Shown here: positions 1-62,806 of the stretch, in pieces
Position numbering within the stretch: the first letter of the stretch is position 1
How the letters are laid out: each line of letters begins with the position of its first letter
Assembly: GCA_030041955.1 (NCBI GenBank)
Contig: JASIAO010000105.1
Coordinates: 1 to 62,806, forward strand
Origin: Acidobacteriaceae bacterium
GTDB lineage: Bacteria; Acidobacteriota; Terriglobia; Terriglobales; Acidobacteriaceae
Direction: 5' to 3'
Length of the DNA: 62,806 nt
Translations under genes and position numbers: made by a program
The notes under the pieces: generated by a model
What the model saw: the letters and a program-made list of their open reading frames with translations, nothing else
What the model was told of the DNA's origin: nothing
Database searches by the model: none

Positions 1-115
1 TTCGTGTACCCATAACTGACGCCAAACTGGCGCGCCAGCTCCTCCAGGCCACCTCGCCCGGCGGCGTAGGCCTTCAGCAGCTTCTTGCGCAGATCGTCGG
101 AATACGGTCGTGCCA
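1..115 (-). mobile_element. IS630-family transposase, N-terminal HTH part only (gene runs off the left window edge)
   Basis: Reverse-strand ATG at 115..113 translates MARPYSDDLRKKLLKAYAAGRGGLEELARQFGVSYGYT. This is the MxRPYSxDLRxR...FGVS opening typical of IS630/Tc1-type transposase ORFs. The rest lies outside the window. Confidence 0.5.
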
Positions 116-192
116 TCGGCGCGGTGCGGAGTCTCGCCACCTTCAACTTATCTCCGATCTGGACGCCCGGATATAGCTACTAAGGAACTGCT

Positions 193-1068
193 CTAATGCT
201 CCGCCGGTGTCTTGCGAGCGCTGAATACCAGGATGGAGCCGTAGGTGTGGGGGCGAAAGTCCTCAAAACCCGCCTCGGTGGCATAGCGCTCGAGCTCGGG
301 TAGCTCAAAGATATGGCCGCCGCGTTTCTCCGCCCGTTCGCGTACGGATTTGGAATTGATGATGCCCCGGCCGCCGGCATAAAAACACATCACAGCCAGC
401 GGCGCTCCGGCTTTCATGGTGCGGTTGATCTCGCGCAGCGCCAGGACGGTATCCGGGAAATGGTTCAGCGATCCTGCGTTGATAGCGGCGTCGAAGAGGC
501 CGGTCCGGAACGGCAGAGCCTCCACCGCAGCACGAGCGAAGTGGACGTTGGGAAGATGTTCCTCTTCGACATAACGCACGCCCTGCCTCAGCATGCTCAT
601 GCAGATATCGATGCCAAGAATGGTCCTTGACGGAGAAGCAACGCGGCGGCCGTAGGTTCCAGGGCCGCAGGCCGCGTCCAGGATGAAACCCCCGCGCGGT
701 CCCACAATGTCGGAGATGTCCTGTCCCAGGCGTTTGAGGGTGGACGTACCGTCCCATCCGCCATACAGCCTGGATACGATCGGATAGATCCACGGTTCGT
801 AAACGGATGCCGCGAAATTCAGCAGCGCGCTCAGGTCCCTCTTTGCGAGCATGCGCATATCGAAGCTATTGCTCTCTGCAAACTTGACCACCGTGAGGTC
901 AGGAATCCCGTTCAGGATGGGCCAGATCCGCGCACAGGCACGGCAGGAGAGCCCTCCCTGGACCGACTCCAGATCCTGTTTACATACAGGGCATACACAG
1001 TACGACCGAATCCATTCGTCGTCTGTCTTGCGAACGGTTGGCTCAATGTCGAGTGAATGGGATGCCAT
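193..1068 (-). CDS. Class I SAM-dependent methyltransferase with N-terminal Trm112-like zinc ribbon
   Basis: 291 aa. Cys pairs CPVCKQ...LSCRAC sit at the N-terminus, followed by SAM-binding motif I LDAACGPGTYG and a methyltransferase type 11-like core. RBS-like CAGGAG lies upstream of the ATG. Confidence 0.75.
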   Translation of the reverse strand: MASHSLDIEPTVRKTDDEWIRSYCVCPVCKQDLESVQGGLSCRACARIWPILNGIPDLTVVKFAESNSFDMRMLAKRDLSALLNFAASVYEPWIYPIVSRLYGGWDGTSTLKRLGQDISDIVGPRGGFILDAACGPGTYGRRVASPSRTILGIDICMSMLRQGVRYVEEEHLPNVHFARAAVEALPFRTGLFDAAINAGSLNHFPDTVLALREINRTMKAGAPLAVMCFYAGGRGIINSKSVRERAEKRGGHIFELPELERYATEAGFEDFRPHTYGSILVFSARKTPAEH

Positions 1069-1260
1069 GGAAGGCTCCTGGTCGCCTCAGCGGAGGGCCG
1101 GCATCAGGGGAACGGAAGGCTCTTCGGGGAACGCTGTGGTCTGGTTAACACAGTCGTGCGATGAATGCAGTGATGCCGGGCACATGCCGTTCCTGTTTGC
1201 GATGCCGAATGGGCAGAAAGAGAATGGGGACAGGCGGCGAACAAACCCCGGCGCCCCTGG

Positions 1261-1923
1261 TCATTCGAGAATGCAGCCTCGGCCCGTCGAGGACATTGTG
1301 TCATCGAAGTTCTCGTGATTCGAGAAATGCTCGATCCCTCTCAGAACGGACTCAGCTGCCTGCCGGGTGAACTCGAGAGTTTTCCGTTGATTCAGAGGCA
1401 AGTTGCCTCCAATGGCCAGCTTCGCAATGCCGTGGACGAGTGCCCATGCAGTCCATGCCCTGGGCAGGGGATCATCGGCGGGCAGTACCCCCCCCTGCTG
1501 TAAAGCCACGATGGCGTCGAGGAGCACGCGAAAGGCGCTTTCGCCGATCTGCGGTCTGTCGTGCTTACTCTGCAGTTCTCCCGCCAGGTCGAACATCACC
1601 AGGAAATGCCGGGGCCAGCGCAGCGCGAACTCCACGTAGCCGCATCCGCAAAGCACCAGCCGCTCTCGCGCCGAAGCGCCGTGCTGCATGCATTTTGTCA
1701 TGGTCGCCTGCAGGCGTCCGAAGCCTTCCGCTGCCACGGCAAGGAGGAGGTCATCACGGCTGGCGAAGTGCCGGTAGGGAGCGTTATGGGATACCCCAGC
1801 GCGTCGTGCCACCTCACGCAGGGTGAACCCACGGGGGCCGGCTTCGCCGATCAGGGTCTCGGCGGCCTGCATCAGCGCCTTCCGCAGATCTCCGTGATGG
1901 TATGGCCTGGAGGATTTCATCAT
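1261..1923 (-). CDS. TetR/AcrR family transcriptional regulator
   Basis: The N-terminal HTH FTLREVARRAGVSHNAPYRHFASRDDLL is the canonical TetR signature. The gene is divergent from the oxidoreductase gene. Confidence 0.9.
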   Translation of the reverse strand: MMKSSRPYHHGDLRKALMQAAETLIGEAGPRGFTLREVARRAGVSHNAPYRHFASRDDLLLAVAAEGFGRLQATMTKCMQHGASARERLVLCGCGYVEFALRWPRHFLVMFDLAGELQSKHDRPQIGESAFRVLLDAIVALQQGGVLPADDPLPRAWTAWALVHGIAKLAIGGNLPLNQRKTLEFTRQAAESVLRGIEHFSNHENFDDTMSSTGRGCILE

Positions 1924-1939
1924 TTATTCTTATCAAACC

Positions 1940-1978
1940 ATGTTGACATGCGCAACATCTGGTGCAACACTGATGTTG
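1940..1978. promoter_or_regulatory. Candidate TetR operator: repeated ATGTTG / CAACAT half-sites
   Basis: ATGTTG(1940-1945)-N7-CAACAT(1953-1958) is followed by CAACA(1965-1969)-N4-TGTTG(1974-1978). Both lie in the 99-nt divergent gap between the TetR gene and the oxidoreductase gene. Confidence 0.4.
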
Positions 1979-2022
1979 TCACTGTCCACATTCGTCAGGA
2001 TCACTACAGCGCGGGAGCAGTC

Positions 2023-3828
2023 ATGGCCATCGGCATACCCTACAAACAAGCAAAACTCTCGGAAAGCTGGGACGCGATTATCATCGGCTCCGGCATAGGC
2101 GGACTCACCGCCTCCGTCCTGCTCGCCCTCCATGCCGGCCGGCGCGTTCTCGTGCTGGAGCGCCACTATGAGACAGGTGGGTTTACCCACACCTTCCATC
2201 GCCCCGGCTACCAGTGGGACGTCGGTCTGCACTACGTCGGTCAGATGGGAGACCGGGCCTCGCAGGTACGCCGGGCATTTGATTCCATCACCGGCGGAGG
2301 GGTGGCATGGCACCCAATGCCCGCGGTCTATGACCGTTTTCTGATCGACGGCCGGCGCTTTGAATTCTCCTCCGGCGTCGAGGCGTTCCGGGATGGCTTA
2401 CGGCAAGCCTTTCCCTCAGAGACTGCTGCGATCGACCGCTATCTTGCCACGGTTCACGCCGCTAACCGTTGGAGCGGTCTCTATTTCACCGAGAAGGCGT
2501 TGCCCGCTCCTCTCGCACGCGTGGCGGGCGGCCTGATGCGGGCGCCGTTTCTGCGCTGGGCGCGCCTCACAACGCGCGAGGTTCTTGAAAACCTCACCAG
2601 CAATCGCGAACTCATCGGTGTACTTGCGGCGCAGTGGGGCGACTACGGGCTCCCGCCCGCGCAAAGCAGCTTTGCGATGCACGCGATCATTGTCGAACAC
2701 TACCTCGGCGGCGCATTCTACCCAGTTGGTGGAGCTGCCTCCATTGCGGCTGCGATGGTTCCGTTGATCGAAAGTGCCGGGGGCAGCGTCGTTACCAGCG
2801 CCGAAGTGGCGAGCGTGGTTCTCGAGGCCGGCTGCGCCGCCGGGGTTCGCATGAGCGACGGCACGGTCTTCCGCGCACCCCTCGTTATCAGCGACGCCGG
2901 CGCTGCGAACACCTTCGAGCGGCTCCTGCCGCCCGATCTGCCTGAGCTGGACTCGCTGCGCGCGGACCTCAGGACGCTCACCTCTTCTACAGCTCATGTC
3001 AGTCTCTACATTGGCCTCGACGCGACCGATGCCGCTCTGGGCCTCACCGGCACGAATCTCTGGGTTTATCCTTCCTTCGATCACGATGCCAATGTCGAGC
3101 GGTTTGGGCGCGATCCTGATGCGCCGCTGCCGGGTACCTACATCTCCTTCCCTTCGGCAAAGGATCCCGATTTCCAGCGCCGCTATCCCGGACACAGCAC
3201 GATCGAAGCCATCGCCATGGTGCCCTGGCAGCCCTTCGCGCGTTGGGAGCAGACACCCTGGAAACGTCGCGGCAAGGAATATGAGAGCCTCAAGGACAGC
3301 ATCGCGGCGCGGCTGCGGGCCGAAGTCGAACGACAGGTACCCACCGTGGCGCCGTGCATTGCACACGCCGAGCTCTCGACTCCCGCTACGACCCGACACT
3401 TTATGAATTACCGGCAGGGCGAAATCTACGGGATAGCCGCCACGCCGAGGCGGTTCCTCGCGCGAAGGCTGGGTGCGCGCACTCCCGTCCGCGGTCTTTA
3501 CCTTACCGGCCAGGATGCCGCAACCCTGGGAATTGTGGGCGCATTGTTCGGCGGTATCGTCTGTGCCTCGGCCGCTCTCAGAAAGAACCTCATCGGCACA
3601 GTCAGTCGAAATTCGCCGGTCCCGGGCTCTGCTTTTAGCACAAAGCCGGCTACAGTTTCGACTCCGGGGTCGGCACGAGGCGCGCTCCCGGAAGACCCAG
3701 CCAGCGGGAAGTCCGGCAGGCATACAGCAGATAATCCAGTCCAGGCTGCTCTTGCAGGAATTTCTCCTCCGGCAGGACGAAGCGAAAGTGGAGCCAGGCA
3801 GCCAGCAATACCGCAGCACAGAGATTGA
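2023..3828 (+). CDS. NAD(P)/FAD-dependent oxidoreductase, phytoene-desaturase (CrtI) / retinol-saturase-like family
   Basis: ATG at 2023 gives MAIGIPYKQAKLSESWDAIIIGSGIGGLTASVLLA, a GxGxxG dinucleotide fold. The C-terminal LYLTGQDAATLGIVGALFGG motif is typical of the family. The 154 upstream codons of the raw ORF overlap the TetR gene and are rejected. The roughly 70-aa low-complexity tail overlaps the next gene. Confidence 0.8.
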   Translation: MAIGIPYKQAKLSESWDAIIIGSGIGGLTASVLLALHAGRRVLVLERHYETGGFTHTFHRPGYQWDVGLHYVGQMGDRASQVRRAFDSITGGGVAWHPMPAVYDRFLIDGRRFEFSSGVEAFRDGLRQAFPSETAAIDRYLATVHAANRWSGLYFTEKALPAPLARVAGGLMRAPFLRWARLTTREVLENLTSNRELIGVLAAQWGDYGLPPAQSSFAMHAIIVEHYLGGAFYPVGGAASIAAAMVPLIESAGGSVVTSAEVASVVLEAGCAAGVRMSDGTVFRAPLVISDAGAANTFERLLPPDLPELDSLRADLRTLTSSTAHVSLYIGLDATDAALGLTGTNLWVYPSFDHDANVERFGRDPDAPLPGTYISFPSAKDPDFQRRYPGHSTIEAIAMVPWQPFARWEQTPWKRRGKEYESLKDSIAARLRAEVERQVPTVAPCIAHAELSTPATTRHFMNYRQGEIYGIAATPRRFLARRLGARTPVRGLYLTGQDAATLGIVGALFGGIVCASAALRKNLIGTVSRNSPVPGSAFSTKPATVSTPGSARGALPEDPASGKSGRHTADNPVQAALAGISPPAGRSESGARQPAIPQHRD

Positions 3829-4165
3829 CATACAGGCCGGTCGCGAGCGCCGTGCCCGCGCAGATTAACACCATGCCCAGGTACATAGGATTGCGTGTAA
3901 ACCGAAAGGGGCCATTACGAATCACCTGACCCACCGGACTGAACGGACAAACGCCGATCCGGTTTCTGACAAACAGGCGATTCGCACAGAGGTTCAAAAC
4001 CACCCCGGCCAGGACGAACCCGGAGCCCACAGAGAGTGAAGTCATTCCAGGGCGAAGGGGCCAGCACCACAGGATAGCCGGAACCTGAACGAGCAGCGCG
4101 AACAGCAGGCCCTGAGGAGGAAGGATCTTCCCATCCAATGCGAACAGCTTTCTGTTGTCATTCAT
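3650..4165 (-). CDS. Isoprenylcysteine carboxyl methyltransferase (ICMT/PEMT) family membrane protein
   Basis: Hydrophobic protein with GPFRFTRNPMYLG and EEKFLQEQ.G..Y..Y...T.RW motifs. The ATG at 4165 (MNDNRK) overlaps the marR stop by 8 nt and has AAGGAA upstream. An alternative start lies at 4186. Confidence 0.75.
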   Translation of the reverse strand: MNDNRKLFALDGKILPPQGLLFALLVQVPAILWCWPLRPGMTSLSVGSGFVLAGVVLNLCANRLFVRNRIGVCPFSPVGQVIRNGPFRFTRNPMYLGMVLICAGTALATGLYVNLCAAVLLAAWLHFRFVLPEEKFLQEQPGLDYLLYACRTSRWLGLPGARLVPTPESKL

Positions 4166-4628
4166 CGTTTTGTTCCTTTCCCGCACGAAGTTCGGCGCGC
4201 AGCTGCTTCAGAAGAACAGTTGCGGCAGTCACCCGATCTTCGGAAAGACGCGCCGCCAGTTGTGTCAGTAATGCAGCGTCCGCTTCGCGTATTCGTTCCC
4301 AGAACCTTCGACCCCTCCGGCTGAGCGAGAGGAGCACCGCCCGGCGATCGTTGGGATTCTCGGTCTCTTCGACCCAGCCCGGATGTGGAAGGTGCCGCAG
4401 CGTCTGATGGATGTGCTGGCGGCTCAGCGAGTATTTCCTGGCCAGGTCGGAGAGTGAGATAGGCTGCGCTTCCCTGGCCAGAAATTCCAGAAGAGCGCGG
4501 TCCCCCGCCCGAATACCCAATTCCTGAAGCTCGCAATCAGCCGCGGCTGTCAGCTCACGAAAGGCACGCCGCATTTGCCAGATCAGCTTCTCGAGCGACT
4601 CCGCTTTCGATTTCATACTGTCACTCAT
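4158..4628 (-). CDS. MarR family transcriptional regulator
   Basis: Winged-HTH region LSDLARKYSLSRQHIHQTLRHL...ENPNDRRAVLLSLSRRG is typical MarR. Confidence 0.88.
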   Translation of the reverse strand: MSDSMKSKAESLEKLIWQMRRAFRELTAAADCELQELGIRAGDRALLEFLAREAQPISLSDLARKYSLSRQHIHQTLRHLPHPGWVEETENPNDRRAVLLSLSRRGRRFWERIREADAALLTQLAARLSEDRVTAATVLLKQLRAELRAGKEQNDE

Positions 4629-4678
4629 GTTGACAGTCGTTTCTTATGATGTCAAGTGATTTGACATATGTGGTCAAC
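4629..4678. promoter_or_regulatory. Candidate MarR operator (nested perfect palindromes)
   Basis: ATGTCAA-gtgat-TTGACAT (4649-4667) is nested inside GTTGAC (4629-4634) ... GTCAAC (4673-4678), immediately upstream of the marR start codon. Confidence 0.4.
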
Positions 4679-4784
4679 GATCATGGCCTCTGAGAGGAGC
4701 TAAGGCGGGCGCCTGCCGGGCAATCTTGCAGGAGTGACCTGGCAGGAGCAGAATAGAGGCACCACCGGGGGATAGAATTGAGGC

Positions 4785-5120
4785 ATGGTTATGGATTGTT
4801 ACCAACCATTGAGGGCGCACTCCATTCGGTCGAACATTATCTTCGGGCTCACGCTCTGCGCAATGACCAGGACGGAAACCAGAATGGGCTCTGTTTCCCG
4901 CGCGGAACAGCTGCTGGCAAAAGCGAAACGGATTGTGGAGAACGCATCACGGGATCTGCGTGCGGATGCCAATTCCCCGATCCCCGAGAGACACCTGCTG
5001 GGAAAGCTCCTGGACCAGCTGAAAGCCAGCATTGGGGGCCTTGACCCGCTATGGATTCCGAATGACGGCCCTCTTCAGACGAAGAGTGATCCACTTCGCT
5101 ACGCGACGCAGGTCAACTGA
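4785..5120 (+). CDS. Hypothetical protein
   Basis: 111-aa ORF with GAGG 7 nt upstream. I recognise no family. The coding call is weak. Confidence 0.3.
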   Translation: MVMDCYQPLRAHSIRSNIIFGLTLCAMTRTETRMGSVSRAEQLLAKAKRIVENASRDLRADANSPIPERHLLGKLLDQLKASIGGLDPLWIPNDGPLQTKSDPLRYATQVN

Positions 5121-5395
5121 ACGAGCAGCCCAAACGGAATCCAGTCAGCAAAGGCCAACGCCGCGCCTGATGCATTGCTCGTGCCTCCATCCAGGACGAA
5201 CGCAATCAGGATCTAAGCAGGATGTGCTCCGGCCGACGGGTTTTGAAGTGAGAGAAATCCGGCAAAAACAATAAACGAGCTTTATCGGCCGGGCTGCATC
5301 CAGCGATTCACGAATACCACCAGTGCGCTCACCGACGTCGACTACTACCTGGGAAGTCGGCCAGGGTTCAGTGAACTGCCGTTCCGAAGTTCATT

Positions 5396-5469
5396 TGTTG
5401 CCTCCAGGCAAAGCGCTCATTGAGCTTTTCAAGTCGATCAGTGTTCTCCGCGAGTGGCTGTAAACCGCC
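5396..5469 (+). repeat. Copy A of a ~70-nt direct repeat; possibly a decayed transposase 3' end
   Basis: Shares TGTTGCC, TCATTGAGC, an 18/18 identical core AAGTCGATCAGTGTTCTC and a similar 3' flank with 15662-15730. The reverse-strand reading gives ..LQPLAENTDRLEKLNERF.., which faintly resembles the P-E-L-N-P-I-E-x-L-W segment of IS630/Tc1 DDE transposases. Confidence 0.5.
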
Positions 5470-5577
5470 GACGCGTCCTCTTGCTTCCAGAATAGGCACG
5501 CAGTTCCCGGCACAAGGCACCGTAGGCGACTATACGGCCACGTGGCCAGCATTCGATTTGTCGATGAGCGTTGGCGA

Positions 5578-6660
5578 TTATGTGCCAATTGAACCGACTG
5601 AAAAGGCGTTCTGTCGCGACGTAGCGAAGTACCGGCGCTGGAAGTAAAAGGACAGGTTGACCAATGCGATCATGACCGGCACCTCGACCAGCGGGCCGAT
5701 AACTGCAGCAAACGCAGCGCCGGAGTTGATGCCGAACATCGACACGGCAACGGTGATCGCCAGTTCGAAGTTGTTCGAAGCGGCCGTGAACGAGAGTGTT
5801 GCTGTCTGCGAGTAATCCGCACCCAACTTACGGCCCATGTAAAACGATAGCAAGAACATGAGTACGAAGTAGACCAGCAGCGGTGCGGCGATCCTGAGCA
5901 CGTCCAGAGGCAGACGCACGATGTAGTTGCCTTTGAGAGAGAACATCACCACAATGGTGAACAAGACTGCAACCAGTGTCATGGGGGCGACTCGGGGCAC
6001 GAAGTCTCGGTCGTACCAGCCGCGTCCCTTTGCCCGGATCAGCACCGTTCGCGTAAGGAAACCGGCGATAAAGGGGACACCAAGATAAAGGAAGACGCTC
6101 TTCGCGATTTCGCGGATTGAGATGTTCACCACCGCGCCGCGCAGCCCGAACCATCCCGGCAAAACTGTGATGAACACCCAGGAGTAGACAGAGTAAAAGA
6201 AGACCTGGAACAGGGAGTTGAAGGCGACCAGTCCGGCTGCGTACTGTGTATCGCCCTTCGCCAGTTCGTTCCACACGATGACCATGGCGATGCACCGTGC
6301 CAGGCCGATCAGGATGAGGCCAGCCATGTATTCGGGGTATCCGCGCAGGAAGACGATGGCAAGTAGAAACATCAGAACCGGCCCGATCAACCAGTTCTGC
6401 ACGAGCGAAATGCCCAACACGCGCTTGTTGCGGAAGACCTCATGTAGTTCTTCGTAGCGGACCCTTGTAAAGGGCGGGTACATCATCAGGATCAGCCCCG
6501 CCGCGATCGGCACTGAGGTTGTGCCGATGCTGAAGCGGTTCAGGAACGGCACGACTCCAGGAGCAAGCCAGCCGAGAGCCACGCCGAACACCATCGCGGC
6601 AAAGATCCAGGAAGTCAGATAGCGGTCGAGAAAAGACAACCGGCTCTTTTTCACCGACAC
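5578..6660 (-). CDS. acr3: ACR3 family arsenite efflux transporter
   Basis: 360 aa. [37 protein letters not shown] and [10 protein letters not shown] are characteristic ACR3 segments. It is the last gene of the ars operon. Confidence 0.92.
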
Positions 6661-6663
6661 CTC

Positions 6664-7155
6664 CTACGAGCGGCCGATCTGGTCGATTTCGCGCTTGATT
6701 GCCATGTACTCCAGCGTCGTCAGAGGCAGCGAGAGGAACAGCCCGATTCTGCGGTCAAGGATGGTGAAGGCATCGCGGAAAGCGCGGGCGATCTCCCCTG
6801 AAGCGCCCTTGACTGCCGCGGGATCGGCGACGCCCCAGTGCGCTGTCATCGGCTGTCCAGGCCAGTAAGGGCATTGTTCCTGTGCGGCGTTGTCGCATAC
6901 AGTGAAAACGAAGTCGAGCTTCGGCGCGCCCGGGGCCGCGAACTCGCCCCACGACTTGCTGCGAAGTCCAGCTGTCGGGAGTCCCGCCGATTCGATCTGC
7001 TGAAGCGCTTCTGGCCGCGGCTGTCCGGCCGGATGGCTGCCCGCGCTGTACGCCGTGAACCTGCCCTTGCCTTTGTGATTCAGGATGGCTTCGGCCATGA
7101 TCGAGCGCGCAGAGTTGCCGGTGCAGAGGAACAAAACGTTGTAGTGATCGGACAT
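6664..7155 (-). CDS. arsC: Arsenate reductase, LMW-PTPase (thioredoxin-coupled) type
   Basis: VLFLCTGNSARSIMAEA P-loop (CX5R) plus downstream Cys (TVCDNA ... CPYWPG). Confidence 0.9.
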   Translation of the reverse strand: MSDHYNVLFLCTGNSARSIMAEAILNHKGKGRFTAYSAGSHPAGQPRPEALQQIESAGLPTAGLRSKSWGEFAAPGAPKLDFVFTVCDNAAQEQCPYWPGQPMTAHWGVADPAAVKGASGEIARAFRDAFTILDRRIGLFLSLPLTTLEYMAIKREIDQIGRS

Positions 7156-7158
7156 GTG

Positions 7159-8031
7159 TTATTCCTTTGCTCCTGCGGGCGTAGGTGCGCAACAGCCGGG
7201 TTGACAACAGGCGAATTTCGATTTGTTTGCTCGCACAAAGGCACTAAAGAACTTGTCATTCACCTGAGGAGCGATTGCGTCCACGTCAACACCAGCTTCG
7301 GTAAGGAACCGGCGCGCATCCTCGACGTTGTAGACGCGCGTCGGCTCGATGGAAACTGCGTCGAAGCCTGCTCCGGTTAGCTTTGCGATGTACTCGTTCT
7401 CTTCGAGGGCGCCGGCGATACAGCCAACCCAAAGCAATATGCTCCTGCGCACGTCTTCCGGTACAGTGCCGCGAACAACCACGTCGGAGACCGCGAACCG
7501 ACCGCCTGGTTTCAGGACGCGGAAGGCTTCGCGGAGAACACGATCTTTGTCGGCGGAAAGATTGATGACGCAGTTCGAGATGACGACATCGACCGAGTTG
7601 TCGGGCAGCGGGATGTTCTCGATTTCGCCCTTCAGGAACTCACCGTTCGTGACACCCGCCTGCTTCTGGTTTTCGCGTGCGAGTGCCAACATGTCATCCG
7701 TCATGTCGAGTCCGTAGGCCTTACCTGCCGGCCCCACACGCCTGGCCGAGAGCAGCACGTCGATCCCGCCGCCGGAGCCTAGATCGAGTACGGTTTCTCC
7801 GGGCCGCAGATCGATCAGTGCCGTTGGATTGCCGCACCCGAGAGAGGCCCTAACTGCCTTCTCAGGAATGGTTCCCGTCTGATCGGCGCTGTAAAGATCT
7901 GTGGTAATCGGATCGCAGCAGCGAAGGCCGGGATCGCAACACGCCTGGACGTTTCCGGATTCGGCCACCGCCCGCGCGGCGCTTCCGTATTTTGCCTTGA
8001 CCTGTTCCTGAACGCCGGCCGTCGATTCCAT
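7159..8031 (-). CDS. arsM: Arsenite S-adenosylmethionine methyltransferase
   Basis: N-terminal Cys pairs (ACCDP..RCCDP), VLDLGSGGGIDV SAM motif, NCVINLS and LKPGGRFAVSD are the ArsM/AS3MT pattern. Confidence 0.88.
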   Translation of the reverse strand: MESTAGVQEQVKAKYGSAARAVAESGNVQACCDPGLRCCDPITTDLYSADQTGTIPEKAVRASLGCGNPTALIDLRPGETVLDLGSGGGIDVLLSARRVGPAGKAYGLDMTDDMLALARENQKQAGVTNGEFLKGEIENIPLPDNSVDVVISNCVINLSADKDRVLREAFRVLKPGGRFAVSDVVVRGTVPEDVRRSILLWVGCIAGALEENEYIAKLTGAGFDAVSIEPTRVYNVEDARRFLTEAGVDVDAIAPQVNDKFFSAFVRANKSKFACCQPGCCAPTPAGAKE

Positions 8032-8108
8032 GAAAGCATCTCCTCACATATGCTCACGCGAATATATTCTCTCCTGGACGTATCTGTCAAGACACATATA
8101 ATGGCGAT

Positions 8109-8525
8109 GTGAGTCATTCGTCGAGGAATTACGACTTAGCCCTGCTGTTTGCCGCGCTCGCCGATCGCACCCGGCTCAGGCTGTTGAACTTGATGAACGG
8201 CAAGGAAGTGTGTGTCTGTTATTTCGTGGAGATCCTTGGGCAGAGCCAGCCCAAGATTTCACGGCATCTTGCCTACCTGCGGCGCGCGGGAATTGTCGCT
8301 GCCCGCCGCGAGGGCAAGTGGATGCATTACAAGATCGTTCCGCCAAAGCACGATGGCGCGGCACACATCCTGAACGAAACGCTCGCTGTCCTCAGTGAGG
8401 ACAGGGCAATGCAGGCAGACCAAACCAGATTGGACAAGGCGTGCTGTACTCCGCAGAAGCGCTCAGCTCTGGAGGGCGCGCCTACACCGAGAGCAGTTGA
8501 GGCGCTTGCCTGTTCCTCGTGCTGA
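8109..8525 (+). CDS. arsR: ArsR/SmtB family metalloregulator
   Basis: LADRTRLRLLNLM..EVCVCYFVEILGQSQPKISRHLAYLRRAG contains the CVC metal site and HTH. GTG start. Divergent from arsM-arsC-acr3. Confidence 0.88.
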   Translation: MSHSSRNYDLALLFAALADRTRLRLLNLMNGKEVCVCYFVEILGQSQPKISRHLAYLRRAGIVAARREGKWMHYKIVPPKHDGAAHILNETLAVLSEDRAMQADQTRLDKACCTPQKRSALEGAPTPRAVEALACSSC

Positions 8526-8562
8526 ATTGACGCCTTGAGGGCTTAGCGGAATGGCGCAGTGG

Positions 8563-8772
8563 CTACCGCGATGCGGAAGCTGGCATCGTGGGCAGGCCGA
8601 TCCACCTGAAGACCGCCATCGCCGGGCACCAATTGGTGAAACCGGACTGGAAAAGGTTCACTCCGACAAAGACGGTGAGCCAGAGCCAGTAGCCGGAAAC
8701 CCAGTGGGCCAGAGCCAGCGAGACCAGAACGATTACTCCGGCAAGCAGACGAACAGCGCGTTCAACCGTCAC
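8563..8772 (-). CDS. DUF2892 (YgaP-like) small membrane protein
   Basis: 69 aa, ending ..FVGVNLFQSGFTNWCPAMAVF.., the DUF2892 signature. The GTG start overlaps the RND stop (GTGA). AGGAGG lies 7 nt upstream. Confidence 0.6.
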   Translation of the reverse strand: MTVERAVRLLAGVIVLVSLALAHWVSGYWLWLTVFVGVNLFQSGFTNWCPAMAVFRWIGLPTMPASASR

Positions 8773-11700
8773 GATGCAACCTCCTGTGCGGGTTGGCTGA
8801 CCTGCGCATGGCGCTCGTGCAGCATGTAATAGAGCACCGGAACCGCGGGCCAGGAAAGAAAAGTGGAGGCGACGCCGCCCGCAATCAGCGAGAGGCCGAG
8901 GCCCTGGAAGATGGGATCGGCAAGAATGACGCTGGCTCCGACGATCACTCCGGCCGCGGTCAGCAGCACGGGACGCAGGCGCACCGCGCCGGCGTCGATG
9001 ACGGCTTCCCTGAGGGGCATGCCCTGACCGCGGCGCAGCTCGATGAAATCGACCACGAGGATGGAATTGCGCACGATGATGCCGGCTCCGGCGATGAAGC
9101 CGATCATCGACGTCGCCGTGAAGAATGCGCCCAGCAGCGCGTGGGCCGGTAGAATGCCCACCAGTGTCAGCGGGATCGGAATCATGATGACCAGCGGCAC
9201 GCTGAACGACTTGAACCAGCCGACGACCAGAACGTAGATGAGGATGAGCACAGCGGCGAAGGCGAGGCCGAGATCGCGGAAGACCTCGATGGTGATCTGC
9301 CATTCGCCATCCCATTTCATGGAGTATGTATCGGTGGACTGCGGCTGGTCGCCGTTGTAGATCGCCAGATGCGCGCCGTCGGGCAGCGCGAGGCGGCGGA
9401 TGGAGCGGTTCATCTTCAGGATCGCGTACACCGGGCTTTCTTCGACACCAGCCACATCGCCTGTGACATAGACCACGCGCTTCAGGTTCTTGTGGTAGAT
9501 ATCGGGCTGAAGCGTGGTTTGCTGCACGTCCACCAGTTCGCGGAGCGAAACCATGCTGCCGTCCGCGCCGCGCAGGTGGATGCTTTCGAGACCATCGAGA
9601 GACGAGCGCTCGGGCCGGGAGAACTGGACGATCGTGGGGATCGCCTCGCGCGAATCAGGGACATGCAATAACCCGGCCGGTGTGCCGGAGGCGGCGAGAG
9701 CCAGCGTCTGCGCCACCTCGGCGACTGGGATTCCGTGCAGCGCAGCTTTCGCCTCATCGACGCGGAAATTGAGCTGCGGCTGCGCATCCTGCATATACCA
9801 GTCGGTATCGACGACGCCGGGGGTGCTCGTGAAGATGTGCCTGATCTTCCGCGCGACGGCGATCTGACCGTTGAGGCTGGGTCCGTAGACCTCTGCCACC
9901 AGCGTTTGCAGCACCGGCGGGCCGGGCGGTACTTCGGCGATCTGGATGCGCGCGCCATACACGGCGGCGATGCGGTCGAGTTCGGGGCGCAGGCGGCGGG
10001 CGATGGCATGGCTCTGCGCACTGCGCTCGCCAACGGGCAGCAGGTTCACCTGGATGTCGCCCTGATTGGGCTGGTGGCGGAGGTAATAATGTCGCACGAG
10101 TCCGTTGAAGTTATAGGGTCCCGAGGTTCCCGCGTAGATCTGGTAGTTTTCGACTTCCGGCTGATGGCTCAGATCGTCGCCCAGTGCCTGCGCAACGCGC
10201 GTGGTCTCTTCGAGCGGCGTGCCGTCGGGCATGTTGATGATCGCCTGGAATTCGCTCTTGTTGTCGAAGGGCAGCATCTTGACCAGAACCATCCTGAGTG
10301 GCACCAGAGCGCAGGCCATCAGCAGCAGCAGGACGACCGCGCCGAGAAACATCCAGCGATTTCGCGTCCTGCTCATGAGCCAGTGCATCACGCGGCGATA
10401 GAAGCGGGTGATCCAGCCCTCTTGTTCTGGTGTGAGCGTGTGCGCGCCAGCCAGATGTTTGCGGCCCAGCAGGCGCATGGCGGCCCAGGGCGACACGATC
10501 AAGGCCACAGCCAGGGAAAAGAGCATGGCCGTGGAGGCGCCCACCGGGATGGGCCGCATGTAGGGTCCCATGAGCCCGCGCACGGAGGCCATAGGCAGAA
10601 TGGCTGCGATGACGGTAAAGGTGGCGAGGATGGTGGGGTTGCCGACTTCCGCGACGGCCTCCACCGCAACCTGACTGAGCGGACGGCCGCGGTTGGTCGT
10701 CATACGGAAGTGCCGAACCATGTTTTCGACGACCACGATGGCGTCGTCGACCAGAATGCCGATGCTGAAAATCAACGCGAAGAGCGTGACCCGGTTGAGC
10801 GTGTAGCCCATCAGGTAGAAAATGGCGAGCGTCAACGCCAGCGTGACGGGGATGGCCAGCAGGACCACGCCCGATTCGCGCCAGCCGAGAAAGAGCGCGA
10901 TGAGCAGCGTCACGGAAAGTGTCGCCAGCAGCAGGTGCTTCAGCAGCGTGTCGGACTTTTCTTTCGCCGTCTTGCCATAGTTCCGCGTCGTCGTGATGTT
11001 CAGGTCGGAGGGCAGCCGGACGCCTTTCATCTCATTCACGCGGGCCAGGACGGCATTGGCAATGTCCGTGGCGTTCGTGCCTTTGCGCTTGGCGACGGCG
11101 ATGGTGACGGCGGGATAATCCTTCAGTGGCGCGTCGTGCGCGCTCGCTTGCGTGTCGCCGAAGAGCACGTAGTCGCTTGGCTCTGCCGGGCCATCGACGA
11201 TGTTGGACGCCACGTCGCGCAGATACACCGGCCGGCCTTGAGCGACGCCAACAACCACATTGCCTACGTCCTCCGTGTCGCGGAACAGATCGCCGGCATC
11301 GATGCGAATTTCCTGGTTGCCCTCGGCGAACTCGCCTGCCTGCGTGCGCGCGTTGGCGGCCTGCAGGCGCTGGACGACCTCCTCGGGCGAAACTCCGAAC
11401 CCTGCCAGCTTCGCGCTGTCGAGCACGACGCGCATCTCGCGAGGCTGCCCGCCGATCACCGTGGTCTCCGAGACGTCCGGTATTTGCCGGATCGTGTGCT
11501 GGACTTCGTCGGCTATCTGACGAAGCTGATAGCCGTTGTACTTCGCGCCCCACAGCGTGAGCGCCAGGATGGGCACGTCATCAATGAATTGCGCTTTGAT
11601 CATCGTCTGCGAAGCGCCCGGCGGCAGCACATTCCTGTTGGAATAGAGCTTGCTGTACACCTTGACGAGCGCATCTTCCTCCGGCGTTCCGACTTTGAAG

Positions 11701-12044
11701 CGCACGATGACGAGGCTCTCGCCCGGGCTGGAGATGGAGTAGACGTACTCCACGCCGGGAATCTCGTGCATCAGCCCCTCAATGGGGTTCGTAAGGCGCT
11801 CCTCGACCTCTCTGGGCGCGGAGCCGGGCAAAGCCGTCACCACGTCCAGCATCGGTACGAGAATCTGTGGGTCTTCCTCGCGGGGGATGGCGAGCACCGC
11901 GAACAGCCCCAGGACCAGCGATGCGGCAATCAGCAGCGGCGTGAGCCTGGAGTTGATGAACGCCCCGGCGACGCGCCCAGCGATGCCGGGCTGACAACCC
12001 GGTGCGGAAAATCCCGGTGCGCAGGTTTGGGGCTCCCCCTTCAT
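8769..12044 (-). CDS. Efflux RND transporter permease subunit (HAE1-like)
   Basis: 1091 aa with 12-TM RND architecture. The TM4 motif GILVDDAIVVVEN is the hydrophobe/amphiphile type rather than the CzcA type. ATGA overlap with the MFP gene. Confidence 0.92.
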   Translation of the reverse strand: MKGEPQTCAPGFSAPGCQPGIAGRVAGAFINSRLTPLLIAASLVLGLFAVLAIPREEDPQILVPMLDVVTALPGSAPREVEERLTNPIEGLMHEIPGVEYVYSISSPGESLVIVRFKVGTPEEDALVKVYSKLYSNRNVLPPGASQTMIKAQFIDDVPILALTLWGAKYNGYQLRQIADEVQHTIRQIPDVSETTVIGGQPREMRVVLDSAKLAGFGVSPEEVVQRLQAANARTQAGEFAEGNQEIRIDAGDLFRDTEDVGNVVVGVAQGRPVYLRDVASNIVDGPAEPSDYVLFGDTQASAHDAPLKDYPAVTIAVAKRKGTNATDIANAVLARVNEMKGVRLPSDLNITTTRNYGKTAKEKSDTLLKHLLLATLSVTLLIALFLGWRESGVVLLAIPVTLALTLAIFYLMGYTLNRVTLFALIFSIGILVDDAIVVVENMVRHFRMTTNRGRPLSQVAVEAVAEVGNPTILATFTVIAAILPMASVRGLMGPYMRPIPVGASTAMLFSLAVALIVSPWAAMRLLGRKHLAGAHTLTPEQEGWITRFYRRVMHWLMSRTRNRWMFLGAVVLLLLMACALVPLRMVLVKMLPFDNKSEFQAIINMPDGTPLEETTRVAQALGDDLSHQPEVENYQIYAGTSGPYNFNGLVRHYYLRHQPNQGDIQVNLLPVGERSAQSHAIARRLRPELDRIAAVYGARIQIAEVPPGPPVLQTLVAEVYGPSLNGQIAVARKIRHIFTSTPGVVDTDWYMQDAQPQLNFRVDEAKAALHGIPVAEVAQTLALAASGTPAGLLHVPDSREAIPTIVQFSRPERSSLDGLESIHLRGADGSMVSLRELVDVQQTTLQPDIYHKNLKRVVYVTGDVAGVEESPVYAILKMNRSIRRLALPDGAHLAIYNGDQPQSTDTYSMKWDGEWQITIEVFRDLGLAFAAVLILIYVLVVGWFKSFSVPLVIMIPIPLTLVGILPAHALLGAFFTATSMIGFIAGAGIIVRNSILVVDFIELRRGQGMPLREAVIDAGAVRLRPVLLTAAGVIVGASVILADPIFQGLGLSLIAGGVASTFLSWPAVPVLYYMLHERHAQVSQPAQEVAS

Positions 12045-13156
12045 GGCTGGACCTCGGTCGCGGTCTGGATGCGTTTGCCGGCCAAATCGCGGTCGCCGGG
12101 GTTGTTCACCAGCGTTTCGCCAGCGGCAACACCGGAGAGAATCTCCACTTGATCGCCGTGCCCGTTGCCGAGCGTGACGTAGCGGAGCTGCGCGATGCCG
12201 TGGGCGTCAAGCGCATAGACGCAATCGAGCGATCCGCGCAGCACGACGGCCGATTGCGGTACCAGAATCATGGAGCGCGAGGCGCCGGGGAACTGCACCG
12301 CGGCAAACATGCCGGCGCGCAGATTCTTCGTAGCCGGCAGGTCGAGCTTGACCTTAAAGCTGCGGCTGGCCGGGTCGGCGGCGGGAACGATTTGTGCCAC
12401 CTCGCTGTTCACTGTGCCGCTGACGCCATCGATGGCAACGGGCACAGTCATGCCCCGACGCACTGAAGCGATCATCGACTCATCCACGGATGTAACCACC
12501 TGCAGCGGCCCATCACGATCCACCTCGAGCAGCGGAGCTCCCGGCGAGGCCAGCGTTCCCGGATCGGCCAGGCGCGCCGTGATGACACCGGCAAAGGGCG
12601 CGTGAAGCGCGGTGTAGCCAAGCTGGATGCTCGCGCCGGCCACAGCCATTTTTGCCTGCTCCGTCTGCGCCTGGTAGGATTCAAGCCGCAACTGCGCCGC
12701 CTGCGAGCGCTTCTCCACCTCGTCGAACTCCTGCGGGCTGACGCTGTTTTCTTTTTTCAAGATCTCGTAGCGGGCCAGCGTTTCGGCAGCCAGTGACGCA
12801 TCAGACTGCGCGGCCATCTGCTGGCGGGTGGCGGCCTCAGCAGCGGCGTTGGCCTGATTCAGCGAGGAGCGCATGGCCGCATCGTCCAGCACCGCCAGCA
12901 GCTGCCCGGCGCGCACGCGATCGCCGGCTTGCACCAGCACCCGACGAATCTGTCCCGGCACCTGCGCGGAAATGGCCGCGGTCTCTTTTGCGCAAATAGT
13001 GCCGGTGGTGGAGATGCTCTCGGGCTCCGCGGCCGACACGCTGCGCACCAGTTCCGCCTGCACCGTGGCGGGCGCAGCCTCCGGCGCGCTGCCATGCGAA
13101 CATCCGGCAACAAGCAAGGGAACGATCAGAAGAGAGGGAAACAAGAAGCGGTTCAT
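12041..13156 (-). CDS. Efflux RND periplasmic adaptor (MFP) lipoprotein
   Basis: ATG at 13156 gives MNRFLFPSLLIVPLLVAGCS (lipobox), followed by biotinyl-lipoyl/coiled-coil/beta-barrel MFP features. ATGA overlap with the TolC gene. The upstream 149 codons of the raw ORF are rejected. Confidence 0.88.
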   Translation of the reverse strand: MNRFLFPSLLIVPLLVAGCSHGSAPEAAPATVQAELVRSVSAAEPESISTTGTICAKETAAISAQVPGQIRRVLVQAGDRVRAGQLLAVLDDAAMRSSLNQANAAAEAATRQQMAAQSDASLAAETLARYEILKKENSVSPQEFDEVEKRSQAAQLRLESYQAQTEQAKMAVAGASIQLGYTALHAPFAGVITARLADPGTLASPGAPLLEVDRDGPLQVVTSVDESMIASVRRGMTVPVAIDGVSGTVNSEVAQIVPAADPASRSFKVKLDLPATKNLRAGMFAAVQFPGASRSMILVPQSAVVLRGSLDCVYALDAHGIAQLRYVTLGNGHGDQVEILSGVAAGETLVNNPGDRDLAGKRIQTATEVQP

Positions 13157-14511
13157 TGCAGGGCCTCCGCGGAGTCGGGTGTGAGCTGGCCGGTGGCATA
13201 GAGCAGCGCGGCATAAGACACGGTATTGCCGTACACGGCGCGCCAATAGTCGTTCTGGCTCTGCCGCTGCGCATCGCCGGCGCGCAGCAGATCGGTCATG
13301 GTAGCCAAGCCTGCGTTGTAGCGGTTGCGCAGAATGCGCAGGCTCTCGGTGGATTGATCCACGGCGGCCTGCGCCGTGGCCACCATTCGCTCCGCGGTCT
13401 GGTGAGCGGTAAATGCGCGCTCCACGGCTAGCCGAATCTGCAAGGCGGACGCCTGCTCCTGTGCTTCCGCTCTTTGCTGTGCTGCCTGTTCCTGTTGCAG
13501 CCGCGCGCGCCGGGCCAGCGGCAGAATGTCGAAGGAGAGCTGAACGCCGGCCACCCAGTTGTCGCCGCCGTTGCCGGCAAAAGTCTGGCGATCCATTTCC
13601 CAATCGCCGTAAGCGCCAATCTGGGGCAGAAAGTCGGCTCTGGCGGCGTGAACAGCGGCTTGTTCCGCTTGCGTCGCGCTGCGCAACGCAAGCAGATCGG
13701 GCCGAGCCTTCAAACCGGCGGCGATATCGTCCGCGAGCGCTCCCTCAGGAAAGCTCGTTGCCTCAAGCGGCGCCAGTGTGGGGCGCGGAGTAACGATCTC
13801 CGTCCCACCCATCGCGGTCTCCAGTTCCTCCCACGCCGTGTCCTCTTCGCCTTCGGCGGCAATGCGCTCCTGCTGACGCTCGGCCAGGTTCACTTGCGCA
13901 GCCAGCAGATCGGAGTCGACCGCGAGCCCGGCCTTCACGTGCGCCTGCGCATCGTGGAGTAAAGCCCTGGCTGTCTCTTCCGCGTGCTGCGCAATGTCCA
14001 CTTGGCGCTGCGCGTAGAGAGCCGCCTGATACGCCTGCACCACCTGCAGAACGATGCCCTGGTTCACCACGCCGCTCATCTCGTCCGCGCTTCTTGCGCC
14101 CAATTGCGCGGCATGGATTCTGTCTTCCGTCGCCCACCCGTCAAAGAGACGCCACTGGCCGGTGAACCGCGTGGCAAAATTACTTACCGGCGCGGGCCGG
14201 TTGAGCGAGTTCAGCGCGAAGTCCGCCTGCGTGAACTGCTGCTGGCGCAGCCTGGCGCCGAAGACATAAACCGGATCGTTGCCGCGCGAAATGTCCTCGG
14301 TGAAATTGATCTGCGGCAGAAGCGCTGTCTTCGCCAGGCCGGAGTTCGCGGCCGCCTGTTGCAGACCGGCGCGCGCCGATGCGGCTTGCGGGCTCCGCTC
14401 CAGCGCGCGATCGATGGCCTGGCGCAGCGTGAACGTCTGCGCCAACACCGTGCGCGGCGCCGCGACCAGCAAAACTCCAGAAAGAAGAAGTATCCAACCT
14501 CGCCTGATCAT
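13153..14511 (-). CDS. TolC family outer membrane efflux protein
   Basis: Signal peptide MIRRGWILLLSGVLLVAAPRTVLAQ, followed by two repeated coiled-coil/beta halves typical of the OEP family. Confidence 0.85.
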   Translation of the reverse strand: MIRRGWILLLSGVLLVAAPRTVLAQTFTLRQAIDRALERSPQAASARAGLQQAAANSGLAKTALLPQINFTEDISRGNDPVYVFGARLRQQQFTQADFALNSLNRPAPVSNFATRFTGQWRLFDGWATEDRIHAAQLGARSADEMSGVVNQGIVLQVVQAYQAALYAQRQVDIAQHAEETARALLHDAQAHVKAGLAVDSDLLAAQVNLAERQQERIAAEGEEDTAWEELETAMGGTEIVTPRPTLAPLEATSFPEGALADDIAAGLKARPDLLALRSATQAEQAAVHAARADFLPQIGAYGDWEMDRQTFAGNGGDNWVAGVQLSFDILPLARRARLQQEQAAQQRAEAQEQASALQIRLAVERAFTAHQTAERMVATAQAAVDQSTESLRILRNRYNAGLATMTDLLRAGDAQRQSQNDYWRAVYGNTVSYAALLYATGQLTPDSAEALQ

Positions 14512-14631
14512 GATCTCCCGGCGCACTTTCGTTGTCGCAGGCGGAGGGCCTCGCAAAATCATGCGAGAGTCCGGGCCCGTGACGGCTCGAAGGTGCCTTT
14601 ACCCCTCTAAACGCCGGGAGGCGGCAGTTCG

Positions 14632-15492
14632 TTACAGGGAATTTTTGGTCAGCCGCAGATATTCCTCGGTGAGCAGGCGGCGGAGGATCGGCGAGCCCTC
14701 TGCCTCCGGACAAACCTTCAGCGCGCGGCAGCGGTCGATCGCCCGTTTCAGCTCCTGGATGAAGGCCACGCAGGCCGGGCAGCCTTCCATGTGGCGGCGC
14801 ATCCGGTCGCAGGATTCCGGTGGCAGGCGGTTGTCCAGATATTCCGAAAGATTTGCGAAGATCTGCCGGCAGTCGGCGGCCCGGTCCGCGGAGGACTTCG
14901 ATCTGCGCCGCTTCTGCGTCTTGCGGCTCCGGCGGCGGTCCATCTCCTTGTGCAGAAGCAGACGCGCGCGGTGCAGACGCACGCGAACCGTGCTCGCCTG
15001 GAGGGAAAGAATCCGCGCCACCTGCTCGGTTTCCAGCTCTTCCATATCGTGCAGCACAAGAACGATCCTCAACTGCGGGGGCAGATCGAGTACGGCTTCG
15101 TGAAGCAGACGATGCTGCTCACCGCTGACAACGGTCGATTCCGGATCCTTTTGCGAATCGGCCAGCAGCCAGCCCAACTCGTCCGCGGAAGGCATCAGGT
15201 CTTCCAGCGGTACGGCGCGCAGGTACGAGGCGCGGCGGCGGCTTTGAAGGCAGCGGTTCTTAGCCGCGGTGTAGAGCCATGCCGAGAGCGCCTTTGGGTC
15301 TTCAAGTTTGGCCAGATGAGGCAACGATTTCAGGAGGACTTCCTGAGCAGTGTCTTCGGCGTCCTCGCGATGTCCGCAGACCTTCATGCCAAACGAGAGC
15401 ACGGTCTTTTGCAGTGTTTCCAGTGCGCGCGAGACGGTTTGCGTATCCCCCCTGCGCAACCACTTCACCGCCTGTTCCAGCTCAGCACGCAA
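14632..15492 (-). CDS. ECF sigma-70 factor with a C-terminally fused ZAS (zf-HC2) anti-sigma-type domain
   Basis: Region 2 (DAEDTAQEVLLK..WLYTAAKNRC) and region 4 (LPPQLRIVLVLHDMEELETEQVARILSLQASTVRVRLHRAR) are present. A basic linker RRRSRKTQKRRRSKSS follows, then C208...H234-x3-C238-x2-C241 (DCRQIFANLSEYLDNRL...RRHMEGCPAC). No TM segment. Confidence 0.8.
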   Translation of the reverse strand: MRAELEQAVKWLRRGDTQTVSRALETLQKTVLSFGMKVCGHREDAEDTAQEVLLKSLPHLAKLEDPKALSAWLYTAAKNRCLQSRRRASYLRAVPLEDLMPSADELGWLLADSQKDPESTVVSGEQHRLLHEAVLDLPPQLRIVLVLHDMEELETEQVARILSLQASTVRVRLHRARLLLHKEMDRRRSRKTQKRRRSKSSADRAADCRQIFANLSEYLDNRLPPESCDRMRRHMEGCPACVAFIQELKRAIDRCRALKVCPEAEGSPILRRLLTEEYLRLTKNSL

Positions 15493-15661
15493 CTCAGGCC
15501 TCCCGAAGCAGACCCTTCATTGTAAAAGGGAACGGTGCTCCGTAATCCAACCAGTTGTCTTAGAGGCGGGCAGGGCGAATAGCAAACAGCCGCGGACTCG
15601 CAATGCGTGTTAAGGCTCAATCGGCCGGTATGCAGTGATGCGATCCAGCGCGGATCTCAAC

Positions 15662-15730
15662 TGTTGCCAGGACACACCATTCATTGAGCACAAGTCGATC
15701 AGTGTTCTCGGCAAGTGGTTGTAGAACGGC
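15662..15730 (+). repeat. Copy B of the ~70-nt direct repeat (partner of 5396-5469)
   Basis: Same orientation, same 18-nt perfect core and flanks. The reverse-strand reading gives ..LQPLAENTDRLVLNEW... Confidence 0.5.
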
Positions 15731-15828
15731 CATGTCGGACTTGTGCTTTGGGCGGCCGGACACGGTCCTCAGTGTGACGCTAGGTACCTAAATGTCGGCT
15801 TTGCTTCAGTATTCGTGCTGTGGAGGTC

Positions 15829-15960
15829 AAAAGTGACGCTTGCTCCCTATACGCGTGCGGGATCGGGGCTCTGAAACAAAGGATCGATCCGTACAGCGCC
15901 CGTGAACCACTCCGCGGGGCCTTTTCCCGAGCCCTGGCTTCCAACTCTCTTGATCTCCAT
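15829..15960 (-). pseudogene. Cupin-domain protein remnant (N-terminal 44 codons with an in-frame TAG)
   Basis: Reverse strand from ATG 15960 reads [43 protein letters not shown]. This is the conserved opening of small cupin proteins. The stop is at codon 38 and similarity is lost after VTF, so the metal-binding HxH region is absent. Confidence 0.6.
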
Positions 15961-16010
15961 GTATCTCTCTCTTTTTTGAAATTCCTTGATCGACGCTCCC
16001 AAGTCGGGTG

Positions 16011-16403
16011 CTATTCGCGAGGCATGACTTTGACTGTCGCAGAACGAGCGCTCGTGCCGATCATCGGCTTAAGGTATGGGCTGCCTTTGTATTTCGCTCG
16101 ATATGCGTCATCGATGCGGTCGTTGATAGGGCCAATCACCGGTTCGAAAGAAACTTCTTTCGTCAGTGCCGCTGCTGTGATCCTTCCCGCCCGCTGCCGC
16201 ATCGCAGCCTGATACCAACGAGAGCTTTGTCCGTTGTAGGCGCGAACGTAGAGTGAGTCATCGACTACAACGGACCAAATCCACGTTGGCGTGCCATATG
16301 TCGAGCCGTTCTCACGAAACGGTGAGATGTGCAAATCATCAGATTCGGCGATCTTGCGGAGTTCATCTTTTGACCAAGCGACCATTGATATTTCTCCTCG
16401 CAT
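16011..16403 (-). CDS. DUF2255 family protein
   Basis: ATG at 16403 has AAGGAG 6 nt upstream. [21 protein letters not shown]...[24 protein letters not shown]...DDAYRAKY matches the DUF2255 pattern. Confidence 0.7.
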
Positions 16404-16419
16404 CTTCAACTCCTTCTCT

Positions 16420-17717
<1,298 letters not shown>

Positions 17718-17775
17718 TTACAAAGATTAAGATGAATTCGTTGATGAAACAACCCGGTTGCAGTGGAAAAGTGTT

Positions 17776-17794
17776 ATGAATATCATTCATGAAT
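17776..17794. promoter_or_regulatory. Candidate LysR box (overlapping palindromes ATGAAT-ATC-ATTCAT and ATTCATGAAT)
   Basis: T-N11-A-type dyad in the divergent AKR/LysR gap, directly before the lysR-type start codon at 17796. Confidence 0.35.
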
Positions 17795-17795
17795 C

Positions 17796-18680
17796 ATGAG
17801 AAGCGACTTAGCAGAGCTCTCCGCATTCACAACGGTCTCTGAAGAGCGCAGTTTTACGCGCGCTGCCACCCGGCTAGGCATTTCACAATCTGCGCTTAGC
17901 CACTCCATGCGAGGACTCGAAAAGAGGTTGGGAATTCAGCTGCTCGCGCGCACCACCCGAAGCGTCTCTCCGACGGCCGCCGGTGCAGCGCTCCTCAAGG
18001 ACTTGGCGCCCGCCCTGGAACGAATCGAACGAGCCGTGGCGGAAGCGCGCAAGCAACGGGAAACTCCATCAGGCCGGATACGAATCATCATTCCGAGTAC
18101 GGCGACTAAGATGGTGATTCTCCCAAAGCTGGCTCGCTTCGCGCGCGCTTATCCAGAGATCGTGCTGGAGGTGACCTCTTCCAACGACCCGGTCGATCTC
18201 GTGGCCGGAGAGTACGACGCTGGCGTGCAGCTTGGTGAGTTCATCCAACGGGACATGATCGCCGTCCCCGTAACCAAAGAAATGCGTCTTGCGGTGGTTG
18301 GCTCTCCAGCGTACTTTGAAGCGAACTCCATACCGCGACGCCCGCAAGATCTGAAAGACCATGCCTGCATTGGGTTCCGCTTCAGCAACAGCCTCTATCG
18401 GTGGGAATTCGAAAAGGGCCGTAAAGCCCTCACGGTCAACCCTCAAGGCCCAGCATCCTTCGACGATCCAGACCTCGTTATCCGGGCGGTGCTGGACGGA
18501 GTAGGGATCGGGACAGCAATGGAAGAGACTCTCAGAGATTTGATTGCCGAGGGACGCTTGATTCAGGTCCTGAAAGACTGGTGCCCCTCATTCCCCGGAT
18601 ATTTTCTCTACTATCCCAGCCGCCGGAATCAACCCGCCGCTCTTGCGGCCTTGATCGACACGCTTCGACTGTCGAAGTAA
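17796..18680 (+). CDS. LysR family transcriptional regulator
   Basis: N-terminal HTH LSAFTTVSEERSFTRAATRLGISQSALSHSMRGLEKRLG plus a LysR substrate-binding domain. Divergent from the AKR gene. Confidence 0.9.
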   Translation: MRSDLAELSAFTTVSEERSFTRAATRLGISQSALSHSMRGLEKRLGIQLLARTTRSVSPTAAGAALLKDLAPALERIERAVAEARKQRETPSGRIRIIIPSTATKMVILPKLARFARAYPEIVLEVTSSNDPVDLVAGEYDAGVQLGEFIQRDMIAVPVTKEMRLAVVGSPAYFEANSIPRRPQDLKDHACIGFRFSNSLYRWEFEKGRKALTVNPQGPASFDDPDLVIRAVLDGVGIGTAMEETLRDLIAEGRLIQVLKDWCPSFPGYFLYYPSRRNQPAALAALIDTLRLSK

Positions 18681-18938
18681 CCACCCGACCCGCTGCTAAC
18701 GCACGCATGGCAATTGTCGCGTTCAGGCCGAATCGCTCACGCACTCCAATCGGCCGTCAGGTGATTCCGATGCGCAACGAAACTCGGTGGGGGCCGCCCC
18801 ACGGCCGCCGTCTCTCTTAGGTTTCAACCCCAAACCAACCCCAAATAGCAGGGCACGTGATGTACTTGTGGCTATTCACCGCTCTTGGCTAATCCCAACC
18901 GCGCTGTCCAACTCGTTGAAAATACGTTGATTGTATCC

Positions 18939-18983
18939 CTCATAACCCAAAGGTCGGTGGTTCAAATCCACCCCCCGCAACCA
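18939..18983 (+). pseudogene. 3' fragment of initiator tRNA-Met (anticodon loop to CCA); not an intact tRNA; putative att remnant
   Basis: CTCATAACCCAAAGGTCGGTGGTTCAAATCCACCCCCCGCAACCA is near-identical in layout to the 3' 45 nt of bacterial tRNA-fMet: CAT anticodon loop, AGGTC variable loop, T arm, CCCCGCA acceptor strand, A, CCA. The upstream 30 nt cannot pair (TATCC versus the required TTGGG; no TGCGGGG 5' acceptor strand). Confidence 0.7.
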
Positions 18984-19016
18984 ACCGAAGGCGCCCTTCG
19001 TCCGAGTTTCGAGCCA

Positions 19017-19040
19017 AATGCCCCTCGCGAGGGGCATTTT
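19017..19040 (+). terminator. Rho-independent terminator-like hairpin downstream of the tRNA fragment
   Basis: AATGCCCCTC-GCGA-GGGGCATT is followed by TTT. A second short hairpin CGAAGG-CGC-CCTTCG lies at 18986-19000. Confidence 0.5.
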
Positions 19041-19244
19041 CATCTGTACCCAACAGATTCCACTTGCCTTGTGCCTCCCAATACCAGCCCCGGTTGCTGT
19101 CGTTGGCCAGGTGCATCCTGACCGCGCAGAGGTGCCTATGAAGGACCAATCTGCCGGCTAAGATGCCCGGCCGATTTTCAAGCCACGGCTGCAGATCTGG
19201 AGTATCTTTCCTACGGAATCTGGCGAAAGCCGGAGGAGTGATCC

Positions 19245-19868
19245 ATGGTCACGGCAGCCGATTTACGGCAGGGGATGGCGGTTCGGATTGATCAGCAGGT
19301 TTACCGAGTGATGGAGGTTGAGTCCAGGGCCGGTGCGGCCAAAATGGGCGGCACCGTGCGGGCGCGGCTCTCGAATGCCCGTAGTGAGCGCATCCGGGAT
19401 CAGCATTTCCGGCCCCAGGAGCGCCTGGAGGATGTGGAAGTTGAGCAGGGCAGGCTGGAGTTCCTGTACGGCGATGAAAGCACCTGCAAGTTTTTGAGAT
19501 TGGACTCGTTCGAACAGGTCGAATGTCCCTCAGCAGGCCTCGGCCTGGCGCAAAAGCTTCTGCCGCCCGGAACAGAAGTCTCCGCAGAATTTGTTGAGGG
19601 AGAGCTGATCAGCATCGATTTGCCGGATACCGTGGAGGCTCGAGTCATCAGCACCGCGCCGCCCGCACGCACGCAGCAGGACTCAGGCAGGAAAGAGGCG
19701 AAATTGGAAAATGGCCTCACCCTGCAGGTTCCGTTGTTCATTGCTCCCGATGAAATGGTGAGCGTCGATCTGAAGACCGGGCGGTACGTGGAAAGAGTTC
19801 GCGCACAGCACAGGAAGGGCGCGTTGAAGCTGTCTGATACACAGGACGGAAGGAGGGACCATGCTTGA
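19245..19868 (+). CDS. Elongation factor P family paralog (EF-P-like) with a divergent modification loop
   Basis: 207 aa with KOW-like domain I plus two OB domains (..LQVPLFIAPDEMVSVDLKTGRYVERV). The loop reads ESRAGAAKMGGTVRARL instead of the canonical KPGKGQA or SGRNAA types. There is a C-terminal extension of about 20 aa. Confidence 0.75.
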   Translation: MVTAADLRQGMAVRIDQQVYRVMEVESRAGAAKMGGTVRARLSNARSERIRDQHFRPQERLEDVEVEQGRLEFLYGDESTCKFLRLDSFEQVECPSAGLGLAQKLLPPGTEVSAEFVEGELISIDLPDTVEARVISTAPPARTQQDSGRKEAKLENGLTLQVPLFIAPDEMVSVDLKTGRYVERVRAQHRKGALKLSDTQDGRRDHA

Positions 19869-20346
19869 GTTGCTGAGCATGCGGATGGAAGTTCCCGAGG
19901 AGGCAAACATCATTGTCGGGCAGTCGCACTTCATCAAGACGGTGGAAGATCTCTACGAAGCGGTAGTGACGACGGCGCCTCAGGCGAAATTCGGCCTGGC
20001 GTTCAATGAAAGTTCAGGAGCGTGCCTGATCCGCTCAGAAGGAAACGATCCGGCTCTGCGAGAGACGGCAATCCGCAATGCGCAGGCCATGGCTGCCGGG
20101 CATGTCTTCGTTCTCATCATTCAGAATGCATATCCCATCAACATACTGCATGCGATACGCAATGTTCCGGAGGTGTGTTCCATCTTCTGCGCGACGGCGA
20201 ATCCCGTGGAGGTGATAGTGGCGAGAAGCGAACAGGGTCGTGGCGTGCTGGGCGTGATCGATGGAAGCTCACCGCTGGGCGTCGAGGGGGAAACGGAAGT
20301 GACGTGGCGGCATGATCTGCTGCGCAGGATCGGCTATAAGCGATAG
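19861..20346 (+). CDS. Adenosine-specific kinase family protein (Pfam Adenosine specific kinase)
   Basis: ANIIVGQSHFIKTVEDLYEAV...AYPINILHAIRNVPEVCSIFCATANPVEVIV...GRGVLGVIDG.SPLGVE...LLRRIGYK matches the family as I remember it. The start overlaps the EF-P-like stop by 8 nt. Confidence 0.7.
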   Translation: MLELLSMRMEVPEEANIIVGQSHFIKTVEDLYEAVVTTAPQAKFGLAFNESSGACLIRSEGNDPALRETAIRNAQAMAAGHVFVLIIQNAYPINILHAIRNVPEVCSIFCATANPVEVIVARSEQGRGVLGVIDGSSPLGVEGETEVTWRHDLLRRIGYKR

Positions 20347-20429
20347 CGGCGCGGAATGCCGAGAGTATCTGCGCCTGAATATCAATCCGGGCAATCACGG
20401 CTCGCTGGGCGGCCCACTCCAACCTCGCA

Positions 20430-21137
20430 TCAGCAGAATATCTCTGCTTCCATCTGAGCAGCGCGCGCAAACAGGACCTTGTTCTCGATGGAATAGAGAT
20501 TGAGAAGGGTCCGATGAAGGATTTCCAGCCGTTCGCTGAGATCGCGCCCCGGAGAGGCTGGTTCTGAAGGCGCGCTGAGACAACCGGCCCGCTGGCAAAT
20601 CATGTCGAGTTTTCGCAAATGCACGCGATGCTGGGTCGAGAGCGCATCGAGGGTTGCCCGAACCCGTTTGGGATAGCCGGGCCCGGGGCTTTCTCCTATA
20701 TAGGCCAGTTCCAGTTGGAGCAGGATCGGGAAGATGCTCTCTTCCTGGACCATACTCGCAGCGAGTTCACTGACAAATGACCGGAGGAGGTTGCTGACGA
20801 TTTTCCGTTCGCGGCGATCTTTGCCCTGCTGTTTCGCCGCCTCTGCCGAGAGGGCCTGCAATGGAAGCAGTTGTTCCCGAATTCCCGCATGCTGGTTTTG
20901 GAGAACGCGCTCGATGAGAAACTCGAAGCAGTACTGTTCCCAATCCGGTTGCGGGTCGAGCAACTTCCCGGAAACTACCCCGGACGACCGCACAGATCCT
21001 GCAGGTTGCCCATTTGCGCAGAAGGGTCTTCGCACGGTGCTCCGGGCCTCTGGCGAGGGCTGAGGTACACACTGAGGATTCAGCGCGGAAGACCGAACAG
21101 AGACTGGTTTGCGAAGATGGTGCTGGGTAATAGTCAT
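20430..21137 (-). CDS. Hypothetical protein
   Basis: 235-aa ORF downstream of, and co-oriented with, the Zn-ribbon gene. No family recognised. Confidence 0.45.
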   Translation of the reverse strand: MTITQHHLRKPVSVRSSALNPQCVPQPSPEARSTVRRPFCANGQPAGSVRSSGVVSGKLLDPQPDWEQYCFEFLIERVLQNQHAGIREQLLPLQALSAEAAKQQGKDRRERKIVSNLLRSFVSELAASMVQEESIFPILLQLELAYIGESPGPGYPKRVRATLDALSTQHRVHLRKLDMICQRAGCLSAPSEPASPGRDLSERLEILHRTLLNLYSIENKVLFARAAQMEAEIFC

Positions 21138-21202
21138 GGTCGCTTCTCCGGCGCCCGCTGCGAATCATCCACTACAAATGATGGCTGACGCAGCGGGGCC
21201 TG

Positions 21203-21487
21203 CTAACCTGCCTCGCCTGTGCCAGGCTGTCTCGTGCGATTCCGTCTGACGGAAGCTGAGTTCGGTTGATGTTGTGGCGTATGCTTGTCCGCGGCCGCGG
21301 AGGGGCGCAATTGCTGGCCGGGCGGTCTCCATGTTTCCACGACAAACTCTGGCGCGCATGTGCTGCACAGCCATATATACCGGCCCTGCCTGACACTGGC
21401 ATAGGCGAGCACTTCGTCGATCCACTGCAGACGCCCACTCCGCAGATAATCGGACTCTGCCTGACACTGAGGATTAGCACACCGCAT
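21203..21487 (-). CDS. Small CxxC...CxxC zinc-ribbon protein
   Basis: ATG at 21487 has AAGGAG upstream. MRCANPQCQAESDYLRSGRLQWIDE...YIWLCSTCAPEF is a short Cys4 family that I recall as common in Acidobacteria-type genomes. The raw ORF extends to 21613. Confidence 0.55.
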   Translation of the reverse strand: MRCANPQCQAESDYLRSGRLQWIDEVLAYASVRQGRYIWLCSTCAPEFVVETWRPPGQQLRPSAAADKHTPQHQPNSASVRRNRTRQPGTGEAG

Positions 21488-21746
21488 ATCGCTCTCCTTC
21501 GAGCCGCACGTCAACCCGCGTGAGTTGATTGTTGAGGTCGGTCGTTTGCAGCAAAGGGAGCAGCTCTTTGCCTTTGCAGCGGGGGAACAAAGGCAGAGCG
21601 CCGATACGAACATCGACGACCTCGTGGGCCCGGTTGAAACCAGAGAGTCGACGCTTTGCCTGAGCGTAAGGAAGGAAATGGCAAGTGCGGGACTACGAAA
21701 CGTTCCTGGGAGCTCTTCCAGTGTCTGCCCTTCTTGTCGGGCCGGA

Positions 21747-21762
21747 TGTGACGTGAATCACA
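21747..21762. promoter_or_regulatory. CRP/FNR-type palindrome TGTGA-CGTGAA-TCACA (site 1 of 5)
   Basis: Perfect TGTGA-N6-TCACA in the gap between the hyhL 3' end and the Zn-ribbon gene. It overlaps a second dyad GTGACG..CGTCAC. Confidence 0.45.
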
Positions 21763-21922
21763 TCGTCACAGCTTCCGGAAGCGGTGCTCTGAAAGCGTTC
21801 CCAGCGCATCGATGGAGTATTCAGCTTATGTCTGGTTCTGAATTTGTCAACATCATTTTTGAATTTTTCAGGGAAAAACAGGCGCCAGGGATGCGCACGG
21901 GGTGATTTGGCGCGGGTCCTGC

Positions 21923-23227
21923 TCACCGGCGGTTGATGCGCAGCCTGAGAGCGTGCACTGAGCACGAGATGCAGGGATCGTAGTTGCGAACCAGCTTCTC
22001 GCAGGCGTCGAGGATTTCCGCGTCTGTCCGGTCGAGGATGCCCGGAATCAGCAGGCGCAGGTCGTCTTCGATCCTGCGGCAGTTCTGCGCGGTGGGCGGA
22101 ACGATTCTGGCGCTCTGCACCAGTCCCTGATCGTCGATGCGATACCGGTGATAGAGCAGCCCCCGCGGCGCTTCAGTCGCAGCGCAGCCTTCGGCGGCGT
22201 GGACGGTGTAATCGAGCCGCGGCGGGTCCGGCTCGCGATAAGCGTCGATCACGCGCAGGCTGTCTTCGCAGGCCTGCACCATTTCCACGGCGCGGGCGAC
22301 GATTCCGGCATACGGATTGGAGCATGGCCATGAGACGCTGCTTTCGTCCGCGGCCTGGCGCGCCCCCGGCAGGAGGTGCTGATAATTCAGGTTGAGGCGC
22401 GAGAGCGGCCCAGCCAGATAACTCGATCCATGGTCGGCTCGCACGGAATGTAATGCCGTCGAATGCGCCACATGCTCTTCGAGAAACACCTGCTCGAATT
22501 CTCTGATGGAAAGGTCCAGGCCCCGGGATGAGACGATGCGGCCGTCACCCATGGCGTATTCGTGGGGATGGGCGAGCGCGACAAATTCGTACTCCGGGGT
22601 GAATTCCGGCAGGGTCAGAGAAGAGACGAGCCGAACGGTCTCGATGGATGCCTCGAGCGCCGACTCGACGTGCGGGCGCAGCTCCAGCACCTCGCTGCGG
22701 CGCGGAGCCTTCCAGAATCCGCCGATGCAGACTGAAAGCGGGTGTACGGCCCGGCCGCCGAGCAGAGTGGTCATTTCATTGCCGATTTTCTTCAGTTCCA
22801 GGCCGCGCCGCACCAACTCCGGCTTTTCGGCGGCCAAAGCAAGACCGCCTGACTTACCGAAGAAGTCGGGCAGCTGCAGCAGATAGATATGCAGCGCATG
22901 GCTCTCGATCCATTCCGCACAGAAGAGGAGACGGCGGAGAGCGCGGATCTCCGCCCCCGGAGCGATGCCGAGCGCCGATTCAATGGCCTGAACGGAGGTG
23001 AGCTGGTGAGCGATGGGACAGATGCCGCAAATGCGGGCGGTCATATCCGGGACTTCGCGGATCGAGCGCCCGCGCAGGAACGCCTCGAAGAACCGTGGCG
23101 GCTCATAGATGTCGAGCTTCAAATCGGCCAGCCGGCCGTCGCGCACATCGAGACGCAGACCTGCTTCACCCTCGATTCGGCTCATCAGGTCGAGACGGAT
23201 GGTTCGAACTCCGCTCGTGGTCGTCAT
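21923..23227 (-). CDS. hyhL: [NiFe]-hydrogenase large (alpha) subunit, group 3b (sulfhydrogenase/NADP-coupled) type
   Basis: 434 aa. The N-terminal RICGICPIAH and C-terminal DPCISCSVH Ni-Fe ligand motifs are present, with a short cleavable tail. ATGA overlap with the small-subunit gene. Confidence 0.88.
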   Translation of the reverse strand: MTTTSGVRTIRLDLMSRIEGEAGLRLDVRDGRLADLKLDIYEPPRFFEAFLRGRSIREVPDMTARICGICPIAHQLTSVQAIESALGIAPGAEIRALRRLLFCAEWIESHALHIYLLQLPDFFGKSGGLALAAEKPELVRRGLELKKIGNEMTTLLGGRAVHPLSVCIGGFWKAPRRSEVLELRPHVESALEASIETVRLVSSLTLPEFTPEYEFVALAHPHEYAMGDGRIVSSRGLDLSIREFEQVFLEEHVAHSTALHSVRADHGSSYLAGPLSRLNLNYQHLLPGARQAADESSVSWPCSNPYAGIVARAVEMVQACEDSLRVIDAYREPDPPRLDYTVHAAEGCAATEAPRGLLYHRYRIDDQGLVQSARIVPPTAQNCRRIEDDLRLLIPGILDRTDAEILDACEKLVRNYDPCISCSVHALRLRINRR

Positions 23228-24012
23228 AGCGGTGCTTTCTCCAGCTTCTCCGCGGCGGAACGGAACTCCTCGGACCCGCCTGCGAATCCGTTGAGTAGTC
23301 TCAGCGTTTCGGCCCGCGAAACGCCTCTGGCCATAAGGTTCTGACAGAGCGAATCCGGGTTGGCGCTCTCCATGGGTCCGTAACAGCCGAAGCAGCCACG
23401 ATGGAAGCTGGGACACAAAGCTCCGCATCCAGCCTGAGTGATGGGACCGAGACAGGCAACTCCGGCGGAGACCAGAACACAAACGGTTCCGCTGCGTTTG
23501 CACTCGACGCACACCGAATATCGGGGCAGCTCGGGGGCTCGACCGATCAGCAGCGCTGTGAGCACATCCAGCAACTGCCGCCGCGAGATCGGGCAGCCAC
23601 TGATGGCAAAATCCACCGTCACATGCGCTGCGACCGGCGTCGATTGGGCGAGGGTATGGATGTATGAGGGATTAGCGTAGATCGCCCGCGTATATTCCTC
23701 CACGTCCGCCGTGTTGCGCAGCGCCTGGATGCCGCCGGCATTCGCGCAGGCGCCGAGGGTGATCAGGGTCTGTGAGTTTCTGCGAATCTCGCGTAGGCGC
23801 TGCAGGTCGGTTTCGGTGGTAACCGACCCCTCCACCAGCGCCACATCGTAGGGTCCATCGAGATCTTGCGAAGTTGCCTCGGGGAAATAGCAGATCTCCA
23901 CCTGGTCCGCGATGTCGAGGAGCTCATCTTCGAGATTCAGCAACTGCAACTGGCAGCCGTCGCAGGAAGCGAGCTTAAAGATTGCCAGGCGCGGCTTTGC
24001 ATTCTCGGCCAT
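23224..24012 (-). CDS. hyhS: [NiFe]-hydrogenase small (delta) subunit, NuoB-like, no Tat signal
   Basis: MAENAKPRLAIFKLASCDGCQLQLL...LGACANAGGIQ. GGGAGGAG RBS. Cytoplasmic type. Confidence 0.85.
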   Translation of the reverse strand: MAENAKPRLAIFKLASCDGCQLQLLNLEDELLDIADQVEICYFPEATSQDLDGPYDVALVEGSVTTETDLQRLREIRRNSQTLITLGACANAGGIQALRNTADVEEYTRAIYANPSYIHTLAQSTPVAAHVTVDFAISGCPISRRQLLDVLTALLIGRAPELPRYSVCVECKRSGTVCVLVSAGVACLGPITQAGCGALCPSFHRGCFGCYGPMESANPDSLCQNLMARGVSRAETLRLLNGFAGGSEEFRSAAEKLEKAPL

Positions 24013-24869
24013 CAGAACTCCTCCCTTCCAAAGAACGGTTCGATTGCAGAGAAGCGAAACACAGGCCCCTGTTTGCAAATAAAGACCGGACCAAGCTGGC
24101 AATGTCCGCAAAAGCCGATGGCGCATTTCATGTTGCGTTCCATCGAAACGTAAATTGCCTCTTTGGGAATGCGCCGGGCCATGGCCTCATAGATTACGAA
24201 GCGCAACATGATCTCCGGGCCGCAGGAGAACACCAGCGTCCTGCGGTGGTCGAGCCGCGTCCGATAGAAGGCCATGGGGATGACGCCAACCTGACCCTTC
24301 CAGGTTTCGTCGGCGCGATCCACGCTGACGAACATCTCAATTCCGCCGTCTTGCCAGTTCTCGAATTCGCCTGTGTAGAGCAAGTCCTGAGGGGTGCGGC
24401 CGCCGTAGAGAACCAGCACGCGACCGAAGCGATCACGGTGGTGCAATGTTTCCAGGATGACCGGCCGGAGCGGCGCCAGGCCGATTCCACCGGCGACGAT
24501 CATCAGGTCCTTGCCTTCGGCCAGCTGCATCGGCCAGGGATTGCCGTATGGCCCGCGCAGCCCGACTACGTCTCCAATCTTCAGGCGCCCGATGGCACGC
24601 GTCACACTGCCGGCATAGCGAATGGTGTGCTCCATGACCCTGGGTGTGCCGGGATCGGAGCAGATAGAAATGGCGACTTCGCCGAACCCGGGCAGGCAGA
24701 TCATGTTGAACTGCCCGGCGGCGAAGCCGAGCGGCGCATCGGGATCGGTGTATTCGAGCGAGAACGTGGAAATGCCGTAGGCCTCCGGACGAATCGCACG
24801 TACAACCGCAGGGCGCGGCAGCATTGGATCCATCATCGTAACTGGCTCGACCATGGTTACCTGGCTCAT
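24012..24869 (-). CDS. hyhG: Hydrogenase gamma subunit: FAD/NAD(P)-binding oxidoreductase with C-terminal 2Fe-2S motif
   Basis: FNR-like fold (GQFNMI.., MIVAGGIGLAPL) and C-terminal CAIGFCGHCQLG. ATGA overlap with hyhB. Confidence 0.85.
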   Translation of the reverse strand: MSQVTMVEPVTMMDPMLPRPAVVRAIRPEAYGISTFSLEYTDPDAPLGFAAGQFNMICLPGFGEVAISICSDPGTPRVMEHTIRYAGSVTRAIGRLKIGDVVGLRGPYGNPWPMQLAEGKDLMIVAGGIGLAPLRPVILETLHHRDRFGRVLVLYGGRTPQDLLYTGEFENWQDGGIEMFVSVDRADETWKGQVGVIPMAFYRTRLDHRRTLVFSCGPEIMLRFVIYEAMARRIPKEAIYVSMERNMKCAIGFCGHCQLGPVFICKQGPVFRFSAIEPFFGREEF

Positions 24870-25993
24870 CGTGCCCCCGCTGTCCGGAGCCTGTTCAGCT
24901 CTTCGGTGATATCGATGCCCACGGGACACCACGCAATGCAGCGGCCGCATCCCACGCAGCCGGAACGCCCGAACTGGTCGATCCATGCCCCGAGCTTGTG
25001 GGTCATCCACTGGCGAAAGCGAGACTTGATGGTTGGCCGGCTGTTGCCGCCATGCACGTGGGAAAAGTCGAGAATGAAGCAGGAATCCCACACGCGCGTG
25101 CGCGTCGTGCGATTTCCGTTCAGATCGCTGTGGTCTTCGACGGTGGAACAGAAGCAGGTCGGGCAGACCAGCGTGCAGTTCGCGCAGGAAAGGCAACGTT
25201 CGGCGATTGTGTCCCAGTAAGGATGGTCGATTCTCTCGTAAAGCAACTGAGGCAGATCGCTGGTCGTCACCTGGCGCTGGATCAGGCGTTCGGTGCGCTG
25301 CGTGACCTGCGCGGCGCGGCCAAGGTCAAAGGCGCTGGCCGGTTGCCAGTCGATGCCCGCAAGAGCATTGGAGCCGGCCTCCGAGCCGATCTCCATTACA
25401 AATGAATCCGGAAGTTCCGTTAATGCGAGGTCGAATCCGGAGCGCACGTGCGGGCCCGTGCTCATGGACGTACAGAAGCAGGTCGACGCCGCAGTGCTGC
25501 AATTGACGGCAAGCATGAAAACCCTCTGGCGACGGTGCGCATAATGAGGATCGCCAATCGTTCCATTAACGAACACCTCATCCTGGAGGGCGATGGCATG
25601 CAGATCGCACGACTTCACCCCGATAAAGGCAAAGGGCGGCGAATCGTCTGACGCTGGAGTGAAGATCCAGCCGTCACCGTTTCTCCTCGCAGTCAGCAAA
25701 TCGGAGCGCGCCGGAAAGAGGTAACGCTTCCACGAATCGGGCCCGACCGTGCACGCAAAATAATCGGCAGAGTGCGTTGGCAGAAGTCGCGAATTTCCAG
25801 CTTTCTGGTCGAGCAACCGCCCGATCGGAAGCTCGGAAATCTTTTCGAGCGTGCCGAGAATCACGCTGCCATCGCGCACAGTCGGACCGATCAGGCGGAA
25901 GCCGCTGGCCCTCAGATTGTCCAGCACCTGCTGCAGCGTGGGTTTAGGGAAGATCACCGTTGCGGAAACCCGGGGCGTGGGAGAACCGGCCAT
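24866..25993 (-). CDS. hyhB: Hydrogenase beta subunit: 4Fe-4S dicluster protein
   Basis: CLSCANCTLVCPTCFC and CVGCGRCIAWCP ferredoxin motifs. First gene of the four-gene operon. Confidence 0.8.
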   Translation of the reverse strand: MAGSPTPRVSATVIFPKPTLQQVLDNLRASGFRLIGPTVRDGSVILGTLEKISELPIGRLLDQKAGNSRLLPTHSADYFACTVGPDSWKRYLFPARSDLLTARRNGDGWIFTPASDDSPPFAFIGVKSCDLHAIALQDEVFVNGTIGDPHYAHRRQRVFMLAVNCSTAASTCFCTSMSTGPHVRSGFDLALTELPDSFVMEIGSEAGSNALAGIDWQPASAFDLGRAAQVTQRTERLIQRQVTTSDLPQLLYERIDHPYWDTIAERCLSCANCTLVCPTCFCSTVEDHSDLNGNRTTRTRVWDSCFILDFSHVHGGNSRPTIKSRFRQWMTHKLGAWIDQFGRSGCVGCGRCIAWCPVGIDITEELNRLRTAGAR

Positions 25994-26213
25994 ACCGCCT
26001 CCTCAAGCTGCCAGGAGTGCCGTTGTGTCGAATCTCGCCCGGATTTACCCGGAAGGTTCGGCACGAAGGACAGGCCTTCGCTCACCCGCCGGTGAACAGG
26101 ACAAAAGAAATACCAGCCTCTTCGGCTTGGCTCACCAGTCACACAGGCGAGCGCGGGGTGAAGGTCACTTCCCTAAACCCGGGTAGATCATACGCCGGAT
26201 ACATAGCGAATCA

Positions 26214-26229
26214 AGTGATACAGGTCACT
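26214..26229. promoter_or_regulatory. CRP/FNR-type palindrome AGTGA-TACAGG-TCACT (site 2 of 5)
   Basis: The full dyad is AAGTGA-N6-TCACTT (26213-26230). It lies about 229 nt upstream of the hyhB ATG and about 94 nt upstream of the 26315 gene. AGGTCACTT also occurs at 26162-26170. Confidence 0.4.
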
Positions 26230-26314
26230 TTAGGGAACAAAAAAAAGCCGCTCCCCCCGGCCGCAGTGGCGTAATCTACTCCACCGGAGTTAGGTCTCCA
26301 AAGGGAGGAAAAGT

Positions 26315-26635
26315 ATGGAAGGACTCTGGATTGCCAACTTCACAGCAGGTCCGGCGCACGGGAGCGGTATCCTGGTCTTGCGCTCAGGAGAGCTCATCGG
26401 AGGAGACCCTGGTCACACATACAAAGGCAGTTGGCAGGAAGATGGTCCAAGCCTGAATGCCCGCGTACGTGTCGAGCCGTGGCCTCCGGAGGAAGCAAAG
26501 CAGGCCGACATCACAGAAGAGCCTTTTGGGATGACCCTCACAGGCTCCTGCACGGATAAAACTGCCACTCTATACGGTCATCCCGACGGCAAACCGGATC
26601 TGCTCATCACTGTCGAGATGAAACGAGCCGCCTGA
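26315..26635 (+). CDS. Small protein, possibly GrlR-like (lipocalin-fold) family
   Basis: Strong RBS AAGGGAGGAA. GSGILVLRSGELIGGDPGHTYKGSW resembles the G.G..VL..G...GGD....Y.G.Y pattern of GrlR-family proteins. The family call is tentative. Confidence 0.5.
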   Translation: MEGLWIANFTAGPAHGSGILVLRSGELIGGDPGHTYKGSWQEDGPSLNARVRVEPWPPEEAKQADITEEPFGMTLTGSCTDKTATLYGHPDGKPDLLITVEMKRAA

Positions 26636-26771
26636 TGCAGCCAGACAGAGGCGCGCTGCTGCCTATGGTGGCGCGCCCACCCAATCGGCATTCTGCATGC
26701 GATCGGGGAACATGCCTGGAGCGTGTACTAACTTCCGTGCGACGAAGTGCCTGCGTATCTGCCCCCGAACA

Positions 26772-27752
26772 TCAATCAAGACGCGTGAATTTCGCTGGGA
26801 CATTCTCGAAGTCGGAGCGTCCGAGGCCGCGTTCTTCCGCCAGCTTCAGCCACAGCAAGGAATCGCTCTCCAGGTTCCAGAAGGCTTTGGCTGCGTATGC
26901 GTCCAGAGCGACGGGGTCGGTGCCCGCGATCAGCGTCTTTTTCAGCGCGACATCCTCCGGGTTGCCCCCGGTGGGGCCATTCCGCAGCAGCACGCGGTAG
27001 CAGTCGATCAGAGTCAGACTGGGCAGCATGAAGGCAGCCAGATCGACGAGGCTTTGGTGAATCTGCTGATGCAGCCTGTTCCGCTGGCCGCCGAGGATGC
27101 CGTACCAGTTCTTAAAGCCGAGCGTGACGCCGGTTAGCCCGTGATGCTTGGCAATGGGGATGTTGATGAGCTTATCGGCCTCGAGGAATGGCTCGAAGAC
27201 GGGCCAGCTTTGCAGAACAACGCCGCCGAGATCGACTTCGCGGAAACGCGCGGGATCGGGAAGGATGACTTCGGCCCCTTCGACACTGGCCGCGGCCTGA
27301 ATGCCGGAGCGGCGAAAACAGCGCTCGGCTTCGTTGCAGCTCACGTCGGTGACAACCACGCGCCCGGCGCCGGCCTGCCGGCACTGGCGAACCACTTCGG
27401 CGACAATGTCGGGATTTGTATTGGCCGCCTGTTCCGGGGTGCGGTCCCAGGCGATGTTGGGCTTGAGAACAACAACGTCATTGCGCGCGATGAAGCGGCT
27501 GATGCCTCCGAGGTCGACGAAGGCCTGGCGAACCAGAGCGCGGGGATCGTCGCCCTGGACCACCACCATCTGAGGAAGCGCGACGCTGGCCGGAACCGTG
27601 TGATCGCGCTTCGCGTATGCGGCGGCGGTGGCAACGGGGCGCGTGCTGCGCTCCGCAAGCCAGAACGCCGCTCCAGCAGTAACCGCTCCTGCTCCGGCAA
27701 CACGCAAAATCTGCAGCATCGCTTCGCGTCGGGTAATGTGGGTATCGGACAT
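26772..27752 (-). CDS. DUF362 domain protein with Tat-type signal peptide
   Basis: ATG at 27752 gives MSDTHITRREAMLQILRVAGAGAVTAGAAFWLA. The DUF362 core follows (VVLKPNIAW...INIPIAKHH..TGVTLGFKNWYG). Confidence 0.75.
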   Translation of the reverse strand: MSDTHITRREAMLQILRVAGAGAVTAGAAFWLAERSTRPVATAAAYAKRDHTVPASVALPQMVVVQGDDPRALVRQAFVDLGGISRFIARNDVVVLKPNIAWDRTPEQAANTNPDIVAEVVRQCRQAGAGRVVVTDVSCNEAERCFRRSGIQAAASVEGAEVILPDPARFREVDLGGVVLQSWPVFEPFLEADKLINIPIAKHHGLTGVTLGFKNWYGILGGQRNRLHQQIHQSLVDLAAFMLPSLTLIDCYRVLLRNGPTGGNPEDVALKKTLIAGTDPVALDAYAAKAFWNLESDSLLWLKLAEERGLGRSDFENVPAKFTRLD

Positions 27753-27786
27753 ATTCTTCACCGTCCCTCTGGTGTTGTCCTGCTCT

Positions 27787-28260
27787 TCAGAGCCGCCCCT
27801 CGATGCCATGAGCCAGGGCCAGCAGAGCGTCAGCGGGTGCCGGCTCGTACGTTGTGATCCTGACCAGCGTGGGTCCTTTGCGAAAAACCACGCTCTGCAA
27901 GTAAATCCGTCCGGCATCACCCAGCGGCGCCGTCTGGCCTGAAGCGGGTTCGTCATCGAGAATCTTCTTTGCCCCCGTCGCGGTCTTCATGGTGTATACG
28001 TCCACCACAGCTTCCAGCTTTCCCTGGAATTTGTAATCGGACGTCGCTGCGGAGACGACCCCCGCACCGATATACTCGTCCGCACCGCCGTCGAGGTATT
28101 GCCACAAGGTGTCAGCGGTGTAAGTGCGTGTTGGGCCGGTTTTCTCCCATCCAGAGACCAGACCCGAAGAAGGGAACGGATCGGCGGCCTTTCTCCTGCA
28201 ACCCGCTGCGGCACTCACGGCGACAATCAATACGCCAATACAAATCCATCTTGTCTTCAC
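27787..28260 (-). CDS. Lipoprotein of unknown function
   Basis: The GTG start overlaps the polyferredoxin stop (GTGA). The lipobox is VKTRWICIGVLIVAVSAAAGC. The GWEKTGPTRTYTADTLWQYLDGGADEYIG motif recalls an uncharacterised DUF family that I cannot name with certainty. Confidence 0.6.
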   Translation of the reverse strand: MKTRWICIGVLIVAVSAAAGCRRKAADPFPSSGLVSGWEKTGPTRTYTADTLWQYLDGGADEYIGAGVVSAATSDYKFQGKLEAVVDVYTMKTATGAKKILDDEPASGQTAPLGDAGRIYLQSVVFRKGPTLVRITTYEPAPADALLALAHGIEGRL

Positions 28261-29918
28261 GATTGCGCCTTTTCCTTTCTTCGAGTGAGCAGAATCTGGT
28301 TGCTGGGCGATCGGCTCTCCCCGATGCTGGTGACATAAACAGCCGGATGCTCCTGGAGGGGGCAGGCATATTCGCAGGCTCCGCAACCGACACACAGGCT
28401 GGGATCGACGTGTGGCTGCTTCAGCAGCTTGAGGTTGCCAGCGGCGTCCGGGACCTCCACTTGTTCGAGATCAATGGCCTTGGGCGAGACCGGGCACCAT
28501 TCTTCGCAGACCACACAATCGGTGGCCAGTGCCCAGGGCAGGCAACGGCTGCGATCATGGAAGGCTGTGCCCAGGCGCACGGGCTGCGAGTTCTGCTGGC
28601 CGACGCCGACTACCCAGCCCTTTTCGCGGGGCGTGATGTTCCAGATGGCGCCGGTCGGACAGACTTCGGAACAGAGAACGCAGCTTGGCTCGCAATAGCC
28701 GATGCGCGGCGCCAGTACCGGCGTCCACAGGCCTTCCAGGCCCGCTTCGGCGAAAGCGGGCTGCAGCGCATTGTTGGGGCAAACCTTCATACACTCGCAG
28801 CAGCGAATGCAGCGGCCGAGGAACTCCGTTTCCTCGAGTGCGCCGGGCGGGCGGATGAGATGCTCGTTCCGGCTCCTGCCCATTGCCGTTTCGGCGCGCA
28901 GCAGGGGGACTGCGGACAGCCCGGCAGCCAGACCAGCCAGAGCTTTGCGCCGCGGCAGATTCGGGCCCGCGACTTCAGCTCGCTTTCGGAAGAACCGGAA
29001 TCGCAGACTGTGTTGGGGGCAGACGTCGACACAGTTCAGGCACAGGAGGCATTCGGCCTTGTGCCAGGGCGCGGTTCCGATGGGATCGTCGCCTCCCTGG
29101 CAGTGCAGCAGACAGCGATTGCAGTTGTCGCAGCTTGCAGCCTCCTTATGCAGACCGAGGATCGACCAGCGCGCGGCGAAGCCGAGCAGCGCCCCCAAGG
29201 GACACAGCGCGCGACACCAGAACCGCGTTACGCGCAGGTTGAGGGCGAGCAGGACGATCAGGATCAGGCCCAGCAGCGCGCCCAGTTGGAAATGCGGCTG
29301 CCGGAAGTTCAGGACCGTCGCGCTCAGAACTGCGTGAAGGATGGCGGCCGGCGCACGTACTGCGCCGATGGGACTGTGTTCCAGTGGCGTGAGTGCCGCA
29401 TTGGCCGCGTAGTTGAAGGCGGGAAGGATCGACAGCGTCAGCGAACGCACCAGCAGGCTGAAGGGATCGAACCAACCGGCAATTGCGCTGCCGCAAAGGG
29501 CCGCTGCCAGAAGCGCGACCAGAATCGCATACTTGGTTCGCTGCCACGGTTTGTAGCGGTTGGATTCGATCCACTGCCGGCCGCGCTTGCGTTCGGATTG
29601 GAGATTCCCAAAGAAGTGGTGGACGGTGCCTATCGGGCAAATCCAGCCGCAGAAAAAGCGGCCCAGGAACATGACCGGCAGAACTATCAGCAGCGACCAT
29701 GCCAGGCCGCGATAGAGAGCGTGCGTCGCAAGAGCATTTACGAGCGCCGCCAGCGGATCAAACTCAAAAAAGAGGCGAACCGGCCAACGCATCTGTATTT
29801 CGCCCGTCGCGCCAGTGGCACCGCGAAATCCAGTCCTGACAAGAAGCAACAGGAAGAGGAGAAAAAAGAATACCTGCGACGCGCGCCGCAGGTGGATAAG
29901 TCGAATCCTCACAAGCAT
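28257..29918 (-). CDS. Membrane polyferredoxin (NapH/MauN-like N-terminal TM domain plus multiple 4Fe-4S domains)
   Basis: The TM region carries CGWICPIGT and FWCRALCPLG motifs. Six CxxCxxCxxxCP-type clusters follow (CDNCNRCLLHC, CLLCLNCVDVCP, CIRCCECMKVCP, CVLCSEVCP, CVVCEEWCP, CVGCGACEYACP). The preferred start is ATG 29918 (MLVRIRLIHLRRASQVFFF). The raw ORF extends to a GTG at 30071. Confidence 0.8.
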   Translation of the reverse strand: MLVRIRLIHLRRASQVFFFLLFLLLLVRTGFRGATGATGEIQMRWPVRLFFEFDPLAALVNALATHALYRGLAWSLLIVLPVMFLGRFFCGWICPIGTVHHFFGNLQSERKRGRQWIESNRYKPWQRTKYAILVALLAAALCGSAIAGWFDPFSLLVRSLTLSILPAFNYAANAALTPLEHSPIGAVRAPAAILHAVLSATVLNFRQPHFQLGALLGLILIVLLALNLRVTRFWCRALCPLGALLGFAARWSILGLHKEAASCDNCNRCLLHCQGGDDPIGTAPWHKAECLLCLNCVDVCPQHSLRFRFFRKRAEVAGPNLPRRKALAGLAAGLSAVPLLRAETAMGRSRNEHLIRPPGALEETEFLGRCIRCCECMKVCPNNALQPAFAEAGLEGLWTPVLAPRIGYCEPSCVLCSEVCPTGAIWNITPREKGWVVGVGQQNSQPVRLGTAFHDRSRCLPWALATDCVVCEEWCPVSPKAIDLEQVEVPDAAGNLKLLKQPHVDPSLCVGCGACEYACPLQEHPAVYVTSIGESRSPSNQILLTRRKEKAQS

Positions 29919-30056
29919 GGATCGGAGATGCTCCTTTCCTGCCGGAGTGCAAGCGCGCCCTTGGACTGTGGCGAAAACGCAATGCGGCAAAGCGCGGGCA
30001 GCGCGTTCCCAGTCAATGCCCTGGTTCAAGGCTGGCTGGCGTTTCCATTCGCTGTC

Positions 30057-30072
30057 AGTGACCGCCGTCACC
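30057..30072. promoter_or_regulatory. CRP/FNR-type palindrome AGTGA-CCGCCG-TCACC (site 3 of 5)
   Basis: GTGA-N6-TCAC core in the divergent gap between the polyferredoxin operon (ATG 29918) and the SpeE-fusion gene (start 30161). Confidence 0.4.
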
Positions 30073-30160
30073 CTGGTCCCTCGCTGTGCCCATTCAAAAC
30101 AGGTCGAGACTGGCCCGAAGGAGACTAATGTGAAGGCGGAAACCCTTCGCGGAGGCTGCG

Positions 30161-32521
30161 GTGACCCTTCATTTCATCTCCGTTGCGCGCGTCAGGCCGG
30201 CCGCCATCGCGGCGAAGGCGGCTCCGCTACTCGTCGGATTCACTGCGGTCGTCGGGCAGATCGTACTCATGCGGGAAGTCATCATCCTGTTCAGTGGGAA
30301 CGAAATCTCGATGGGGATTGCACTCGCCGCCTGGCTCGTTTGGACGGCGGCCGGAAGCGGCCTTGCCAGCCGGATGCGAACAGGGCGCGTGAGCGCCCGC
30401 CATACGGTTGCGGCACTCCAATGCCTCGCCGGGGCCAGCCTGGTGCCGACCGTGTGGATGCTGCGCGCGGGAAGGGCTGCATTCCAGACGGTGCCGGGTG
30501 AGCTGATTGGCCCGCTACCGATGCTGATCACCACTCTTGTCTGTCTGAGTGTGTTTTGCATTCTCTCGGGGGGCCTCTTCTTGGCCGCCGCGCGCATGGT
30601 CCAGCAGGAGAGCGCTGTTTCGGAGCGAGTCGCCGTGAGCTGGGCTTATGTGCTGGAGGCCGCAGGGTCGGGATTGGGTGGGGTTCTGTGCAGCGTACTG
30701 CTGCTGCGCTTCTTCGGATCGTTCCAGATTGCGGGAATCGTCGCGCTCGTGAACCTGGGCGCGGCGGCGATCCTCTTTTTTCCACTCAAAGGCTGGAAGG
30801 TTGCGATTGCCGCGCTGGCTGTCGCGGCTGTGGCCATTCCCTGGGCGGCCTGGGTTGCGCACAGGCTGGACACGTCCGCGGAGCAGCGTCTGTGGCAGGG
30901 ATTCCACGTCGTGCAATCGCGGAACACGATCTATGGAAACCTGACTGTCGTCGCGACCGGCGATCTGCAAACGATTTACGACAATGGCGTGAAGCTGGCC
31001 AGCATTCCGGATGAGGCCGCAGCCGAAGAGGCCGTTCATTATGCGCTGCTGGAGCATCCTGCGCCGAAAAGCGTTTTGCTGATCGGGGGCGGCGCGAACG
31101 GCAGTGTTCAGCAGGCACTGCGACACCCATCCGTTCGGCGACTCGACTACGTTGAGCTCGATCCCGCGCTGGTGGAAATGTCTCGGCAGATTTCTCCCGG
31201 CTTCGCTCCTTCTCTCTCCGATGCACGCGTGCGGGTGCACATTGCGGATGCGCGGCTTTGGCTGAAGACGACCCCGGAACGGTTCGACGCCATCGTGGTC
31301 GATCTGCCGGATCCCGAGACCGCGCAGCTAAACAGGTTCTACACGGAGGAGTTTTTCCGCTCTGCTCGCGATCACCTCGCACCGGGAGGGATTCTCGGAT
31401 TTCAGGTGCACTCGTCGGAGGAAACCATCAGTCCGGAAATGGCCGATTTCCTGCGCTGCATCGACCGCACGGTACGCGAAGTGTTCCCCTGGGTCGCGAT
31501 CATTCCGGGCGACACGATGCATTTCTTCGCAACGGCGCAGCCAAATGTTGTTACGGAAGACCCGCGGGTTCTGATTGCGAGACTGCAAAGCAGGGGCCTG
31601 CAAACGCAGTATGTGCGGGAATATTTCATCCCCTTCCGGATGATGCCCGACCGCATGGCGCAGGTTCACGCGGTGCTGCAACCTTTGCCGGGAACTCCGG
31701 TCAATCGCGACTTCCGGCCGATTGCCTACTACTTCGATGCGGTCCTGTGGGGCTCCCAGTTCCGCTCGGGATTTTCTCGCGCTTTCGAAGCTGCGGCGCA
31801 GGTCCCTTTTGTCTGGCTGCTCGCAACCGTGGTCATCCTGCTCCTCGCCACTCTCGGCGCGGTGCGATCGGCCGAAAGACACAGGCCCCAGCGAACGGCA
31901 GCGCTGGCGTGCACTGCCCTGACCGGCTACACCCTGATGGCGCTGCAGATCCTCCTGCTGTTCTCGTTCCAGTCCGTGTACGGCTACGTGTATCACGAGC
32001 TTGCTGTGCTCATCGGTCTGTTCATGGCGGGGATTGGGCTGGGAAGCTGGCTCGCGATCCGGCGCATTGCCTGCGCTGATCCCGCTTCATTGATCCGCAC
32101 CGTTGCCGCAAATCAGTTTTTGCTCGCGGCGTCCGCACTGCTGCTGCTGCTGGTGGTTGCTCTGCTTGCACAACACCCTGGGACGCAGAGCGCGCTGTGG
32201 ATCGCGCAACTCGTCTTTCCTTTCCTGGCGCTGCTTTGCGGAATTCTGGGAGGGTATCAGTTTCCGCTGACGAACGAGATTTGCCTTCACGACGCGGTCA
32301 CCCCAGCGCGCACAGGGGTGGTTTACGCGGTGGACCTGCTCGGGGGCAGCGTGGGCGCATTGCTGTTGAGCGCCTACCTCATCCCGGTGTTCGGTTTTTG
32401 GAAAGCAGCATGGTTCACCGCGGCCGTGAGCCTGGCCCCGGCATTTCTGGCCGTATGGGCGGGCCGGGATACAACGATGGCGGCGGAGTTTACCGCTTCT
32501 CCCCAAACACAACAGCGGTAA
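30161..32521 (+). CDS. Polytopic membrane protein fused to a spermidine-synthase-like (aminopropyl/methyltransferase fold) domain
   Basis: 786 aa. By eye there are about 7 hydrophobic helices, then a SpeE-like core (VLLIGGGANGS..VELDPALVEMS..FDAIVVDLPDPETAQLNRFYTEEFF), then about 7 more helices. GTG start. Confidence 0.8.
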   Translation: MTLHFISVARVRPAAIAAKAAPLLVGFTAVVGQIVLMREVIILFSGNEISMGIALAAWLVWTAAGSGLASRMRTGRVSARHTVAALQCLAGASLVPTVWMLRAGRAAFQTVPGELIGPLPMLITTLVCLSVFCILSGGLFLAAARMVQQESAVSERVAVSWAYVLEAAGSGLGGVLCSVLLLRFFGSFQIAGIVALVNLGAAAILFFPLKGWKVAIAALAVAAVAIPWAAWVAHRLDTSAEQRLWQGFHVVQSRNTIYGNLTVVATGDLQTIYDNGVKLASIPDEAAAEEAVHYALLEHPAPKSVLLIGGGANGSVQQALRHPSVRRLDYVELDPALVEMSRQISPGFAPSLSDARVRVHIADARLWLKTTPERFDAIVVDLPDPETAQLNRFYTEEFFRSARDHLAPGGILGFQVHSSEETISPEMADFLRCIDRTVREVFPWVAIIPGDTMHFFATAQPNVVTEDPRVLIARLQSRGLQTQYVREYFIPFRMMPDRMAQVHAVLQPLPGTPVNRDFRPIAYYFDAVLWGSQFRSGFSRAFEAAAQVPFVWLLATVVILLLATLGAVRSAERHRPQRTAALACTALTGYTLMALQILLLFSFQSVYGYVYHELAVLIGLFMAGIGLGSWLAIRRIACADPASLIRTVAANQFLLAASALLLLLVVALLAQHPGTQSALWIAQLVFPFLALLCGILGGYQFPLTNEICLHDAVTPARTGVVYAVDLLGGSVGALLLSAYLIPVFGFWKAAWFTAAVSLAPAFLAVWAGRDTTMAAEFTASPQTQQR

Positions 32522-34001
32522 ACAGGAAGATATCGGTGTCGCTGTCCTTCCAGCACCCGGGGTGCATACCGGCTTTCATGCAGGTTTCTTCCAGGAACCG
32601 GGTGCGATCCCATTTGGCATCCACGGGAACCTGGGGCAGCAGGAGACCCTGGTATTCGCCATTCTTCATCAGCAGGCCGTGCTCACCGATCCTGATCTGT
32701 TGCAGGTCGAGGACTCGGCGCAGAGGAGAAAGAACGGAGATTTCGTATTGGAGCCGCGGCAGCTCGGACGCCGCGACCGGGCGAAATCGCGTGTCGCGCA
32801 GCGCGGCCAGCGTTGCCGTGTCGCGGACAGCCATATAAAGCGGCTTGATGGCTGAGGTGTAGCCGACACAGCCACGCAACTCTCCCGACTCTCTGAGCGT
32901 GACGAACACACCGCGCTCCTGATTGAGGTCATCGTCACCCGCTGGCGGCGGCTCGTACGGTTCCCCCTGGCGCACGGCGTACTCGACGGAGATGCGTGCG
33001 ATGGAGAGCAGCTGGTTCCTGTCCGCGGGCGACAGCGAGAAGAGCTGTTCGACCATCTGCCGCTCCCCGGTTTTCACCAGCGCAACCGCGCTGTATCCGA
33101 CGACCCGGGAGCGATCGCCGCTGGTATCTCCGGAATTGGCGTAGCGCAACACCTGAGCCTGGTCCGCTCCCATGCGCTCGGCGGCGATCATGGCGGCTAC
33201 GATCGGGGCCCCGCCACAGGCTTCCCAGACACGCGTCTGGAAGTTCTGGGACATGCTGAAGTAGTCCCACTCCTCGATCGCCTGCAGCGTCTTATGATCG
33301 ATTTTCTCTGCCTCGTCGTACGGGTGATAGTGGGACAGGTCGGAACTGGCGACGATCAGCGTGTCGCCATCGTGAATCAGCTTTGCCAGAGCCACGCCCA
33401 GCGCCCGGCTGCTTTCATAGTTCTGATCGCCCATGACAACGGGCACGAGCGTGAAGTTGCCCAGCACATGCTGCAGCCACGGCAATTCCACCTCCACCGC
33501 GTGCTCCGTGCCCTGAGGCGTCGGCAAGTGCCCACGATCGGAGAGACGGATCGAGGGGTTCGATTTGGCCAGTTTCCTCGCAAAGTCTTTGTCGACCGGA
33601 ACTGTCCCGAGCGGCGTGACATATCCATCGCCGTCGTAAACGGAGGTGAAATCGAAAGCTTCGAAATGCGATGGAGCAATGACGACCACGCGCGCATAGT
33701 GCCGGCCCCTGAGGGCGGCGTAAGTCCAGGCCGCAACCGGTCCGGAATAGGGATAGCCGGCGTGCGGCGCGACAACGGCGACGATGGAGCCATGGATCTC
33801 CGGCGGCGCGGCCTGCGCCAGCATGGCGTCCATCATGGCCGTGAGCGCTTTCGGGTCCGCCGGATAAAAGCTGCCCGCGACTCCAGCGGGCCGAAGCTTT
33901 TCGAGGTCAGCCGCCCACCCGGCTCGGACGGCCGGGATCGCTGCGATACCGAACAGCAGTGCTGTCATGAAACCACTTCCGATCCGCGTTCCGCGTTTCA
34001 T
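32490..34001 (-). CDS. amrB: AmmeMemoRadiSam system protein B (MEMO1-like) fused to protein A (AMMECR1 domain), with N-terminal Sec signal peptide
   Basis: ATG at 34001 (GGGGAGGG RBS) gives MKRGTRIGSGFMTALLFGIAAIPAVRA|GWA. The Memo motifs follow (AGSFYPADP, VAPHAGYPYSGP, SSDLSHYH), then AMMECR1 (GVFVTLRESGELRGCVGY...LLPQV). Confidence 0.85.
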   Translation of the reverse strand: MKRGTRIGSGFMTALLFGIAAIPAVRAGWAADLEKLRPAGVAGSFYPADPKALTAMMDAMLAQAAPPEIHGSIVAVVAPHAGYPYSGPVAAWTYAALRGRHYARVVVIAPSHFEAFDFTSVYDGDGYVTPLGTVPVDKDFARKLAKSNPSIRLSDRGHLPTPQGTEHAVEVELPWLQHVLGNFTLVPVVMGDQNYESSRALGVALAKLIHDGDTLIVASSDLSHYHPYDEAEKIDHKTLQAIEEWDYFSMSQNFQTRVWEACGGAPIVAAMIAAERMGADQAQVLRYANSGDTSGDRSRVVGYSAVALVKTGERQMVEQLFSLSPADRNQLLSIARISVEYAVRQGEPYEPPPAGDDDLNQERGVFVTLRESGELRGCVGYTSAIKPLYMAVRDTATLAALRDTRFRPVAASELPRLQYEISVLSPLRRVLDLQQIRIGEHGLLMKNGEYQGLLLPQVPVDAKWDRTRFLEETCMKAGMHPGCWKDSDTDIFLFTAVVFGEKR

Positions 34002-34024
34002 CCACGTACCCTCCCCGCGCGTGC

Positions 34025-35260
34025 TCAGACGTGCCACACCCCCGGAATGAGCTGCCCGCAGTAAGGGCAGGTTCCCTTGCGGATCAGCATCTGCGTTACT
34101 TCCAGCCCCATGCGCTGCACGAGGATGTGTCCGCACTTCGGGCAATATGTGCTTTCGGCAGGGTGGCCGGGCACATTGCCGATGTACACGTAGTGCAGTC
34201 CCTCCGCGTCGGCAATCTGTTTGGCGCGTTCCAGTGTCGGCACCGGAGTGATGGGAAGGTTCTTCAGAAGATATTCGGGATGAAACTGCGAAAAGTGCAA
34301 AGGAACGTCGGCTCCGACGTTGTTCCTGACCCACTGCGCCAGGCCGCGGAATTCTGCGTCGCCATCGTTCAGCGTCGGCACCACAAGATAAACGATCTCC
34401 AGCCATTTGCCGGTCTTGTGCAGCGTGACGATCGAATCGAGCACAGGCTTGAGCTGGCCGCAAACCACCTGCCGGTAATACGACTCGGAGAAAGATTTCA
34501 AATCGATCTTGACGGCATCCATCTTGCCGTACGCCGCTCGCAGCGCTTCGTCCTGGATGTAGCCGTTGGAAACAACAATGCTGCGGATGCCTGCGGCATG
34601 ACCGGCATCCGCCGTATCCATCAGGTATTCGATAAAGATCACCGGCTCGCTGTAGGTGTAGGCGATGGTGGGGCAGCTATATTGCGTTGCCAGCTGGGCG
34701 ACTCGTTGCGGCGGTGCGTAGTCTGCCGGCACCTGTTCCGGGCGCACCTGGGAGATGTCCCAGTTCTGGCAGAACTTGCAGTTGACGTTGCAGCCGGCTG
34801 TGGCCAGCGAGAGGGCGAGCGTACCGGGAAGATAGTGGAAGAAGGGTTTCTTCTCGATCGGGTCGATATGTGCGGCGCACACCCGCGAGTGCACCAGCGT
34901 GTAATAGGTCCCGCCGCGGTTCTCGCGAACCCCGCAATAGCCGCGCTCGCGATCGCCCACGCTGCATTCGCGCGGGCACAATTTGCACTTGATCCTTCTG
35001 TTCGGAAGCTTCTGGTAGAAGCGCGCTTCCACCGTGAACTGCGAGTCGTCCTGGTTCTGCGCAGCCGGTGACAGAGACATTGCGTCCAGAGGATGTGCCA
35101 TGGTGGAGATGGTTCCGGCGGCTCCCGCGCAGAGAGCGCAGCGCAGAAACGAACGCCGGTCAGGGAGACACGATGTGCCTGCGGAAGCGAATCTCTCGCT
35201 GTCGAGGAACCCCGCTCCCGCCAAACTTGAATCGGGCTGCAAATAATGTTCGCGTGACAT
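34025..35260 (-). CDS. amrS: AmmeMemoRadiSam system radical SAM enzyme with N-terminal twin-arginine (Tat) type signal
   Basis: The radical SAM cluster motif CNVNCKFCQNW and the upstream CKLCPRECSVGDRERGYCGVRENR segment are typical of this family. The N-terminus carries DRRSFLRCALCAGAAGTISTMAHP. GGAGG RBS lies 7 nt upstream. Confidence 0.85.
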   Translation of the reverse strand: MSREHYLQPDSSLAGAGFLDSERFASAGTSCLPDRRSFLRCALCAGAAGTISTMAHPLDAMSLSPAAQNQDDSQFTVEARFYQKLPNRRIKCKLCPRECSVGDRERGYCGVRENRGGTYYTLVHSRVCAAHIDPIEKKPFFHYLPGTLALSLATAGCNVNCKFCQNWDISQVRPEQVPADYAPPQRVAQLATQYSCPTIAYTYSEPVIFIEYLMDTADAGHAAGIRSIVVSNGYIQDEALRAAYGKMDAVKIDLKSFSESYYRQVVCGQLKPVLDSIVTLHKTGKWLEIVYLVVPTLNDGDAEFRGLAQWVRNNVGADVPLHFSQFHPEYLLKNLPITPVPTLERAKQIADAEGLHYVYIGNVPGHPAESTYCPKCGHILVQRMGLEVTQMLIRKGTCPYCGQLIPGVWHV

Positions 35261-35272
35261 CGCTCGCCTCCA

Positions 35273-36292
35273 TCACGCCAGGTCTGTCTCGACCCTCTCG
35301 ATTCGCTGCGGATCGTTGATGCCAAGACGATGCTGCGGGTCCGCCGCCGTGGCCAGATAGCGGGGGGCTCGCTCCTCGGCTTCGAGCGCCTTCAGTCCTT
35401 CTTCTGCCCGCTTGCGCTCGATCATCTGCCATCCGGTGGTGTCGAGGGCCACAGGATCCTGCGACGCCAGCAGAGCGTTGGGTTGCCAGCTGTATTGGGG
35501 CTTGTAAGCAGGTCCTCCCTCGTAGCACGCCGTGGTCGCGTCGCAGATGGACAGACGCATCCTGCTGCGGATTTCCGGCAGCATGTTCACATCCGCGATA
35601 TAGGGATCGCAGCCGTTGGGGTGGTATTTGTTGGGATTGTGGATAGTGCCGTACATGTTCTTGAGCGCGATGGTGACGCCCGCGCCATCGTGATCCTTCA
35701 GCACCGGAACGTTGATCAGGACGTCGCAGCGCTGCGTGAGAATCTTCGATAGCCGGCTGCCAACGCTGCCCCATGTTGCCAGATCGTCTTCGTAACCCAT
35801 CCGGTCAGTGCCGAAGCACTGGACCCGATTTCCCGCGATACAGACATGAAAGCCGGCGCGTTCCAGTTCATCGGTGTCGCGATCCCAGATCACGATGTCA
35901 GCAGCTCGGATTCCGGCTTGCTGCAGCCGCTCGCAAATCGCTTCGGCCAACCGCGGGCTGCCGGAAAAGCCGCGGCCACCCAGAGCGTTTACCTTCAGTC
36001 CAACCATTTGCCCCGGACGCACGATCTTCTTCCAGGCCTCGTCCGGGCGACTGACCCGGAGAAGGGTCTCCATCGTCCGGTCCAGCAGGCTCAGCATGCG
36101 TTGCGAATCCACCGTGGAGTCCGAGCCGCGCAATTGAGGATCCTGCGCAATGACCACCCTGGATCGGATCAGCGGGAGATTCTGTGCGCCAGCAGCGGAA
36201 TGGGAGATTCCGTCGCCCGCAGCGACAGCAACGGCACTTGCCAGGCAATTCTTCAGGAATCTTCTTCGCCCCGTGATGGGCTCCTGGCGCAT
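35273..36292 (-). CDS. DUF362 domain protein with Tat signal peptide
   Basis: MRQEPITGRRRFLKNCLASAVAVAAG is followed by the DUF362 core (LKVNALGG...INVPVLKDHDGAGVTIALKNMYG). First gene of the operon with amrS and the Memo-AMMECR1 fusion. Confidence 0.8.
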   Translation of the reverse strand: MRQEPITGRRRFLKNCLASAVAVAAGDGISHSAAGAQNLPLIRSRVVIAQDPQLRGSDSTVDSQRMLSLLDRTMETLLRVSRPDEAWKKIVRPGQMVGLKVNALGGRGFSGSPRLAEAICERLQQAGIRAADIVIWDRDTDELERAGFHVCIAGNRVQCFGTDRMGYEDDLATWGSVGSRLSKILTQRCDVLINVPVLKDHDGAGVTIALKNMYGTIHNPNKYHPNGCDPYIADVNMLPEIRSRMRLSICDATTACYEGGPAYKPQYSWQPNALLASQDPVALDTTGWQMIERKRAEEGLKALEAEERAPRYLATAADPQHRLGINDPQRIERVETDLA

Positions 36293-36446
36293 AATCTGCT
36301 CGCGCGGGACTCCGGGCGTCTTCGGCCTCAGGACGCGAATGCTCGAACCGCCTTTGTCAGCGACTCAGGAAAAGAACAAACTACCAGCATGCGCGGAGAA
36401 CACCCCGAGCGCCAAGCCTGATGTACTGCGAACCGCTCTCATTTTC

Positions 36447-36462
36447 AGTGATGAGCGTCACA
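36447..36462. promoter_or_regulatory. CRP/FNR-type palindrome AGTGA-TGAGCG-TCACA (site 4 of 5)
   Basis: About 160 nt upstream of the DUF362-amrS operon start codon (36292). Confidence 0.4.
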
Positions 36463-36522
36463 GCTTTCCGGATGCGGTTGCGTGCGCTCGAATACCCGGA
36501 ACCGGATGCTCGGGGCCTCGGC

Positions 36523-37827
36523 TCAAGGAGACCTTCCCAGGCGCATGCGGCGCTCAGGATCGTTGGCCCGCGTCCCGGAAACGGGCGCGAACAGATGTTC
36601 GTAACGATTGTGTGGATTCCACAACATCCAGCCATCGCTTCCGAATTCTGTTGCGGCGCGAATCTGGCTGTGAACCGCAGCGGCATCGAACGCCCGCCGA
36701 TCGAAAGCATAGTCCCGAAATGCCTGAATCCATGGACGGAAGCGGTCTGCAGGCAGGTTGACGCGGCGCCGCGCGTTTTCGAGGGTCTGCAGGATCACCT
36801 CAGAAGGGTATGCGACAGGATTTCGATAATTGGGGATACCGTACTGGAAGCAGGACGGATAGAGCATCGGTGACACGTAGTCCACAATGTTAGCGATACG
36901 TTCAAGCTGCTGGCCGATCCCGGTATCATTCGCATTCCAGCACACATAGCCAAAGATATCGACAGCAAGGTACACATTGAATCTGGCAAGTTGACGCTTT
37001 GCCTCGTTCAGAAATCCCCCGATCGCTTCGATCCGCGCAACTTCCCCGGCCGCGCGCGCAAAGCGAAGTTGGCCGGCGAAATCCGGAAAGCGGACATAAT
37101 CGAACTGGATCTCGTCAAAACCTGCCTGTGCAGCCTCCCGAGCTATGGCAATGTTGTAGTTCCACACTTCGCCCTCGAATGGATCGGTCCATGCGAGGCC
37201 CTCGCGATCGCGATAGAGCTGCCCGTTGGCGCGGTGTACGGCCAGATCGGCACGGGCAGTAGCAAGGGGCGTGTCCTTGAAAACGACGATGCGGGCGATC
37301 ACGTAGACGCCTTCGCTGTGCAGGGTACCCACCAGGAATGCCAGGCTGGGAATGGTGGTGATCTGGCGCGCGCCATCTATCCTGGCAAGAGGTACCGCAC
37401 TGGGATAAGGAATGAGGCCGCGGTCCCCCTTAACGTCGATGACCAGCGAGTTGATAAAGCCCTGGTGGATCAATCTCAGAGCGGCGCTCCGAAGCGGTCT
37501 GGAGCCGATGCCGTAGACCGAGAGGTAAAGCGCTCGTGGCGTGAACGGCGCAAGAGGAAGCCTGCCACCAAGGGCCGCGACCTGAGCCGATGTGTAGCTC
37601 GCAGCGCGATAGCCGGGCGCGCGAACTGCGATCATCTGTGTTTCGCCCGCGACGCAGTAGAGACCTTCTACGTCCGCGGCGATCACCTGTTCTCCCACGT
37701 TAATGATGGCGGCTGGAATCCCGGTGCCGGTTGTGGCATCGACCACGCGCCCCCGGAAAGCACACGCGCCAGAGCAGCGAAATGAAACCGCAAGAGTCAG
37801 GGCGAAGCTGAGGATGGCGCTTCTCAT
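36523..37827 (-). CDS. Putative glycoside hydrolase-like protein (DUF4015 / GHL family), secreted
   Basis: Signal peptide, carboxypeptidase-regulatory-like N-terminal segment, then a TIM-barrel-like DUF4015 pattern (FDEIQFDYVRFP, SPMLYPS, WIQAF). Confidence 0.6.
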   Translation of the reverse strand: MRSAILSFALTLAVSFRCSGACAFRGRVVDATTGTGIPAAIINVGEQVIAADVEGLYCVAGETQMIAVRAPGYRAASYTSAQVAALGGRLPLAPFTPRALYLSVYGIGSRPLRSAALRLIHQGFINSLVIDVKGDRGLIPYPSAVPLARIDGARQITTIPSLAFLVGTLHSEGVYVIARIVVFKDTPLATARADLAVHRANGQLYRDREGLAWTDPFEGEVWNYNIAIAREAAQAGFDEIQFDYVRFPDFAGQLRFARAAGEVARIEAIGGFLNEAKRQLARFNVYLAVDIFGYVCWNANDTGIGQQLERIANIVDYVSPMLYPSCFQYGIPNYRNPVAYPSEVILQTLENARRRVNLPADRFRPWIQAFRDYAFDRRAFDAAAVHSQIRAATEFGSDGWMLWNPHNRYEHLFAPVSGTRANDPERRMRLGRSP

Positions 37828-38612
37828 GGCGTGGCCCTTTCGGCTGCGGGATGCAGGAGCCTGCTCAACGCCTCGCCTCGGTCTCTGTCGGAGACAGCGA
37901 TACGAGGGATTGCGAAGCGGTTGCCTCGTGTTCTGACGAGGCCGCCGGTGTAGGCAAAGGCAGCAATGTATCCAGCATGGGCCGCGGCCTGTTCCAGTTC
38001 CGGATCGACAATGCCAAAGGGCCAGGCCAGAAGGTTAACCTGAACGCCGAGCTGTTGTTCGAGCACTGCGCAGGAGTGGTTGAGCTGGAATGCGACGAAT
38101 GCCTGATAGTCTGCAGGGCTCCGGCGTGTTTTCTCCCGGTGAAAATTGGGGTGCCAGTAGGTATGCGACTGCACGTCAACGAGGCCGGAACGCTGCATTT
38201 CCCGGAGTTCGTCCCAGGTGAGGGCGTAGGAAGCTCTGGAAATCGCCGATGGATAGATGAAGAGGGTTACGGGAATCCGCTGCTGCCGGATGACCGGAAA
38301 CATCTCTGTGAATACGGAGCGATGACCGTCGTCCACGGTGATGGCTACGGCACCGGGCTCCGGCGGGCGCCCGTCCCGCACAAACTGTATGACCTCGGCC
38401 AGCGGCACGATTTTGTAACCATGTTCGGCGAGCCAGGCCAATTGACTTTTCAACGTTGAAGTTTTTACGGTTGTGGGCCCAGCTTCCTGCGGATTGAAGC
38501 GATGGTAGACAAGGACCGGCACCGCCACGGAATCGAGTTTGTCCTGTCCCGGATCCGACAAGGGCATCCCCATGCTGAACGCAGCAACGAGGATGAGCGC
38601 CCGACCCAACAT
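37824..38612 (-). CDS. Polysaccharide deacetylase (CE4, PgaB/IcaB N-terminal-like)
   Basis: Preferred ATG 38612 (MLGRALILVAAFSMG). VLVYHRF, ITVDDGHRS and QSHTYWHPNF are CE4 motifs. The stop overlaps the downstream gene start. Confidence 0.75.
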   Translation of the reverse strand: MLGRALILVAAFSMGMPLSDPGQDKLDSVAVPVLVYHRFNPQEAGPTTVKTSTLKSQLAWLAEHGYKIVPLAEVIQFVRDGRPPEPGAVAITVDDGHRSVFTEMFPVIRQQRIPVTLFIYPSAISRASYALTWDELREMQRSGLVDVQSHTYWHPNFHREKTRRSPADYQAFVAFQLNHSCAVLEQQLGVQVNLLAWPFGIVDPELEQAAAHAGYIAAFAYTGGLVRTRGNRFAIPRIAVSDRDRGEALSRLLHPAAERATP

Positions 38613-38935
38613 GCAGGCCTCAATCGGATCGGCTTCCAGTTCTGTTCTCCGATCGCACCCGCATCTTTGACGTTCAACTCCAGAGAAGCGAAGCGAGAGC
38701 AGGAATCGGGGGCGATTGCTAAAGTGCAGTGCTGCAGCAATCTCCAGCACATGATTCCATGGTCGAGTGCGAAGACTTTTGTCTCATCAAAAAAACAATA
38801 TCGACACCGGGCTGTTGCGCGCCAGCGGTGTCCTGCTATCGATCGCAGGCGAGACGACGCGGTCCGCAATCCGCGCCACGAATTCAATACCAACAGTTCA
38901 GCGCCCGGTCGCTTGGTCTCTGGTCAGCGGCGGCT

Positions 38936-39664
38936 TCACTGGGGAGTCGCACGCTCTCGGGAGCCCGAGGCTCGCGGGAAGTGGAGGATCCATGTGACCG
39001 CTGCTCCCAGCGCAGCGCTCAAAGGCACGACGGCGGTGTGCCACACGAGCACGTGGGCGGCCTCGAAATTGGGGCAATGCAACTCCAGCATAGCCACGCC
39101 GGCAATGCCGCCGAGGGTGCCCGCTGCCAATCCGGCAGAAACAGGGTTGAGAGCGACGCCGCGACGCAGCAGCAGCAGCCAGCTGAGCAAGGCGGCCGGG
39201 ACGGCATAGAGGAGCCCGGTGAGCAGGCAGGCGACGCCGACGGGAACAAAGTGCTCGACATGACAATCGCGAAAGAGGAATGCAAAGATGGCCAGCAACA
39301 CCGCGCTGCCGAAAGCCAAAAGCGCACCCGAAGAGAGACGACGCCGGCTGCCGGGGATCATTTCGTGGACGAATGCTGCGCCTGCCACCCATATAAGGAG
39401 GACGAGCGTAGAAAAGACGAGCGAGCGCTCGAGGATATCCATTTTTTCGATTCCGAAGAACCCTGCATGGGCCGCGCCCGCCACAGAGACGGCCGCGCAG
39501 ACGAAGAACAGTCCACTCGTGATCGCCCACGTGGACGGCAGCGGACGAACCGGCCGGAGCGAGGGCTTGATCGACTCGGCAACCCGCCGCAGCGTCTCCG
39601 GCTGCGGATCGTGCGCGGCGCGCGCAGCCCTGTTCAGGACATCGTCAATCTCTTCGTCTTTCAC
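38936..39664 (-). CDS. NrsF-type (DUF1109) six-TM anti-sigma factor
   Basis: The GTG start overlaps the sigma stop (GTGA). Short cytoplasmic N-terminus, then about 6 hydrophobic helices with conserved Cys/His (..ELHCPNFEAAHVLVWH..). Confidence 0.6.
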   Translation of the reverse strand: MKDEEIDDVLNRAARAAHDPQPETLRRVAESIKPSLRPVRPLPSTWAITSGLFFVCAAVSVAGAAHAGFFGIEKMDILERSLVFSTLVLLIWVAGAAFVHEMIPGSRRRLSSGALLAFGSAVLLAIFAFLFRDCHVEHFVPVGVACLLTGLLYAVPAALLSWLLLLRRGVALNPVSAGLAAGTLGGIAGVAMLELHCPNFEAAHVLVWHTAVVPLSAALGAAVTWILHFPRASGSRERATPQ

Positions 39665-40251
39665 GACAGCCCGCTTCTCCCCCCTCGCGATCCGATTGCG
39701 TGCACGGTCAGCGTCTTTCTCAATTTCTCGTAGGCCCGGTGTGCTTTCTGCTTGACTGCGCCCACCGTGGAAGAAGTGGCTCGCGCCACCTCCTCCAGTG
39801 ACATTCCAGAAACCTTCAGCATGGCGACTATCTCGCGCTGGCTCTCGGAAAGGGGAGCCAGCAGTGCGTCCAGATCGTGAGCCGGGCCGAACTCCGCAGG
39901 CGTTGCCGCCGCAGTACCGGACATCGCCTCCAGTTCGCGCTCGCCGGCCAGGGTGCGCATCGACTTGCGATAGTGATCGACTCGAACGTGGCGGGCAATG
40001 GCATAGAACCACGGCAGCGCCGGCTCGCCGGGGCGATAGGTATGCCTGACCCTGTGGATGCGAAGCCACGTGTCCTGCAGCAGATCGTCAGCATCGGCGC
40101 GGCTGGCGGATTGCGCGCTGAAAAACCGATGCAATTGCGGCCCAATGCGATCGATGAGCGCCGCCGCGGCCGCGAAATCTCCCTGCTGATAGAGGGCCAT
40201 CAGTGTCTCGAGATCGCTGTCCGCGTGCATGCGATGGATGGGTTCCTGCAA
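39661..40251 (-). CDS. ECF sigma-70 factor (SigF/ECF16-like)
   Basis: Region 2 DADDLLQDTWLRIH...PWFYAIARH and region 4 LSESQREIVAMLKVSGMSLEEVARATSSTVGAVKQKAHRA. Confidence 0.85.
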   Translation of the reverse strand: MQEPIHRMHADSDLETLMALYQQGDFAAAAALIDRIGPQLHRFFSAQSASRADADDLLQDTWLRIHRVRHTYRPGEPALPWFYAIARHVRVDHYRKSMRTLAGERELEAMSGTAAATPAEFGPAHDLDALLAPLSESQREIVAMLKVSGMSLEEVARATSSTVGAVKQKAHRAYEKLRKTLTVHAIGSRGGRSGLS

Positions 40252-40526
40252 CCTTTATCAGTACCGGGGTATGGATGTAAACCACTCCATGCGGACATGG
40301 CAGATGCGCCGGCCATGTGCAGGCCGACTCTATGGATTCGTCCAGGAACGCCAGGAAGTTACGCCGCCCGCAAAAATTCAGCAAATTTTTCAAACTGCGG
40401 ATTCCTGCGCAGCCGAGCGTAACTTTTCGCGGGCCGGCAGCGAATTCCCTGTCAGTGAAATTGCTCCGGCCCGCAGGAGGATCTCGCAAGGCGGGGCATC
40501 TCTCACCACAAATCCAGGAGGCGTCT

Positions 40527-41600
40527 GTGAGTCTTGAGAATTTCCATGAGTCTGGTCTGTGGCGTCGCGGCTTTACGATAGCGACGCTCTTCGTCGCTGG
40601 CGCGCTGGCCGCATACGGCCAGGGCCGCAGTACGCTGGTAGTTACCAGCACAAACGATCCGAGCGGCAATTCCGTCGTCGTATTCAGCCTCGGCGCCGGG
40701 CATACGCCTGCGCTGTGGCCGACGGAAAAGTTGCCTACTGGCGGCAAAGGCGGCGCAAGCGCCAATGCCGGCATAGTGCAGTTCATCGGCAGTCTGGGAG
40801 CAGTCGCGAATTATGGGTCGAACACGGTGACTCAGCTGGTGCGCTACGGCAATGCCATTGGCCTCGCCAAAACAATCCAACTGGCGCCGGACTGCGCAAA
40901 ACCGGACTCCGTCGCCCTGACCAACAGCCACGTCTTCGTGGTGGGCGCTACCTGCGCCGAGAGCCATGCGTGGCCATCCGGGTATGTGGATGGACCGGTG
41001 GTGACTCTTCCGGATACTTCCGCGGCGCAAATCGCAGTGGGTGACAGCTGGGCAGCGGTGACGCTGACTTCGGGATCTGTTCTTCAACTGCCGCTCGCGC
41101 AGGACGGGACGCTGAATGGATCGATGAATACCATCTCGCTGCCCAGCGACGCGGACATGGTTCCCCTTGGTGAAGCTTTCTGGGGCGATACCCTGGGCTT
41201 CACGCCGGCGCACAGTCCTGACAGCTTCGCCATCCTGGACCAGAACCAGAGCCTTTACCCGATAGCCGGACCGACGCCGTCCTATCCCACCAATGCTCCC
41301 TGCTGGGTGGCCAAAGGCGGAGGAAACATCTGGTACACGGGCAACTCTCCTGGTGACGCCATCTCCATCTTCTTCAGCGACAACCAGGGCGGGGTCTTCT
41401 ACAAATCCGTGCCGCTCCCGGGCTCGCCAACCGACGTAACGGTCTCCCCTGACGGCAACTTGTTAGCTGTCATTTATGCCGCGGCGAACAACGCGTATGT
41501 CGAAGTCTTCGCCATTGACGACCACGGCGACCTCTCGCCGATAGCCACCTCCCCGGCAATCGGCGTCACCTCCTTCAGCGGCGTTGCCTTCAGTCAATAG
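40527..41600 (+). CDS. Secreted beta-propeller-like protein (lactonase/YVTN-like repeats), function unknown
   Basis: GTG at 40527 has AGGAGG upstream. Signal-like FTIATLFVAGALAAYGQ. Repeats such as VTVSPDGNLLAVIYAAANNAYVEVFAID. Confidence 0.5.
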   Translation: MSLENFHESGLWRRGFTIATLFVAGALAAYGQGRSTLVVTSTNDPSGNSVVVFSLGAGHTPALWPTEKLPTGGKGGASANAGIVQFIGSLGAVANYGSNTVTQLVRYGNAIGLAKTIQLAPDCAKPDSVALTNSHVFVVGATCAESHAWPSGYVDGPVVTLPDTSAAQIAVGDSWAAVTLTSGSVLQLPLAQDGTLNGSMNTISLPSDADMVPLGEAFWGDTLGFTPAHSPDSFAILDQNQSLYPIAGPTPSYPTNAPCWVAKGGGNIWYTGNSPGDAISIFFSDNQGGVFYKSVPLPGSPTDVTVSPDGNLLAVIYAAANNAYVEVFAIDDHGDLSPIATSPAIGVTSFSGVAFSQ

Positions 41601-41613
41601 CCGACTGTTTCGC

Positions 41614-41654
41614 GTCGTCCTGCCTGGCGGGCCTGGCTCGCCGGGCAAGACGAC
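41614..41654. terminator. Long imperfect hairpin between convergent genes
   Basis: GTCGTCcTGCCtGGCG...CGCCgGGCAaGACGAC. No clear U-tract. Confidence 0.35.
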
Positions 41655-41731
41655 CCAGTGGGTATCAGCACCCCGGGTATTCGGGGTCTCATGCAGTCGC
41701 GAGATCCGCGAACTCGACACGCAGAACCGCC

Positions 41732-42640
41732 TCAGAAATGGAGTCCTCCGCCGCAGATCAGCACCTCTCCGGTAACGTAATCGGAGAGAGGTGAGCAGAA
41801 AAACAGCACTGCGCCGGCCGCCTCTTCGGGCGTCCCAAGGCGCCCCAGAGGGCATGCGCTCTTCACCGATTCGAGGAGGCTGGGCTGCACGCCGAGACGG
41901 ATCTGATGTCCATGCATCTCCATTTTGGCGTCCGGCTGATTGAGGTCCTGCACCAGCCGTGTCTGGATGAGACCGAATCCGACCGCATTGACGTTGACGT
42001 TGTAGCGCCCCCATTCCTTGGCCAGAGTTTTCGTCAGTCCGATGACGCCGGCCTTACCCGACGAATAGCCAGCCTGACCGGGATTGCCGTCGGTCCCCGC
42101 GATCGAGGTGATGTTGACTACCTTGCGCATGACGCGAAGGCCCGCGGCGATCTCCTCCTTGGCACGCTCGCGAATATAGCCTGAGGCTGCGCGGAGAATG
42201 CGAAAGGGGGTAACCAGGTGAATCTCCAGCATCGCCTGGAACTGCTCATCGGTAGTTTTCTGGATGACGTTGTCCCAGCTATAGCCGGCGTTATTGACGA
42301 TGATATCGATGGAACCGAAGGCGTCGATGGCGGTCTGCACGATTCGTTCGGGCGTAGAAGCGTCGGTGAGGTCGCCGGCGACGTGCTGCACCCGTTCCCC
42401 AGCGTCCAGTTCGGCTTCGGTTTCGCGCAGCATCGCCTCGTCGAGATCGTTGACCATCACGGAAGCGCCGGCCGCTGCCAGCCGCCGGGCGATTGCCCGG
42501 CCAATGCCGCGTCCAGCGCCGGTGACGAGTGCGGTTTTGCCTTCCAGCGTGAACGGTGCCTCGGTAACGGTCACCGGGCGGTCTTGCATAGTATCTGTTG
42601 CCATTTCTTCGAATCCACCCCGAGCGAAGTTTGCTGTCAT
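41732..42640 (-). CDS. SDR family oxidoreductase
   Basis: TALVTGAGRGIGRAIA Rossmann motif and the Y-x3-K catalytic region (GYSSGKAG). The start is uncertain (42640, 42604 or 42589). Confidence 0.85.
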   Translation of the reverse strand: MTANFARGGFEEMATDTMQDRPVTVTEAPFTLEGKTALVTGAGRGIGRAIARRLAAAGASVMVNDLDEAMLRETEAELDAGERVQHVAGDLTDASTPERIVQTAIDAFGSIDIIVNNAGYSWDNVIQKTTDEQFQAMLEIHLVTPFRILRAASGYIRERAKEEIAAGLRVMRKVVNITSIAGTDGNPGQAGYSSGKAGVIGLTKTLAKEWGRYNVNVNAVGFGLIQTRLVQDLNQPDAKMEMHGHQIRLGVQPSLLESVKSACPLGRLGTPEEAAGAVLFFCSPLSDYVTGEVLICGGGLHF

Positions 42641-42813
42641 GCAGCGAACGTGGTGCTGCAGCGCAGCATATGCCCTGAGATTACCTCCGCTCCCCCTGAG
42701 TTGTCCAACCCTGATTTGCTGCCGGTCGCGCGCTGGAATCTCTGACAGGCGCTTACCCCTCCCCGCTTAGCCTCAGCGGAGGAATTTGCAGGCGCGGTAC
42801 TGCTCGGACTGCG

Positions 42814-43047
42814 TCACCGGCGAAGTGCTGCCTTGCGGTGGGGACCTGCACTTTTAGCGGCGTGCTTCGGGGGCTCAGTCTCGACGGCGTGTGGCTCACG
42901 ATCAGCATCTTTGGCGAACAAATATTCCTCCTCGACGAGCCAGTACACCTCCAGCCAGTGATCGAGGCTGTGTTCGTGACCGGAGTCGTGCGAAGACGGG
43001 TGGGGCTTTTCCGGAACCCCGGAAATGTGTTCCATTAGGGCAGGCAT
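42814..43047 (-). CDS. Small His-rich hypothetical protein
   Basis: 77 aa, MPALMEHISGVPEKPHPSSHDSGHEHSLDHW... Strong GGAGG lies 5 nt upstream of the ATG. A perfect CRP-type site lies about 85 nt upstream. Confidence 0.5.
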   Translation of the reverse strand: MPALMEHISGVPEKPHPSSHDSGHEHSLDHWLEVYWLVEEEYLFAKDADREPHAVETEPPKHAAKSAGPHRKAALRR

Positions 43048-43123
43048 AATCGCCTCCGGTTAGATCGCCTGTTCGGGATCAATCAGAACTGGCCACAGAT
43101 CAGCACAAAGACCGGTGTCGCGC

Positions 43124-43139
43124 TGTGATGGCCATCACA
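43124..43139. promoter_or_regulatory. CRP/FNR-type palindrome TGTGA-TGGCCA-TCACA (site 5 of 5)
   Basis: Perfect 18-nt dyad CTGTGATGGCCATCACAG (43123-43140) in the 1-kb gap between the SDR gene and phaA. Confidence 0.45.
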
Positions 43140-43643
43140 GTGCCTTCGTTTTCATCGCATCAATAAGAGGACCGGCAATGTGCGCAATACAACGCTGACA
43201 TTTACGCCGAGAGCTTACATTAATGGCATTCCGCGGCTGCGACTTTTCGATACGGTTCGCTTTCTTTCCTCCCTGCTGCTGATTGCCTCCCGACGCCGCG
43301 AGATTTTGTACGGGCCCACGGTCGGAGGACAGAGCCGACTCTCAAGCCCTGCCACTTCGACATTTGCGTTGATGCGGTGGTGCCGCTGCCATGTGCGTCT
43401 ATGCTCACTTACGTGCCGGAGTCGCAGAGTCGCGCGTTCCACCATGCAGCCCCAAGCCTGTTAGTCATCCTGCCCCAATAGCCCGCACCGGGGTCCGGCT
43501 CGACACCGGATCCTTCTCCTCAACTCCCGCTCGAATATCCGCGACAGCCGCCACACCGGTCTCGCATCCACGCGAAGCCGGCGCGTTCGGATTTTGCGCG
43601 CTCCGGCGAATTCTCCCGGGAACAACCTGAAGGGAGCTGGCCC

Positions 43644-44831
43644 ATGACAGATCGTGAAGTAGTCGTCCTGAGCGCCGTGCGCACCGCCATCGGTAAATTC
43701 GGAGGAGCCCTGAAAGACATTCCTCCGACTGAACTCGCAGCGAAAGTCGTCTGCCAGGGGGTGCAGCGTTCGGGCCTTGCGCCGACCGACATTGGCCATG
43801 TCGTCTTCGGCAACGTGATTCACACCGATCCCAGGGATATGTATTTGGCGCGCGTTGCCGCGCTGCGCGGAGGCATACCTGTGGAAACGGCCGCCCTCAC
43901 TGTCAACCGACTGTGCGGCAGCGGTCTTCAGGCCATACTCACAGCCGCGGATTCCATCGTTCACGGCGATACCGACGCTGCGGTTGGCGGCGGCGCGGAG
44001 TCGATGAGCCGAGCGCCTTACTGGCTGCCCTCGATGCGATGGGGCGCGCGGCTCAACGATGCCACCGCTGTCGATGCTCTGGTGGCAGCCGTGACCGATC
44101 CGTTCGATCAGGTCCACATGGGAATCACGGCGGAAAACGTCGCGCGGAGATGGGAGATCACCAGACAGGATCAGGATGAGCTTGCCGTCGAGAGCCATCG
44201 CCGCGCGATAGAAGCCATCAACACAGGAAAATTCAACAATCAGATCGTGCCCATTGAACTGAAAACAAAAAATGGCCCGGCCTTCTTTATGACGGACGAG
44301 CAGCCGCGCTCCGACGCCACGATAGAAAACCTGGCAAGGCTAAAGCCGGCCTTTGATCCGAACGGAACGGTGACGGCGGGCAACGCGTCCAGCATCAATG
44401 ACGGCGCCGCGGCCGTAGTTCTGATGGAGCGCAAAGCGGCGGAAGAACGCGGCCTAAAACCATTAGCCACGCTGATTGACTACGTTGTCGTCGGCGTAGA
44501 GCCGAAGGTAATGGGCATCGGCCCGGTCTCGGCCGTCCGCAAGCTCTTCCAGCGGACCGGGCTGACCACGGAACAAATGGATGTGATCGAACTCAACGAG
44601 GCGTTCGCCGCGCAGTTGCTTGCGGTTCGACGCCAACTTGAATTCCCTCCGGACAAAACCAATCCCAATGGCAGCGGTATCTCGCTCGGTCATCCCCTGG
44701 GAGCAACTGGCGCCATTGTCACGGTGAAAGCGCTCCATGAACTGCGCAGAATCGGTGGAAAGTACGCGCTGGTCACCATGTGCATCGGCGGCGGGCAGGG
44801 CATTGCCGCTATTTTCGAAGGCAACCACTAA
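43644..44831 (+). CDS. phaA: Acetyl-CoA acetyltransferase (thiolase II)
   Basis: MTDREVVVLSAVRTAIGKFGG, NRLCGSGLQA (active Cys) and C-terminal CIGGGQGIA. Confidence 0.92.
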   Translation: MTDREVVVLSAVRTAIGKFGGALKDIPPTELAAKVVCQGVQRSGLAPTDIGHVVFGNVIHTDPRDMYLARVAALRGGIPVETAALTVNRLCGSGLQAILTAADSIVHGDTDAAVGGGAESMSRAPYWLPSMRWGARLNDATAVDALVAAVTDPFDQVHMGITAENVARRWEITRQDQDELAVESHRRAIEAINTGKFNNQIVPIELKTKNGPAFFMTDEQPRSDATIENLARLKPAFDPNGTVTAGNASSINDGAAAVVLMERKAAEERGLKPLATLIDYVVVGVEPKVMGIGPVSAVRKLFQRTGLTTEQMDVIELNEAFAAQLLAVRRQLEFPPDKTNPNGSGISLGHPLGATGAIVTVKALHELRRIGGKYALVTMCIGGGQGIAAIFEGNH

Positions 44832-44845
44832 ACAAGGAGGCGGAC

Positions 44846-45628
44846 ATGGATACCGCAGTTTTAATGGAACCAAAGCTCGCACTGTCTCGGCCTCTTGAAG
44901 GCAGAGTTGCTCTGGTGACGGGCGCATCTCGCGGCATTGGTCGAGCCATCGCAAGAGAACTCGCCGACCGCGGCGCTGTCGTCGTCATCAACTTCTTTAA
45001 CAGCATCGGCCGCGCTCAGGAACTGAGAGAAGACATCGAAAGATCCGGTGGCGAAGCCTGTCTGATGCAGGGAGATGTCTCGAACCGGCAGGAAGCCCGC
45101 CGGGCGATTCACAAACTGCTCGAGGTATATGGCAGGCTCGACATCCTGGTGAACAATGCGGGAATCACGCGGGACCGGTCCATCCGCAAGATGACGGACA
45201 GCGACTGGCTGGAAGTGATCGAAACCAATCTGAACAGTATGTTCTACTGCACCAGCGCAGCCGTTCCGGCGATGGTCGAACACAAGTACGGCCGGATCGT
45301 AAATATCGCTTCATTTTCCGGGCAGGCCGGCAATTTCGGTCAGGCGAATTATGCGGCGAGCAAAGGCGGAATTATCGCTTTCACCAAGGTCCTTGCCCTG
45401 GAGCTGGCGAAATACAACATCACCGCCAACGTGGTGGCTCCTGGTTTTACCAGCACCGACATGCTCGCCGCAGTGCCGGGCGAAATCCAGGATCAGATCA
45501 GGACCAGGATTCCGCTGGGGCGCTTTGCCGAGCCGCTCGAGATCGCAAAAGCCGCCGCCTTCCTTATTTGCGACGGCGATTATGTGACCGGCCAGCAAAT
45601 CAACATCAATGGGGGAATTTATATGTAA
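44846..45628 (+). CDS. phaB: Acetoacetyl-CoA reductase / 3-oxoacyl reductase (SDR)
   Basis: ATG at 44846 has AAGGAGG upstream. VALVTGASRGIGRAIA, NYAASKGG, GQQININGG. Confidence 0.85.
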   Translation: MDTAVLMEPKLALSRPLEGRVALVTGASRGIGRAIARELADRGAVVVINFFNSIGRAQELREDIERSGGEACLMQGDVSNRQEARRAIHKLLEVYGRLDILVNNAGITRDRSIRKMTDSDWLEVIETNLNSMFYCTSAAVPAMVEHKYGRIVNIASFSGQAGNFGQANYAASKGGIIAFTKVLALELAKYNITANVVAPGFTSTDMLAAVPGEIQDQIRTRIPLGRFAEPLEIAKAAAFLICDGDYVTGQQININGGIYM

Positions 45629-45644
45629 CAGTCGTTGTATTGTT

Positions 45645-46712
45645 TTAGCGGGAGCGGGCGCTCAGCCACGCGTCGATATGCGGCCACGTGGTTCTGGGCG
45701 CCGCGCTTCCCGCCATAATTCCAATGTGGCCGCCCGGGATCCTGTACAACTCCTTATCCCGGCTTCCGGCTTTGGCGAGAATCGCCTCCGACTGACAAGG
45801 GGGCGTAATGTGATCGCCCTCCGCGATCACGGTGAGCAGATTCGCTCGAATCCTCCGCAGATCCACCCGCTTCCCGCGCACCACCAGTTCGTTCTTCATC
45901 AGGCGATTGTGCCGGTAGAGTTCCACAATCAGCTGCCGATACGCGCCGCCCGCCATGGGAACATTGTCTGTCACCCATGTATTCATCGCGTGCCAGGCTT
46001 CCACCACCTGGGGATCGTCGAGGTTGTCCCACAGTTTGCAGTAGTTGGTGATGTAATTCTCCACCGGCTTCAGAGCCTTGGCTCCGTAGTCGATCATCTC
46101 GCCGGGCATGTTGCCGAAAGCATCCAGAATGGTGTCGACATCGAAATACTTTTCGTCGGTCCAGCGAGCAAAGGTAATGCCATTGCGATTGGAAAAATCC
46201 AGCGGCGCGGTCAGCAGCAACAGGTTGCGCAACCCTTCATCGGGCCGCATCGCCGCATAGATCGTGGTCAGGATCGCGCCGATGCACCAGCCCAGCATAC
46301 TGAACTCTTCGCACTCGGCAGCGGTCTTCACCTTGCGGATCGCGCGCGGCAGATACTCCAGGGCGTAATCGTCCAGCTTCATATGACGGTCTTCAAATCC
46401 CGGCACGCCCCAGTCCAGCAAATACAGGTCATAACCCTGGCCCAGCATGTACTCGACGAAGCTGTGTCCCGGCCGCAAATCGAGAATCGAGGGACGGTTC
46501 ATGATCGCGAAGATCAGCAACAGCGGAATGCGATGCCGATCCCGGGCGGCGAGTACCGGCGTGTAACGGTACAGCTTCGCTTTATTGAGCGCCCAGATCA
46601 GTTCCTTCGGCGTCTGCGCGATGGGCGCTTTGGTGGTCAGCACGCGGTTGAAAGCCAGCAGGCGCCGTCCGAGGTCGGCGAACGGATTCGGAGATGCGAC
46701 ATAAGATGCCAT
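45645..46712 (-). CDS. phaC: Class III/IV-type PHA synthase catalytic subunit
   Basis: 355 aa. Lipase box GWCIG. PLLLIFAIMNRPSILDL. Confidence 0.88.
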   Translation of the reverse strand: MASYVASPNPFADLGRRLLAFNRVLTTKAPIAQTPKELIWALNKAKLYRYTPVLAARDRHRIPLLLIFAIMNRPSILDLRPGHSFVEYMLGQGYDLYLLDWGVPGFEDRHMKLDDYALEYLPRAIRKVKTAAECEEFSMLGWCIGAILTTIYAAMRPDEGLRNLLLLTAPLDFSNRNGITFARWTDEKYFDVDTILDAFGNMPGEMIDYGAKALKPVENYITNYCKLWDNLDDPQVVEAWHAMNTWVTDNVPMAGGAYRQLIVELYRHNRLMKNELVVRGKRVDLRRIRANLLTVIAEGDHITPPCQSEAILAKAGSRDKELYRIPGGHIGIMAGSAAPRTTWPHIDAWLSARSR

Positions 46713-46714
46713 GG

Positions 46715-47206
46715 CTACCTCTGCGGGGGTCCCACTCCACGCCGAACAAATCGCCGCCCCCCCCTGGAACGATTCGCCGACGCGGTCGCTCTGGTGCCGG
46801 TGTTTTTCCCTGGTGCTGCCGCCGCGCTTGCGCGTGGAGCGGGCTCCGATTTCGACGCCGGCCCGTCCGGGTGAAAGCGTAGTTGAATCGCGTCCAGTTT
46901 GGCGTCGATATCATCCAGCCGCATTTCGACATTGGTGAAGCGCTCTGCAAGAGCGGCCACCTCCTGTCTGGAGGGGAGGGAAAGTTGCTGCAGCGCCTGA
47001 AGCATGGATTTGTCGACCGCTTCGCGCAATGGCGCCGAAGCGCTCAAATATCCTTCCAGCATGGCCCCGGTGGCCTGCGCGTAGGCCTCACTGTTCACTG
47101 CCTCCACCATTGTTTTGGCCATCGCATCGAGGTAGGCGTCGCGCATGGCTCGGAGGGGTTCCAGCGGATCGGCCGGTTTCGAGGTCTTTTCGTTAGCTTC
47201 GTTCAT
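46715..47206 (-). CDS. phaE: PHA synthase small partner subunit (PhaE/PhaR-type)
   Basis: ATG at 47206 has AAGGAGG upstream. LSLPSRQEVAALAERFTNVEMRLDDIDAKLD is the conserved C-terminal helix of PhaE-type subunits. It lies directly upstream of phaC. At 163 aa it is short. Confidence 0.65.
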   Translation of the reverse strand: MNEANEKTSKPADPLEPLRAMRDAYLDAMAKTMVEAVNSEAYAQATGAMLEGYLSASAPLREAVDKSMLQALQQLSLPSRQEVAALAERFTNVEMRLDDIDAKLDAIQLRFHPDGPASKSEPAPRASAAAAPGKNTGTRATASANRSRGGRRFVRRGVGPPQR

Positions 47207-47327
47207 GAACAGCGCCTCCTTTCGGACCACACGAAGCATACACCCACCCGGACAGGCAGGCTATGCTTCGTGTCCCATTGGGCCGGAGCGCGATTGCGCA
47301 TTAGCCGGTCCGCCGAAAATGACCCGT

Positions 47328-47903
47328 TTACCGGACTGCCATGTCCAGAAGCTCTTTTTGCGCGTCAACGATCGCATCCACTCCGCGCTGGATCGAATCG
47401 GACGCAGTTTCCCCCGGGCTTCCCTTAACGCCGAACTGCTCGTTGGATGTTTCAACGATCGCCTTTGCCTGCGCCGCCACCTGCTCCAGCACTTTCTTCT
47501 GCAGTGCAACAACGCGTTCCACTGACTTCTTCGCGAAGCCGTCGGCATCCTCGGTAACCCTGGTCGCTGCCGTGGTGCGCTCCTTCACCAGGTCGGCAAA
47601 TGCATGGCTCTGCTCTACGACCAGGTCGATCGCCGCTTTCTGAATCTCCGCATACCTGCCGAAGCCACTGCTCTCCAGTTCCAGCATGAACAGCCCCGGT
47701 GCGCCCGGCAGTTTCTGCAGACTGTTCTTCCACAGATTCACGAGTTCACTGTTATGTTGGACCGCAATTTCGATACCCTTCTTCTGCACTTCGGCAATGC
47801 GCTCCACACCGGAGGTAAAAAGCGTTGCCACTTCGCCAAAATCAATCTTCGCCGGCGGTTCGGGCGCCGCCGCATCCCGATGGATCCTCTGGGTCGCATT
47901 CAT
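47328..47903 (-). CDS. Phasin family protein
   Basis: Alpha-helical, Ala/Glu/Lys/Gln-rich, 191 aa, located between phaCE and phaR. Confidence 0.6.
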   Translation of the reverse strand: MNATQRIHRDAAAPEPPAKIDFGEVATLFTSGVERIAEVQKKGIEIAVQHNSELVNLWKNSLQKLPGAPGLFMLELESSGFGRYAEIQKAAIDLVVEQSHAFADLVKERTTAATRVTEDADGFAKKSVERVVALQKKVLEQVAAQAKAIVETSNEQFGVKGSPGETASDSIQRGVDAIVDAQKELLDMAVR

Positions 47904-47921
47904 TTGGCTCCCTGCCTTCCC

Positions 47922-47950
47922 ATGCTGCACTGTATGCTGCGTTGCAGCAT
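47922..47950. promoter_or_regulatory. Candidate PhaR operator (TGC-rich repeat and palindrome)
   Basis: ATGCTGC (47922-47928) is followed by the perfect dyad ATGCTGC-GTT-GCAGCAT (47934-47950) in the phasin/phaR divergent gap. Confidence 0.35.
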
Positions 47951-48005
47951 GGCTCCATATTACTCCGGCTCCCCAGGATGTCAAGCGCTAAAATGAAATG
48001 CCGAC

Positions 48006-48587
48006 ATGCCGCAGAAAACCGTTCTGATTAAGAAATACGAAAACCGCCGCCTCTACGACGCGACCAGCAGCCGGTATGTGAATCTCGAGGACGTAGCCGA
48101 GATGCTGAGGAAAGGCCAGGATGTCCGTGTCGTCGATGCCGCCTCCGGCGCGGACATTACCCGCCTTATTCTGACCCAGATCATCATCGAAGACGCGAAG
48201 ACTCCGGATTCCGCCTTTCCACTGGATCTCCTTCGCCAGATGATTGTCACTTCGGGCCGGGCCAGCCAGGAAACCGCCCTGCACTATATGAAAGCTATGC
48301 TGGATCTCTATCAGGACACCTACCGGGCCATGTCGCCGGCCGTAAATCCATTTGCGGTTTTTCAGCGGGGCTCGAGGCCGGAGACCGGCGCCAGTCAGAA
48401 TCAGCCGGCGCAACCTGCCCACCAAAGCGCGCAGGATGCGGAGCCGGATACGGAACAAATGAGCGAGTTGCGACAGCGGGTGGCCGATCTCGAGAAACTG
48501 GTCACCTCCCTGGCGCCCCGGCGACGCCCCTCACCACGCAAGCCTGAGCGCAGAAAGAAGAGGGTCCGCCCAAACGCGAATGATTGA
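48006..48587 (+). CDS. phaR: Polyhydroxyalkanoate synthesis repressor PhaR
   Basis: IKKYENRRLYDATSSRYVNLEDVAEMLRKGQDVRVVD is the canonical PhaR N-terminus. Confidence 0.9.
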   Translation: MPQKTVLIKKYENRRLYDATSSRYVNLEDVAEMLRKGQDVRVVDAASGADITRLILTQIIIEDAKTPDSAFPLDLLRQMIVTSGRASQETALHYMKAMLDLYQDTYRAMSPAVNPFAVFQRGSRPETGASQNQPAQPAHQSAQDAEPDTEQMSELRQRVADLEKLVTSLAPRRRPSPRKPERRKKRVRPNAND

Positions 48588-48688
48588 GAGGCGGCGACAG
48601 AATTCTTCGCAACCCCCCGTCTGGAGCGATACAGGGGCACAGAGAATTTCTTTCGAACTGCATCCCCGCTTTCCCGGCCGACAGGTTT

Positions 48689-50512
48689 TCAACCTCGCTG
48701 CAAGTACCCGGCGTTGCGCAGAATGCGACGGACTTTCTTCGGGGAAACGGACAGCCGCTCCGCAACTCGCGAAATCCTGCGCTCTTCGCGCAACCAGACT
48801 TTTGGAATAACGATCTCGGCAAACTCTTCTGTAATCTGCTGAAATGTTTTATCTCCCACAGTGCCCTCAGACCAGCTGCGCAGCATGTCGGCGATGCCGG
48901 AGGCCTGCACGACCCGCGATTTGAGCGATGCCAGTTCTTCGGTCAGATGATCGTTATCGCCCGCGTCCATCAGACTGGCGGCTTCGCTGGCACAGCGACG
49001 CGCTTCTTCCCAGTCCTGAAAGAACTCGTTGGCGGCGGTGATGCCACGCGCAATCCACGCGCCCGCCACGAGTCGCCGATTCTGGGTATCCCGGGCGAGG
49101 TTAAGGGCTTCCTCGCTGTGCTCGCGGGCGCGATTGGCATAGACGGCAAGGTCCACGTCTTCTCCGAGCTGTTCCTCCACGTGCGCATTCTCAGCAGCGG
49201 ATTGCAGAATTCGCGCACGGGCCATCAGAATGCGGTCGTTCTTCTCGAATCCGATGCGGTAGGCCTCAGCCGCCTCTTCCCTGGCGCGGTCGATGTCTCC
49301 GCGGTCCAAATGCAGGTAGCCAAGATTGAACACCACGTTTCCTGTTCCCCCCAGATGGCTGTGCATGTCATAAATCTGGCGCGCTCTTCTGAGATCCAGA
49401 ATGGCGTCGTGACATATCTGCTGGTGACGAGAGCGGAGATTGCCGACATCTGTGCCTGCGGACTTGCCCTCAACTCCGGACCGGCATTGGGCGTCGATCT
49501 TCTTTCGAAGCTGGAGAGCGAGCAGTCGCCGCACGTACGCTGCGTTCACGAGAGCGCGAGCCAGATTCAGATGATTCGGATCGGCCTTCGCATATATGGC
49601 TATGGAGCGATCGAAATGTTCGAGTGCCCGCGCGTATTCGCCTGAGCGGCGCACGATGCGGCCGCGAGCCGACTCGATATTGCCGAGGACGACAAAGTGA
49701 TCGGTCCCCTGCAGAATGTGTTCAGCATGCGTCAGGAGACGAAGCGCCTCTCTGCGCATTCCTTGCTGAAACAGCAGCCAGCTTTCCTGGACCTGTATAA
49801 CCGCCGTGAAGAGCTCATCATGGGATTTCTGCGCAATCTCACGAGCACGAACAATATGCAAAAGAGCCGTCTCGTACTCACCCTTCTTCCTGTGCGCGCG
49901 CCCCTTCCAGAAATGCGCCAGCGCTTCGAGGGAGTCGTCCGGAAGATCGCGCCCCATTTTTAGCACCACGTCGAGCGATTCGATTGCCGCCACGGCATCT
50001 TCGGTCGAGAGCGCTCGATACGCTTCTGCCATGCGCAAGCGGAGATAATCACCGATAGGAAGGCATTTGCGCCGCTCTGCCGGCACGCGGAGAAGCAGAA
50101 AATTCAGAAAGTGGTGATCGCGGTACCCCACATCCACCCATTGCGCAACCAGCAGCAGCAGGCGGGCGGCATCGGGGTCGTCGGGATTCAGGTTAGCCAA
50201 TGCCGCTTCTGCCGAATCGAGCATCGCCTTTCCCGCAGCAATATGGCGCACCTGCAGCGTACGGCATAAGGCGTCGGCAATGGGGCCGAGACTCGCTCCC
50301 GTGCCGCCCTCAAACGATTGATCCGTTTCGGACGAGGGTATCATCGGGGCGCTGTAAGGAGTGATCTGAGCCCCCTGCGAACGCAAATCGCGTTTGAGGG
50401 AGGCCTTCCTGTGCAGGGCTTTCTGCATTTCGTCGAGATTATGACCTTTTCCTGGCAGTTTCGTCCAGCCGTCCGAATCGGACGACCACCCCTTGTGATT
50501 GGCGGGGAGCAT
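48689..50512 (-). CDS. TPR-like repeat protein with C-terminal Fis-type HTH (putative regulator)
   Basis: 607 aa, helical-repeat-rich. The last 45 aa, RISRVAERLSVSPKKVRRILRNAGY, are a Fis/NtrC-type HTH. Divergent from aceA. Confidence 0.6.
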   Translation of the reverse strand: MLPANHKGWSSDSDGWTKLPGKGHNLDEMQKALHRKASLKRDLRSQGAQITPYSAPMIPSSETDQSFEGGTGASLGPIADALCRTLQVRHIAAGKAMLDSAEAALANLNPDDPDAARLLLLVAQWVDVGYRDHHFLNFLLLRVPAERRKCLPIGDYLRLRMAEAYRALSTEDAVAAIESLDVVLKMGRDLPDDSLEALAHFWKGRAHRKKGEYETALLHIVRAREIAQKSHDELFTAVIQVQESWLLFQQGMRREALRLLTHAEHILQGTDHFVVLGNIESARGRIVRRSGEYARALEHFDRSIAIYAKADPNHLNLARALVNAAYVRRLLALQLRKKIDAQCRSGVEGKSAGTDVGNLRSRHQQICHDAILDLRRARQIYDMHSHLGGTGNVVFNLGYLHLDRGDIDRAREEAAEAYRIGFEKNDRILMARARILQSAAENAHVEEQLGEDVDLAVYANRAREHSEEALNLARDTQNRRLVAGAWIARGITAANEFFQDWEEARRCASEAASLMDAGDNDHLTEELASLKSRVVQASGIADMLRSWSEGTVGDKTFQQITEEFAEIVIPKVWLREERRISRVAERLSVSPKKVRRILRNAGYLQRG

Positions 50513-50541
50513 CGGATTTACTCATCTCACACAGACGAGTA

Positions 50542-50560
50542 GTCCGTCTGCTGGACGGAC
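50542..50560 (+). promoter_or_regulatory. Perfect 7-bp dyad / hairpin in the aceA leader
   Basis: GTCCGTC-tgctg-GACGGAC lies 3 nt before the GGAGG RBS of aceA. Confidence 0.3.
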
Positions 50561-50575
50561 CCGGGAGGATTGAAC

Positions 50576-51886
50576 ATGCTGCATTCCAGAACGAACGAGT
50601 GGTCTTCCCCGCGCTGGGAAGGAATCCGCCGGCCCTATTCAAAGGAAGAGCTGCGCCGTCTTCGCGGCACGGTGCGCGTGGAATATTCCATTGCGCGCGA
50701 AGGCGCCGAAAAGCTCTGGACGTTGCTCCACCAGGAGAGCTACATAGCTGCCCTTGGGGCGCTCACGGGCAACCAGGCTGTGCAGATGGCGCAGGCGGGA
50801 CTCAAGGCCATTTACCTGAGCGGCTGGCAAGTGGCCGCCGATGCGAATCTCAGCGGACAGATGTATCCGGACCAGAGCCTTTATCCGGCAAATAGCGTTC
50901 CCGCCGTGGTGCGTGCGATCAACAATGCACTGATCCGCGCTGACCAGATCGCTCATGCCGACGGACAGCAGCATATCGACTGGATGCTCCCTATCGTCGC
51001 CGATGCCGAAGCGGGATTCGGCGGTCCTCTGAACGCATTTGAGCTGACCAAAGCGATGATTGAAGCCGGCGCGGCGGGCATCCATTTTGAAGACCAGCTC
51101 TCGTCCGCCAAGAAATGTGGGCACATGGGCGGCAAGGTGCTGGTGCCCACACGGGAAGCTATCCAAAAGCTGATCGCGGCTCGGCTGGCGGCCGACGTTC
51201 TGGATGTCCCCACGATTCTGGTGGCGCGCACCGATGCGGACGCGGCCCAGCTCATTACCAGCGACTGCGACCCTGTCGATCGGCTATTCCTGACCGGTGA
51301 GCGCACCGTCGAGGGCTTCTTCCGCTTCCGTGGCGGTCTTGAGGCGGCGATCGCTCGCGGGCTCGCCTACGCACCCTGGGCCGACGTCATCTGGTGCGAA
51401 ACGTCTGAACCGAACCTGGAAGACGCCAGAACGTTCGCCGCGGCAATCCGTGGCCGCTTCCCGGACAAGCTGCTGGCGTACAACTGCTCGCCGTCTTTTC
51501 ATTGGGAAGGCAAGCTGAGCAAACACCGGATTGCCGATTTCCAGAGAGAACTTGGCGCCATGGGCTACCGTTTCCAGTTTGTAACACTGGCGGGTTTCCA
51601 TGCGCTCAACCTCTCGGCCTTCGAACTGGCGCATGAGTACGCGCGTTCGGGGATGGCGGCCTATACGCGGCTGCAGGAACGCGAATTTGAGCTGGCCCGC
51701 AATCACGGTTATGGTGCCGTGAAACACCAGCGGTTTGTCGGCACTGGGTACTTCGACCGCATAGCAACCACCATCGCCGCCGGCGAAACTTCGACCTGCG
51801 CGCTTCCCGGTTCCACGGAAGAAGAGCAATTCTATGATGCTCGCGATCACGCTCCGACATTGTCCGAGTTACGGGCAGAGATTTAG
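50576..51886 (+). CDS. aceA: Isocitrate lyase
   Basis: KKCGHMGGK catalytic motif and [11 protein letters not shown]-terminus. ATG 50576 (GGAGG 7 nt upstream) is preferred over TTG 50570. Confidence 0.93.
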
Positions 51887-51929
51887 CCGGCCCCGGAGAG
51901 TTGTTTCCCCCTAAGAGGAGATATCGACC

Positions 51930-53519
51930 ATGACGACAGTCGCGACGGTCCAGGAACACGAAATGCTTCCGGATGGGCCGGACTCGGACATCCTCACACC
52001 CGAGGCGGTCCAGTTCCTGCGGGAGCTGGATTTCCGCTTCGACTCCCGCAGGCTCGGACTGCTCGCTGAACGCCGCACACGTCAGCAGTTGTTTGACGGT
52101 GGCTCTTTGCCCGGCTTCCTGCCGGAGACGGAAGGCATCCGCCGCGGAGACTGGATCGCGGCCGTAATACCGCCGGAATTGCTGGATCGTCGGGTGGAGA
52201 TCACCGGCCCAACGGACCGGAAGATGGTGATCAACGCTCTCAACTCAGGCGCTAATGTGTTCATGGCGGATTTTGAGGACGCTAATTCGCCAACGTGGAG
52301 TAACTGTATCGAGGGCCAGCGCAATCTGCGCGACGCCAATCTGCGCTCCATCAGCTGGTGTTCCGCCGAGGGCCGGATATACGAACTGAAGCCCAATCCG
52401 GCCGTCCTCTTCGTCAGGCCGCGGGGATGGCACATGGTTGAGAAGCACTTCTGTATCTCGGGAGTCCCAATTTCAGCCTCTCTGTTCGACTTCGGCCTCT
52501 ACTTCTTCCACAATTACAAAATCCTCCGTAAGCGCGGTTCTGCCCCTTATTTTTATCTGCCCAAGATGGAGAGTCATCACGAAGCGCGCCTCTGGAACGA
52601 TGTCTTTCTTTTCGCGCAGGAGTATGTGGGGATTCCGAAAGGAACGATTCGCGCCACCGTTCTGATCGAGACCATTTCTGCAGCCTTCGAGATGGACGAA
52701 ATACTCTTTGAACTTCGCGAGCACTCTGCCGGCCTCAACTGCGGGCGTTGGGATTACATCTTCAGCTTCATCAAGAAATTCCGCAGCCGCCCTGATTTTG
52801 TGCTTCCCGATCGCGGCTCGGTCACGATGGACCAGCCATTTCTCCGGTCCTATGTGGAACTGCTGATTCACACCTGCCACCGCCGGCGAATCCATGCGAT
52901 GGGGGGAATGGCCGCTCAGATTCCCATTCGCAACGATGCGCGTGCCAACGAAGAGGCCATGGAACGGGTTCGCCAGGACAAGCTGCGCGAGGTTCTGGCC
53001 GGACACGATGGAACGTGGGTCGCTCATCCGGGCCTGGTGCCGGTAGCGCGGGAGATCTTTGATGAGCACATGCGGGGGAAAAACCAGATCCGGATGCCTC
53101 AGGACAGATGCGCGCGAATTGCTGAAAAAGACCTGCTCGAGGTCCCTCGGGGCCGAATCACGGCTGCCGGTGTGCGGCGCAACATCGATGTTGCGCTGCA
53201 ATATCTGCAATCCTGGCTCAGCGGCAATGGCTGCGTACCCATTTACAACCTGATGGAAGACGCGGCGACTGCCGAAATCTCCCGGGCTCAGCTATGGCAG
53301 TGGATCCACCACGGCGCTCGCATGGAGGATGGCCAAACCGTTACCTTTAAATATTGCGAGAAGGTTCTCTCAGAGGTTCTCGGGCAGATGCGTAGCTCCA
53401 TCGGAGAAACAGAGTGGGCGAAGTCCCGCTTTTCTGAGGCCGCGGAACTGCTGAAGGATCTGAGCAGGGGGGAGTTCAGGGAATTCCTGACGACCGCCGC
53501 CTACGCTGATCTTGAGTAG
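51930..53519 (+). CDS. aceB: Malate synthase A
   Basis: 529 aa. FMADFEDANSPTW, YFYLPKMESHHEARLWNDVF and GGMAAQIP motifs. Confidence 0.93.
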   Translation: MTTVATVQEHEMLPDGPDSDILTPEAVQFLRELDFRFDSRRLGLLAERRTRQQLFDGGSLPGFLPETEGIRRGDWIAAVIPPELLDRRVEITGPTDRKMVINALNSGANVFMADFEDANSPTWSNCIEGQRNLRDANLRSISWCSAEGRIYELKPNPAVLFVRPRGWHMVEKHFCISGVPISASLFDFGLYFFHNYKILRKRGSAPYFYLPKMESHHEARLWNDVFLFAQEYVGIPKGTIRATVLIETISAAFEMDEILFELREHSAGLNCGRWDYIFSFIKKFRSRPDFVLPDRGSVTMDQPFLRSYVELLIHTCHRRRIHAMGGMAAQIPIRNDARANEEAMERVRQDKLREVLAGHDGTWVAHPGLVPVAREIFDEHMRGKNQIRMPQDRCARIAEKDLLEVPRGRITAAGVRRNIDVALQYLQSWLSGNGCVPIYNLMEDAATAEISRAQLWQWIHHGARMEDGQTVTFKYCEKVLSEVLGQMRSSIGETEWAKSRFSEAAELLKDLSRGEFREFLTTAAYADLE

Positions 53520-53628
53520 CTGCGGGAATCGGCGATCATTACGGCACGCCGATCCATTCTCAATCGAGCGGGAAACGCGATGTGCATCGCGGCAGGTCGA
53601 CCATACCGAGGCGCTTCCGCGTCGATGT

Positions 53629-55842
53629 TCACTCGCCCCAGTTCACTCGCAGGCCGACTCTTAGCACCCTTGGCGTCCCCAGCGTCGTCACCGGCGTCTT
53701 GCCCACTTCAATGGCGCGATCGAACAGGTTCTCTCCCGACGCGAACGCTACTATGTGCCGTCCGAAGCTGTGCTGGCCATATGCATCCAGGCGAAAGTAC
53801 CCATGCAACAGGTACGCGTTCGCATCATCGTCGAATTCGCGCCCGCTCTCCAGAGCCTGCACGCTCACCAGCCCCCAGCGTGGCCGCGACAGCCGCACCT
53901 GGATGGTCGCCATATTTTGCGGCACCTCCGGAATCCATTTGCCCACCAGCGCCGGCTGGGGCGCGAATTTCGTAACCGTGGCCAGAGCAAATTGGTAGCC
54001 GCCTTCCAGGCCGAGCCATTCTGCCGGCCGCGCGGCATAGTCGAGCGACACCCCGCGGCTCTCAATCTGCCCCAGATTCTCCCGCTTGAGCAACTCCGAG
54101 GTCGGCGTCACGCTCAGCGTCAGCGCGGTGATCGGCCGATTCACCTGAGTCCAGAAATAGCTTGCGCGCACGCTCGACCCCCAGCGACGGGCATTGGCCT
54201 GCAGCCCCGTCTCCCATCCCGTGGCGCGCTCCGAACGCAGGTTTGGATTCGGCTCCGTCGTCTGCTGACCCACCTGGCCGGTGCGATACAGCTCGTTCTC
54301 CGTTGGGGCGCGGTACGCCCGAAATGCCGAAGCATTGACTGAAACCGATTCACAGATGCGCCGCACCACCCCCAGTCGCGGATCGAAGACCGTTTCGCCG
54401 AAAGAAGGGAGCGATGCGGCCGGCGCCGGCGCGCTGAATTGCCGCGCGTTGAAATTCGAAAAGCGATCGATGCGCGCGGCTCCGCTCATCGTCCACTTGC
54501 GTGGGGTCAACAATGCCTCGCCCCATACCCCCGTCTGGCGCTGTTCCGCCGAGGTATCGAGAAACCCGCCGGCACCCGTAAAAAGCCGCTCGCGATCCTC
54601 GGCGCGAACGTCGTGCGTGTCCGCTCCCGCCAGCGCCAGCGCGTGCGTGCCGACCAGATGATGCCAACGCAGCGCCGCCCCCAGCTCATCCGCCGGGTCG
54701 AACGCAAAGCGCGTCAGCTTTTCCGAGGTCCGCCCCGGAGCGATGCTTGAAAACGTCTGCCGAAAATGCTCATCGCTGCCCCACAGGCGCAGAGCGAAGT
54801 CGCTCCAGTCCGCGCCTGCGGCCCCGCGCCACAACCGCGTCGTATTCCACTGGTCCGGCGTGCCGTTGTGCCGAGTTTCGTTCAGCACATTGCTGCGAAT
54901 GAAGACGCGGCCCGGATTGTTCCCACCGCTCGCTGGGAGCGCATGTTCCACCTCTATCAGCCCATTCTGTGCATGCACGTTCGACGGCTGATCGATCGGA
55001 CCCCGCAGCGCCGGCGCCACCAGCGTGTACCCGTCGGTGGCGATCAACTGCCCACCGCCCAGCGCCGACCACGGGCCCCTCTTCATCGTCGCCAGCGCGC
55101 CATCGTCCAGCGTGCTCTCCGATCCTCCGCTCATTGAAATCTGCAGGCCGGAAGATTGCGGCCGTACCGGAATGACGCTGATCACGCCGCCGATTGCGCT
55201 CGACCCGTACAAGTCCGACGCTCCGCCTCGCACCACCTCCACCGAACGGATCGCCAGCTCCGGCAATTCCTCCCAGTGAATCCACCCGCCATAGGGATCG
55301 TTCAACGGCACATCGTCGAGGACCACCAGCGAACGGCTGGCAGCCGTCGATCCCAGCCCCCGCAGCGAAATTCCCTCCGTGGTCGGATTGGCCACCAGCG
55401 AGCTCGATCTGCGAAAGAGCTGAAACCCGGGCACCTCGCGCAGCTTCCCATCCAGATTCGGACTTGCCGCGTGCTGCAACTGCTGCCGATCGAGCACCCG
55501 CGTGCTCGCCGGACTGTCTTCGGCCCCCAGTGGCGTTTGATAAGCGGTGACGACGACGGTTTCCAGTGGCTGTCGCAGAATCACATGCACCGGTAATCCT
55601 GGCGCAACGGTTTCCACCACGGCGACATAGTGCGCAGCCGTGATCTCGATCCGCCGTGGCGGCGCAGTCAGCGTAAAAGCGCCGTCCGGCCCTGTGACAG
55701 CCAGCGCGTGTCCCGCCATGTCCGTGATGGTCGCCTGGGCAATCGGCTGCCCGTTCGCGTTCACGACCGTGCCCCGCGCGGTAACCTTCGTCTGCGCGGA
55801 TGCGCCAGTAGCGATCAGGAGGAGGAGGAGCAACGTTCTCAA
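53629..55842 (-). CDS. TonB-dependent receptor with N-terminal carboxypeptidase-regulatory-like domain
   Basis: Signal peptide, CarboxypepD_reg-like segment (GTVVNANGQPIAQATI), plug (LVVLDDVPLNDPYGGW) and terminal beta-strand ..LRVNWGE. Confidence 0.85.
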   Translation of the reverse strand: MRTLLLLLLIATGASAQTKVTARGTVVNANGQPIAQATITDMAGHALAVTGPDGAFTLTAPPRRIEITAAHYVAVVETVAPGLPVHVILRQPLETVVVTAYQTPLGAEDSPASTRVLDRQQLQHAASPNLDGKLREVPGFQLFRRSSSLVANPTTEGISLRGLGSTAASRSLVVLDDVPLNDPYGGWIHWEELPELAIRSVEVVRGGASDLYGSSAIGGVISVIPVRPQSSGLQISMSGGSESTLDDGALATMKRGPWSALGGGQLIATDGYTLVAPALRGPIDQPSNVHAQNGLIEVEHALPASGGNNPGRVFIRSNVLNETRHNGTPDQWNTTRLWRGAAGADWSDFALRLWGSDEHFRQTFSSIAPGRTSEKLTRFAFDPADELGAALRWHHLVGTHALALAGADTHDVRAEDRERLFTGAGGFLDTSAEQRQTGVWGEALLTPRKWTMSGAARIDRFSNFNARQFSAPAPAASLPSFGETVFDPRLGVVRRICESVSVNASAFRAYRAPTENELYRTGQVGQQTTEPNPNLRSERATGWETGLQANARRWGSSVRASYFWTQVNRPITALTLSVTPTSELLKRENLGQIESRGVSLDYAARPAEWLGLEGGYQFALATVTKFAPQPALVGKWIPEVPQNMATIQVRLSRPRWGLVSVQALESGREFDDDANAYLLHGYFRLDAYGQHSFGRHIVAFASGENLFDRAIEVGKTPVTTLGTPRVLRVGLRVNWGE

Positions 55843-56253
55843 GGCGTTCGCCTCATTGATGTTTCATTCAGGCTGGAAGTTGCTGGCTTCGCGTTTGCAG
55901 GCGTCAAGCGGCGCCGGGCATCTTGTACAGACAGGCACCGTCCAGGAGTCGGAATTGTTCTTCACTGCAAGAGATAGCATGGACCTCTCCGTACGGATCG
56001 TTTGGTCTGAGCGGCGACACTTCCTGCACCGGCCACATCATCGCGTGGAAGGTGCGCCATATGCTGCACCTCGACTACGTTCCGATCGGCCCGAGCCCCG
56101 ATCACAACGACAACATGCTTCCGGATTCCGCATCAATTCATGCTTCGAAAAAAAGAGCTGCTGCTTTCTGTAGCATCCGGCAGGCACTTCGGAGTGATAT
56201 AGTTCGGTTTTCCAGTCAGTCGCCCCGGAAAAATCAACCAGGAGAGTTGAATC

Positions 56254-59200
56254 GTGAAAAGAAGCCTCGTGCCTGCCGGTGCTTTACTTGTTTTCGCCAC
56301 AGCCGCCCTGCTTGCCCTGCCCGCCGGAGCACAAAGCTCCAGCGACCTGTCCGCCCAGACGCAGATGAGCAAGCTGAAGTGGCGTTCCGTCGGCCCGTAC
56401 ATCGGCGGACGCGTGGTCACCGTAACCGGCGTTCCCGGGCATGACAATCTCTTCTACGCCGGCACCGTGGGCGGCGGCGTGTGGAAAAGCACCGACGAAG
56501 GCCTCGAGTGGAAGAACATCACCGACGGCAAGCTGCCTGGGGATAGCGCGAGCATCGGCGCCATCGCCGTGGCGCCCTCCGACCCGAACGTTATCTATGC
56601 GGGTACCGGAGAAGACGATATCCGCAACGACATGATTCCCGGCGACGGCATTTACAAGTCGACTGATGCGGGCGAGACGTGGAAGTACGCGGGCCTGCGC
56701 GAGACGCACTCAATCAGCGAGATCATCGTCAGCCCGAAGGATCCCAATGTGGTCTACGCATCGTCGATGGGCCACGTCTTCGTGCCCGGACCGGACCGCG
56801 GCGTTTACAAATCCACCGACGGCGGCCAGACCTGGAAAAAGATCCTCTTCGTCGACGACAAGACCGGGGCGATCGATCTGGTGATGGACCCGAATAATCC
56901 CGACCTGCTCTACGCCACAATGTGGCAGGGGCAGCGCATGCCGTGGGGACTCATCAGCGGCGGTCCGGGCAGCGGTCTCTACAAGACTACCGACGGCGGC
57001 GACCACTGGACGAACCTCACGCATAATTCCGGATTCCCGGCGGGCACTCTGGGGCGCATCGGCGTCTCCCTGGTGGCCAGCCAGCCGGACACGGTATACG
57101 CAGTCGTTCAGGCAGACGACGGCGGCGTCTTCCGTTCCGACGACGGCGGCGCGACGTGGAAGCTGGTGAATAACGAGGCGAAGCTGCGCCAGCGCGCCTT
57201 CTATTACATGGCCATCTTTGCCGACCCGAAGGATCCGAACACCGTCTACGCGCCCCAGGTGGATGCGCTGTGGGTTTCGCATGACGGCGCGAAGACGTGG
57301 ACGCGGCTGCACACTCCGCACGGTGACAACCATGTGATCTGGATTAACCCGGACCACACAAACATCCTGCTCGAAGGCAACGACGGCGGCGCAACCGTCT
57401 CCACCGACGACGGCAAGACGTGGAGCCCGGATCACAATCAGCCGACCGGGCAGTTCTACCACGTCAATCTCGACGATCAGTTCCCTTTCCACATCTACGG
57501 CGCGCAACAGGACGAAGGCTCCTTTGAAGGACCGAGCGCCGACAGCGGTGGCGCGATTCCGCTGGCCGAATGGAAGAGCGTGGCCTTCGGCGAGAGCACC
57601 TTCACGGTGCCGCAGCCGGGCGATCCCGATATCACCTACGGCAGCGGCTACTACAGCATCTTCGTCAAGGAAAACCAGAAGACCGAGCAGATGCAGAGCG
57701 TCGCCCCGTGGCCGCTGTATCGAAGCGGCGCATCGTCGGACGAGCTCAAAGATCGCTTTGGCTGGACGCATCCGATTCTCTTTTCGCCGGCGAATCCGAA
57801 AGAGCTGCTCACTTCCTCGCAATACGTCTTTAAGAGCGACGACTACGGCATGACGTGGACGCGGATTTCTCCGGACCTGACGCGCAATCAGGCCGCCAGG
57901 GAGATTCCCAGCGGAGGCTCCATCGATTTGGATCAGACTGGCGCTGAAGTCTATCCCGAGGTTTACGCGCTGGCGGTTTCTCCGCTGGACGGGAACCTGA
58001 TCTGGGCCGGCTCCGACGACGGAGTGGTGCATGTGACCACCGATGGCGGCAAGAGCTGGCAACTGGTGACACCGCCGGACCTGCCCGATTCCGCCGTCAG
58101 CTCGATCGAACCATCGCACACCGACCGGCAGACCGCCTATCTGACCGCGTGGCGCTATATGTGGGACGACTTCCGCCCCTACGTCTTTAAGACCACGGAC
58201 CTGGGCAGGCACTGGACGTCCATCACCGCCGGCCTGCCCGACAACGAATTTGCCTTCAGAGTCCTCCAGGATCCCAACGACGCGAACCTGCTGTTCCTCG
58301 GCACCTTCAGCACGGTGTATGTGAGCTTCGACGGCGCCGCGCACTGGCAGCCGCTCACGCTGAACCTGCCCACTGCCGAGGTGCGCGATATCGCCATCAA
58401 CACTCGCCAGGGTGACGTGGTGATAGCCACGCATGGCCGCGCCTTCTGGGTGCTCGATAATCTGGCCCTCCTCGAACAGCTAACGAAGAATCCCTCCGTC
58501 GCCGCCGGCAGCAGCTACCTCTTCGCGCCGGAAAAGGCGTGGCTCACGCACGCGTACGGCACTTCGCGGAGGCCTCGCCCCGGTTTCGGAGAGAATCCTC
58601 CCTTTGGCGCGACCGTCTTCTTCCGCATCCCTGCAGGCTACGATGGCAAGACCCCGCTCACGCTCTCGTTCAAGGATGCGCAGGGCAAGCTGATTCGCAG
58701 CTTTACTCTGCATCCGAAAACAGAGCAGCAGAAGAAGGAGGAAGCCGACGAGAAGGCCGGGAAACCCGCGCCGGATCGCAGTGGAGAAAGCGCCATCCAG
58801 CAGCGGCAGGAAGCCGAATCCCGGCTGACCGCGGTTGAGCCGGGGATGAACCGCTTCCAGTGGGACCTGCGCTATCCGCCATCAGTCGAGGTCAACGGCT
58901 ATCATTCGCCGGAAGCCGCTGGAGGCCTGGACTATTCGGTCGACGGTCCTCTGGTGCTGCCTGGAACGTATTCCGTTGTGCTGAACTACGGCGGGCAAAA
59001 ATCCACACAGACCTTTACAGTCGCTCTGGATCCACGCCTGCACGCAACCCAGCAGGATCTGGCCGCCGAGCTGGCCCTCGTTAACCAAATTCACGATGAC
59101 ATGAACGCGCTGAATACGCAGCTGAACCGCGCGCTGGCCGCTCGCGACAAACTGCAGAACAACGCTCAGGCTGCGAGCACGCTGGACGAGCTGAACCACG

Positions 59201-59427
59201 AGATCGACGATGTGGTGCAGATGAAGATCCGCTCCAGCGAGGGCGACACGATGCACGAAGCGAAGCTGCACGCGTATCTGGCATACCTCGCGGCGGACAT
59301 CGAGGTGGCGTATGCTCGGCCGACGGCGGCCCAGTACGAGGTTTTCCGCTATCTCGATCAGCAGACCAAAGCCGCTGAGCAAAAACTGCAGTCGCTGACC
59401 GCACAGGCCGAAAGAGAAGCCAGGTAA
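56254..59427 (+). CDS. BNR/VPS10 (sortilin-type) repeat protein, glycosidase-like, secreted
   Basis: 1057 aa with a signal peptide. Many repeats of the form G(G/I)(V/I)(W/Y)KSTD.G.TW. Confidence 0.75.
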   Translation: MKRSLVPAGALLVFATAALLALPAGAQSSSDLSAQTQMSKLKWRSVGPYIGGRVVTVTGVPGHDNLFYAGTVGGGVWKSTDEGLEWKNITDGKLPGDSASIGAIAVAPSDPNVIYAGTGEDDIRNDMIPGDGIYKSTDAGETWKYAGLRETHSISEIIVSPKDPNVVYASSMGHVFVPGPDRGVYKSTDGGQTWKKILFVDDKTGAIDLVMDPNNPDLLYATMWQGQRMPWGLISGGPGSGLYKTTDGGDHWTNLTHNSGFPAGTLGRIGVSLVASQPDTVYAVVQADDGGVFRSDDGGATWKLVNNEAKLRQRAFYYMAIFADPKDPNTVYAPQVDALWVSHDGAKTWTRLHTPHGDNHVIWINPDHTNILLEGNDGGATVSTDDGKTWSPDHNQPTGQFYHVNLDDQFPFHIYGAQQDEGSFEGPSADSGGAIPLAEWKSVAFGESTFTVPQPGDPDITYGSGYYSIFVKENQKTEQMQSVAPWPLYRSGASSDELKDRFGWTHPILFSPANPKELLTSSQYVFKSDDYGMTWTRISPDLTRNQAAREIPSGGSIDLDQTGAEVYPEVYALAVSPLDGNLIWAGSDDGVVHVTTDGGKSWQLVTPPDLPDSAVSSIEPSHTDRQTAYLTAWRYMWDDFRPYVFKTTDLGRHWTSITAGLPDNEFAFRVLQDPNDANLLFLGTFSTVYVSFDGAAHWQPLTLNLPTAEVRDIAINTRQGDVVIATHGRAFWVLDNLALLEQLTKNPSVAAGSSYLFAPEKAWLTHAYGTSRRPRPGFGENPPFGATVFFRIPAGYDGKTPLTLSFKDAQGKLIRSFTLHPKTEQQKKEEADEKAGKPAPDRSGESAIQQRQEAESRLTAVEPGMNRFQWDLRYPPSVEVNGYHSPEAAGGLDYSVDGPLVLPGTYSVVLNYGGQKSTQTFTVALDPRLHATQQDLAAELALVNQIHDDMNALNTQLNRALAARDKLQNNAQAASTLDELNHEIDDVVQMKIRSSEGDTMHEAKLHAYLAYLAADIEVAYARPTAAQYEVFRYLDQQTKAAEQKLQSLTAQAEREAR

Positions 59428-59457
59428 GGGGGCGCTGACGGCGGAATCAGCGCCCCC
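59428..59457. terminator. Bidirectional terminator hairpin
   Basis: Perfect 11-bp stem GGGGGCGCTGA-cggcggaa-TCAGCGCCCCC between convergent genes. Confidence 0.6.
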
Positions 59458-59487
59458 GGACACGTCATCCCTTCCAAGCTGCTCCGG

Positions 59488-61227
59488 TCAAAATGGATTC
59501 TGCGCGAAGCAGCCCGGCCCGTTCGTCACCGACGTCAACACCTGCGACTTCGACGCGATGGTGCGGCTGTAGCACTCACCCAACGAATTCCTCCAGGTAT
59601 AGGTTCCTGACGACTGGCTGTTGCTGTTCCCGGTGAAATTGAAGTTGGCGTCCCAATTGAGCGTATCCGTCGAATGCACTTTGTTGGTCAGGTTGCTGTT
59701 ATAGAGCGGGAACCGGCCGAAATTTGTACCCTCGTTCTTCGCATCGCTTTGATGGACGGTAGTCGTCTGCGTGTAGGTGCCGTCGGCGTTTTCAACGAAC
59801 AGGTAATCGATATTCAGCGGGTATTCAAAGTCCTCCTCGCTCGTTGTCGCCAGCCGGCTCTGCTGCGTGGTCGTGATCGAATGCACCGTGGTCAGCTGCT
59901 GCGCGTTCTGCTCGTCGGTGGTTGCGTTCACCACGAATTGCTGGTTGTTGCTGAAGTCCACACTCTGCGTCACCGTCGTCACCACCCGCCCCTGCGACGT
60001 GTTCAGGTAACCGCTGATAGTAAAGTTCCGGTGCGATGTGGTCAGGATGTTTCCTGTCGAATTACCGCTGGCATCTGTCGTGATGTTGTTCTGGATCTGC
60101 GGGCTCGGCGCTGCCGAGAGTGAGTTGCTGATCAGGCCGCCTGTAGTCTTCTGCGATCCGTGATCGAGATACACGAGAAGGTTAGCCGTCGCCAGGAAAT
60201 AGCCATTTGCGTTGTACACGCTCACGGCCACCGTGTGCGTGTCGCCATCGCCCAACACACCCGCGAATGGAGTCAGATTGACGCGATACGGCACGAAATC
60301 CAGAGTCTGCACGCCGGTGACTGGCTCCCACAGGAACGGGTCGATGCCGCCCGTGAAGATCCATGGATACACCGGCGCCACGCCCGCAGGATTCCCGTCG
60401 ATCCAGATCTCGCCCTCGCGAAACGCCGTGTTCCCGCAGCTCTCCAGCGGACCGGTCTCATTGTTCGGCACGCAAAAATACCAGAATTCGTCGCCGATCT
60501 GGTTTTGCGTAATCACGTCCAGATAGACGCTCTCCACGTTTTGCGGCAGATTCAGCGTCTGTGTGATCTGATCGCTTCCTGTGTTCAATGTGCCCGCGTC
60601 ACCCCCCGAGCCGTTCACCGGAATGACGATGTCCGGAACGCGCGGCGCGGGATTGCGAAAGTTCGCCGGATAGAATTCCAGCGCAGCGTTCGCGTAGATG
60701 ATCCCGTTGTAATCCACTCCGTCATACACGCCGACGAAGTTGCCCAGGTTGGCTTCGCCCGTCTGCGCCGACTTGAAAATCGCCGACAGATCCGTGACGT
60801 CCCGTTCCACATGCCACGATGGGCTTAAGGCGCTCCGCGGCTCTGCCGTCGTGCCGTAGTAGATGTTGGCGTGGCCCAGATAAAACGCGGCGGTGCGGTC
60901 ATACTGCGTGCCGGCCGTCACCGTGAAGTCTGCCGTAAACACCACCTTCGCCCAGGGTCCCGGGCAATCCGCCGGCGGAGTGTAGCTGTACGTCTGCGGT
61001 GTGTAGTTGTCGAACGCCAAATCCTGGAACAACTGCACCACGCATGGTTTGGTGCTGGGTCGAGGCACCGTCGGTTCAGCTGTGGCGGGATTCGACGACC
61101 CGATCTGCGGTGTGGGAGGGACGACAACCACCTGCGCGCGCATCGCACCGGTTGATGCGACCAGCAGCGCAATGGCCGGGGCAATCCACCGCCCCGAAAC
61201 GAGGGAGAAATGCCGAGTCACAGGCAT
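59488..61227 (-). CDS. Peptide-N4-(N-acetyl-beta-glucosaminyl)asparagine amidase A (PNGase A)-like protein, secreted
   Basis: Signal peptide. CPGPWAKVVFTADFTVTAGTQYDRTAAFYLGHANIYYGTTAEP resembles the PNGase A family N-terminal domain as I recall it. Confidence 0.5.
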   Translation of the reverse strand: MPVTRHFSLVSGRWIAPAIALLVASTGAMRAQVVVVPPTPQIGSSNPATAEPTVPRPSTKPCVVQLFQDLAFDNYTPQTYSYTPPADCPGPWAKVVFTADFTVTAGTQYDRTAAFYLGHANIYYGTTAEPRSALSPSWHVERDVTDLSAIFKSAQTGEANLGNFVGVYDGVDYNGIIYANAALEFYPANFRNPAPRVPDIVIPVNGSGGDAGTLNTGSDQITQTLNLPQNVESVYLDVITQNQIGDEFWYFCVPNNETGPLESCGNTAFREGEIWIDGNPAGVAPVYPWIFTGGIDPFLWEPVTGVQTLDFVPYRVNLTPFAGVLGDGDTHTVAVSVYNANGYFLATANLLVYLDHGSQKTTGGLISNSLSAAPSPQIQNNITTDASGNSTGNILTTSHRNFTISGYLNTSQGRVVTTVTQSVDFSNNQQFVVNATTDEQNAQQLTTVHSITTTQQSRLATTSEEDFEYPLNIDYLFVENADGTYTQTTTVHQSDAKNEGTNFGRFPLYNSNLTNKVHSTDTLNWDANFNFTGNSNSQSSGTYTWRNSLGECYSRTIASKSQVLTSVTNGPGCFAQNPF

Positions 61228-61492
61228 GTGGGTCTCCTTTTTGCGGCTAGAGTCTCCGGGGCGCTGGCCTGCTGCTCGTTCCAGTGCTCCCGGAAACGAT
61301 CAGAAAATGCGCAGAAAGCATACCATGTGAATCAAAAATGGAGATAGCCGATCATTTCCAGGCTGTGGCGGTGTGCTTTCCCTGGAAAGCTCGGCAACGC
61401 TTCCCCCGATTCATCACCCGTCCCGCCGCCTGCCCGCAGCTACGTCAGGCCGCAGGCGCGGCGCTTACGCGGAGCCACTGCTCAGGAGGTAA

Positions 61493-62806
61493 TTACGGTT
61501 GCGTACTGCTCAGGGATGGTGGCGCATCCGTCGCCTTCGCTCCCCAGGAATGGTTGGGATCGGCGCCGAGGGTGAAGCGCAGTTTGCCGCCAGCGGCGAT
61601 GTCGCTGAAGGAGATCCAGTTCTGCTGCTGCTCGTGACCATCCAGTTGCACAGCCTGAATATAAGGATTCGCTTCCGGGTCCGCCGACGCTTCGATGGTG
61701 AAGGTCTTTCCCGCATACGGAGCGCTCAGGTGCAGCACAACCCTGGGAAACAGGGGGCTCACCAGTTCATAGGACAAACTGGCCGGATCCACACTGTAGA
61801 TGCCCATCATGCTGAGTACAGCCCACGATGACATTTCTCCGCAGTCGTCATTTCCCGGCACACCGTCAGGAGCGTCTGTGTAGTTCTCTTTCAGAACGCG
61901 GCGAACGACTCGTTGGGATTGCCAGGGCTGTCCGGAGAAATTGAATTCGAAAGGAGCTTCCAGATCCGTTTCGTTATAGGGGTTGTAATACTGGCCGTAC
62001 CAGCCAGGCTCTTTGTAGTTAAAGAACTCGGTCAGCCGCTGGTTGAAGAGGTCCGGCCCTACCGCGCCGATCACCCATGCCAGATCCGACGGCTCGAGCC
62101 ACTGATAGTGCCAGCCGGAGCCCTCGATGAAGCCATGCTCCTCCTGGCTGGGATCGAACTTCGGCACCCACTCGCCGTCCGCATTGCGAGGACGGAAGAA
62201 GCGGTCCTGCCGGTCGAACACATTGCGGTAATCGAGCGCGCGCTCGTACAGCATCTTCGCATCGTCGGTCTTGCCCAGCGCCTGGGCCAGGCGATACAGC
62301 GACGCATAGGCAATCGCGTCCTCCTGGATCTGCGAAACCGAGCCATAACTCATCTTGTCGTCCGGAACGTAATGGAGTTTGTTGATCCAGTCGATGGCAG
62401 CTTCGCCCGCGTAGGGGCGTCCGGGCGGGGGCGCCTCGGTCGCATCCAGCAGCATGCCCTTCCAGCCCGCATCCATGTCGAAGCCATGCAATCCATCCAG
62501 CCAGGCCGTCGCCAGCACAACACTGAGAGGACTGCCGGCCATCACGTTCGTGTAGCGATTGATCTGCGGCCAGCGGCCCACCCAACCTCCCTGCTGATAC
62601 ATGAGCACGACGGACTGAGCGATGTCCTGCATTCGCTGCGGATCGACCATGGCCACCAGCGGCATTTGACTGCGGTAGATATCCCAGCCTGAGTAATTGG
62701 CATAGACGTCATGCCCCGGCGCAACATGGTGGATCTGTTCGTCGAATCCTCTGTAGCGGCTATCAGCGTCGCTGTAGATGCTGGGCATCATCAGGCTGTG
62801 ATAGAG
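61493..62806 (-). CDS. Glycoside hydrolase family 92 (alpha-mannosidase), C-terminal part; N-terminus lies beyond the window
   Basis: GNDDCGEMSSWAVLSMMGIYSVDP is the GH92 signature. The ORF stays open to the right window edge. Confidence 0.8.
   Translation of the reverse strand, partial: LYHSLMMPSIYSDADSRYRGFDEQIHHVAPGHDVYANYSGWDIYRSQMPLVAMVDPQRMQDIAQSVVLMYQQGGWVGRWPQINRYTNVMAGSPLSVVLATAWLDGLHGFDMDAGWKGMLLDATEAPPPGRPYAGEAAIDWINKLHYVPDDKMSYGSVSQIQEDAIAYASLYRLAQALGKTDDAKMLYERALDYRNVFDRQDRFFRPRNADGEWVPKFDPSQEEHGFIEGSGWHYQWLEPSDLAWVIGAVGPDLFNQRLTEFFNYKEPGWYGQYYNPYNETDLEAPFEFNFSGQPWQSQRVVRRVLKENYTDAPDGVPGNDDCGEMSSWAVLSMMGIYSVDPASLSYELVSPLFPRVVLHLSAPYAGKTFTIEASADPEANPYIQAVQLDGHEQQQNWISFSDIAAGGKLRFTLGADPNHSWGAKATDAPPSLSSTQP

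Follow-up and report, generated by a model that had tools for sequence, protein, structure and literature searches.

A conserved GTGA-N6-TCAC dyad precedes hydrogenase, polyferredoxin and AmmeMemoRadiSam operons in related soil Acidobacteria

Five GTGA-N6-TCAC palindromes in a stretch of acidobacterial DNA of 62,806 nt (the whole stretch analyzed, here named the window) raise the question of whether hydrogenase and AmmeMemoRadiSam genes are under the control of a common regulator. A sequence-only reading had located five palindromes in front of redox-related operons and, upon manual scanning, no copy inside a coding sequence. We reproduced all coordinates and sequences and found exactly five copies in the window, all of them between genes and none in the ~56 kb of coding DNA; the two perfect matches to TGTGA-N6-TCACA that had been claimed are sites 1 and 5. 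The 6,994 nt of noncoding DNA thus harbor five sites versus 0.092 expected (5,000 shuffles; Poisson P of ~5e-8). Comparison of coding and noncoding DNA (0 versus 5 copies) yields an approximately 54-fold intergenic enrichment, so that the frequency of the motif differs between the two. For the whole window, 0.65 copies are expected, and 0 of 100 dinucleotide-preserving shuffles gave five. The gene map used to place the sites was built from Pfam and NCBIfam matches and bears out the genes previously assigned to them, while the orientation of the sites is refined below.

Unbiased enumeration of dyads in 52 operon-upstream regions, taken from different related Terriglobales species, ranked GTGA-N6-TCAC first of 3,328 dyads (26 of the 52 regions versus 1.6 in controls, with a runner-up at 10). 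Counterparts of all five window sites precede orthologous genes in other species, even where the gene order is altered, and dozens of related soil Acidobacteria show the same arrangement of dyad and promoter. The arms are retained across species; spacers and flanks drift. A position weight matrix (PWM) trained on sites of other species only (threshold of at least 9 bits) recovered the five sites plus one candidate with a single mismatch, all intergenic, and gave no match inside coding sequence, in agreement with the exact search and the earlier manual scan. The candidate sixth site (GTGCCCGGCATCAC on the minus strand, positions 1170 to 1183; 12.2 bits) lies in a gap flanked by methyltransferase and amine-oxidase-like genes, with no convincing -10 hexamer near it. 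Judged by these sequence comparisons, GTGA-N6-TCAC is a real, conserved cis-element.

The top PWM score of the window (23.0 bits) was obtained for site 4 (TGTGACGCTCATCACT on the minus strand, positions 36447 to 36462), which faces the DUF362-AmrS operon (positions 32490 to 36292, minus strand). This operon encodes a DUF362 protein (36292 to 35273; Pfam), the AmmeMemoRadiSam radical SAM enzyme AmrS (35260 to 34025; TIGR04337, 386 bits versus a cut-off of 220), and a Memo-AMMECR1 fusion in a single open reading frame (ORF) (~34037 to 32490; TIGR04336, 273 bits versus 26; TIGR04335, 175 bits versus 99), all on the minus strand. Radical SAM, Memo (protein B), and AMMECR1 (protein A), the components of an AmmeMemoRadiSam system, hence all score above curated cut-offs. 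A -35-like hexamer, CTGAAA (36448 to 36443), and a -10 hexamer, TACATC (36425 to 36420), accompany the site. In orthologous DUF362-AmrS operons, a site with at most one mismatch and a TG/AG extension is present in 28 of 33 relatives versus 2.7% of controls. Most relatives carry it as GTGC-N6-TCAC (one mismatch), and the distal arm of the sites at this operon tolerates GTGC or GTGT.

Site 3 (GGTGACGGCGGTCACT on the minus strand, positions 30057 to 30072) is located between a polyferredoxin gene and a SpeE fusion and most likely drives the former and not the latter (-35-like CTGACA at 30058 to 30053, -10-like CAGCCT at 30034 to 30029). The respective operon (positions 26772 to 29990, minus strand; Pfam, NCBIfam NapG/NapH) includes a NapH/NapG-like polyferredoxin (29990 to 28257) and a further DUF362 protein (27956 to 26772; Pfam), both on the minus strand, in a gene order also found in L001, L043, L045, and L050. 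Eighteen related loci, with at least three gene arrangements among them, carry an exact site ahead of the polyferredoxin orthologue.

Site 2 (AGTGACCTGTATCACT on the minus strand, positions 26214 to 26229) lies between hyhB and a GrlR-like ORF. Its most likely target is hyhB and not the GrlR-like gene. The hyhB gene has a predicted sigma70-type promoter (26187 to 26214, minus strand; -35 TTGATT at 26214 to 26209, a 16-nt spacer, and -10 TATGAT at 26192 to 26187) with a predicted transcription start at ~26180 and a leader of ~190 nt. Alignment of 18 hyhB upstream regions revealed a conserved CACTTGAC(G)-16 nt-TATCAT/TATGAT pattern that directly abuts the dyad. The exact site was found ahead of hyhB in 9 of 43 dereplicated metagenome loci versus 0.75 in controls, including lineages with just 45 to 50% HyhB identity, and many close relatives have a degenerate hyhB dyad beside a near-consensus -35 hexamer. 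The operon, hyhB-hyhG-hydS-hydL (positions 21923 to 25993, minus strand; Pfam), encodes a four-subunit group-3b-type (sulfhydrogenase-like) [NiFe]-hydrogenase. Its domain architecture (Fe-S beta, FAD/NAD(P)-binding gamma, small, and large subunits) fits group 3b, and the best NCBIfam matches are sulfhydrogenase HydA/ShyA, HydD, and HydB, all under equivalog cut-offs. The divergent GrlR-like ORF (106 amino acids; 26315 to 26635, plus strand) on the distal side of the site is a possible second target. It is conserved next to hydrogenase loci (45 to 76% identity), always on the distal side of the site in L061, L073, and L081, and has no family match in Pfam or NCBIfam; no -10 hexamer is present at the Class II offset when site 2 is read in its direction.

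Site 1 (TGTGATTCACGTCACA read on the minus strand, positions 21747 to 21762; exact match) faces a two-gene operon (positions 20430 to 21487, minus strand; Pfam, NCBIfam) for a Zn-ribbon protein of 94 amino acids (21487 to 21203, start taken from database protein P0121) and a weakly RIC/YtfE-like hemerythrin-domain protein (21137 to 20430; Pfam, NCBIfam), a pair that is kept together in L125 and L126. Exact TGTGA-N6-TCAC was found ahead of the Zn-ribbon orthologue in 3 of 3 independent loci (L125, L126/127, and L128-130). The predicted -10 hexamer, GACACT (21720 to 21725, minus strand), begins 22 nt past the dyad with a predicted start at ~21713, and orthologous promoters show AAGACT, CACACT, or GATACT at the same offset. 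Site 5 (TGTGATGGCCATCACA, positions 43124 to 43139, minus strand; exact match) is most likely oriented towards a small His-rich gene (77 amino acids; 42814 to 43047, minus strand) and not towards phaA: of its two sides, only the one facing the His-rich gene retains the TCACAG extension. The distance to phaA is 512 nt in the window, and L120 and L122 have a conserved counterpart at -506 from this gene. The orthologue of the His-rich gene follows the site in four arrangements (the window, L122/123, L120/121, and L124); its product has no Pfam or NCBIfam family match. An SDR gene downstream (42640 to 41732) may be cotranscribed.

Profiling of 27 sites revealed that only the 4-bp core plus a pyrimidine is conserved per half-site. 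Position 5 is C or T and never A (0 of 27), which corresponds to a CRP-type GTGAT and not to a Rex-type GTGAA, and T occurs at position 10 only once in 27 sites. As the first core base is always G and not T (27 of 27), a canonical FNR box (TTGAT-N4-ATCAA) is excluded. On the distal side, the terminal T/A of the classical TGTGA/TCACA motif is unconserved, the outer T being only weakly conserved overall, and the most invariant part of the element is the proximal arm with its extension. This arm abuts a -35-like hexamer with an overlap of one base, and a -10-like hexamer begins 22 to 23 nt past the dyad. Hexamers with A2/T6 begin at position 37 or 38 in 68% of the oriented sites and at other offsets in ~5%, and the anchored profile displays the same rigid geometry. 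Among unrelated promoters, the spacing between dyad and -10 varies by at most 1 nt, which would place the dyad center at approximately -41.5 to -42.5 from the predicted start, i.e., at the position of a Class II activator. Extensions such as CTGACA, TTGATT, and TTGACG match the sigma70 -35 consensus and lie 16 to 17 nt from TAnnnT-like -10 hexamers, and the strongest dyads are paired with poor -35 hexamers (e.g., CAGAAA and CAGCAA). GTGA half-sites in a dyad of 10 bp center to center at around -41.5 are the hallmark of Class II Crp/Fnr promoters.

Because this fixed placement recurs in dozens of related Acidobacteria, the hydrogenase, iron-sulfur carrier, and AmmeMemoRadiSam genes very likely share one regulator. 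The proposal of the sequence-only reading that hydrogen metabolism and the AmmeMemoRadiSam module are co-controlled thus receives good support as far as cis-elements are concerned, with a single type of site, from the enrichment, the lack of copies in coding sequence, and the conservation in orthologous promoters; its assignment of the binding protein to the Crp/Fnr family stands as a proposal. On balance, we lean towards the palindromes being operators of one trans-encoded dimeric factor, most likely a Crp/Fnr protein with CRP-type half-site specificity (GTGA, Arg180-like) and Class II activation. Such a protein is the best candidate for the regulator and is consistent with half-site, spacing, and the -41.5 geometry. 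The -35-like hexamer of each sigma70-type promoter, weak to moderate in quality, would directly follow the operator with a 1-base overlap, and the operator center would thus come to lie ~41.5 to 42.5 bp 5' of the predicted start, from where the bound factor would contact RNA polymerase and switch on transcription. We infer activation rather than repression, although an operator overlapping the -35 hexamer of a predicted promoter would suit a repressor as well. As anticipated by the sequence-only reading, the regulator appears to be encoded elsewhere: neither the annotated proteins of the window nor the loci of its close relatives include a Crp/Fnr protein. In some distant lineages, Crp/Fnr genes adjoin 3b-hydrogenase operons; their recognition helices (HETVIR, RWQVSH) differ from the Arg-Glu-x-x-x-Arg type that a cognate protein (cNMP-type sensor domain plus HTH_Crp) would be expected to have, and their loci lack the exact site.

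The regulon would join an NAD(P)-coupled group-3b-type hydrogenase, NapGH-like polyferredoxin/DUF362, AmmeMemoRadiSam, Zn-ribbon/hemerythrin, and a His-rich protein. In relatives, genes for Usp, 2-oxoacid:ferredoxin oxidoreductase (OFOR), acetyl-CoA transferase, and NfnA-like and Mrp/NuoL-like proteins are added as targets, and an RIC-like hemerythrin is part of its content. The Usp, OFOR, acetyl-CoA transferase, NfnA-like, and hemerythrin genes fit the hypoxia or redox function suggested earlier, and the regulon probably represents a response to low oxygen or reductive stress, with a shortage of oxygen, or reductive stress at the level of NAD(P)H/ferredoxin, as the likely signal. In Acidobacterium capsulatum, usp, por, gdhA, and acetate genes are reported to be induced at low O2; hydrogenase, AMMECR1, radical SAM, and Crp are unmentioned in this nanoxia data set (PMC11636273). 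The main value of these findings is a first regulatory context for the unexplained AmmeMemoRadiSam genes.

Other readings of the dyad were weighed against a Crp/Fnr-type activator. It is unlikely, but conceivable, that a dimeric regulator of another, possibly uncharacterized, family (activator or repressor) binds here and that the likeness to a CRP box is convergent. No cognate Crp/Fnr gene is tied to the sites in the window or the relatives' loci, and conservation is limited to the 4-bp core plus pyrimidine with a distal arm that allows GTGC or GTGT. Against this, the GTGA dyad with its 10-bp center-to-center distance at ~-41.5 is the Class II hallmark described above, and a closely similar regulon has already been assigned to a Crp/Fnr protein (PMC545781).

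A Rex-type repressor that senses NADH/NAD+ and blocks the -35 region until the ratio rises appears improbable. Its operators (TTGTGAA-W4-TTCACAA) do have the same GTGA-N6-TCAC frame (PMC2883068), the dyad overlaps the -35 region, published Rex regulons resemble the present one in content (hydrogenase, NfnA-like, OFOR, and acetyl-CoA metabolism), and the A. capsulatum study invokes a nanoxic NADH/NAD+ imbalance. However, the bases that define a Rex box are missing: with A at position 5 in 0 and T at position 10 in 1 of the 27 profiled sites and outer TT/AA unconserved, a canonical Rex box is excluded. Moreover, a -10 spacing fixed within 1 nt and poor -35 hexamers beside the best dyads are typical of activators, and a domain search of the proteins encoded in the window revealed none of the Rex type.

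That TCAC-TGAAA is the -35 element of an alternative sigma factor, with an incidental upstream GTGA arm, is very unlikely. Proximal arm and extension are indeed most invariant, and two ECF sigma genes lie within the window, but the distal GTG is retained at exactly 10 bp in essentially all orthologous promoters, and the extension fits a sigma70 -35 hexamer at 16 to 17 nt from a TAnnnT-like -10 hexamer, whereas ECF promoters have different -10 motifs. Chance, base composition, or a nonregulatory repeat (REP/MITE or terminator hairpin) is effectively refuted, as, even though merely 8 bases are specified and sites 1 and 4 have ~20 nt of extra flank in common, the intergenic P value (~5e-8) and the cross-species conservation with variable spacers argue against coincidence, the stem of 4 bp without a T-run against a terminator, and the nonconservation of the common flank in relatives and the lack of a repeat family spanning the sites against a repeat.

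Class II CRP/FNR-dependent promoters are among the systems that most resemble the present one. The CRP box of Escherichia coli is TGTGA-N6-TCACA, with a Class II center at -41.5. The acidobacterial element shares with Class II CRP promoters the 10-bp inverted repeat, the identical GTGA/TCAC core, the position abutting or overlapping the -35 region, and a center ~41.5 to 42.5 bp from the predicted starts; it differs from E. coli CRP in its acidobacterial host, the unconserved distal outer T/A, and targets in redox and fermentation rather than carbon catabolism. As for FNR, anaerobic and redox functions seem to be gathered in one regulon. In the mycobacterial DosR hypoxia regulon, a fermentative 3b hydrogenase, Usp, and redox-balancing enzymes are coinduced at oxygen exhaustion; DosR, however, belongs to the LuxR-type response regulators and has a 20-bp motif unrelated to the dyad, so that the two regulons are alike in physiology but not in mechanism. 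Rex regulons share the GTGA-N6-TCAC frame (PMC2883068) and the themes of hydrogenase, ferredoxin/NAD(P)H-linked enzymes, and fermentation, but the acidobacterial dyad has neither the inner A/T nor the outer TT/AA of the Rex box. Its fixed Class II geometry speaks for an activator; Rex acts as a repressor, and the placement of its operators varies. HcpR of Desulfovibrio is a CRP/FNR-family protein with the consensus TTGTGA-N6-TCACAA, and genome comparisons predicted that its targets include operons for polyferredoxin, ferredoxin, and hydrogenase; activation was predicted where sites adjoin the -35 box, and Arg180 specifies the G (Rodionov et al. 2004, PMC545781). Polyferredoxin and hydrogenase targets, the GTGA-N6-TCAC core, and sites abutting the -35 region are common to both regulons. 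In contrast to HcpR, the TT/AA flanks are absent here, and neither the defining target hcp nor hcpR, which is often adjacent to it, was seen among the annotated genes of the window or the close relatives' loci. The AmmeMemoRadiSam, DUF362, 3b hydrogenase, Zn-ribbon/hemerythrin, and His-rich protein genes of the acidobacterial regulon are unreported for HcpR.

The window is an entire 62.8-kb contig of a Terriglobales acidobacterium. It contains exactly five copies of the dyad GTGA-N6-TCAC, with starts at 21748, 26215, 30058, 36448 and 43125 (here named sites 1 to 5), against a mean of 0.65 in dinucleotide-preserving shuffles, none of which (0/100) reached five. An earlier, sequence-only reading had placed five CRP/FNR-type palindromes before redox-related operons; its 16-mers are present exactly as given, and the two perfect matches to the CRP consensus TGTGA-N6-TCACA that it reported are sites 1 and 5. 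Genes were mapped using a self-trained codon model together with Pfam and NCBIfam, as gene calling by GC3 alone was unreliable at 61% GC. On this map every site falls between genes: the 6,994 nt of non-coding DNA (GC 0.58) hold 5 sites versus 0.092 expected (~54-fold enrichment, Poisson P ~ 5e-8), and the ~56 kb of coding DNA hold none. A weight matrix trained on 40 dereplicated sites, all from other species, recovered just the five sites at a threshold of at least 9 bits, plus one candidate with a single mismatch (GTGCCCGGCATCAC) at 1170-1183 on the minus strand. This candidate is likewise intergenic, flanked by a methyltransferase gene (193-1068, minus strand) and an amine-oxidase-like gene (1561-3828, plus strand), and lacks a convincing -10 element. 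Sites 1 and 4 have a distal flank of ~20 nt in common, CCGC(T/A)TCCGGAA(A)GCTGTGAC (21762-21785 and 36462-36483), which holds the palindrome TTCCGGAA and is not conserved in relatives.

By orientation, a most likely target could be named for each site. Site 1 follows the hydrogenase large-subunit gene and precedes a gene for a 94-aa Zn-ribbon protein (21487-21203; Pfam, NCBIfam), its most likely target (-10-like GACACT), which is followed by a hemerythrin-domain gene, weakly RIC/YtfE-like. Site 2 is located between a divergent ORF for a 106-aa GrlR-like protein and its most likely target hyhB (TATGAT), which opens an operon for a sulfhydrogenase-like (group-3b-type) [NiFe]-hydrogenase of four subunits. 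Site 3, between the genes for a NapH/NapG-like polyferredoxin and a SpeE fusion, most likely serves the polyferredoxin (CAGCCT). Site 4 precedes DUF362-AmrS-Memo/AMMECR1, with DUF362-AmrS as most likely target (TACATC); proteins of this operon pass the curated AmmeMemoRadiSam models TIGR04337, TIGR04336 and TIGR04335. Site 5 lies 84 nt upstream of an ORF for a 77-aa His-rich protein, its most likely target (weak TGATCT), and 512 nt upstream of phaA. The GrlR-like gene, which is found on the distal side of a site in the window and in the related loci L061, L073 and L081, could be controlled divergently as a second target. A leader of ~190 nt (25994-26186, minus strand) is predicted for hyhB, with blocks conserved in more than 10 relatives (GTGCCGAACC, TCCGACACA..CGCCAC and GGAGGCGAyATGG); this stretch may be regulatory or contain a small ORF. 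Rfam gave no match in the window, this leader and the phaA upstream gap included.

Conservation was analyzed in related loci of different GTDB species. The 59 loci anchored on the SpeE fusion contain 58 exact sites in 1.07 Mb, roughly fivefold more than chance would give. Since the polyferredoxin upstream flanks were too divergent for global alignment, we used dyad enumeration and site-anchored profiles. In an unbiased comparison of 3,328 dyads (a 4-mer, N0-12 and the reverse-complement 4-mer) over 52 operon-upstream regions, GTGA-N6-TCAC ranked first, with 26 regions versus 1.6 among random segments drawn from these loci. The runner-up, TGCG-N8-CGCA (10 regions), lies inside the N-terminal coding sequence of the polyferredoxin and is an artefact. 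A site directly precedes the polyferredoxin gene in 18 related loci, whatever the gene arrangement: in many species the site-bearing polyferredoxin heads a polyferredoxin-DUF362-AmrS-Memo/AMMECR1 operon, and in the window, L001, L043, L045 and L050 a polyferredoxin-DUF362-DUF362 operon is found on either strand. Among species without a polyferredoxin ahead of DUF362-AmrS, 28 of 33 have a counterpart of site 4 with at most one mismatch and a TG/AG extension (2.7% in matched controls), most commonly in the form GTGC-N6-TCAC; as relatives share ancestry, such species counts are not fully independent. The GTGAACCCAGTCAC sites ~580 nt upstream of DUF362b in L004, L018, L048 and L058 are flanked by coding-like sequence and were excluded from the profile.

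For site 2, 60 metagenome loci retrieved with HyhB were dereplicated to 43 regions, of which nine carry exact sites before hyhB versus 0.75 in controls, reaching lineages at only 45-50% HyhB identity. Many close relatives show a degenerate dyad at this position (GTGn-N6-GCAC) beside a near-consensus -35 hexamer. In L076, L086, L088, L091 and L096, an extra TCAC is located 8 nt before the dyad upstream of hyhB (TCAC-N8-GTGA-N6-TCAC), suggestive of a third half-site or of another DNA-binding protein. Site 1 has a counterpart in each of the three independent Zn-ribbon loci that were retrieved, and the His-rich gene is preceded by a site in four different genomic arrangements. Across sites the arms are conserved and the spacers and flanks are not, indicating selection on a protein-binding dyad. 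The interpretation given in the sequence-only reading was open to refutation on three counts, and on each the results run in its favor: the motif is not equally frequent in coding and non-coding DNA, the rescan added no coding copy, and sites 1 to 5 have counterparts in orthologous promoters of other species.

A profile of 27 sites, anchored on the dyad and oriented by the downstream gene, reads GTGAY-N4-nTCAC, followed on one side only by the extension (A/T)G(A/C)AA at positions 15-19 and an nAnnAT element at positions 37-43. In 68% of 66 oriented instances bearing the extension, a hexamer with A2/T6 starts exactly at position 37 or 38, compared with ~5% for other offsets. Alignment of 18 hyhB promoters gave CAC-TTGAC(G), 16 nt and TATCAT/TATGAT, a -35/-10 layout that identifies the extension as a sigma70 -35-like hexamer, starting at the last C of the dyad or one base after it; those of the window include CTGACA, CTGAAA and TTGATT. 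From the dyad center to the downstream -10 hexamer the distance is 29.5-30.5 nt, which places the center at about -41.5 to -42.5 from the predicted start, the Class II position used by CRP and FNR for activation. The predicted starts, all on the minus strand, are near 21713, 26180, 30022, 36413 and 43090 for sites 1 to 5. Dyad-promoter spacing is constant within 1 nt among unrelated promoters, and the best dyads tend to pair with poor -35 hexamers (CAGAAA, CAGCAA), degenerate dyads with TTGACG. The fixed spacing and this trade-off favor, but do not prove, activation over repression, as the transcription starts are predicted. A promoter for an alternative sigma factor is unlikely, given a conserved distal arm and sigma70-like -35/-10 elements.

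Site 5 could in principle regulate phaA, and two further species keep it 506 nt ahead of phaA. However, this assignment is disfavored: the phaA-ward orientation has no -10 at the Class II offset, the site is 512 nt from the phaA start, and another conserved block, rich in TGC, is closer to phaA. L120 retains the -506 site (at 9488) even though its His-rich gene has moved next to phaR, with its own site at 15129; L120:9488 might therefore still act towards phaA or its leader. The His-rich gene, the preferred target of site 5 (42814-43047, minus strand; core HDSGHEHSLDHWLEVYWLVEEEYLF), is conserved with the dyad always upstream (orthologues at L122:9181-9411, L120:15221-15397 and L124:~1594-1701). 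Its product received no family assignment and may be a small metal- or redox-related protein. The ~500-nt gap before phaA (43139-43643, especially ~43400-43560) holds blocks conserved in L120, L122 and L124, the TGC-rich aTGCggtggTGCcgcTGCcatgTGCgtc and CGTGCCGGAGTCGCAGAGT, which may be phaA's own promoter or an operator for PhaR (phaR, 48006-48587). A complete PHB cluster follows (43644-48587; phaA, phaB, class-III-type phaC, phaE-like, a phasin-like ORF and phaR), with an isocitrate lyase gene next to it (50570-51886), which fits carbon and redox overflow metabolism. Elsewhere, an arsenic-resistance cluster (5578-8525) comprises genes for an ACR3-type (SBF) transporter, a low-molecular-weight phosphatase (ArsC-like), a SAM methyltransferase (ArsM-like) and a divergent ArsR.

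The same oriented architecture precedes an acetyl-CoA hydrolase/transferase gene in six related species. Other site-preceded genes in relatives encode a 2-oxoacid:ferredoxin oxidoreductase, a tandem universal stress protein, an acyl/acetyl-CoA synthetase-like enzyme, glutamate dehydrogenase, cyclopropane-fatty-acid synthase, an Fe-S aldo-keto reductase, a NuoL/MrpA-type subunit and an NfnA/PyrK-type flavoprotein; in L128-L130, a Usp gene follows the Zn-ribbon gene. Together with the hydrogenase, polyferredoxin, hemerythrin and neighboring PHB genes, this content suggests a low-oxygen or reductive-stress programme. Independent transcriptomics of Acidobacterium capsulatum support this theme, though only by analogy: at 0.1 uM O2, usp (up to 56-fold), por, gdhA and acetate-forming genes were induced and acs was down (PMC11636273). 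That paper and its supplements mention no hydrogenase, AMMECR1, radical SAM, DUF362, hemerythrin or Crp (PMC11636273).

The polyferredoxin and DUF362 genes are the first genes of the AmrS-Memo/AMMECR1 operon in many Terriglobales species (L005, L007, L008, L010, L013, L016, L020-L022, L030, L036, L038, L044 and L052; at ~12.3-18.9 kb of the 22-kb loci). Because they open this operon, they look integral to the AmmeMemoRadiSam module (AMMECR1, Memo and a radical SAM enzyme) and are plausibly its electron supply. We tentatively propose, as possible rather than probable, that AmmeMemoRadiSam is a core member of a conserved Terriglobales low-oxygen/reductive-stress regulon and forms one genetic module with the polyferredoxin and DUF362. 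The quinol-linked NapGH-like polyferredoxin and DUF362 proteins would pass electrons to the radical SAM enzyme, and a Crp/Fnr-like activator that senses redox state or O2 and has CRP-type DNA specificity would turn on the module together with the fermentative hydrogenase. AMMECR1 and Memo families extend to humans, and their functions are poorly understood; if true, the proposal would give them a first physiological context in bacteria. The common operator ties AmmeMemoRadiSam to a fermentative hydrogenase, electron-transfer and stress proteins, and we found no paper on this link, on the dyad regulon or on AmmeMemoRadiSam regulation. It yields the testable hypothesis that this poorly understood module is induced with the hydrogenase once oxygen or electron acceptors are exhausted and works jointly with the polyferredoxin and DUF362. 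To our knowledge, hardly any work has addressed regulation in Acidobacteria, which are among the commonest bacteria of soils; a comparative-genomics paper on the phylum mentions neither Crp/Fnr nor group 3b. The weight matrix and promoter model can be applied to metagenomes to predict how peat and soil Acidobacteria respond to low oxygen.

As the sequence-only reading had supposed, the regulator gene probably lies outside the window, which encodes no Crp/Fnr protein; the regulators it does encode (MarR, ArsR, LysR, PhaR and two ECF sigma factors) are of local type, and no observation made here links them to the dyad. Searches of the window and the 59 loci with E. coli CRP and FNR (phmmer) returned nothing, and no Crp/Fnr gene was found in the window plus ~1.1 Mb around the loci of close relatives. 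A three-sequence profile run over 1.6 Mb detected Crp/Fnr genes only in distant hydrogenase lineages, beside 3b-hydrogenase operons (L103, L099, L093/94). Despite this location, they are analogues and not the dyad's regulator: their helices read HETVIR and RWQVSH versus RETVGR in CRP, and the exact site is absent from their loci. Distant 3b operons (L083-L118) also contain, between hyhB and hyhG, a standalone ORF (155-200 aa) with a cNMP-binding domain (e.g., L101:7096-7560 and L087:1698-2234), and in the close relative L070 a cNMP-only ORF (4319-4957) adjoins hydL.

The sites are best filed as a predicted CRP/FNR-style Class II regulon in Terriglobales, for which we infer protein family, sign of regulation and signal. 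Since a palindrome at -41.5 is textbook, the advance lies in regulon content and taxon, not in kind. A Rex operator would offer a redox sensor with similar arms, TTGTGAA-W4-TTCACAA (PMC2883068), but its A at position 5 occurs in 0/27 sites and its T at position 10 in 1/27, which excludes the canonical form. An FNR box is ruled out by the invariant first G. The dyad-binding protein probably belongs to the Crp/Fnr family, given the half-site identity, the 10-bp dyad spacing, the Class II geometry and the precedent of HcpR. In Desulfovibrio, HcpR recognizes the consensus TTGTGA-N6-TCACAA, with Arg180 specifying G, and its targets likewise include polyferredoxin, ferredoxin and hydrogenase genes (PMC545781).

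Follow-up and report, generated by a model that had tools for sequence, protein, structure and literature searches.

The window, by which we mean the whole stretch of 62,806 nucleotides that was analysed, carries a real cluster of seven genes of a soil acidobacterium, and every family call made for these genes passes. All seven open reading frames claimed in an earlier note on this DNA were found at their coordinates. The features are as follows, with profile search scores and cut-offs in bits.

35273..36292, minus strand: DUF362a, Tat-signal DUF362 protein, first in operon 1 (PF04015, 83.8, cut-off 24; N-terminus GRRRFLK)
34025..35260, minus strand: AmrS radical SAM enzyme with predicted N-terminal twin-arginine signal (TIGR04337, 386, cut-off 220)
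32490..34001, minus strand: Memo-AMMECR1 fusion (AmrB-AmrA) with predicted Sec-type signal peptide (Memo part TIGR04336, 272.8, cut-off 26; AMMECR1 part TIGR04335, 174.6, cut-off 99)
30161..32521, plus strand: 14-TM SpeE-like fusion (Spermine_synth, PF01564, 97.8, cut-off 22.9; fused MFS/spermidine synthase, NF037959, 71, cut-off 40; AlphaFold2 model)
28257..29918, minus strand, open reading frame to 30071: NapH-NapG-type fused polyferredoxin (Fer4_5 twice, partial NapH and NapG)
27787..28260, minus strand: DUF6599 lipoprotein, GTG start (PF20244, 37, cut-off 27; lipobox AAAGC)
26772..27752, minus strand: DUF362b, second Tat-signal DUF362 protein (PF04015, 179.6, cut-off 24; N-terminus TRREAML)
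36448..36461, no strand assigned: CRP/FNR-type dyad 156 nt upstream of DUF362a (TGTGA-N6-TCACT on the minus strand)
30058..30071, no strand assigned: CRP/FNR-type dyad within the divergent gap that separates the polyferredoxin and SpeE fusion genes (sequence match)

The layout described earlier was confirmed. Gaps of 12 and 23 nt in operon 1, with a GGAGG-type RBS at each, were read directly in the sequence; the GTGA stop/start overlap of the polyferredoxin and lipoprotein genes lies at 28257-28260, and the coordinates place the 32-nt convergent overlap of the SpeE fusion gene with the 3' end of operon 1 at 32490-32521. The Memo-AMMECR1 gene begins at ATG 34001, with GGGGAGGG just before it. 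For the polyferredoxin the most probable start is ATG 29918, ahead of which the RBS GGAAAGGAG was read, and not GTG 30071; with the start moved to 29918 the divergent gap becomes ~242 nt and the dyad falls inside it.

The profile searches that had been proposed placed all three AmmeMemoRadiSam models and both DUF362 calls above their cut-offs. AmrS keeps the radical-SAM motif CNVNCKFC (CX3CX2C), and the Memo PHAG and DLSH motifs and the AMMECR1 LRGCVG motif are retained in the fusion. Signal peptides were assessed by motif and by conservation of the motif among homologs, while predicted localisation was based on motifs, the positive-inside rule and architecture. The twin-arginine motif of AmrS, DRRSFL, was present in 120/120 close homologs. 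Among diverse AmrS a Tat motif occurs in ~33 of 150 representative clusters (about a fifth), and 112/120 matches to a profile of diverse Tat-type AmrS have the RR motif; these matches come from several phyla, where the source names the organism. The RR motif was likewise found in 75/80 orthologs of DUF362a and 37/39 of DUF362b, and a hydrophobic N-terminus with a (V/H)xA-type site is conserved in Memo-AMMECR1 orthologs. Together with that of DUF6599, the predicted export signals of the cluster are conserved rather than chance occurrences, and the claim that all soluble components bear such a signal holds at the level of motifs present here and conserved in homologs. Mixed pairings also occur: a signal-less AmrS lies beside a signal- or lipobox-bearing Memo-AMMECR1 and SpeE fusion in five loci (L130, L143, L145, L160, L165), and a Tat-type AmrS beside a signal-less Memo-AMMECR1 in three (L147, L151, L158), so that the components are not always predicted in one compartment.

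No cysteine is invariant in the DUF362 proteins; what is invariant are Lys, His and Asp residues, and in Pfam the family shares a clan with the LarA N-terminal domain. The earlier proposal that these proteins relay electrons is not supported for a role as Fe-S carriers, since conserved cysteines are lacking. Linkage of the DUF6599 gene is seen in Aminicenantes-type loci too (L082, L091, L102).

The polyferredoxin gave two Fer4_5 matches and partial matches to NapH (residues 256-361) and NapG (residues 382-581), with an internal PRRKALAGLAAGLSAVPLL segment ahead of the NapG-like part. Its sequence predicts a five-TM NapH-NapG fusion in which an internal twin-arginine segment leads into a NapG-like domain with four clusters. 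Experiments on one member of the NapH-NapG fusion family showed dual targeting by Sec and Tat, with Fe-S clusters on either side of the membrane, and the twin-arginine helix of this family exports a reporter Tat-dependently (PMC5449189). The suggestion that the protein is a plausible electron conduit is thus strengthened by its falling in this family.

The GTGA-N6-TCAC dyad has five copies in the window against 0.65 expected, a number reached in 0/100 shuffles, and all five lie outside probable genes, which for the copy at 30058 holds given the polyferredoxin start at 29918. In ~45 orthologous loci a dyad stands in the same position 5' of the polyferredoxin (consensus AAGTGATCTTGCTCACAGA), where an in-frame TGA within it shows it to be non-coding, and is similarly placed upstream of DUF362a in the split-type loci L019, L028, L038, L040, L066 and L070. 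The report of the same dyad in both promoter gaps was therefore correct (30058-30071 and 36448-36461) and extends to orthologs. By its sequence the dyad is a conserved candidate CRP/FNR-type site upstream of both operons. One CRP/FNR-type regulator would govern both and probably also controls the adjoining [NiFe]-hydrogenase operon, which suggests expression in reducing or anoxic conditions.

The AlphaFold2 model of the SpeE fusion (pLDDT 80.8) has 7+7 TM helices, in agreement with the 14-TM topology put forward previously. The order is six TM helices, TM7, the SpeE-like domain, TM8 and six further helices, and TM1-6 match TM9-14 with 27% identity (E=0.001). Lying between two six-helix repeats with one extra helix per side, the domain is predicted to be on the periplasmic face, and positive-inside scoring (Lys/Arg 22.7 inside, ~4 outside) also places it outside. 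It is very improbable that this is an ordinary membrane-anchored polyamine aminopropyltransferase that makes spermidine-type polyamines and is unrelated to AmrS. The Spermine_synth domain is clear, and the nearest solved structures, T. thermophilus SpeE first, are genuine SpeE enzymes at 20-27% identity; however, the best SpeE equivalog score is 199.5 against a cut-off of 472, and the protein falls far below every SpeE equivalog cut-off. The ribose-binding Glu and adenine-binding Asp are invariant, but the acidic residue of the SpeE GGG(D/E)G motif has become V/A-N, and Asn stands in place of the catalytic Asp in 25/40 orthologs and in 17/17 of the distant homologs in which the motif was found (17/38). 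Judged by these residues the domain is SpeE-like without the aminopropyltransferase hallmarks. Its predicted periplasmic location argues in the same direction, as does the linkage of its gene to AmrS, which is found in many gene orders and with broad AmrS relatives in both genomes and metagenomes.

DUF362a, AmrS and Memo-AMMECR1 were found together in 80/80 Terriglobales species, with DUF362a directly upstream of AmrS in 80/80 loci; ~70 of these species have the SpeE fusion and ~41 the polyferredoxin. Linkage survives at least four gene orders, the cultured Occallatibacter riparius included. For 59 diverse Tat-AmrS genes we counted DUF362 at 30, the SpeE fusion at 30 and the polyferredoxin at 2. 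A stricter count, restricted to non-close Tat-AmrS loci having 4 kb or more of flanking sequence (n=28), gave DUF362 in 18/28, the SpeE fusion in 16/28 and either or both in 24/28, and signal-less AmrS genes had a DUF362 neighbour in only 2/22. The neighbourhood survey advised by the earlier note thus revealed co-occurrence in the 80 Terriglobales species and in other phyla. Of the component set it had envisaged, linkage with DUF362 and the SpeE fusion stood, while the NapH-like gene is present at only about half of Terriglobales loci and is rare elsewhere. Tat-AmrS is tied most closely to DUF362 and the SpeE fusion rather than to Memo/AMMECR1. From gene content, DsbD or FMN_bind modules appear to replace the NapH-like gene in other lineages. 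In L089 and L124 AmrS and the SpeE fusion are separated by a DsbD gene, and tatC is directly upstream in L085.

In the loci compared the polyferredoxin gene always adjoins a DUF362 gene, and it is absent or more than 10 kb from AmrS in ~30 of the 80 Terriglobales loci (about half by our other estimate). These observations, its linkage in only 2/59 diverse loci and the many clients served by NapH-like modules (PMC8238504) would fit two side-by-side systems: a polyferredoxin-DUF6599-DUF362 redox module, with DUF362 as catalytic client of a NapGH-like wire, and an independent DUF362-AmrS-Memo/AMMECR1 module, adjacent by descent and sharing a regulator but not a pathway. We consider this quite unlikely, given that the polyferredoxin heads a single co-oriented run through DUF6599, DUF362a, AmrS and Memo/AMMECR1 in 34 Terriglobales loci, is co-oriented in one run with the SpeE fusion in O. 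riparius, and remains linked through at least four rearrangements. The same dyad precedes both operons, and NapH-like domains are fused to AmrS in other lineages.

The AmrS fusions comprise FMN_bind+Fer4_5+AmrS (P0141, P0171), DsbD_2+FMN_bind+Fer4_5+AmrS (P0158), DsbD_2+AmrS (P0144, P0169) and anchor+FMN_bind+AmrS with zero TM helices between domains (P0168, P0176); in others an anchor and CBM_11 or a beta-propeller precede AmrS. The fused AmrS sits after the last TM helix or right after the extracytosolic FMN_bind domain. FMN_bind, NapH-like and DsbD modules are recognised components of electron transfer outside the cytosol (PMC8238504). The proteins that join AmrS to a NosR/NapH-like, DsbD-like or FMN_bind module are independent support for the prediction that AmrS is external and receives its electrons from a transmembrane module.

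On balance we favour, with some reserve, the reading of the cluster as an AmmeMemoRadiSam system in extracytoplasmic form. Tat would export AmrS folded and cluster-loaded, and the polyferredoxin would pass electrons across the membrane to reduce its radical-SAM cluster outside the cytoplasm; elsewhere this task may fall to a DsbD-like or FMN-binding module, sometimes as an AmrS fusion. AmrS would act with DUF362 (LarA-clan, possibly cofactor-bearing) and Memo-AMMECR1 on an envelope-side substrate or partner protein. The 14-TM protein, which keeps its nucleotide-binding residues and has lost the SAM-excluding acidic residue and, in most relatives, the catalytic Asp, may bring or present SAM or a SAM-derived group periplasmically. 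The earlier hypothesis is supported in part: for the extracytoplasmic set and the electron module, but not for an Fe-S role of DUF362, and the NapH-like protein is not a constant partner. The cluster appears to put the radical-SAM enzyme and its Memo/AMMECR1 partners outside the cytoplasm, beside a membrane electron wire and a membrane-embedded SAM-binding protein, which is an unexpected place for chemistry of this kind. Against this reading count the scarcity of the polyferredoxin near AmrS and the mixed signal-bearing and signal-less pairings described above. We know of no periplasmic SAM pool or SAM exporter, which also counts against it, and quinol-level electrons fall far short of what is needed to reduce a radical-SAM cluster, except where the NapH-like side is fed by low-potential donors in the cytoplasm.

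In a less probable alternative, AmrS is a cytoplasmic maturase or activase that modifies or loads DUF362 or unfolded Memo-AMMECR1, using the SAM and reductant available there, and is exported afterwards, its Tat signal serving co-export or a single turnover outside with pre-bound SAM. Such a role would be akin to that of anaerobic sulfatase-maturating enzymes, whose action precedes export, and of glycyl-radical activases. AmrS is closest to PFL-activase-type enzymes, which act on proteins; its near-constant neighbour is DUF362; a signal-less AmrS is paired with an exported Memo-AMMECR1 in some lineages; and SAM is known only in the cytoplasm. Tat substrates, moreover, are folded, may carry cofactors and can travel as complexes. 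However, linked or fused transmembrane electron modules make little sense if catalysis precedes export, each component has its own signal, and that of Memo-AMMECR1 is Sec-type.

The AmmeMemoRadiSam system (AmrA, AmrB and AmrS; TIGR04335, TIGR04336 and TIGR04337) is in its base form a cytoplasmic, three-gene system. The three families are present and adjacent here, above curated cut-offs, but all parts have predicted export signals, AmrA and AmrB are fused, and DUF362, the 14-TM SpeE-like protein, DUF6599 and a transmembrane electron module are extra constant partners. The polyferredoxin shares with that of MLMS-1 (Q1NSB0; Tooke et al. 2017, PMC5449189) four NapH-like TM helices, two CX3CP motifs, cytoplasmic ferredoxin motifs, a NapG-like domain with four Cys motifs and a low-hydrophobicity internal twin-arginine segment followed by positive charges. 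It is not a NapG or NapH ortholog, scoring 93 and 89 bits against cut-offs of 269 and 234, and unlike the NapGH quinol dehydrogenase it has no nitrate reductase nearby, its proposed client being a radical SAM enzyme and/or DUF362. The NapH-like, DsbD-like and FMN_bind/ApbE modules of the extracytosolic systems of Meheust et al. (2021, PMC8238504) are the same as those linked or fused to AmrS, although the FMN_bind domain is absent from the window; radical SAM, Memo, AMMECR1 and DUF362 clients are unmentioned in the main text of that paper. With NF037959 proteins and SpeE aminopropyltransferases the SpeE fold is shared, N-terminal beta-hairpin domain included, whereas here two six-helix repeats enclose the domain, which is predicted periplasmic, its gene is tied to AmrS, the dcSAM-selecting acidic residue is lost and most of the family has Asn for the catalytic Asp. 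Glycyl-radical activases and anaerobic sulfatase-maturating enzymes are cytoplasmic radical SAM enzymes that lack a signal peptide and act on proteins, the latter before export of client sulfatases that end up outside, like the partners of AmrS; AmrS resembles them in being PFL-activase-like but itself has a conserved predicted Tat signal.

The seven open reading frames that the earlier note had placed between 26772 and 36292 are all present, and profile searches upheld every family call it had made for them. Within the window they are arranged as follows.

35273..36292, minus strand, DUF362a (operon 1)
34025..35260, minus strand, radical SAM enzyme AmrS (operon 1)
32490..34001, minus strand, fusion of Memo (AmrB) with AMMECR1 (AmrA) (operon 1)
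30161..32521, plus strand, SpeE fusion
28257..29918, minus strand, polyferredoxin (operon 2)
27787..28260, minus strand, DUF6599 lipoprotein (operon 2)
26772..27752, minus strand, DUF362b (operon 2)

AmrS scored 386.3 bits with model TIGR04337 (cut-off 220), has CNVNCKFC as its CX3CX2C cluster motif and matches Radical_SAM (PF04055) at 52.8 bits. Its gene adjoins, across a gap of 23 nt, the gene for a single fused protein that passes both the Memo model TIGR04336 (272.8 bits, cut-off 26) and the AMMECR1 model TIGR04335 (174.6 bits, cut-off 99), and the trio is also found together in all 80 related loci. Two window proteins matched DUF362 (PF04015) at 179.6 and 83.8 bits (gathering cut-off 24), and the other family matches were to Spermine_synth and the NCBIfam "fused MFS/spermidine synthase", to two copies of Fer4_5 with partial NapH and NapG, and to DUF6599. 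The close packing of the genes held as well: the gaps of 12 and 23 nt with GGAGG-type ribosome-binding sites, the GTGA shared by the polyferredoxin stop and the lipoprotein start and, from the coordinates, a 32-nt convergent 3' overlap between the SpeE fusion and operon 1. This overlap with the Memo-AMMECR1 gene (32490-32521 here) is conserved, spanning ∼40-110 nt in many of the orthologous loci (L001-L080; stop-to-stop ORF coordinates). The start of the Memo-AMMECR1 gene was corrected to ATG 34001, and that of the polyferredoxin gene is most likely ATG 29918, after GGAAAGGAG, which widens the divergent gap to ∼242 nt. The source of the window is a Terriglobales acidobacterium, and the closest homologs are from Terracidiphilus, Candidatus Sulfotelmatobacter and Acidobacteriaceae peat MAGs.

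Co-occurrence of these families, on which the earlier hypothesis depended, extends beyond the window genome to 80 Terriglobales loci, obtained by scanning one genome per species, and to loci outside the order. The run DUF362a-AmrS-Memo/AMMECR1 is present in all 80 Terriglobales loci and the SpeE fusion in ∼70, where its convergent, overlapping placement usually matches that of the window gene. The commonest order is a single run of polyferredoxin-DUF6599-DUF362a-AmrS-Memo/AMMECR1; the SpeE fusion converges on this run, and DUF362b lies on the far side of the SpeE fusion. A split form is seen in the window. Directly upstream of operon 1 and on the same strand lie genes for a putative glycosyl hydrolase (DUF4015) and for a polysaccharide deacetylase (36523-38750). 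In most orthologous loci this place is taken not by that pair but by the polyferredoxin and DUF6599 genes. In the cultured Occallatibacter riparius the order is DUF6599-DUF362-polyferredoxin-(aldo-keto reductase/Fe-S)-SpeE, convergent with DUF362-AmrS-Memo/AMMECR1. The aldo-keto reductase gene, with Fe-S motifs, lies between the polyferredoxin and the SpeE fusion (CP093313.1, locus L171, 8709-9980), and a pyruvate:ferredoxin oxidoreductase gene is a few kb away. The polyferredoxin and DUF6599 genes accompany AmrS in only ∼41 of the 80 Terriglobales loci, and this patchy linkage lends some weight to the explanation that the polyferredoxin and AmrS modules are neighbors that do not share a pathway, which we regard as quite improbable. 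Wherever the polyferredoxin was found (Terriglobales loci, metagenome loci and O. riparius), its gene adjoined a DUF362 gene.

Outside Terriglobales we drew on ten looked-up contigs and on 80 metagenome loci from a scan with a 10-sequence alignment.

Neighbors of AmrS genes outside Terriglobales (number of loci with each family)
Tat-type AmrS, all (n = 59): DUF362, 30; SpeE fusion, 30; Memo, 31
Tat-type AmrS, at least 4 kb of flank on each side (n = 28): DUF362, 18; SpeE fusion, 16; Memo, 16
AmrS lacking a signal (n = 22): DUF362, 2; SpeE fusion, 5; Memo, 10

DUF362, the SpeE fusion or both were present at 24 of the 28 well-flanked Tat-type loci, in gene orders that include DUF362-AmrS-SpeE, TatC-AmrS-SpeE-DUF362, SpeE-AmrS and AmrS-DsbD-SpeE. 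In the second of these, on a 187-kb metagenome contig (L085, 9250-14541), the tatC gene immediately precedes the run AmrS-SpeE fusion-DUF362. An Armatimonadota-type locus (L088, 7858-10098) encodes a triple fusion of a GNAT acetyltransferase, Memo and AMMECR1, convergent with DUF362-AmrS.

The earlier note had assigned an export signal to every soluble component. We judged such signals by motif conservation among relatives, and predicted signals proved to be conserved in the orthologs of AmrS, DUF362a, DUF362b, Memo-AMMECR1 and DUF6599. The AmrS motif DRRSFL(K/R)CAL occurs in 120/120 close homologs while the residues ahead of it vary freely; an RR motif is present in 75/80 orthologs of DUF362a and 37/39 of DUF362b; all Memo-AMMECR1 orthologs begin with a basic and then a hydrophobic stretch that closes with a small-x-small site; and most DUF6599 orthologs have a lipobox. 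A canonical Tat signal was found in ∼33 of the best 150 representative AmrS clusters (50% identity) and in 112 of 120 matches to a profile of diverse Tat-type AmrS, the named sources of these matches being Aminicenantes, anammox Planctomycetota, Chloroflexota, Calditrichota, Armatimonadota and Pseudomonadota. The predicted Tat signal of AmrS is thus not a local oddity. At loci outside Terriglobales, every AmrS-adjacent DUF362 with a readable N-terminus also had the RR motif. The predicted compartments of AmrS and its Memo-AMMECR1 partner do not always match. At five loci (L130, L143, L145, L160, L165) an AmrS with no signal is beside a Memo-AMMECR1 with a signal or lipobox, sometimes together with a very long SpeE fusion (1034-1307 aa), and at three (L147, L151, L158) a Tat-type AmrS is beside a Memo-AMMECR1 with no signal. 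Lineages of this kind, with the two proteins predicted on opposite sides of the membrane, speak for AmrS as a maturase that does its work in the cytoplasm and is exported afterwards, an explanation that we consider unlikely.

Fusion proteins connect AmrS with electron-transfer modules. The window polyferredoxin has, on inspection, NapH-like helices with two CX3CP motifs (FFCGWICP and FWCRALCP) and cytoplasmic ferredoxin motifs. Among diverse AmrS representatives, the fusion architectures read by Pfam were FMN_bind+Fer4_5+AmrS, DsbD_2+FMN_bind+Fer4_5+AmrS, DsbD_2+AmrS, membrane anchor+FMN_bind+AmrS, anchor+CBM_11 or beta-propeller+AmrS, and anchor+AmrS+Memo+AMMECR1. In the NosR-like fusions the cytoplasmic CX3CP motif and AmrS are separated by one helix, with positive charges ahead of the helix, and in the FMN_bind fusions there are zero helices between the FMN_bind domain and AmrS. 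Extracytosolic electron transfer is recognised to be built from FMN_bind, NapH-like and DsbD modules, and no radical SAM, Memo, AMMECR1 or DUF362 clients are named in the main text of the survey that defines these modules (PMC8238504). In some AmrS homologs from the representative search (P0155 and P0256) the sequence is split by an intein that contains a LAGLIDADG homing-endonuclease domain.

One proposal of the earlier note, a supply of electrons through DUF362 proteins, is not supported as far as an Fe-S carrier is concerned. An alignment of 33 AmrS-linked and polyferredoxin-linked sequences has K100, K199, H201, K211, H224, D251, D279 and D284 as invariant residues and no invariant Cys, and we rejected an Fe-S role for the family on this ground. 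DUF362 and the N-terminal domain of the nickel-pincer enzyme LarA belong to one Pfam clan (PMC11770544), which, with the lack of an invariant Cys, indicates that DUF362 is not a ferredoxin-type carrier; it may instead be a cofactor-bearing redox enzyme or a protein acted on by AmrS. Searches of the PDB with a single DUF362 sequence or the 33-sequence profile gave no significant match, and no solved relative of AmrS was found by sequence. The AlphaFold2 model of DUF362a, for which the alignment held the two window paralogs only, had a pLDDT of 34, too low to be usable.

The window contains five copies of the dyad GTGA-N6-TCAC where 0.65 would be expected, and all of them lie outside probable genes. 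Two copies, in intergenic gaps, form perfect TGTGA-N6-TCACA palindromes with their flanks (21748-21761 and 43125-43138); each of these precedes a small ORF and one further gene, for a hemerythrin-domain protein in one case and a short-chain dehydrogenase in the other. The dyad had been described as common to both promoter regions of the cluster, and this is a conserved property: in ∼45 orthologous loci a dyad (consensus AAGTGATCTTGCTCACAGA) occupies the equivalent position 5' of the polyferredoxin gene and is non-coding there because of an in-frame TGA, and a second copy lies upstream of DUF362a in split-type loci. Being TGTGA-N6-TCACA-like, enriched, intergenic and conserved at orthologous promoters, the dyad has the features of a CRP/FNR-type operator. 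Beside the cluster is a four-gene [NiFe]-hydrogenase operon (21923-25993, minus strand) that resembles group 3b. The large subunit was recognized by its match to NiFeSe_Hases, the remaining three subunits (small, Fe-S and oxidoreductase-like) solely by inspection of their sequences. A dyad copy in the gap upstream of this operon (26215-26228) suggests a regulon shared with the AmrS cluster. We did not find a CRP/FNR gene in the window, either by tblastn with E. coli CRP and FNR or by Pfam analysis of candidate ORFs of ∼235 aa. An Rfam scan of 25500-37500 at E≤1 had no match, and hence gave no SAM riboswitch, and a scan for sigma-70 and terminator consensus sequences did not exceed shuffled expectation.

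In the AlphaFold2 model of the SpeE fusion (pLDDT 80.8, pTM 0.82) the SpeE-like domain is flanked by seven helices on either side. TM1-6 align with TM9-14 (27% identity, E = 0.001), which makes the protein a 6+6 repeat with a helix-domain-helix insert in its central loop. Simple hydropathy counts over-split the helices and were used only together with the model and an alignment-based profile. Over an alignment of 40 sequences, Lys/Arg number ∼22.7 in the loops with a predicted inside location and ∼4 in those outside, a bias that places the SpeE-like domain, by prediction, in the periplasm. The closest solved structures to this domain are genuine aminopropyltransferases, and the ribose-binding Glu and adenine-binding Asp are invariant. 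It differs from SpeE aminopropyltransferases in score, the best window equivalog score being 199.5 against a cut-off of 472, with only the Pfam domain and NF037959 passing, and in lacking the dcSAM-selecting acidic residue of GGG(D/E)G (GGGANG in the window; V/A/I then N/S/G in the family). The window protein keeps the catalytic Asp of the D-x-x-(D/E)-P motif (D381, 31301-31303); Asn takes this position in 25/40 orthologs, and also in every one of the 17 distant homologs (out of 38) with a readable motif. We read the domain as nucleotide-binding but probably non-canonical.

The cluster is best read as a putative extracytoplasmic variant of the AmmeMemoRadiSam system, in which a transmembrane electron supply would serve the predicted extracytoplasmic AmrS, DUF362 would be its constant partner and the SAM-related SpeE fusion would face the periplasm, all of them, it appears, under one redox-type regulator. 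More specifically, we tentatively suggest radical-SAM chemistry outside the cytoplasm as a possibility: a transmembrane wire of Fe-S, DsbD or flavin type would reduce Tat-exported AmrS, and SAM would come from an MFS-like 12-helix transporter with a periplasmic, catalytically degenerate SpeE-like SAM-binding domain. The main weaknesses of an extracytoplasmic system are the source of SAM, the redox-potential gap and the lineages with AmrS and Memo-AMMECR1 predicted across the membrane from each other. If true, the more specific reading would reveal a SAM-delivery route into the bacterial periplasm and an extracytoplasmic radical SAM machine, each the first of its kind, and would assign an envelope-side role to Memo and AMMECR1, two enigmatic families. 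To our knowledge, the need of radical SAM enzymes for SAM and a low-potential reductant is why they are regarded as cytoplasmic. Our results point to a large multi-phylum AmrS family that combines conserved predicted export signals with dedicated electron modules in the membrane and a SAM-binding membrane partner; this challenges the assumption and implies a new way for SAM, or a pre-loaded enzyme, to cross the membrane. MEMO1 and AMMECR1, the human relatives, have links to disease and an enigmatic biochemistry. The trio now gains concrete, testable partners in DUF362, the SpeE fusion and DUF6599, with a likely regulatory condition and a cultured host, O. riparius, for tests.

The three core families and the type of polyferredoxin are already known. 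The literature searched, which excluded Burroughs et al. 2019 (cited in PMC7159879), held nothing relevant on AmmeMemoRadiSam, DUF362, fused MFS/spermidine synthase or periplasmic radical SAM, and no exported AmrS, conserved accessory set for it or evidence from fusions of AmrS with electron modules. The window polyferredoxin is distinct from NapG and NapH proper, the nitrate reductase subunits, as it falls below their equivalog cut-offs (92.9 against 269 and 88.7 against 234). It has an internal RR segment (PRRKALAGLAAGLSAVPLLRAETAMGRSR / PRRKALAGLAAGLSAVPLL) before a weakly hydrophobic last helix with trailing arginines, and after that segment a C-terminal NapG-like domain with four CxxCxxCxxxCP-type cluster motifs. 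By sequence it has the architecture of the MLMS-1 polyferredoxin, in which, according to Tooke et al., NapH is fused to NapG and clusters lie on either side of the membrane, and whose last helix they showed to export a reporter through Tat (PMC5449189).

Follow-up and report, generated by a model that had tools for sequence, protein, structure and literature searches.

A signal-bearing AmrS radical SAM enzyme and its Memo-AMMECR1 partner suggest a periplasmic AmmeMemoRadiSam system

The window analyzed here, which is the whole stretch of 62,806 nucleotides, contains a DUF362-amrS-amrBA operon on the minus strand. Its first gene (35273..36292) codes for a DUF362 protein of 339 aa (Pfam DUF362, 2e-23) with a Tat-like N-terminus, MRQEPITGRRRFLKNCLASAVAVAAG, which scores 16.4 on the TIGR01409 model, just below the cut-off of 16.7. 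The start of amrS lies 12 nucleotides beyond the DUF362 stop, with GGAGG about 6 nucleotides 5' of its ATG. The encoded AmmeMemoRadiSam radical SAM enzyme AmrS (34025..35260, 411 aa) was identified by a profile search with TIGR04337, which matched residues 79-410 with 386.3 bits (cut-off 220). The third gene (32490..34001, 503 aa) encodes a fusion of a Memo-like (AmrB) and an AMMECR1 (AmrA) domain, as assigned by TIGR04336 (residues 37-307, 273.7 bits), TIGR04335 (residues 330-499, 175.3 bits) and the Pfam families Memo and AMMECR1. Upstream of its start stands GGGGAGGG, and the protein opens with the Sec-type signal MKRGTRIGSGFMTALLFGIAAIPAVRA, followed by GWA. An earlier, sequence-only reading of this DNA had described such a fusion with a Sec leader, encoded downstream of AmrS on the same strand, and the profile matches and the orientation bear this out.

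Since the TIGR04337 match begins at residue 79, residues 1-78 of AmrS represent an N-terminal extension. It contains ...SCLPDRRSFLRCALCAGAAGTISTMAHPLDA, followed by MSLSP, ahead of the CKLCPREC and CNVNCKFCQNW motifs, and carries the sequence D-R-R-S-F-L-R and a mildly hydrophobic stretch. The layout is that of a Tat-type signal, with the twin arginines at residues 35-36, a hydrophobic region at approximately 39-53 and cleavage probably after HPLDA, near residue 60. AlphaFold models residues 70-411, the core, with a pLDDT above 93; residues 1-68 are predicted to be disordered except for a lone helix (35-54) and not to pack into the fold. The nearest solved fold is the pyruvate formate-lyase activase PFL-AE (3CB8; target-normalised TM-score 0.82, rmsd 2.5 Å over about 250 residues). 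The radical SAM motif is C157-x3-C161-x2-C164, and several extra conserved cysteine clusters are present, including an N-terminal motif (C92/C95/C99/C109) and a C-terminal four-cysteine ribbon.

To assess the signal, we relied, as for all signal and topology calls, on motifs, hydropathy and two curated HMMs. The N-terminal peptide of AmrS passes the NCBI curated TIGR01409 TAT_signal_seq model (18.1 bits against 16.7), and its score on Pfam TAT_signal is 16.3, under the gathering score of 22.7. It combines an RR-x-F-L core and a following basic residue with a weak hydrophobic region and a P-L-x-A site; the sole departure from the Tat consensus is the Asp that replaces Ser/Thr before the arginines. 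RR-x-F-[LMV] was found in all 120 of the closest AmrS homologs, 42-47 residues ahead of the core and irrespective of the called start codon. At both arginines and the phenylalanine, per-column entropy was 0 bits; it was about 3-3.7 bits in the stretch ahead of the motif and 2-2.9 bits where cleavage is expected. R35, R36 and F38 were invariant across 46 sequences of 35-82% identity. Conservation of L-D-R-R-S-F-L-K-C-A..G-A-A at the amino-acid level extends through these 120 homologs and across phyla. The claim that a Tat-like RR motif and a hydrophobic stretch precede the AmrS core is therefore confirmed, and so is the conservation of the arginines among close homologs; a true start downstream of the motif, which would have refuted the claim, is ruled against because the protein sequences of different phyla share both the motif and the hydrophobic region. 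In the fusion protein, the basic N-terminus and strongly hydrophobic stretch were likewise kept in 120 of 120 closest homologs, most of them with an A-x-A type site. As far as sequences can tell, the signal peptides of both proteins are genuine, translated and under selection.

Signal-bearing AmrS proteins are widespread. Among 84 species-level loci, 51 encode an AmrS whose N-terminus is Tat-like or very hydrophobic, or which is nested among such proteins, and these come from Acidobacteriota, Eisenbacteria, Zixibacteria, KSB1, Desulfobacterota, Planctomycetota, Omnitrophota, Verrucomicrobia, Bacteroidota and Myxococcota. In a tree inferred from catalytic-core residues only, all signal-bearing AmrS fell into one clade, apart from 32 signal-less proteins, with the exact split recovered in 68 of 100 bootstrap replicates. 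The radical SAM cysteine motif and the SAM-binding motif YSEP are intact across this whole exported clade; CxxxCxxC, the following QNW and the GGE-like YSEP are equally conserved in exported-clade and cytoplasmic AmrS. Eleven sampled loci of the clade, mostly from Omnitrophota, have Sec-like or transmembrane N-termini without RR, as do several fusion proteins from a representative search, and all of these retain every Fe-S ligand. We know of no precedent for Sec export of an Fe-S enzyme, and either the domains of these members face the cytoplasm or something unknown occurs.

The signals of enzyme and partner vary together. Of the Memo partners of signal-bearing AmrS that could be evaluated, including those from other phyla, all 20 carry Sec or lipoprotein signals, whereas six of the eight partners of signal-less AmrS have none (Fisher's exact test, p = 7e-5). 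In two loci (L037 and L071) the partner has a signal and AmrS has none, and L036 has a separate AMMECR1 gene without a signal. Since the sampled loci are phylogenetically related, Fisher p-values overstate their independence.

On the plus strand, the next gene (30161..32521) encodes a 786-aa protein that spans the membrane with about 14 helices and has a spermidine-synthase-fold domain at its centre. The protein matches NF037959 (fused MFS/spermidine synthase) with 71 bits (cut-off 40). Its AlphaFold model (pLDDT 80.8) shows seven helices, the domain and a further six to seven helices; Foldseek matched the domain to 1UIR (target-normalised TM-score 0.74), and Pfam PF01564 matches as well. Motif analysis of 23 homologs revealed that the aspartates used for aminopropyltransferase catalysis and those specific for dcSAM are missing from the domain: none of the 23 has the Asp of GGGDGG, and the first Asp of D-S-x-D-P is mostly Asn. 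The domain retains the glycine-rich loop and, within VE[LM]D, the Glu that binds ribose. Compared with spermidine synthases and other polyamine aminopropyltransferases, the domain has degenerate aspartates and is inserted between two bundles of 7 helices. It is predicted to face the periplasm, as it follows seven helices and lies on the side poor in basic residues; a positive-inside estimate placed it outside in 18 of 19 cases. The gene adjoins amrS in 26 of the 51 exported-clade loci but in 0 of the 32 cytoplasmic-clade loci (p = 1e-7), and the two often run in the same direction and overlap within an operon.

A candidate conduit for electrons across the membrane is encoded on the minus strand at 28257..30071. 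This NapH-NapG fusion polyferredoxin has four transmembrane helices with CX3CP motifs (Pfam Fer4_5), an internal RRKALAGLAAGLSAVPLL segment, basic residues and a NapG-like domain with multiple [4Fe-4S] sites; residues 382-581 are matched by the NapG model and residues 256-361 by the NapH model. By hydropathy, the RR stands before a fifth transmembrane helix of low hydrophobicity, with basic residues after it. The MLMS-1 polyferredoxin, which has the same architecture and whose NapG-like Fe-S domain lies in the periplasm, was shown experimentally to be dual Sec/Tat-targeted, with the reporter domain outside (Tooke et al., 2017; PMC5449189). The polyferredoxin gene also occurs in L001, L005, L007 and L085, a linkage seen in Acidobacteria only. 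Beside it, again on the minus strand, lie genes for a DUF6599 protein with a lipoprotein-type signal (27787..28395; Pfam DUF6599, 37 bits; ...VLIVAVSAAAGC) and for a second DUF362 paralog (26772..27956; Pfam DUF362, 1e-52) with a Tat-like HITRREAMLQILRVAGAGAVTAGAAF segment and an uncertain start codon. A second DUF362 gene is likewise found in L001 and L085, where the polyferredoxin-DUF6599-DUF362 module recurs. A DUF362 gene stands directly upstream of amrS in 14 of the 51 loci of the exported clade and in none of the 32 of the cytoplasmic clade. NapH-NapG polyferredoxins, NosR-like modules and DsbD-like proteins are restricted to the exported clade, as neighbours or fusions: a DsbD_2 gene adjoins amrS in six loci, and the fusions comprise DsbD_2+AmrS, FMN_bind+Fer4_5+AmrS and DsbD_2+FMN_bind+Fer4_5+AmrS. 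In the DsbD_2 fusions, both a positive-inside estimate and the known topology of DsbD/CcdA place the AmrS domain outside. The NosR-like helix count of one FMN_bind+Fer4_5+AmrS protein (P0261) could end in the cytoplasm.

The locus shares with canonical AmmeMemoRadiSam systems the three families TIGR04337, TIGR04336 and TIGR04335, all well above their cut-offs and encoded by adjacent genes, and its cysteine and SAM-binding motifs are identical to those of signal-less systems. It differs, together with a clade of about ten phyla, in the Tat-type (or Sec-like) N-terminus of the enzyme, the signal on the B-A partner and the gain of the spermidine-synthase-like membrane protein, DUF362 and transmembrane redox modules; signal-less archaeal and gammaproteobacterial systems have none of these signals or accessory genes. 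HMMs for PFL-AE match AmrS only weakly, far under family cut-offs (55.8 against 231.75). Unlike PFL-AE, which is cytoplasmic, and other glycyl-radical activases, the signal-bearing AmrS has extra N- and C-terminal cysteine motifs and no glycyl-radical enzyme partner. Maturases of exported proteins, such as the anaerobic sulfatase-maturating and HXS enzymes, are understood to work in the cytoplasm before their substrate is exported, whereas in the window the radical SAM enzyme itself bears the export signal. Both the sulfatase-maturating enzymes and the HXS antiphage rSAM enzyme (PMC13128918) use radical SAM chemistry for a periplasmic end-product. AmrS resembles Tat-exported Fe-S proteins (NapG, hydrogenase small subunits and the polyferredoxin of PMC5449189) in joining a twin-arginine signal to an Fe-S passenger, but these are electron carriers, and none is a radical SAM enzyme that needs a nucleotide cosubstrate outside.

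The conserved signals, the single signal-bearing clade, the co-variation of partner and AmrS signals and the gene linkages and fusions across phyla are observed, and they suggest that the locus encodes a self-contained extracytoplasmic AmmeMemoRadiSam system, a reading to which we assign a probability of roughly 0.6. The interpretation in the sequence-only reading, that Tat export would put SAM-dependent radical chemistry outside the cytoplasm, is supported; export itself, periplasmic activity, the electron route and the handling of SAM are inferred. AmrS would fold and acquire its Fe-S clusters in the cytoplasm and be exported by Tat via its RRSFL signal, with cleavage probably near residue 60, while Sec would deliver the Memo-AMMECR1 fusion to the same compartment. 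There, the pyruvate formate-lyase activase-like enzyme and the fusion protein may act on an unidentified periplasmic or membrane-surface substrate; an envelope or exported polymer has been suggested and has no direct support here. Reducing equivalents could cross the membrane through the NapH-NapG polyferredoxin in Acidobacteria, possibly with the Tat-signal DUF362 proteins, and through NosR-like or DsbD-like modules in other phyla. A difficulty is that electrons at the quinol level, as a NapGH-type module would deliver them, are several hundred mV above the potentials typical of radical SAM clusters. The 14-helix protein may supply or handle the adenosyl cosubstrate (SAM or by-products) on the outer side, a role inferred from fold, topology and linkage alone and the weakest link of the proposal. 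To our knowledge, the periplasm has no SAM pool and oxygen-sensitive SAM radical chemistry has so far been found only inside the cell; if the proposal is true, such chemistry may occur in the periplasm. The objection, already raised in the sequence-only reading, that neither SAM nor reductant is normally available there is partly answered by the nearby polyferredoxin and by an outward-facing protein of adenosyl-binding fold that is linked to exactly the exported clade; no SAM transporter was recognisable by homology. No prior report of an exported AmmeMemoRadiSam system was found in the literature.

A periplasmic SAM supply would not be needed if AmrS were essentially a single-turnover enzyme that leaves the cytoplasm folded, with a reduced cluster and SAM bound, and fires once in the periplasm, for example by installing a radical or modification on the Memo-AMMECR1 protein. 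Tat does move folded, cofactor-loaded proteins, the nearest solved fold belongs to an activase with a protein substrate, and the lack of a recognisable SAM transporter and the lost catalytic aspartates of the spermidine-synthase-like domain, whose ligand is unknown, are also in keeping with this explanation. However, the persistent linkage or fusion of polyferredoxin, NosR-like and DsbD_2 conduits to the clade in several phyla points to a continuing electron supply and therefore to repeated turnover, and the linkage of an outward-facing adenosyl-binding fold is specific to the same clade. We consider a single turnover unlikely.

Alternatively, the N-terminus could target or anchor AmrS to the membrane, leaving the catalytic domain on the cytoplasmic face to act on a membrane lipid or a polyprenyl-linked substrate that Memo-AMMECR1 would then process outside. 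Work by Burroughs and colleagues from 2019 is said to have linked Memo systems to isoprenoid modification. An anchor would also account for those members of the clade that have strongly hydrophobic N-termini without RR or are fused behind polytopic membrane domains, with all Fe-S ligands kept, and for the possible cytoplasmic end of P0261, and it would require no Sec export of an Fe-S enzyme, for which no precedent is known. In the window, however, the motif is a textbook Tat signal except for the Asp, and since the basic residues sit N-terminal of the hydrophobic stretch, the C-terminus of AmrS is predicted outside. In the DsbD_2 fusions, AmrS is also predicted to lie outside, and a DsbD-type exporter of reductant would be needless for a cytoplasmic enzyme. 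A cytoplasm-facing, uncleaved anchor, named earlier as an outcome that would overturn Tat export, is thus disfavoured by the charge distribution, the cleavable signals of 20 of 20 partners and the periplasm-directed DsbD- and NapG-type redox modules linked to the clade, and we regard it as improbable.

Slightly more doubtful still is a SAM-independent role, in which exported AmrS would join a Memo-AMMECR1 complex, for example as a scaffold or an Fe-S redox subunit, without any radical chemistry outside. The absence of a known periplasmic SAM pool and the additional cysteine clusters, which could carry electrons, would fit such a subunit. A protein that no longer binds SAM would be expected to lose CxxxCxxC, QNW and YSEP, and their conservation, as strong as in cytoplasmic AmrS, therefore disfavours it.

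Finally, translation of an ordinary cytoplasmic AmrS from M54 or M61, to which the long pre-RR region of the window (34 residues) and an Occallatibacter riparius homolog annotated from an internal Met without the RR segment could point, is hardly credible given the absence of any variation at R, R and F among 120 homologs, the conservation across phyla, the GGAGG before an upstream ATG so close to the preceding gene and the many homologs whose only possible start lies 2-11 residues before RR. In the O. riparius gene, the RR motif is still present in frame upstream of the annotated start.

The radical SAM gene amrS (34025-35260, minus strand) is the second gene of a tight operon of three. It starts 12 nt past the stop codon of a DUF362 gene (35273-36292, minus strand), with a GGAGG about 6 nt upstream, and is followed by the Memo-AMMECR1 fusion gene (32490-34001, minus strand), which starts 23 nt past the amrS stop codon and is preceded by GGGGAGGG. 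The same arrangement, amrS and then a fused gene for proteins B and A, recurs at homologous loci of other genomes (L001, L002, L005 and L085, the last from Occallatibacter riparius). AmrS matched TIGR04337 with 386.3 bits (E = 1e-115, cut-off 220) over residues 79-410, the match beginning only at residue 79. In the fusion protein, TIGR04336 covers residues 37-307 and TIGR04335 residues 330-499, with which Pfam concurs. The CxxxCxxC motif of the radical SAM cluster reads C157-N-V-N-C161-K-F-C164, and its three cysteines are invariant in alignments A1 (38 sequences) and A4; for the genome scan the narrower alignment A2 was used. By every sequence criterion tested, the window proteins are members of the AmmeMemoRadiSam families, and what distinguishes their system from the canonical one is that it has export signals and a set of accessory genes. 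Judged by the names of its homologs, the window belongs to the Terriglobales (Acidobacteriota).

No AmrS class has lost the radical SAM motif, the SAM-binding motif YSEP (GGE-like) or the additional N- and C-terminal cysteine motifs, so the putatively exported proteins have the appearance of functional radical SAM enzymes. Among solved structures, PFL-AE of E. coli is closest to AmrS (3CB8; target-normalised TM-score 0.82, rmsd 2.5 Å). A sequence search of the PDB returned nothing for AmrS or DUF362. The likeness to PFL-AE is one of fold only; the glycyl-radical activase model TIGR02493 (PFL-AE) gave 55.8 bits, below its cut-off of 231.75. Such a fold is suggestive, though no proof, of an activase-like reaction with a protein or peptide as substrate, for which the Memo-AMMECR1 protein itself is one candidate.

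The sequence-only reading had proposed a Tat-like motif on AmrS and a Sec leader on the fusion protein, and both N-terminal extensions that it quoted were found exactly so in the translations of the window. The AmrS motif, D-R-R-S-F-L-R, meets the Tat consensus S/T-R-R-x-F-L-K. The alignment of AmrS homologs by which that reading had proposed to judge the motif bears it out: the twin arginine is conserved, with RR-x-F-[LMV] present 42-47 residues ahead of CKLCPREC in 120/120 of the closest homologs (72-82% identity, 380-419 aa), and R35, R36 and F38 are invariant in an alignment of 46 AmrS sequences reaching down to 35% identity. The spacing to the core holds for annotated starts 6 residues before the RR pair as well as for those 38 residues before it, and in other phyla the motif takes the form [ST]-R-R-x-F-[LI]-K. 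When columns were anchored on the RR pair, the entropy was about 3-3.7 bits before the motif. Over L-D-R-R-S-F-L it did not exceed 0.9 bits, with 0 bits at both arginines and the Phe, and several columns of the hydrophobic region were likewise low. Values of 2-2.9 bits followed in the cleavage region, and at the mature AmrS domain the entropy dropped again. This high-low-high profile corresponds to the tripartite pattern of a signal peptide. It was also possible that translation begins downstream of the RR segment, but such a start codon is rejected in view of the conservation of this segment in the 120 homologs and in the 46-sequence alignment.

The AmrS N-terminal peptide reached 18.1 against TIGR01409 (TAT_signal_seq), above the cut-off of 16.7, and 16.3 against Pfam PF10518, below the gathering score of 22.7. 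Its hydrophobic region, CALCAGAAGTIS, has a maximal 10-residue Kyte-Doolittle mean of 1.65, and a conserved P-L-x-A about 25 residues after the RR pair fits the -3/-1 rule loosely (no cleavage predictor was applied). The AlphaFold2 model has pLDDT values above 93 for residues 70-411 and is disordered over residues 1-31 and 47-68, with a lone helix (residues 35-54) that begins at the RR pair. For Occallatibacter riparius, AmrS (L085:11861-13084) is annotated as a 361-aa protein from an internal Met, but the in-frame sequence upstream, ...SDRRTFLQCALWAGAAQGMVGLAEPLGA..., contains SDRRTFLQCAL..., the conserved Tat motif. The start in the database entry is therefore probably wrong, and the case shows that the signal can go unseen in databases because of the start codon that was called.

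The fusion protein begins with MKRGTR / FMTALLFGIAAIPA / VRA|G, i.e., a basic region, a hydrophobic core and an A-x-A type site, which meets the criteria for a Sec-type signal. Over 12 residues the Kyte-Doolittle value peaks at 2.40, 120/120 of the closest homologs retain the signal, and no match to the Tat models was obtained for this N-terminus. Among 28 loci with an adjacent Memo gene whose 5' end is intact, a signal peptide or lipobox was present in all 20 partners of signal-bearing AmrS proteins (including that of L053), whereas six of the eight partners of signal-less AmrS proteins had none (Fisher's exact test, p = 7e-5). As the loci are related by descent, such p-values are generous. 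The two exceptions (L037 and L071) combine a signal-bearing partner with an AmrS that lacks a signal; their amrS genes are N-terminally truncated and nest in the exported clade. L053 was at first taken for a further exception, a signal-less AmrS with an exported partner, but proved to be a frameshift with the signal-anchor in another frame: in this amrS gene (L053:5100-5480) it lies between the signal-anchor/EAKYY segment and the Cys-rich core, and it represents an assembly error or a pseudogene. Likewise, the Sec-like call for the partner in L075 was rejected as a false positive of a long stop-to-stop open reading frame, the start as judged by eye lying directly at the domain.

Some partner sets deviate from this arrangement. 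Stand-alone AMMECR1 genes without a signal were found beside Tat-type AmrS genes at L011:10599-11165 and L036:458-1138, in L011 on top of a signal-bearing Memo-AMMECR1 fusion; their products might either leave the cytoplasm by hitchhiking on a partner or function inside it. L003 encodes a distant Tat-type AmrS (48% identity) without a Memo or AMMECR1 neighbor. Its amrS is preceded by a 71-aa Cys-rich open reading frame (L003:6799-7014) and followed by a gene (L003:8193-8873) whose 226-aa product has a Sec signal but matches no Pfam family; the two may be an alternative set of exported partners.

When 1.84 billion cluster representatives were searched with a profile, 1546 AmrS family members were obtained at E < 1e-30, and the best 150 of these included about 34 diverse proteins (365-460 aa) with [ST]-R-R-x-F-[LI] and a hydrophobic stretch. 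N-termini were then classed for the 80 loci of a one-genome-per-species scan, four further loci and the window. Tat-like N-termini were found at about 38 loci, from Acidobacteriota, Eisenbacteria, Zixibacteria, KSB1, Desulfobacterota and other delta-type lineages, Planctomycetota, Omnitrophota, Verrucomicrobia, Bacteroidota (as a KR variant) and Myxococcota. Very hydrophobic, Sec-like N-termini were found at about 11 loci, mostly from Omnitrophota, and 32 loci, including those of archaea, Gammaproteobacteria, relatives of Geobacter and a second acidobacterial paralog group, encode an AmrS without an extension. In a neighbor-joining tree of the catalytic core alone, from which the signal region had been removed, every signal-bearing AmrS fell into one clade, the exact split of 51 versus 32 loci being recovered in 68 of 100 bootstrap replicates. 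The export signals are thus the mark of an old subfamily rather than a local accident.

The Sec-like AmrS proteins (L024, L025, L026, L027, L033, L034, L049, L050, L053, L057 and L058) mostly lack an RR pair (L034 begins with MRR...) and resemble proteins with Sec signals or signal anchors; all their Fe-S ligands are kept. In one subclade of Tat-type AmrS (L039, L047 and L055, as well as P0249, a representative protein from the profile search), about 30 residues are inserted that contain a conserved CxxCH (e.g., DCLKCH), located in the three loci about 11-13 residues ahead of the AmrS core. CxxCH is the attachment signature of c-type haem, and haem c is attached only outside the cytoplasm. For this reason the insert could provide independent evidence of where AmrS is located, or it could simply be a metal ligand.

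DUF362 proteins have RRxFLK N-termini of their own, and their gene lies directly upstream of amrS at 14 Tat-class loci from several phyla but never beside a cytoplasmic amrS. DUF362 and the lactate racemase LarA belong to a common Pfam clan (PMC11770544). The window further encodes a polyferredoxin (28257-30071, minus strand) that matches both the NapH and the NapG model. It consists of four hydrophobic helices, a twin-arginine segment of low hydrophobicity, RRKALAGLAAGLSAVPLL, a stretch with basic residues, RAETAMGRSR, and a NapG-like domain with multiple [4Fe-4S] clusters. For the polyferredoxin studied by Tooke et al. (2017), integration by Sec and Tat has been demonstrated, a reporter placed after the fifth helix ending up outside (PMC5449189). 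The window protein meets the architectural criteria of this dual Sec/Tat protein, as judged by a comparison of features and not by direct homology to MLMS-1 (PMC5449189). Within the Acidobacteria, the NapH-NapG polyferredoxin occurs together with a DUF6599 lipoprotein and a second DUF362 protein in the window, L001, L005, L007 and Occallatibacter riparius.

Several representative proteins from the profile search are fusions of AmrS to DsbD_2 (P0264, P0289), to FMN_bind and Fer4_5 in a NosR/NapH-like manner (P0261), to DsbD_2, FMN_bind and Fer4_5 (P0278), to a beta-propeller (P0248), or to a single transmembrane helix, Memo and AMMECR1 (P0263), and by nearest-neighbor score all of them fall to the exported clade. 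A free-standing DsbD_2/CcdA-like gene, encoding a thiol-disulfide membrane transporter of about 220 aa, adjoins the gene of a Sec-like AmrS in L024, L027, L033, L034, L049 and L058. Apart from DsbD_2 in the Sec-like subclade, unsupervised clustering of neighboring open reading frames revealed no further widely conserved family. The recurring theme of this gene content is that the exported clade, and no other, is coupled to devices that move reducing power over the membrane.

Convergent with the operon lies a gene (30161-32521, plus strand), annotated as a fused MFS/spermidine synthase, for a 14-helix membrane protein whose central domain has a spermidine-synthase fold. Members of this family (about 750-800 aa) are encoded next to AmrS or the fusion gene at 26 of the 51 exported-clade loci but at none of the 32 cytoplasmic ones (p = 1e-7, kinship ignored), and in many phyla the gene is co-directional with overlapping stop and start codons. 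The AlphaFold model (pLDDT 80.8, pTM 0.82) consists of seven helices, the spermidine-synthase fold and six or seven more helices. With Foldseek, the central domain matched 1UIR (target-normalised TM-score 0.74); only the soluble spermidine-synthase domain was found, and there was no match for the helical bundles. In spermidine synthase, the Asp of GGGDGG contacts the aminopropyl amine of dcSAM and the Asp of D-S-x-D-P is catalytic. The former is absent in 23/23 homologs, where the loop reads GGG[VAILT][NGS]G, and the first Asp of D-S-x-D-P is Asn in most of them. With GGGANGS and DLPDP, the window protein does not meet the Asp criteria for an aminopropyltransferase. The glycine loop, the Glu of VE[LM]D and an NRFYTxEFF motif are conserved among the 23 homologs. 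Read in the light of general knowledge of the family, this motif pattern suggests a binder of an adenosyl ligand that is no longer a dcSAM-dependent aminopropyltransferase. A crude estimate from the helix number, which is odd, and from where basic residues lie on either side of the central domain placed this domain outside in 18/19 homologs. No literature was found on this membrane protein or on the MFS-spermidine-synthase fusion family.

We therefore propose, with a probability of roughly 0.6 and with export and catalysis being inferred, that AmrS would be exported via Tat and its Memo-AMMECR1 partner via Sec, that electrons would reach AmrS through the linked transmembrane conduits, and that the spermidine-synthase-like membrane protein would handle the adenosyl cosubstrate outside. 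The comparative evidence for the export and electron-supply steps is strong, although no experimental data support them, and the outside handling of the cosubstrate is deduced solely from fold, topology and linkage. A further-reaching version, which we consider rather unlikely, is a self-sufficient periplasmic module in which the Tat-exported, PFL-AE-like AmrS is re-reduced via dedicated transmembrane conduits of the Fe-S, flavin or thiol type and receives SAM from the 14-helix protein as a hitherto unrecognised exporter or presenter; in the Sec-type subclade, even the assembly or upkeep of Fe-S clusters might occur outside with DsbD-like help.

Several observations do not fit the proposed export and electron supply. 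In the Sec-like subclade and several fusions, the Fe-S enzyme sits behind a Sec-type helix. We know of no periplasmic Fe-S assembly, and how a Sec-like AmrS would acquire its cluster, if it is exported by Sec, remains unexplained. In the DsbD_2 fusions, AmrS lies outside according to the positive-inside estimate and the accepted DsbD/CcdA topology, whereas by helix count it could be inside in the NosR-like fusion, a conflict that is unresolved. The electrons normally carried by a NapGH-type module are at quinol level, and without energy input they are too weak to reduce a radical SAM cluster. Finally, signals are missing from AmrS in L037 and L071 and from the separate AMMECR1 protein in L036.

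To our knowledge, every characterised radical SAM enzyme resides in the cytoplasm or an organelle matrix, with SAM, low-potential reductants and Fe-S assembly at hand. Our literature search found no report of a radical SAM enzyme with a Tat or Sec signal and none on this AmmeMemoRadiSam variant; an earlier mention in Burroughs et al. 2019 (JBC 294:10211), the principal comparative work on Memo systems, is not excluded. If the proposal is true, a phylogenetically broad clade built for export takes radical SAM chemistry into a new compartment, and the search for the substrate of Memo, AMMECR1 and AmrS is narrowed to envelope, membrane-surface or exported molecules. Confirmed periplasmic activity would imply a route for SAM over the inner membrane.

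Further genes were noted on both sides of the system. Just past the second DUF362 gene, four genes (21923-25993, minus strand) resemble those of a cytoplasmic [NiFe] hydrogenase, encoding an Fe-S subunit, an FAD/NAD-binding subunit, a small subunit and a large subunit; this cluster is not adjacent in L001, L002 or L085. Upstream of the operon (36523-40069, minus strand) lie genes for a DUF4015 putative glycoside hydrolase with a signal peptide, a polysaccharide deacetylase and an NrsF-like anti-sigma protein. None of these genes is linked to the system in related loci, and the first two were dropped as parts of it since they are unlinked in L001, L002 and L085. The complete gene set of the system is present in the finished genome of Occallatibacter riparius (CP093313.1), a cultured acidobacterium.
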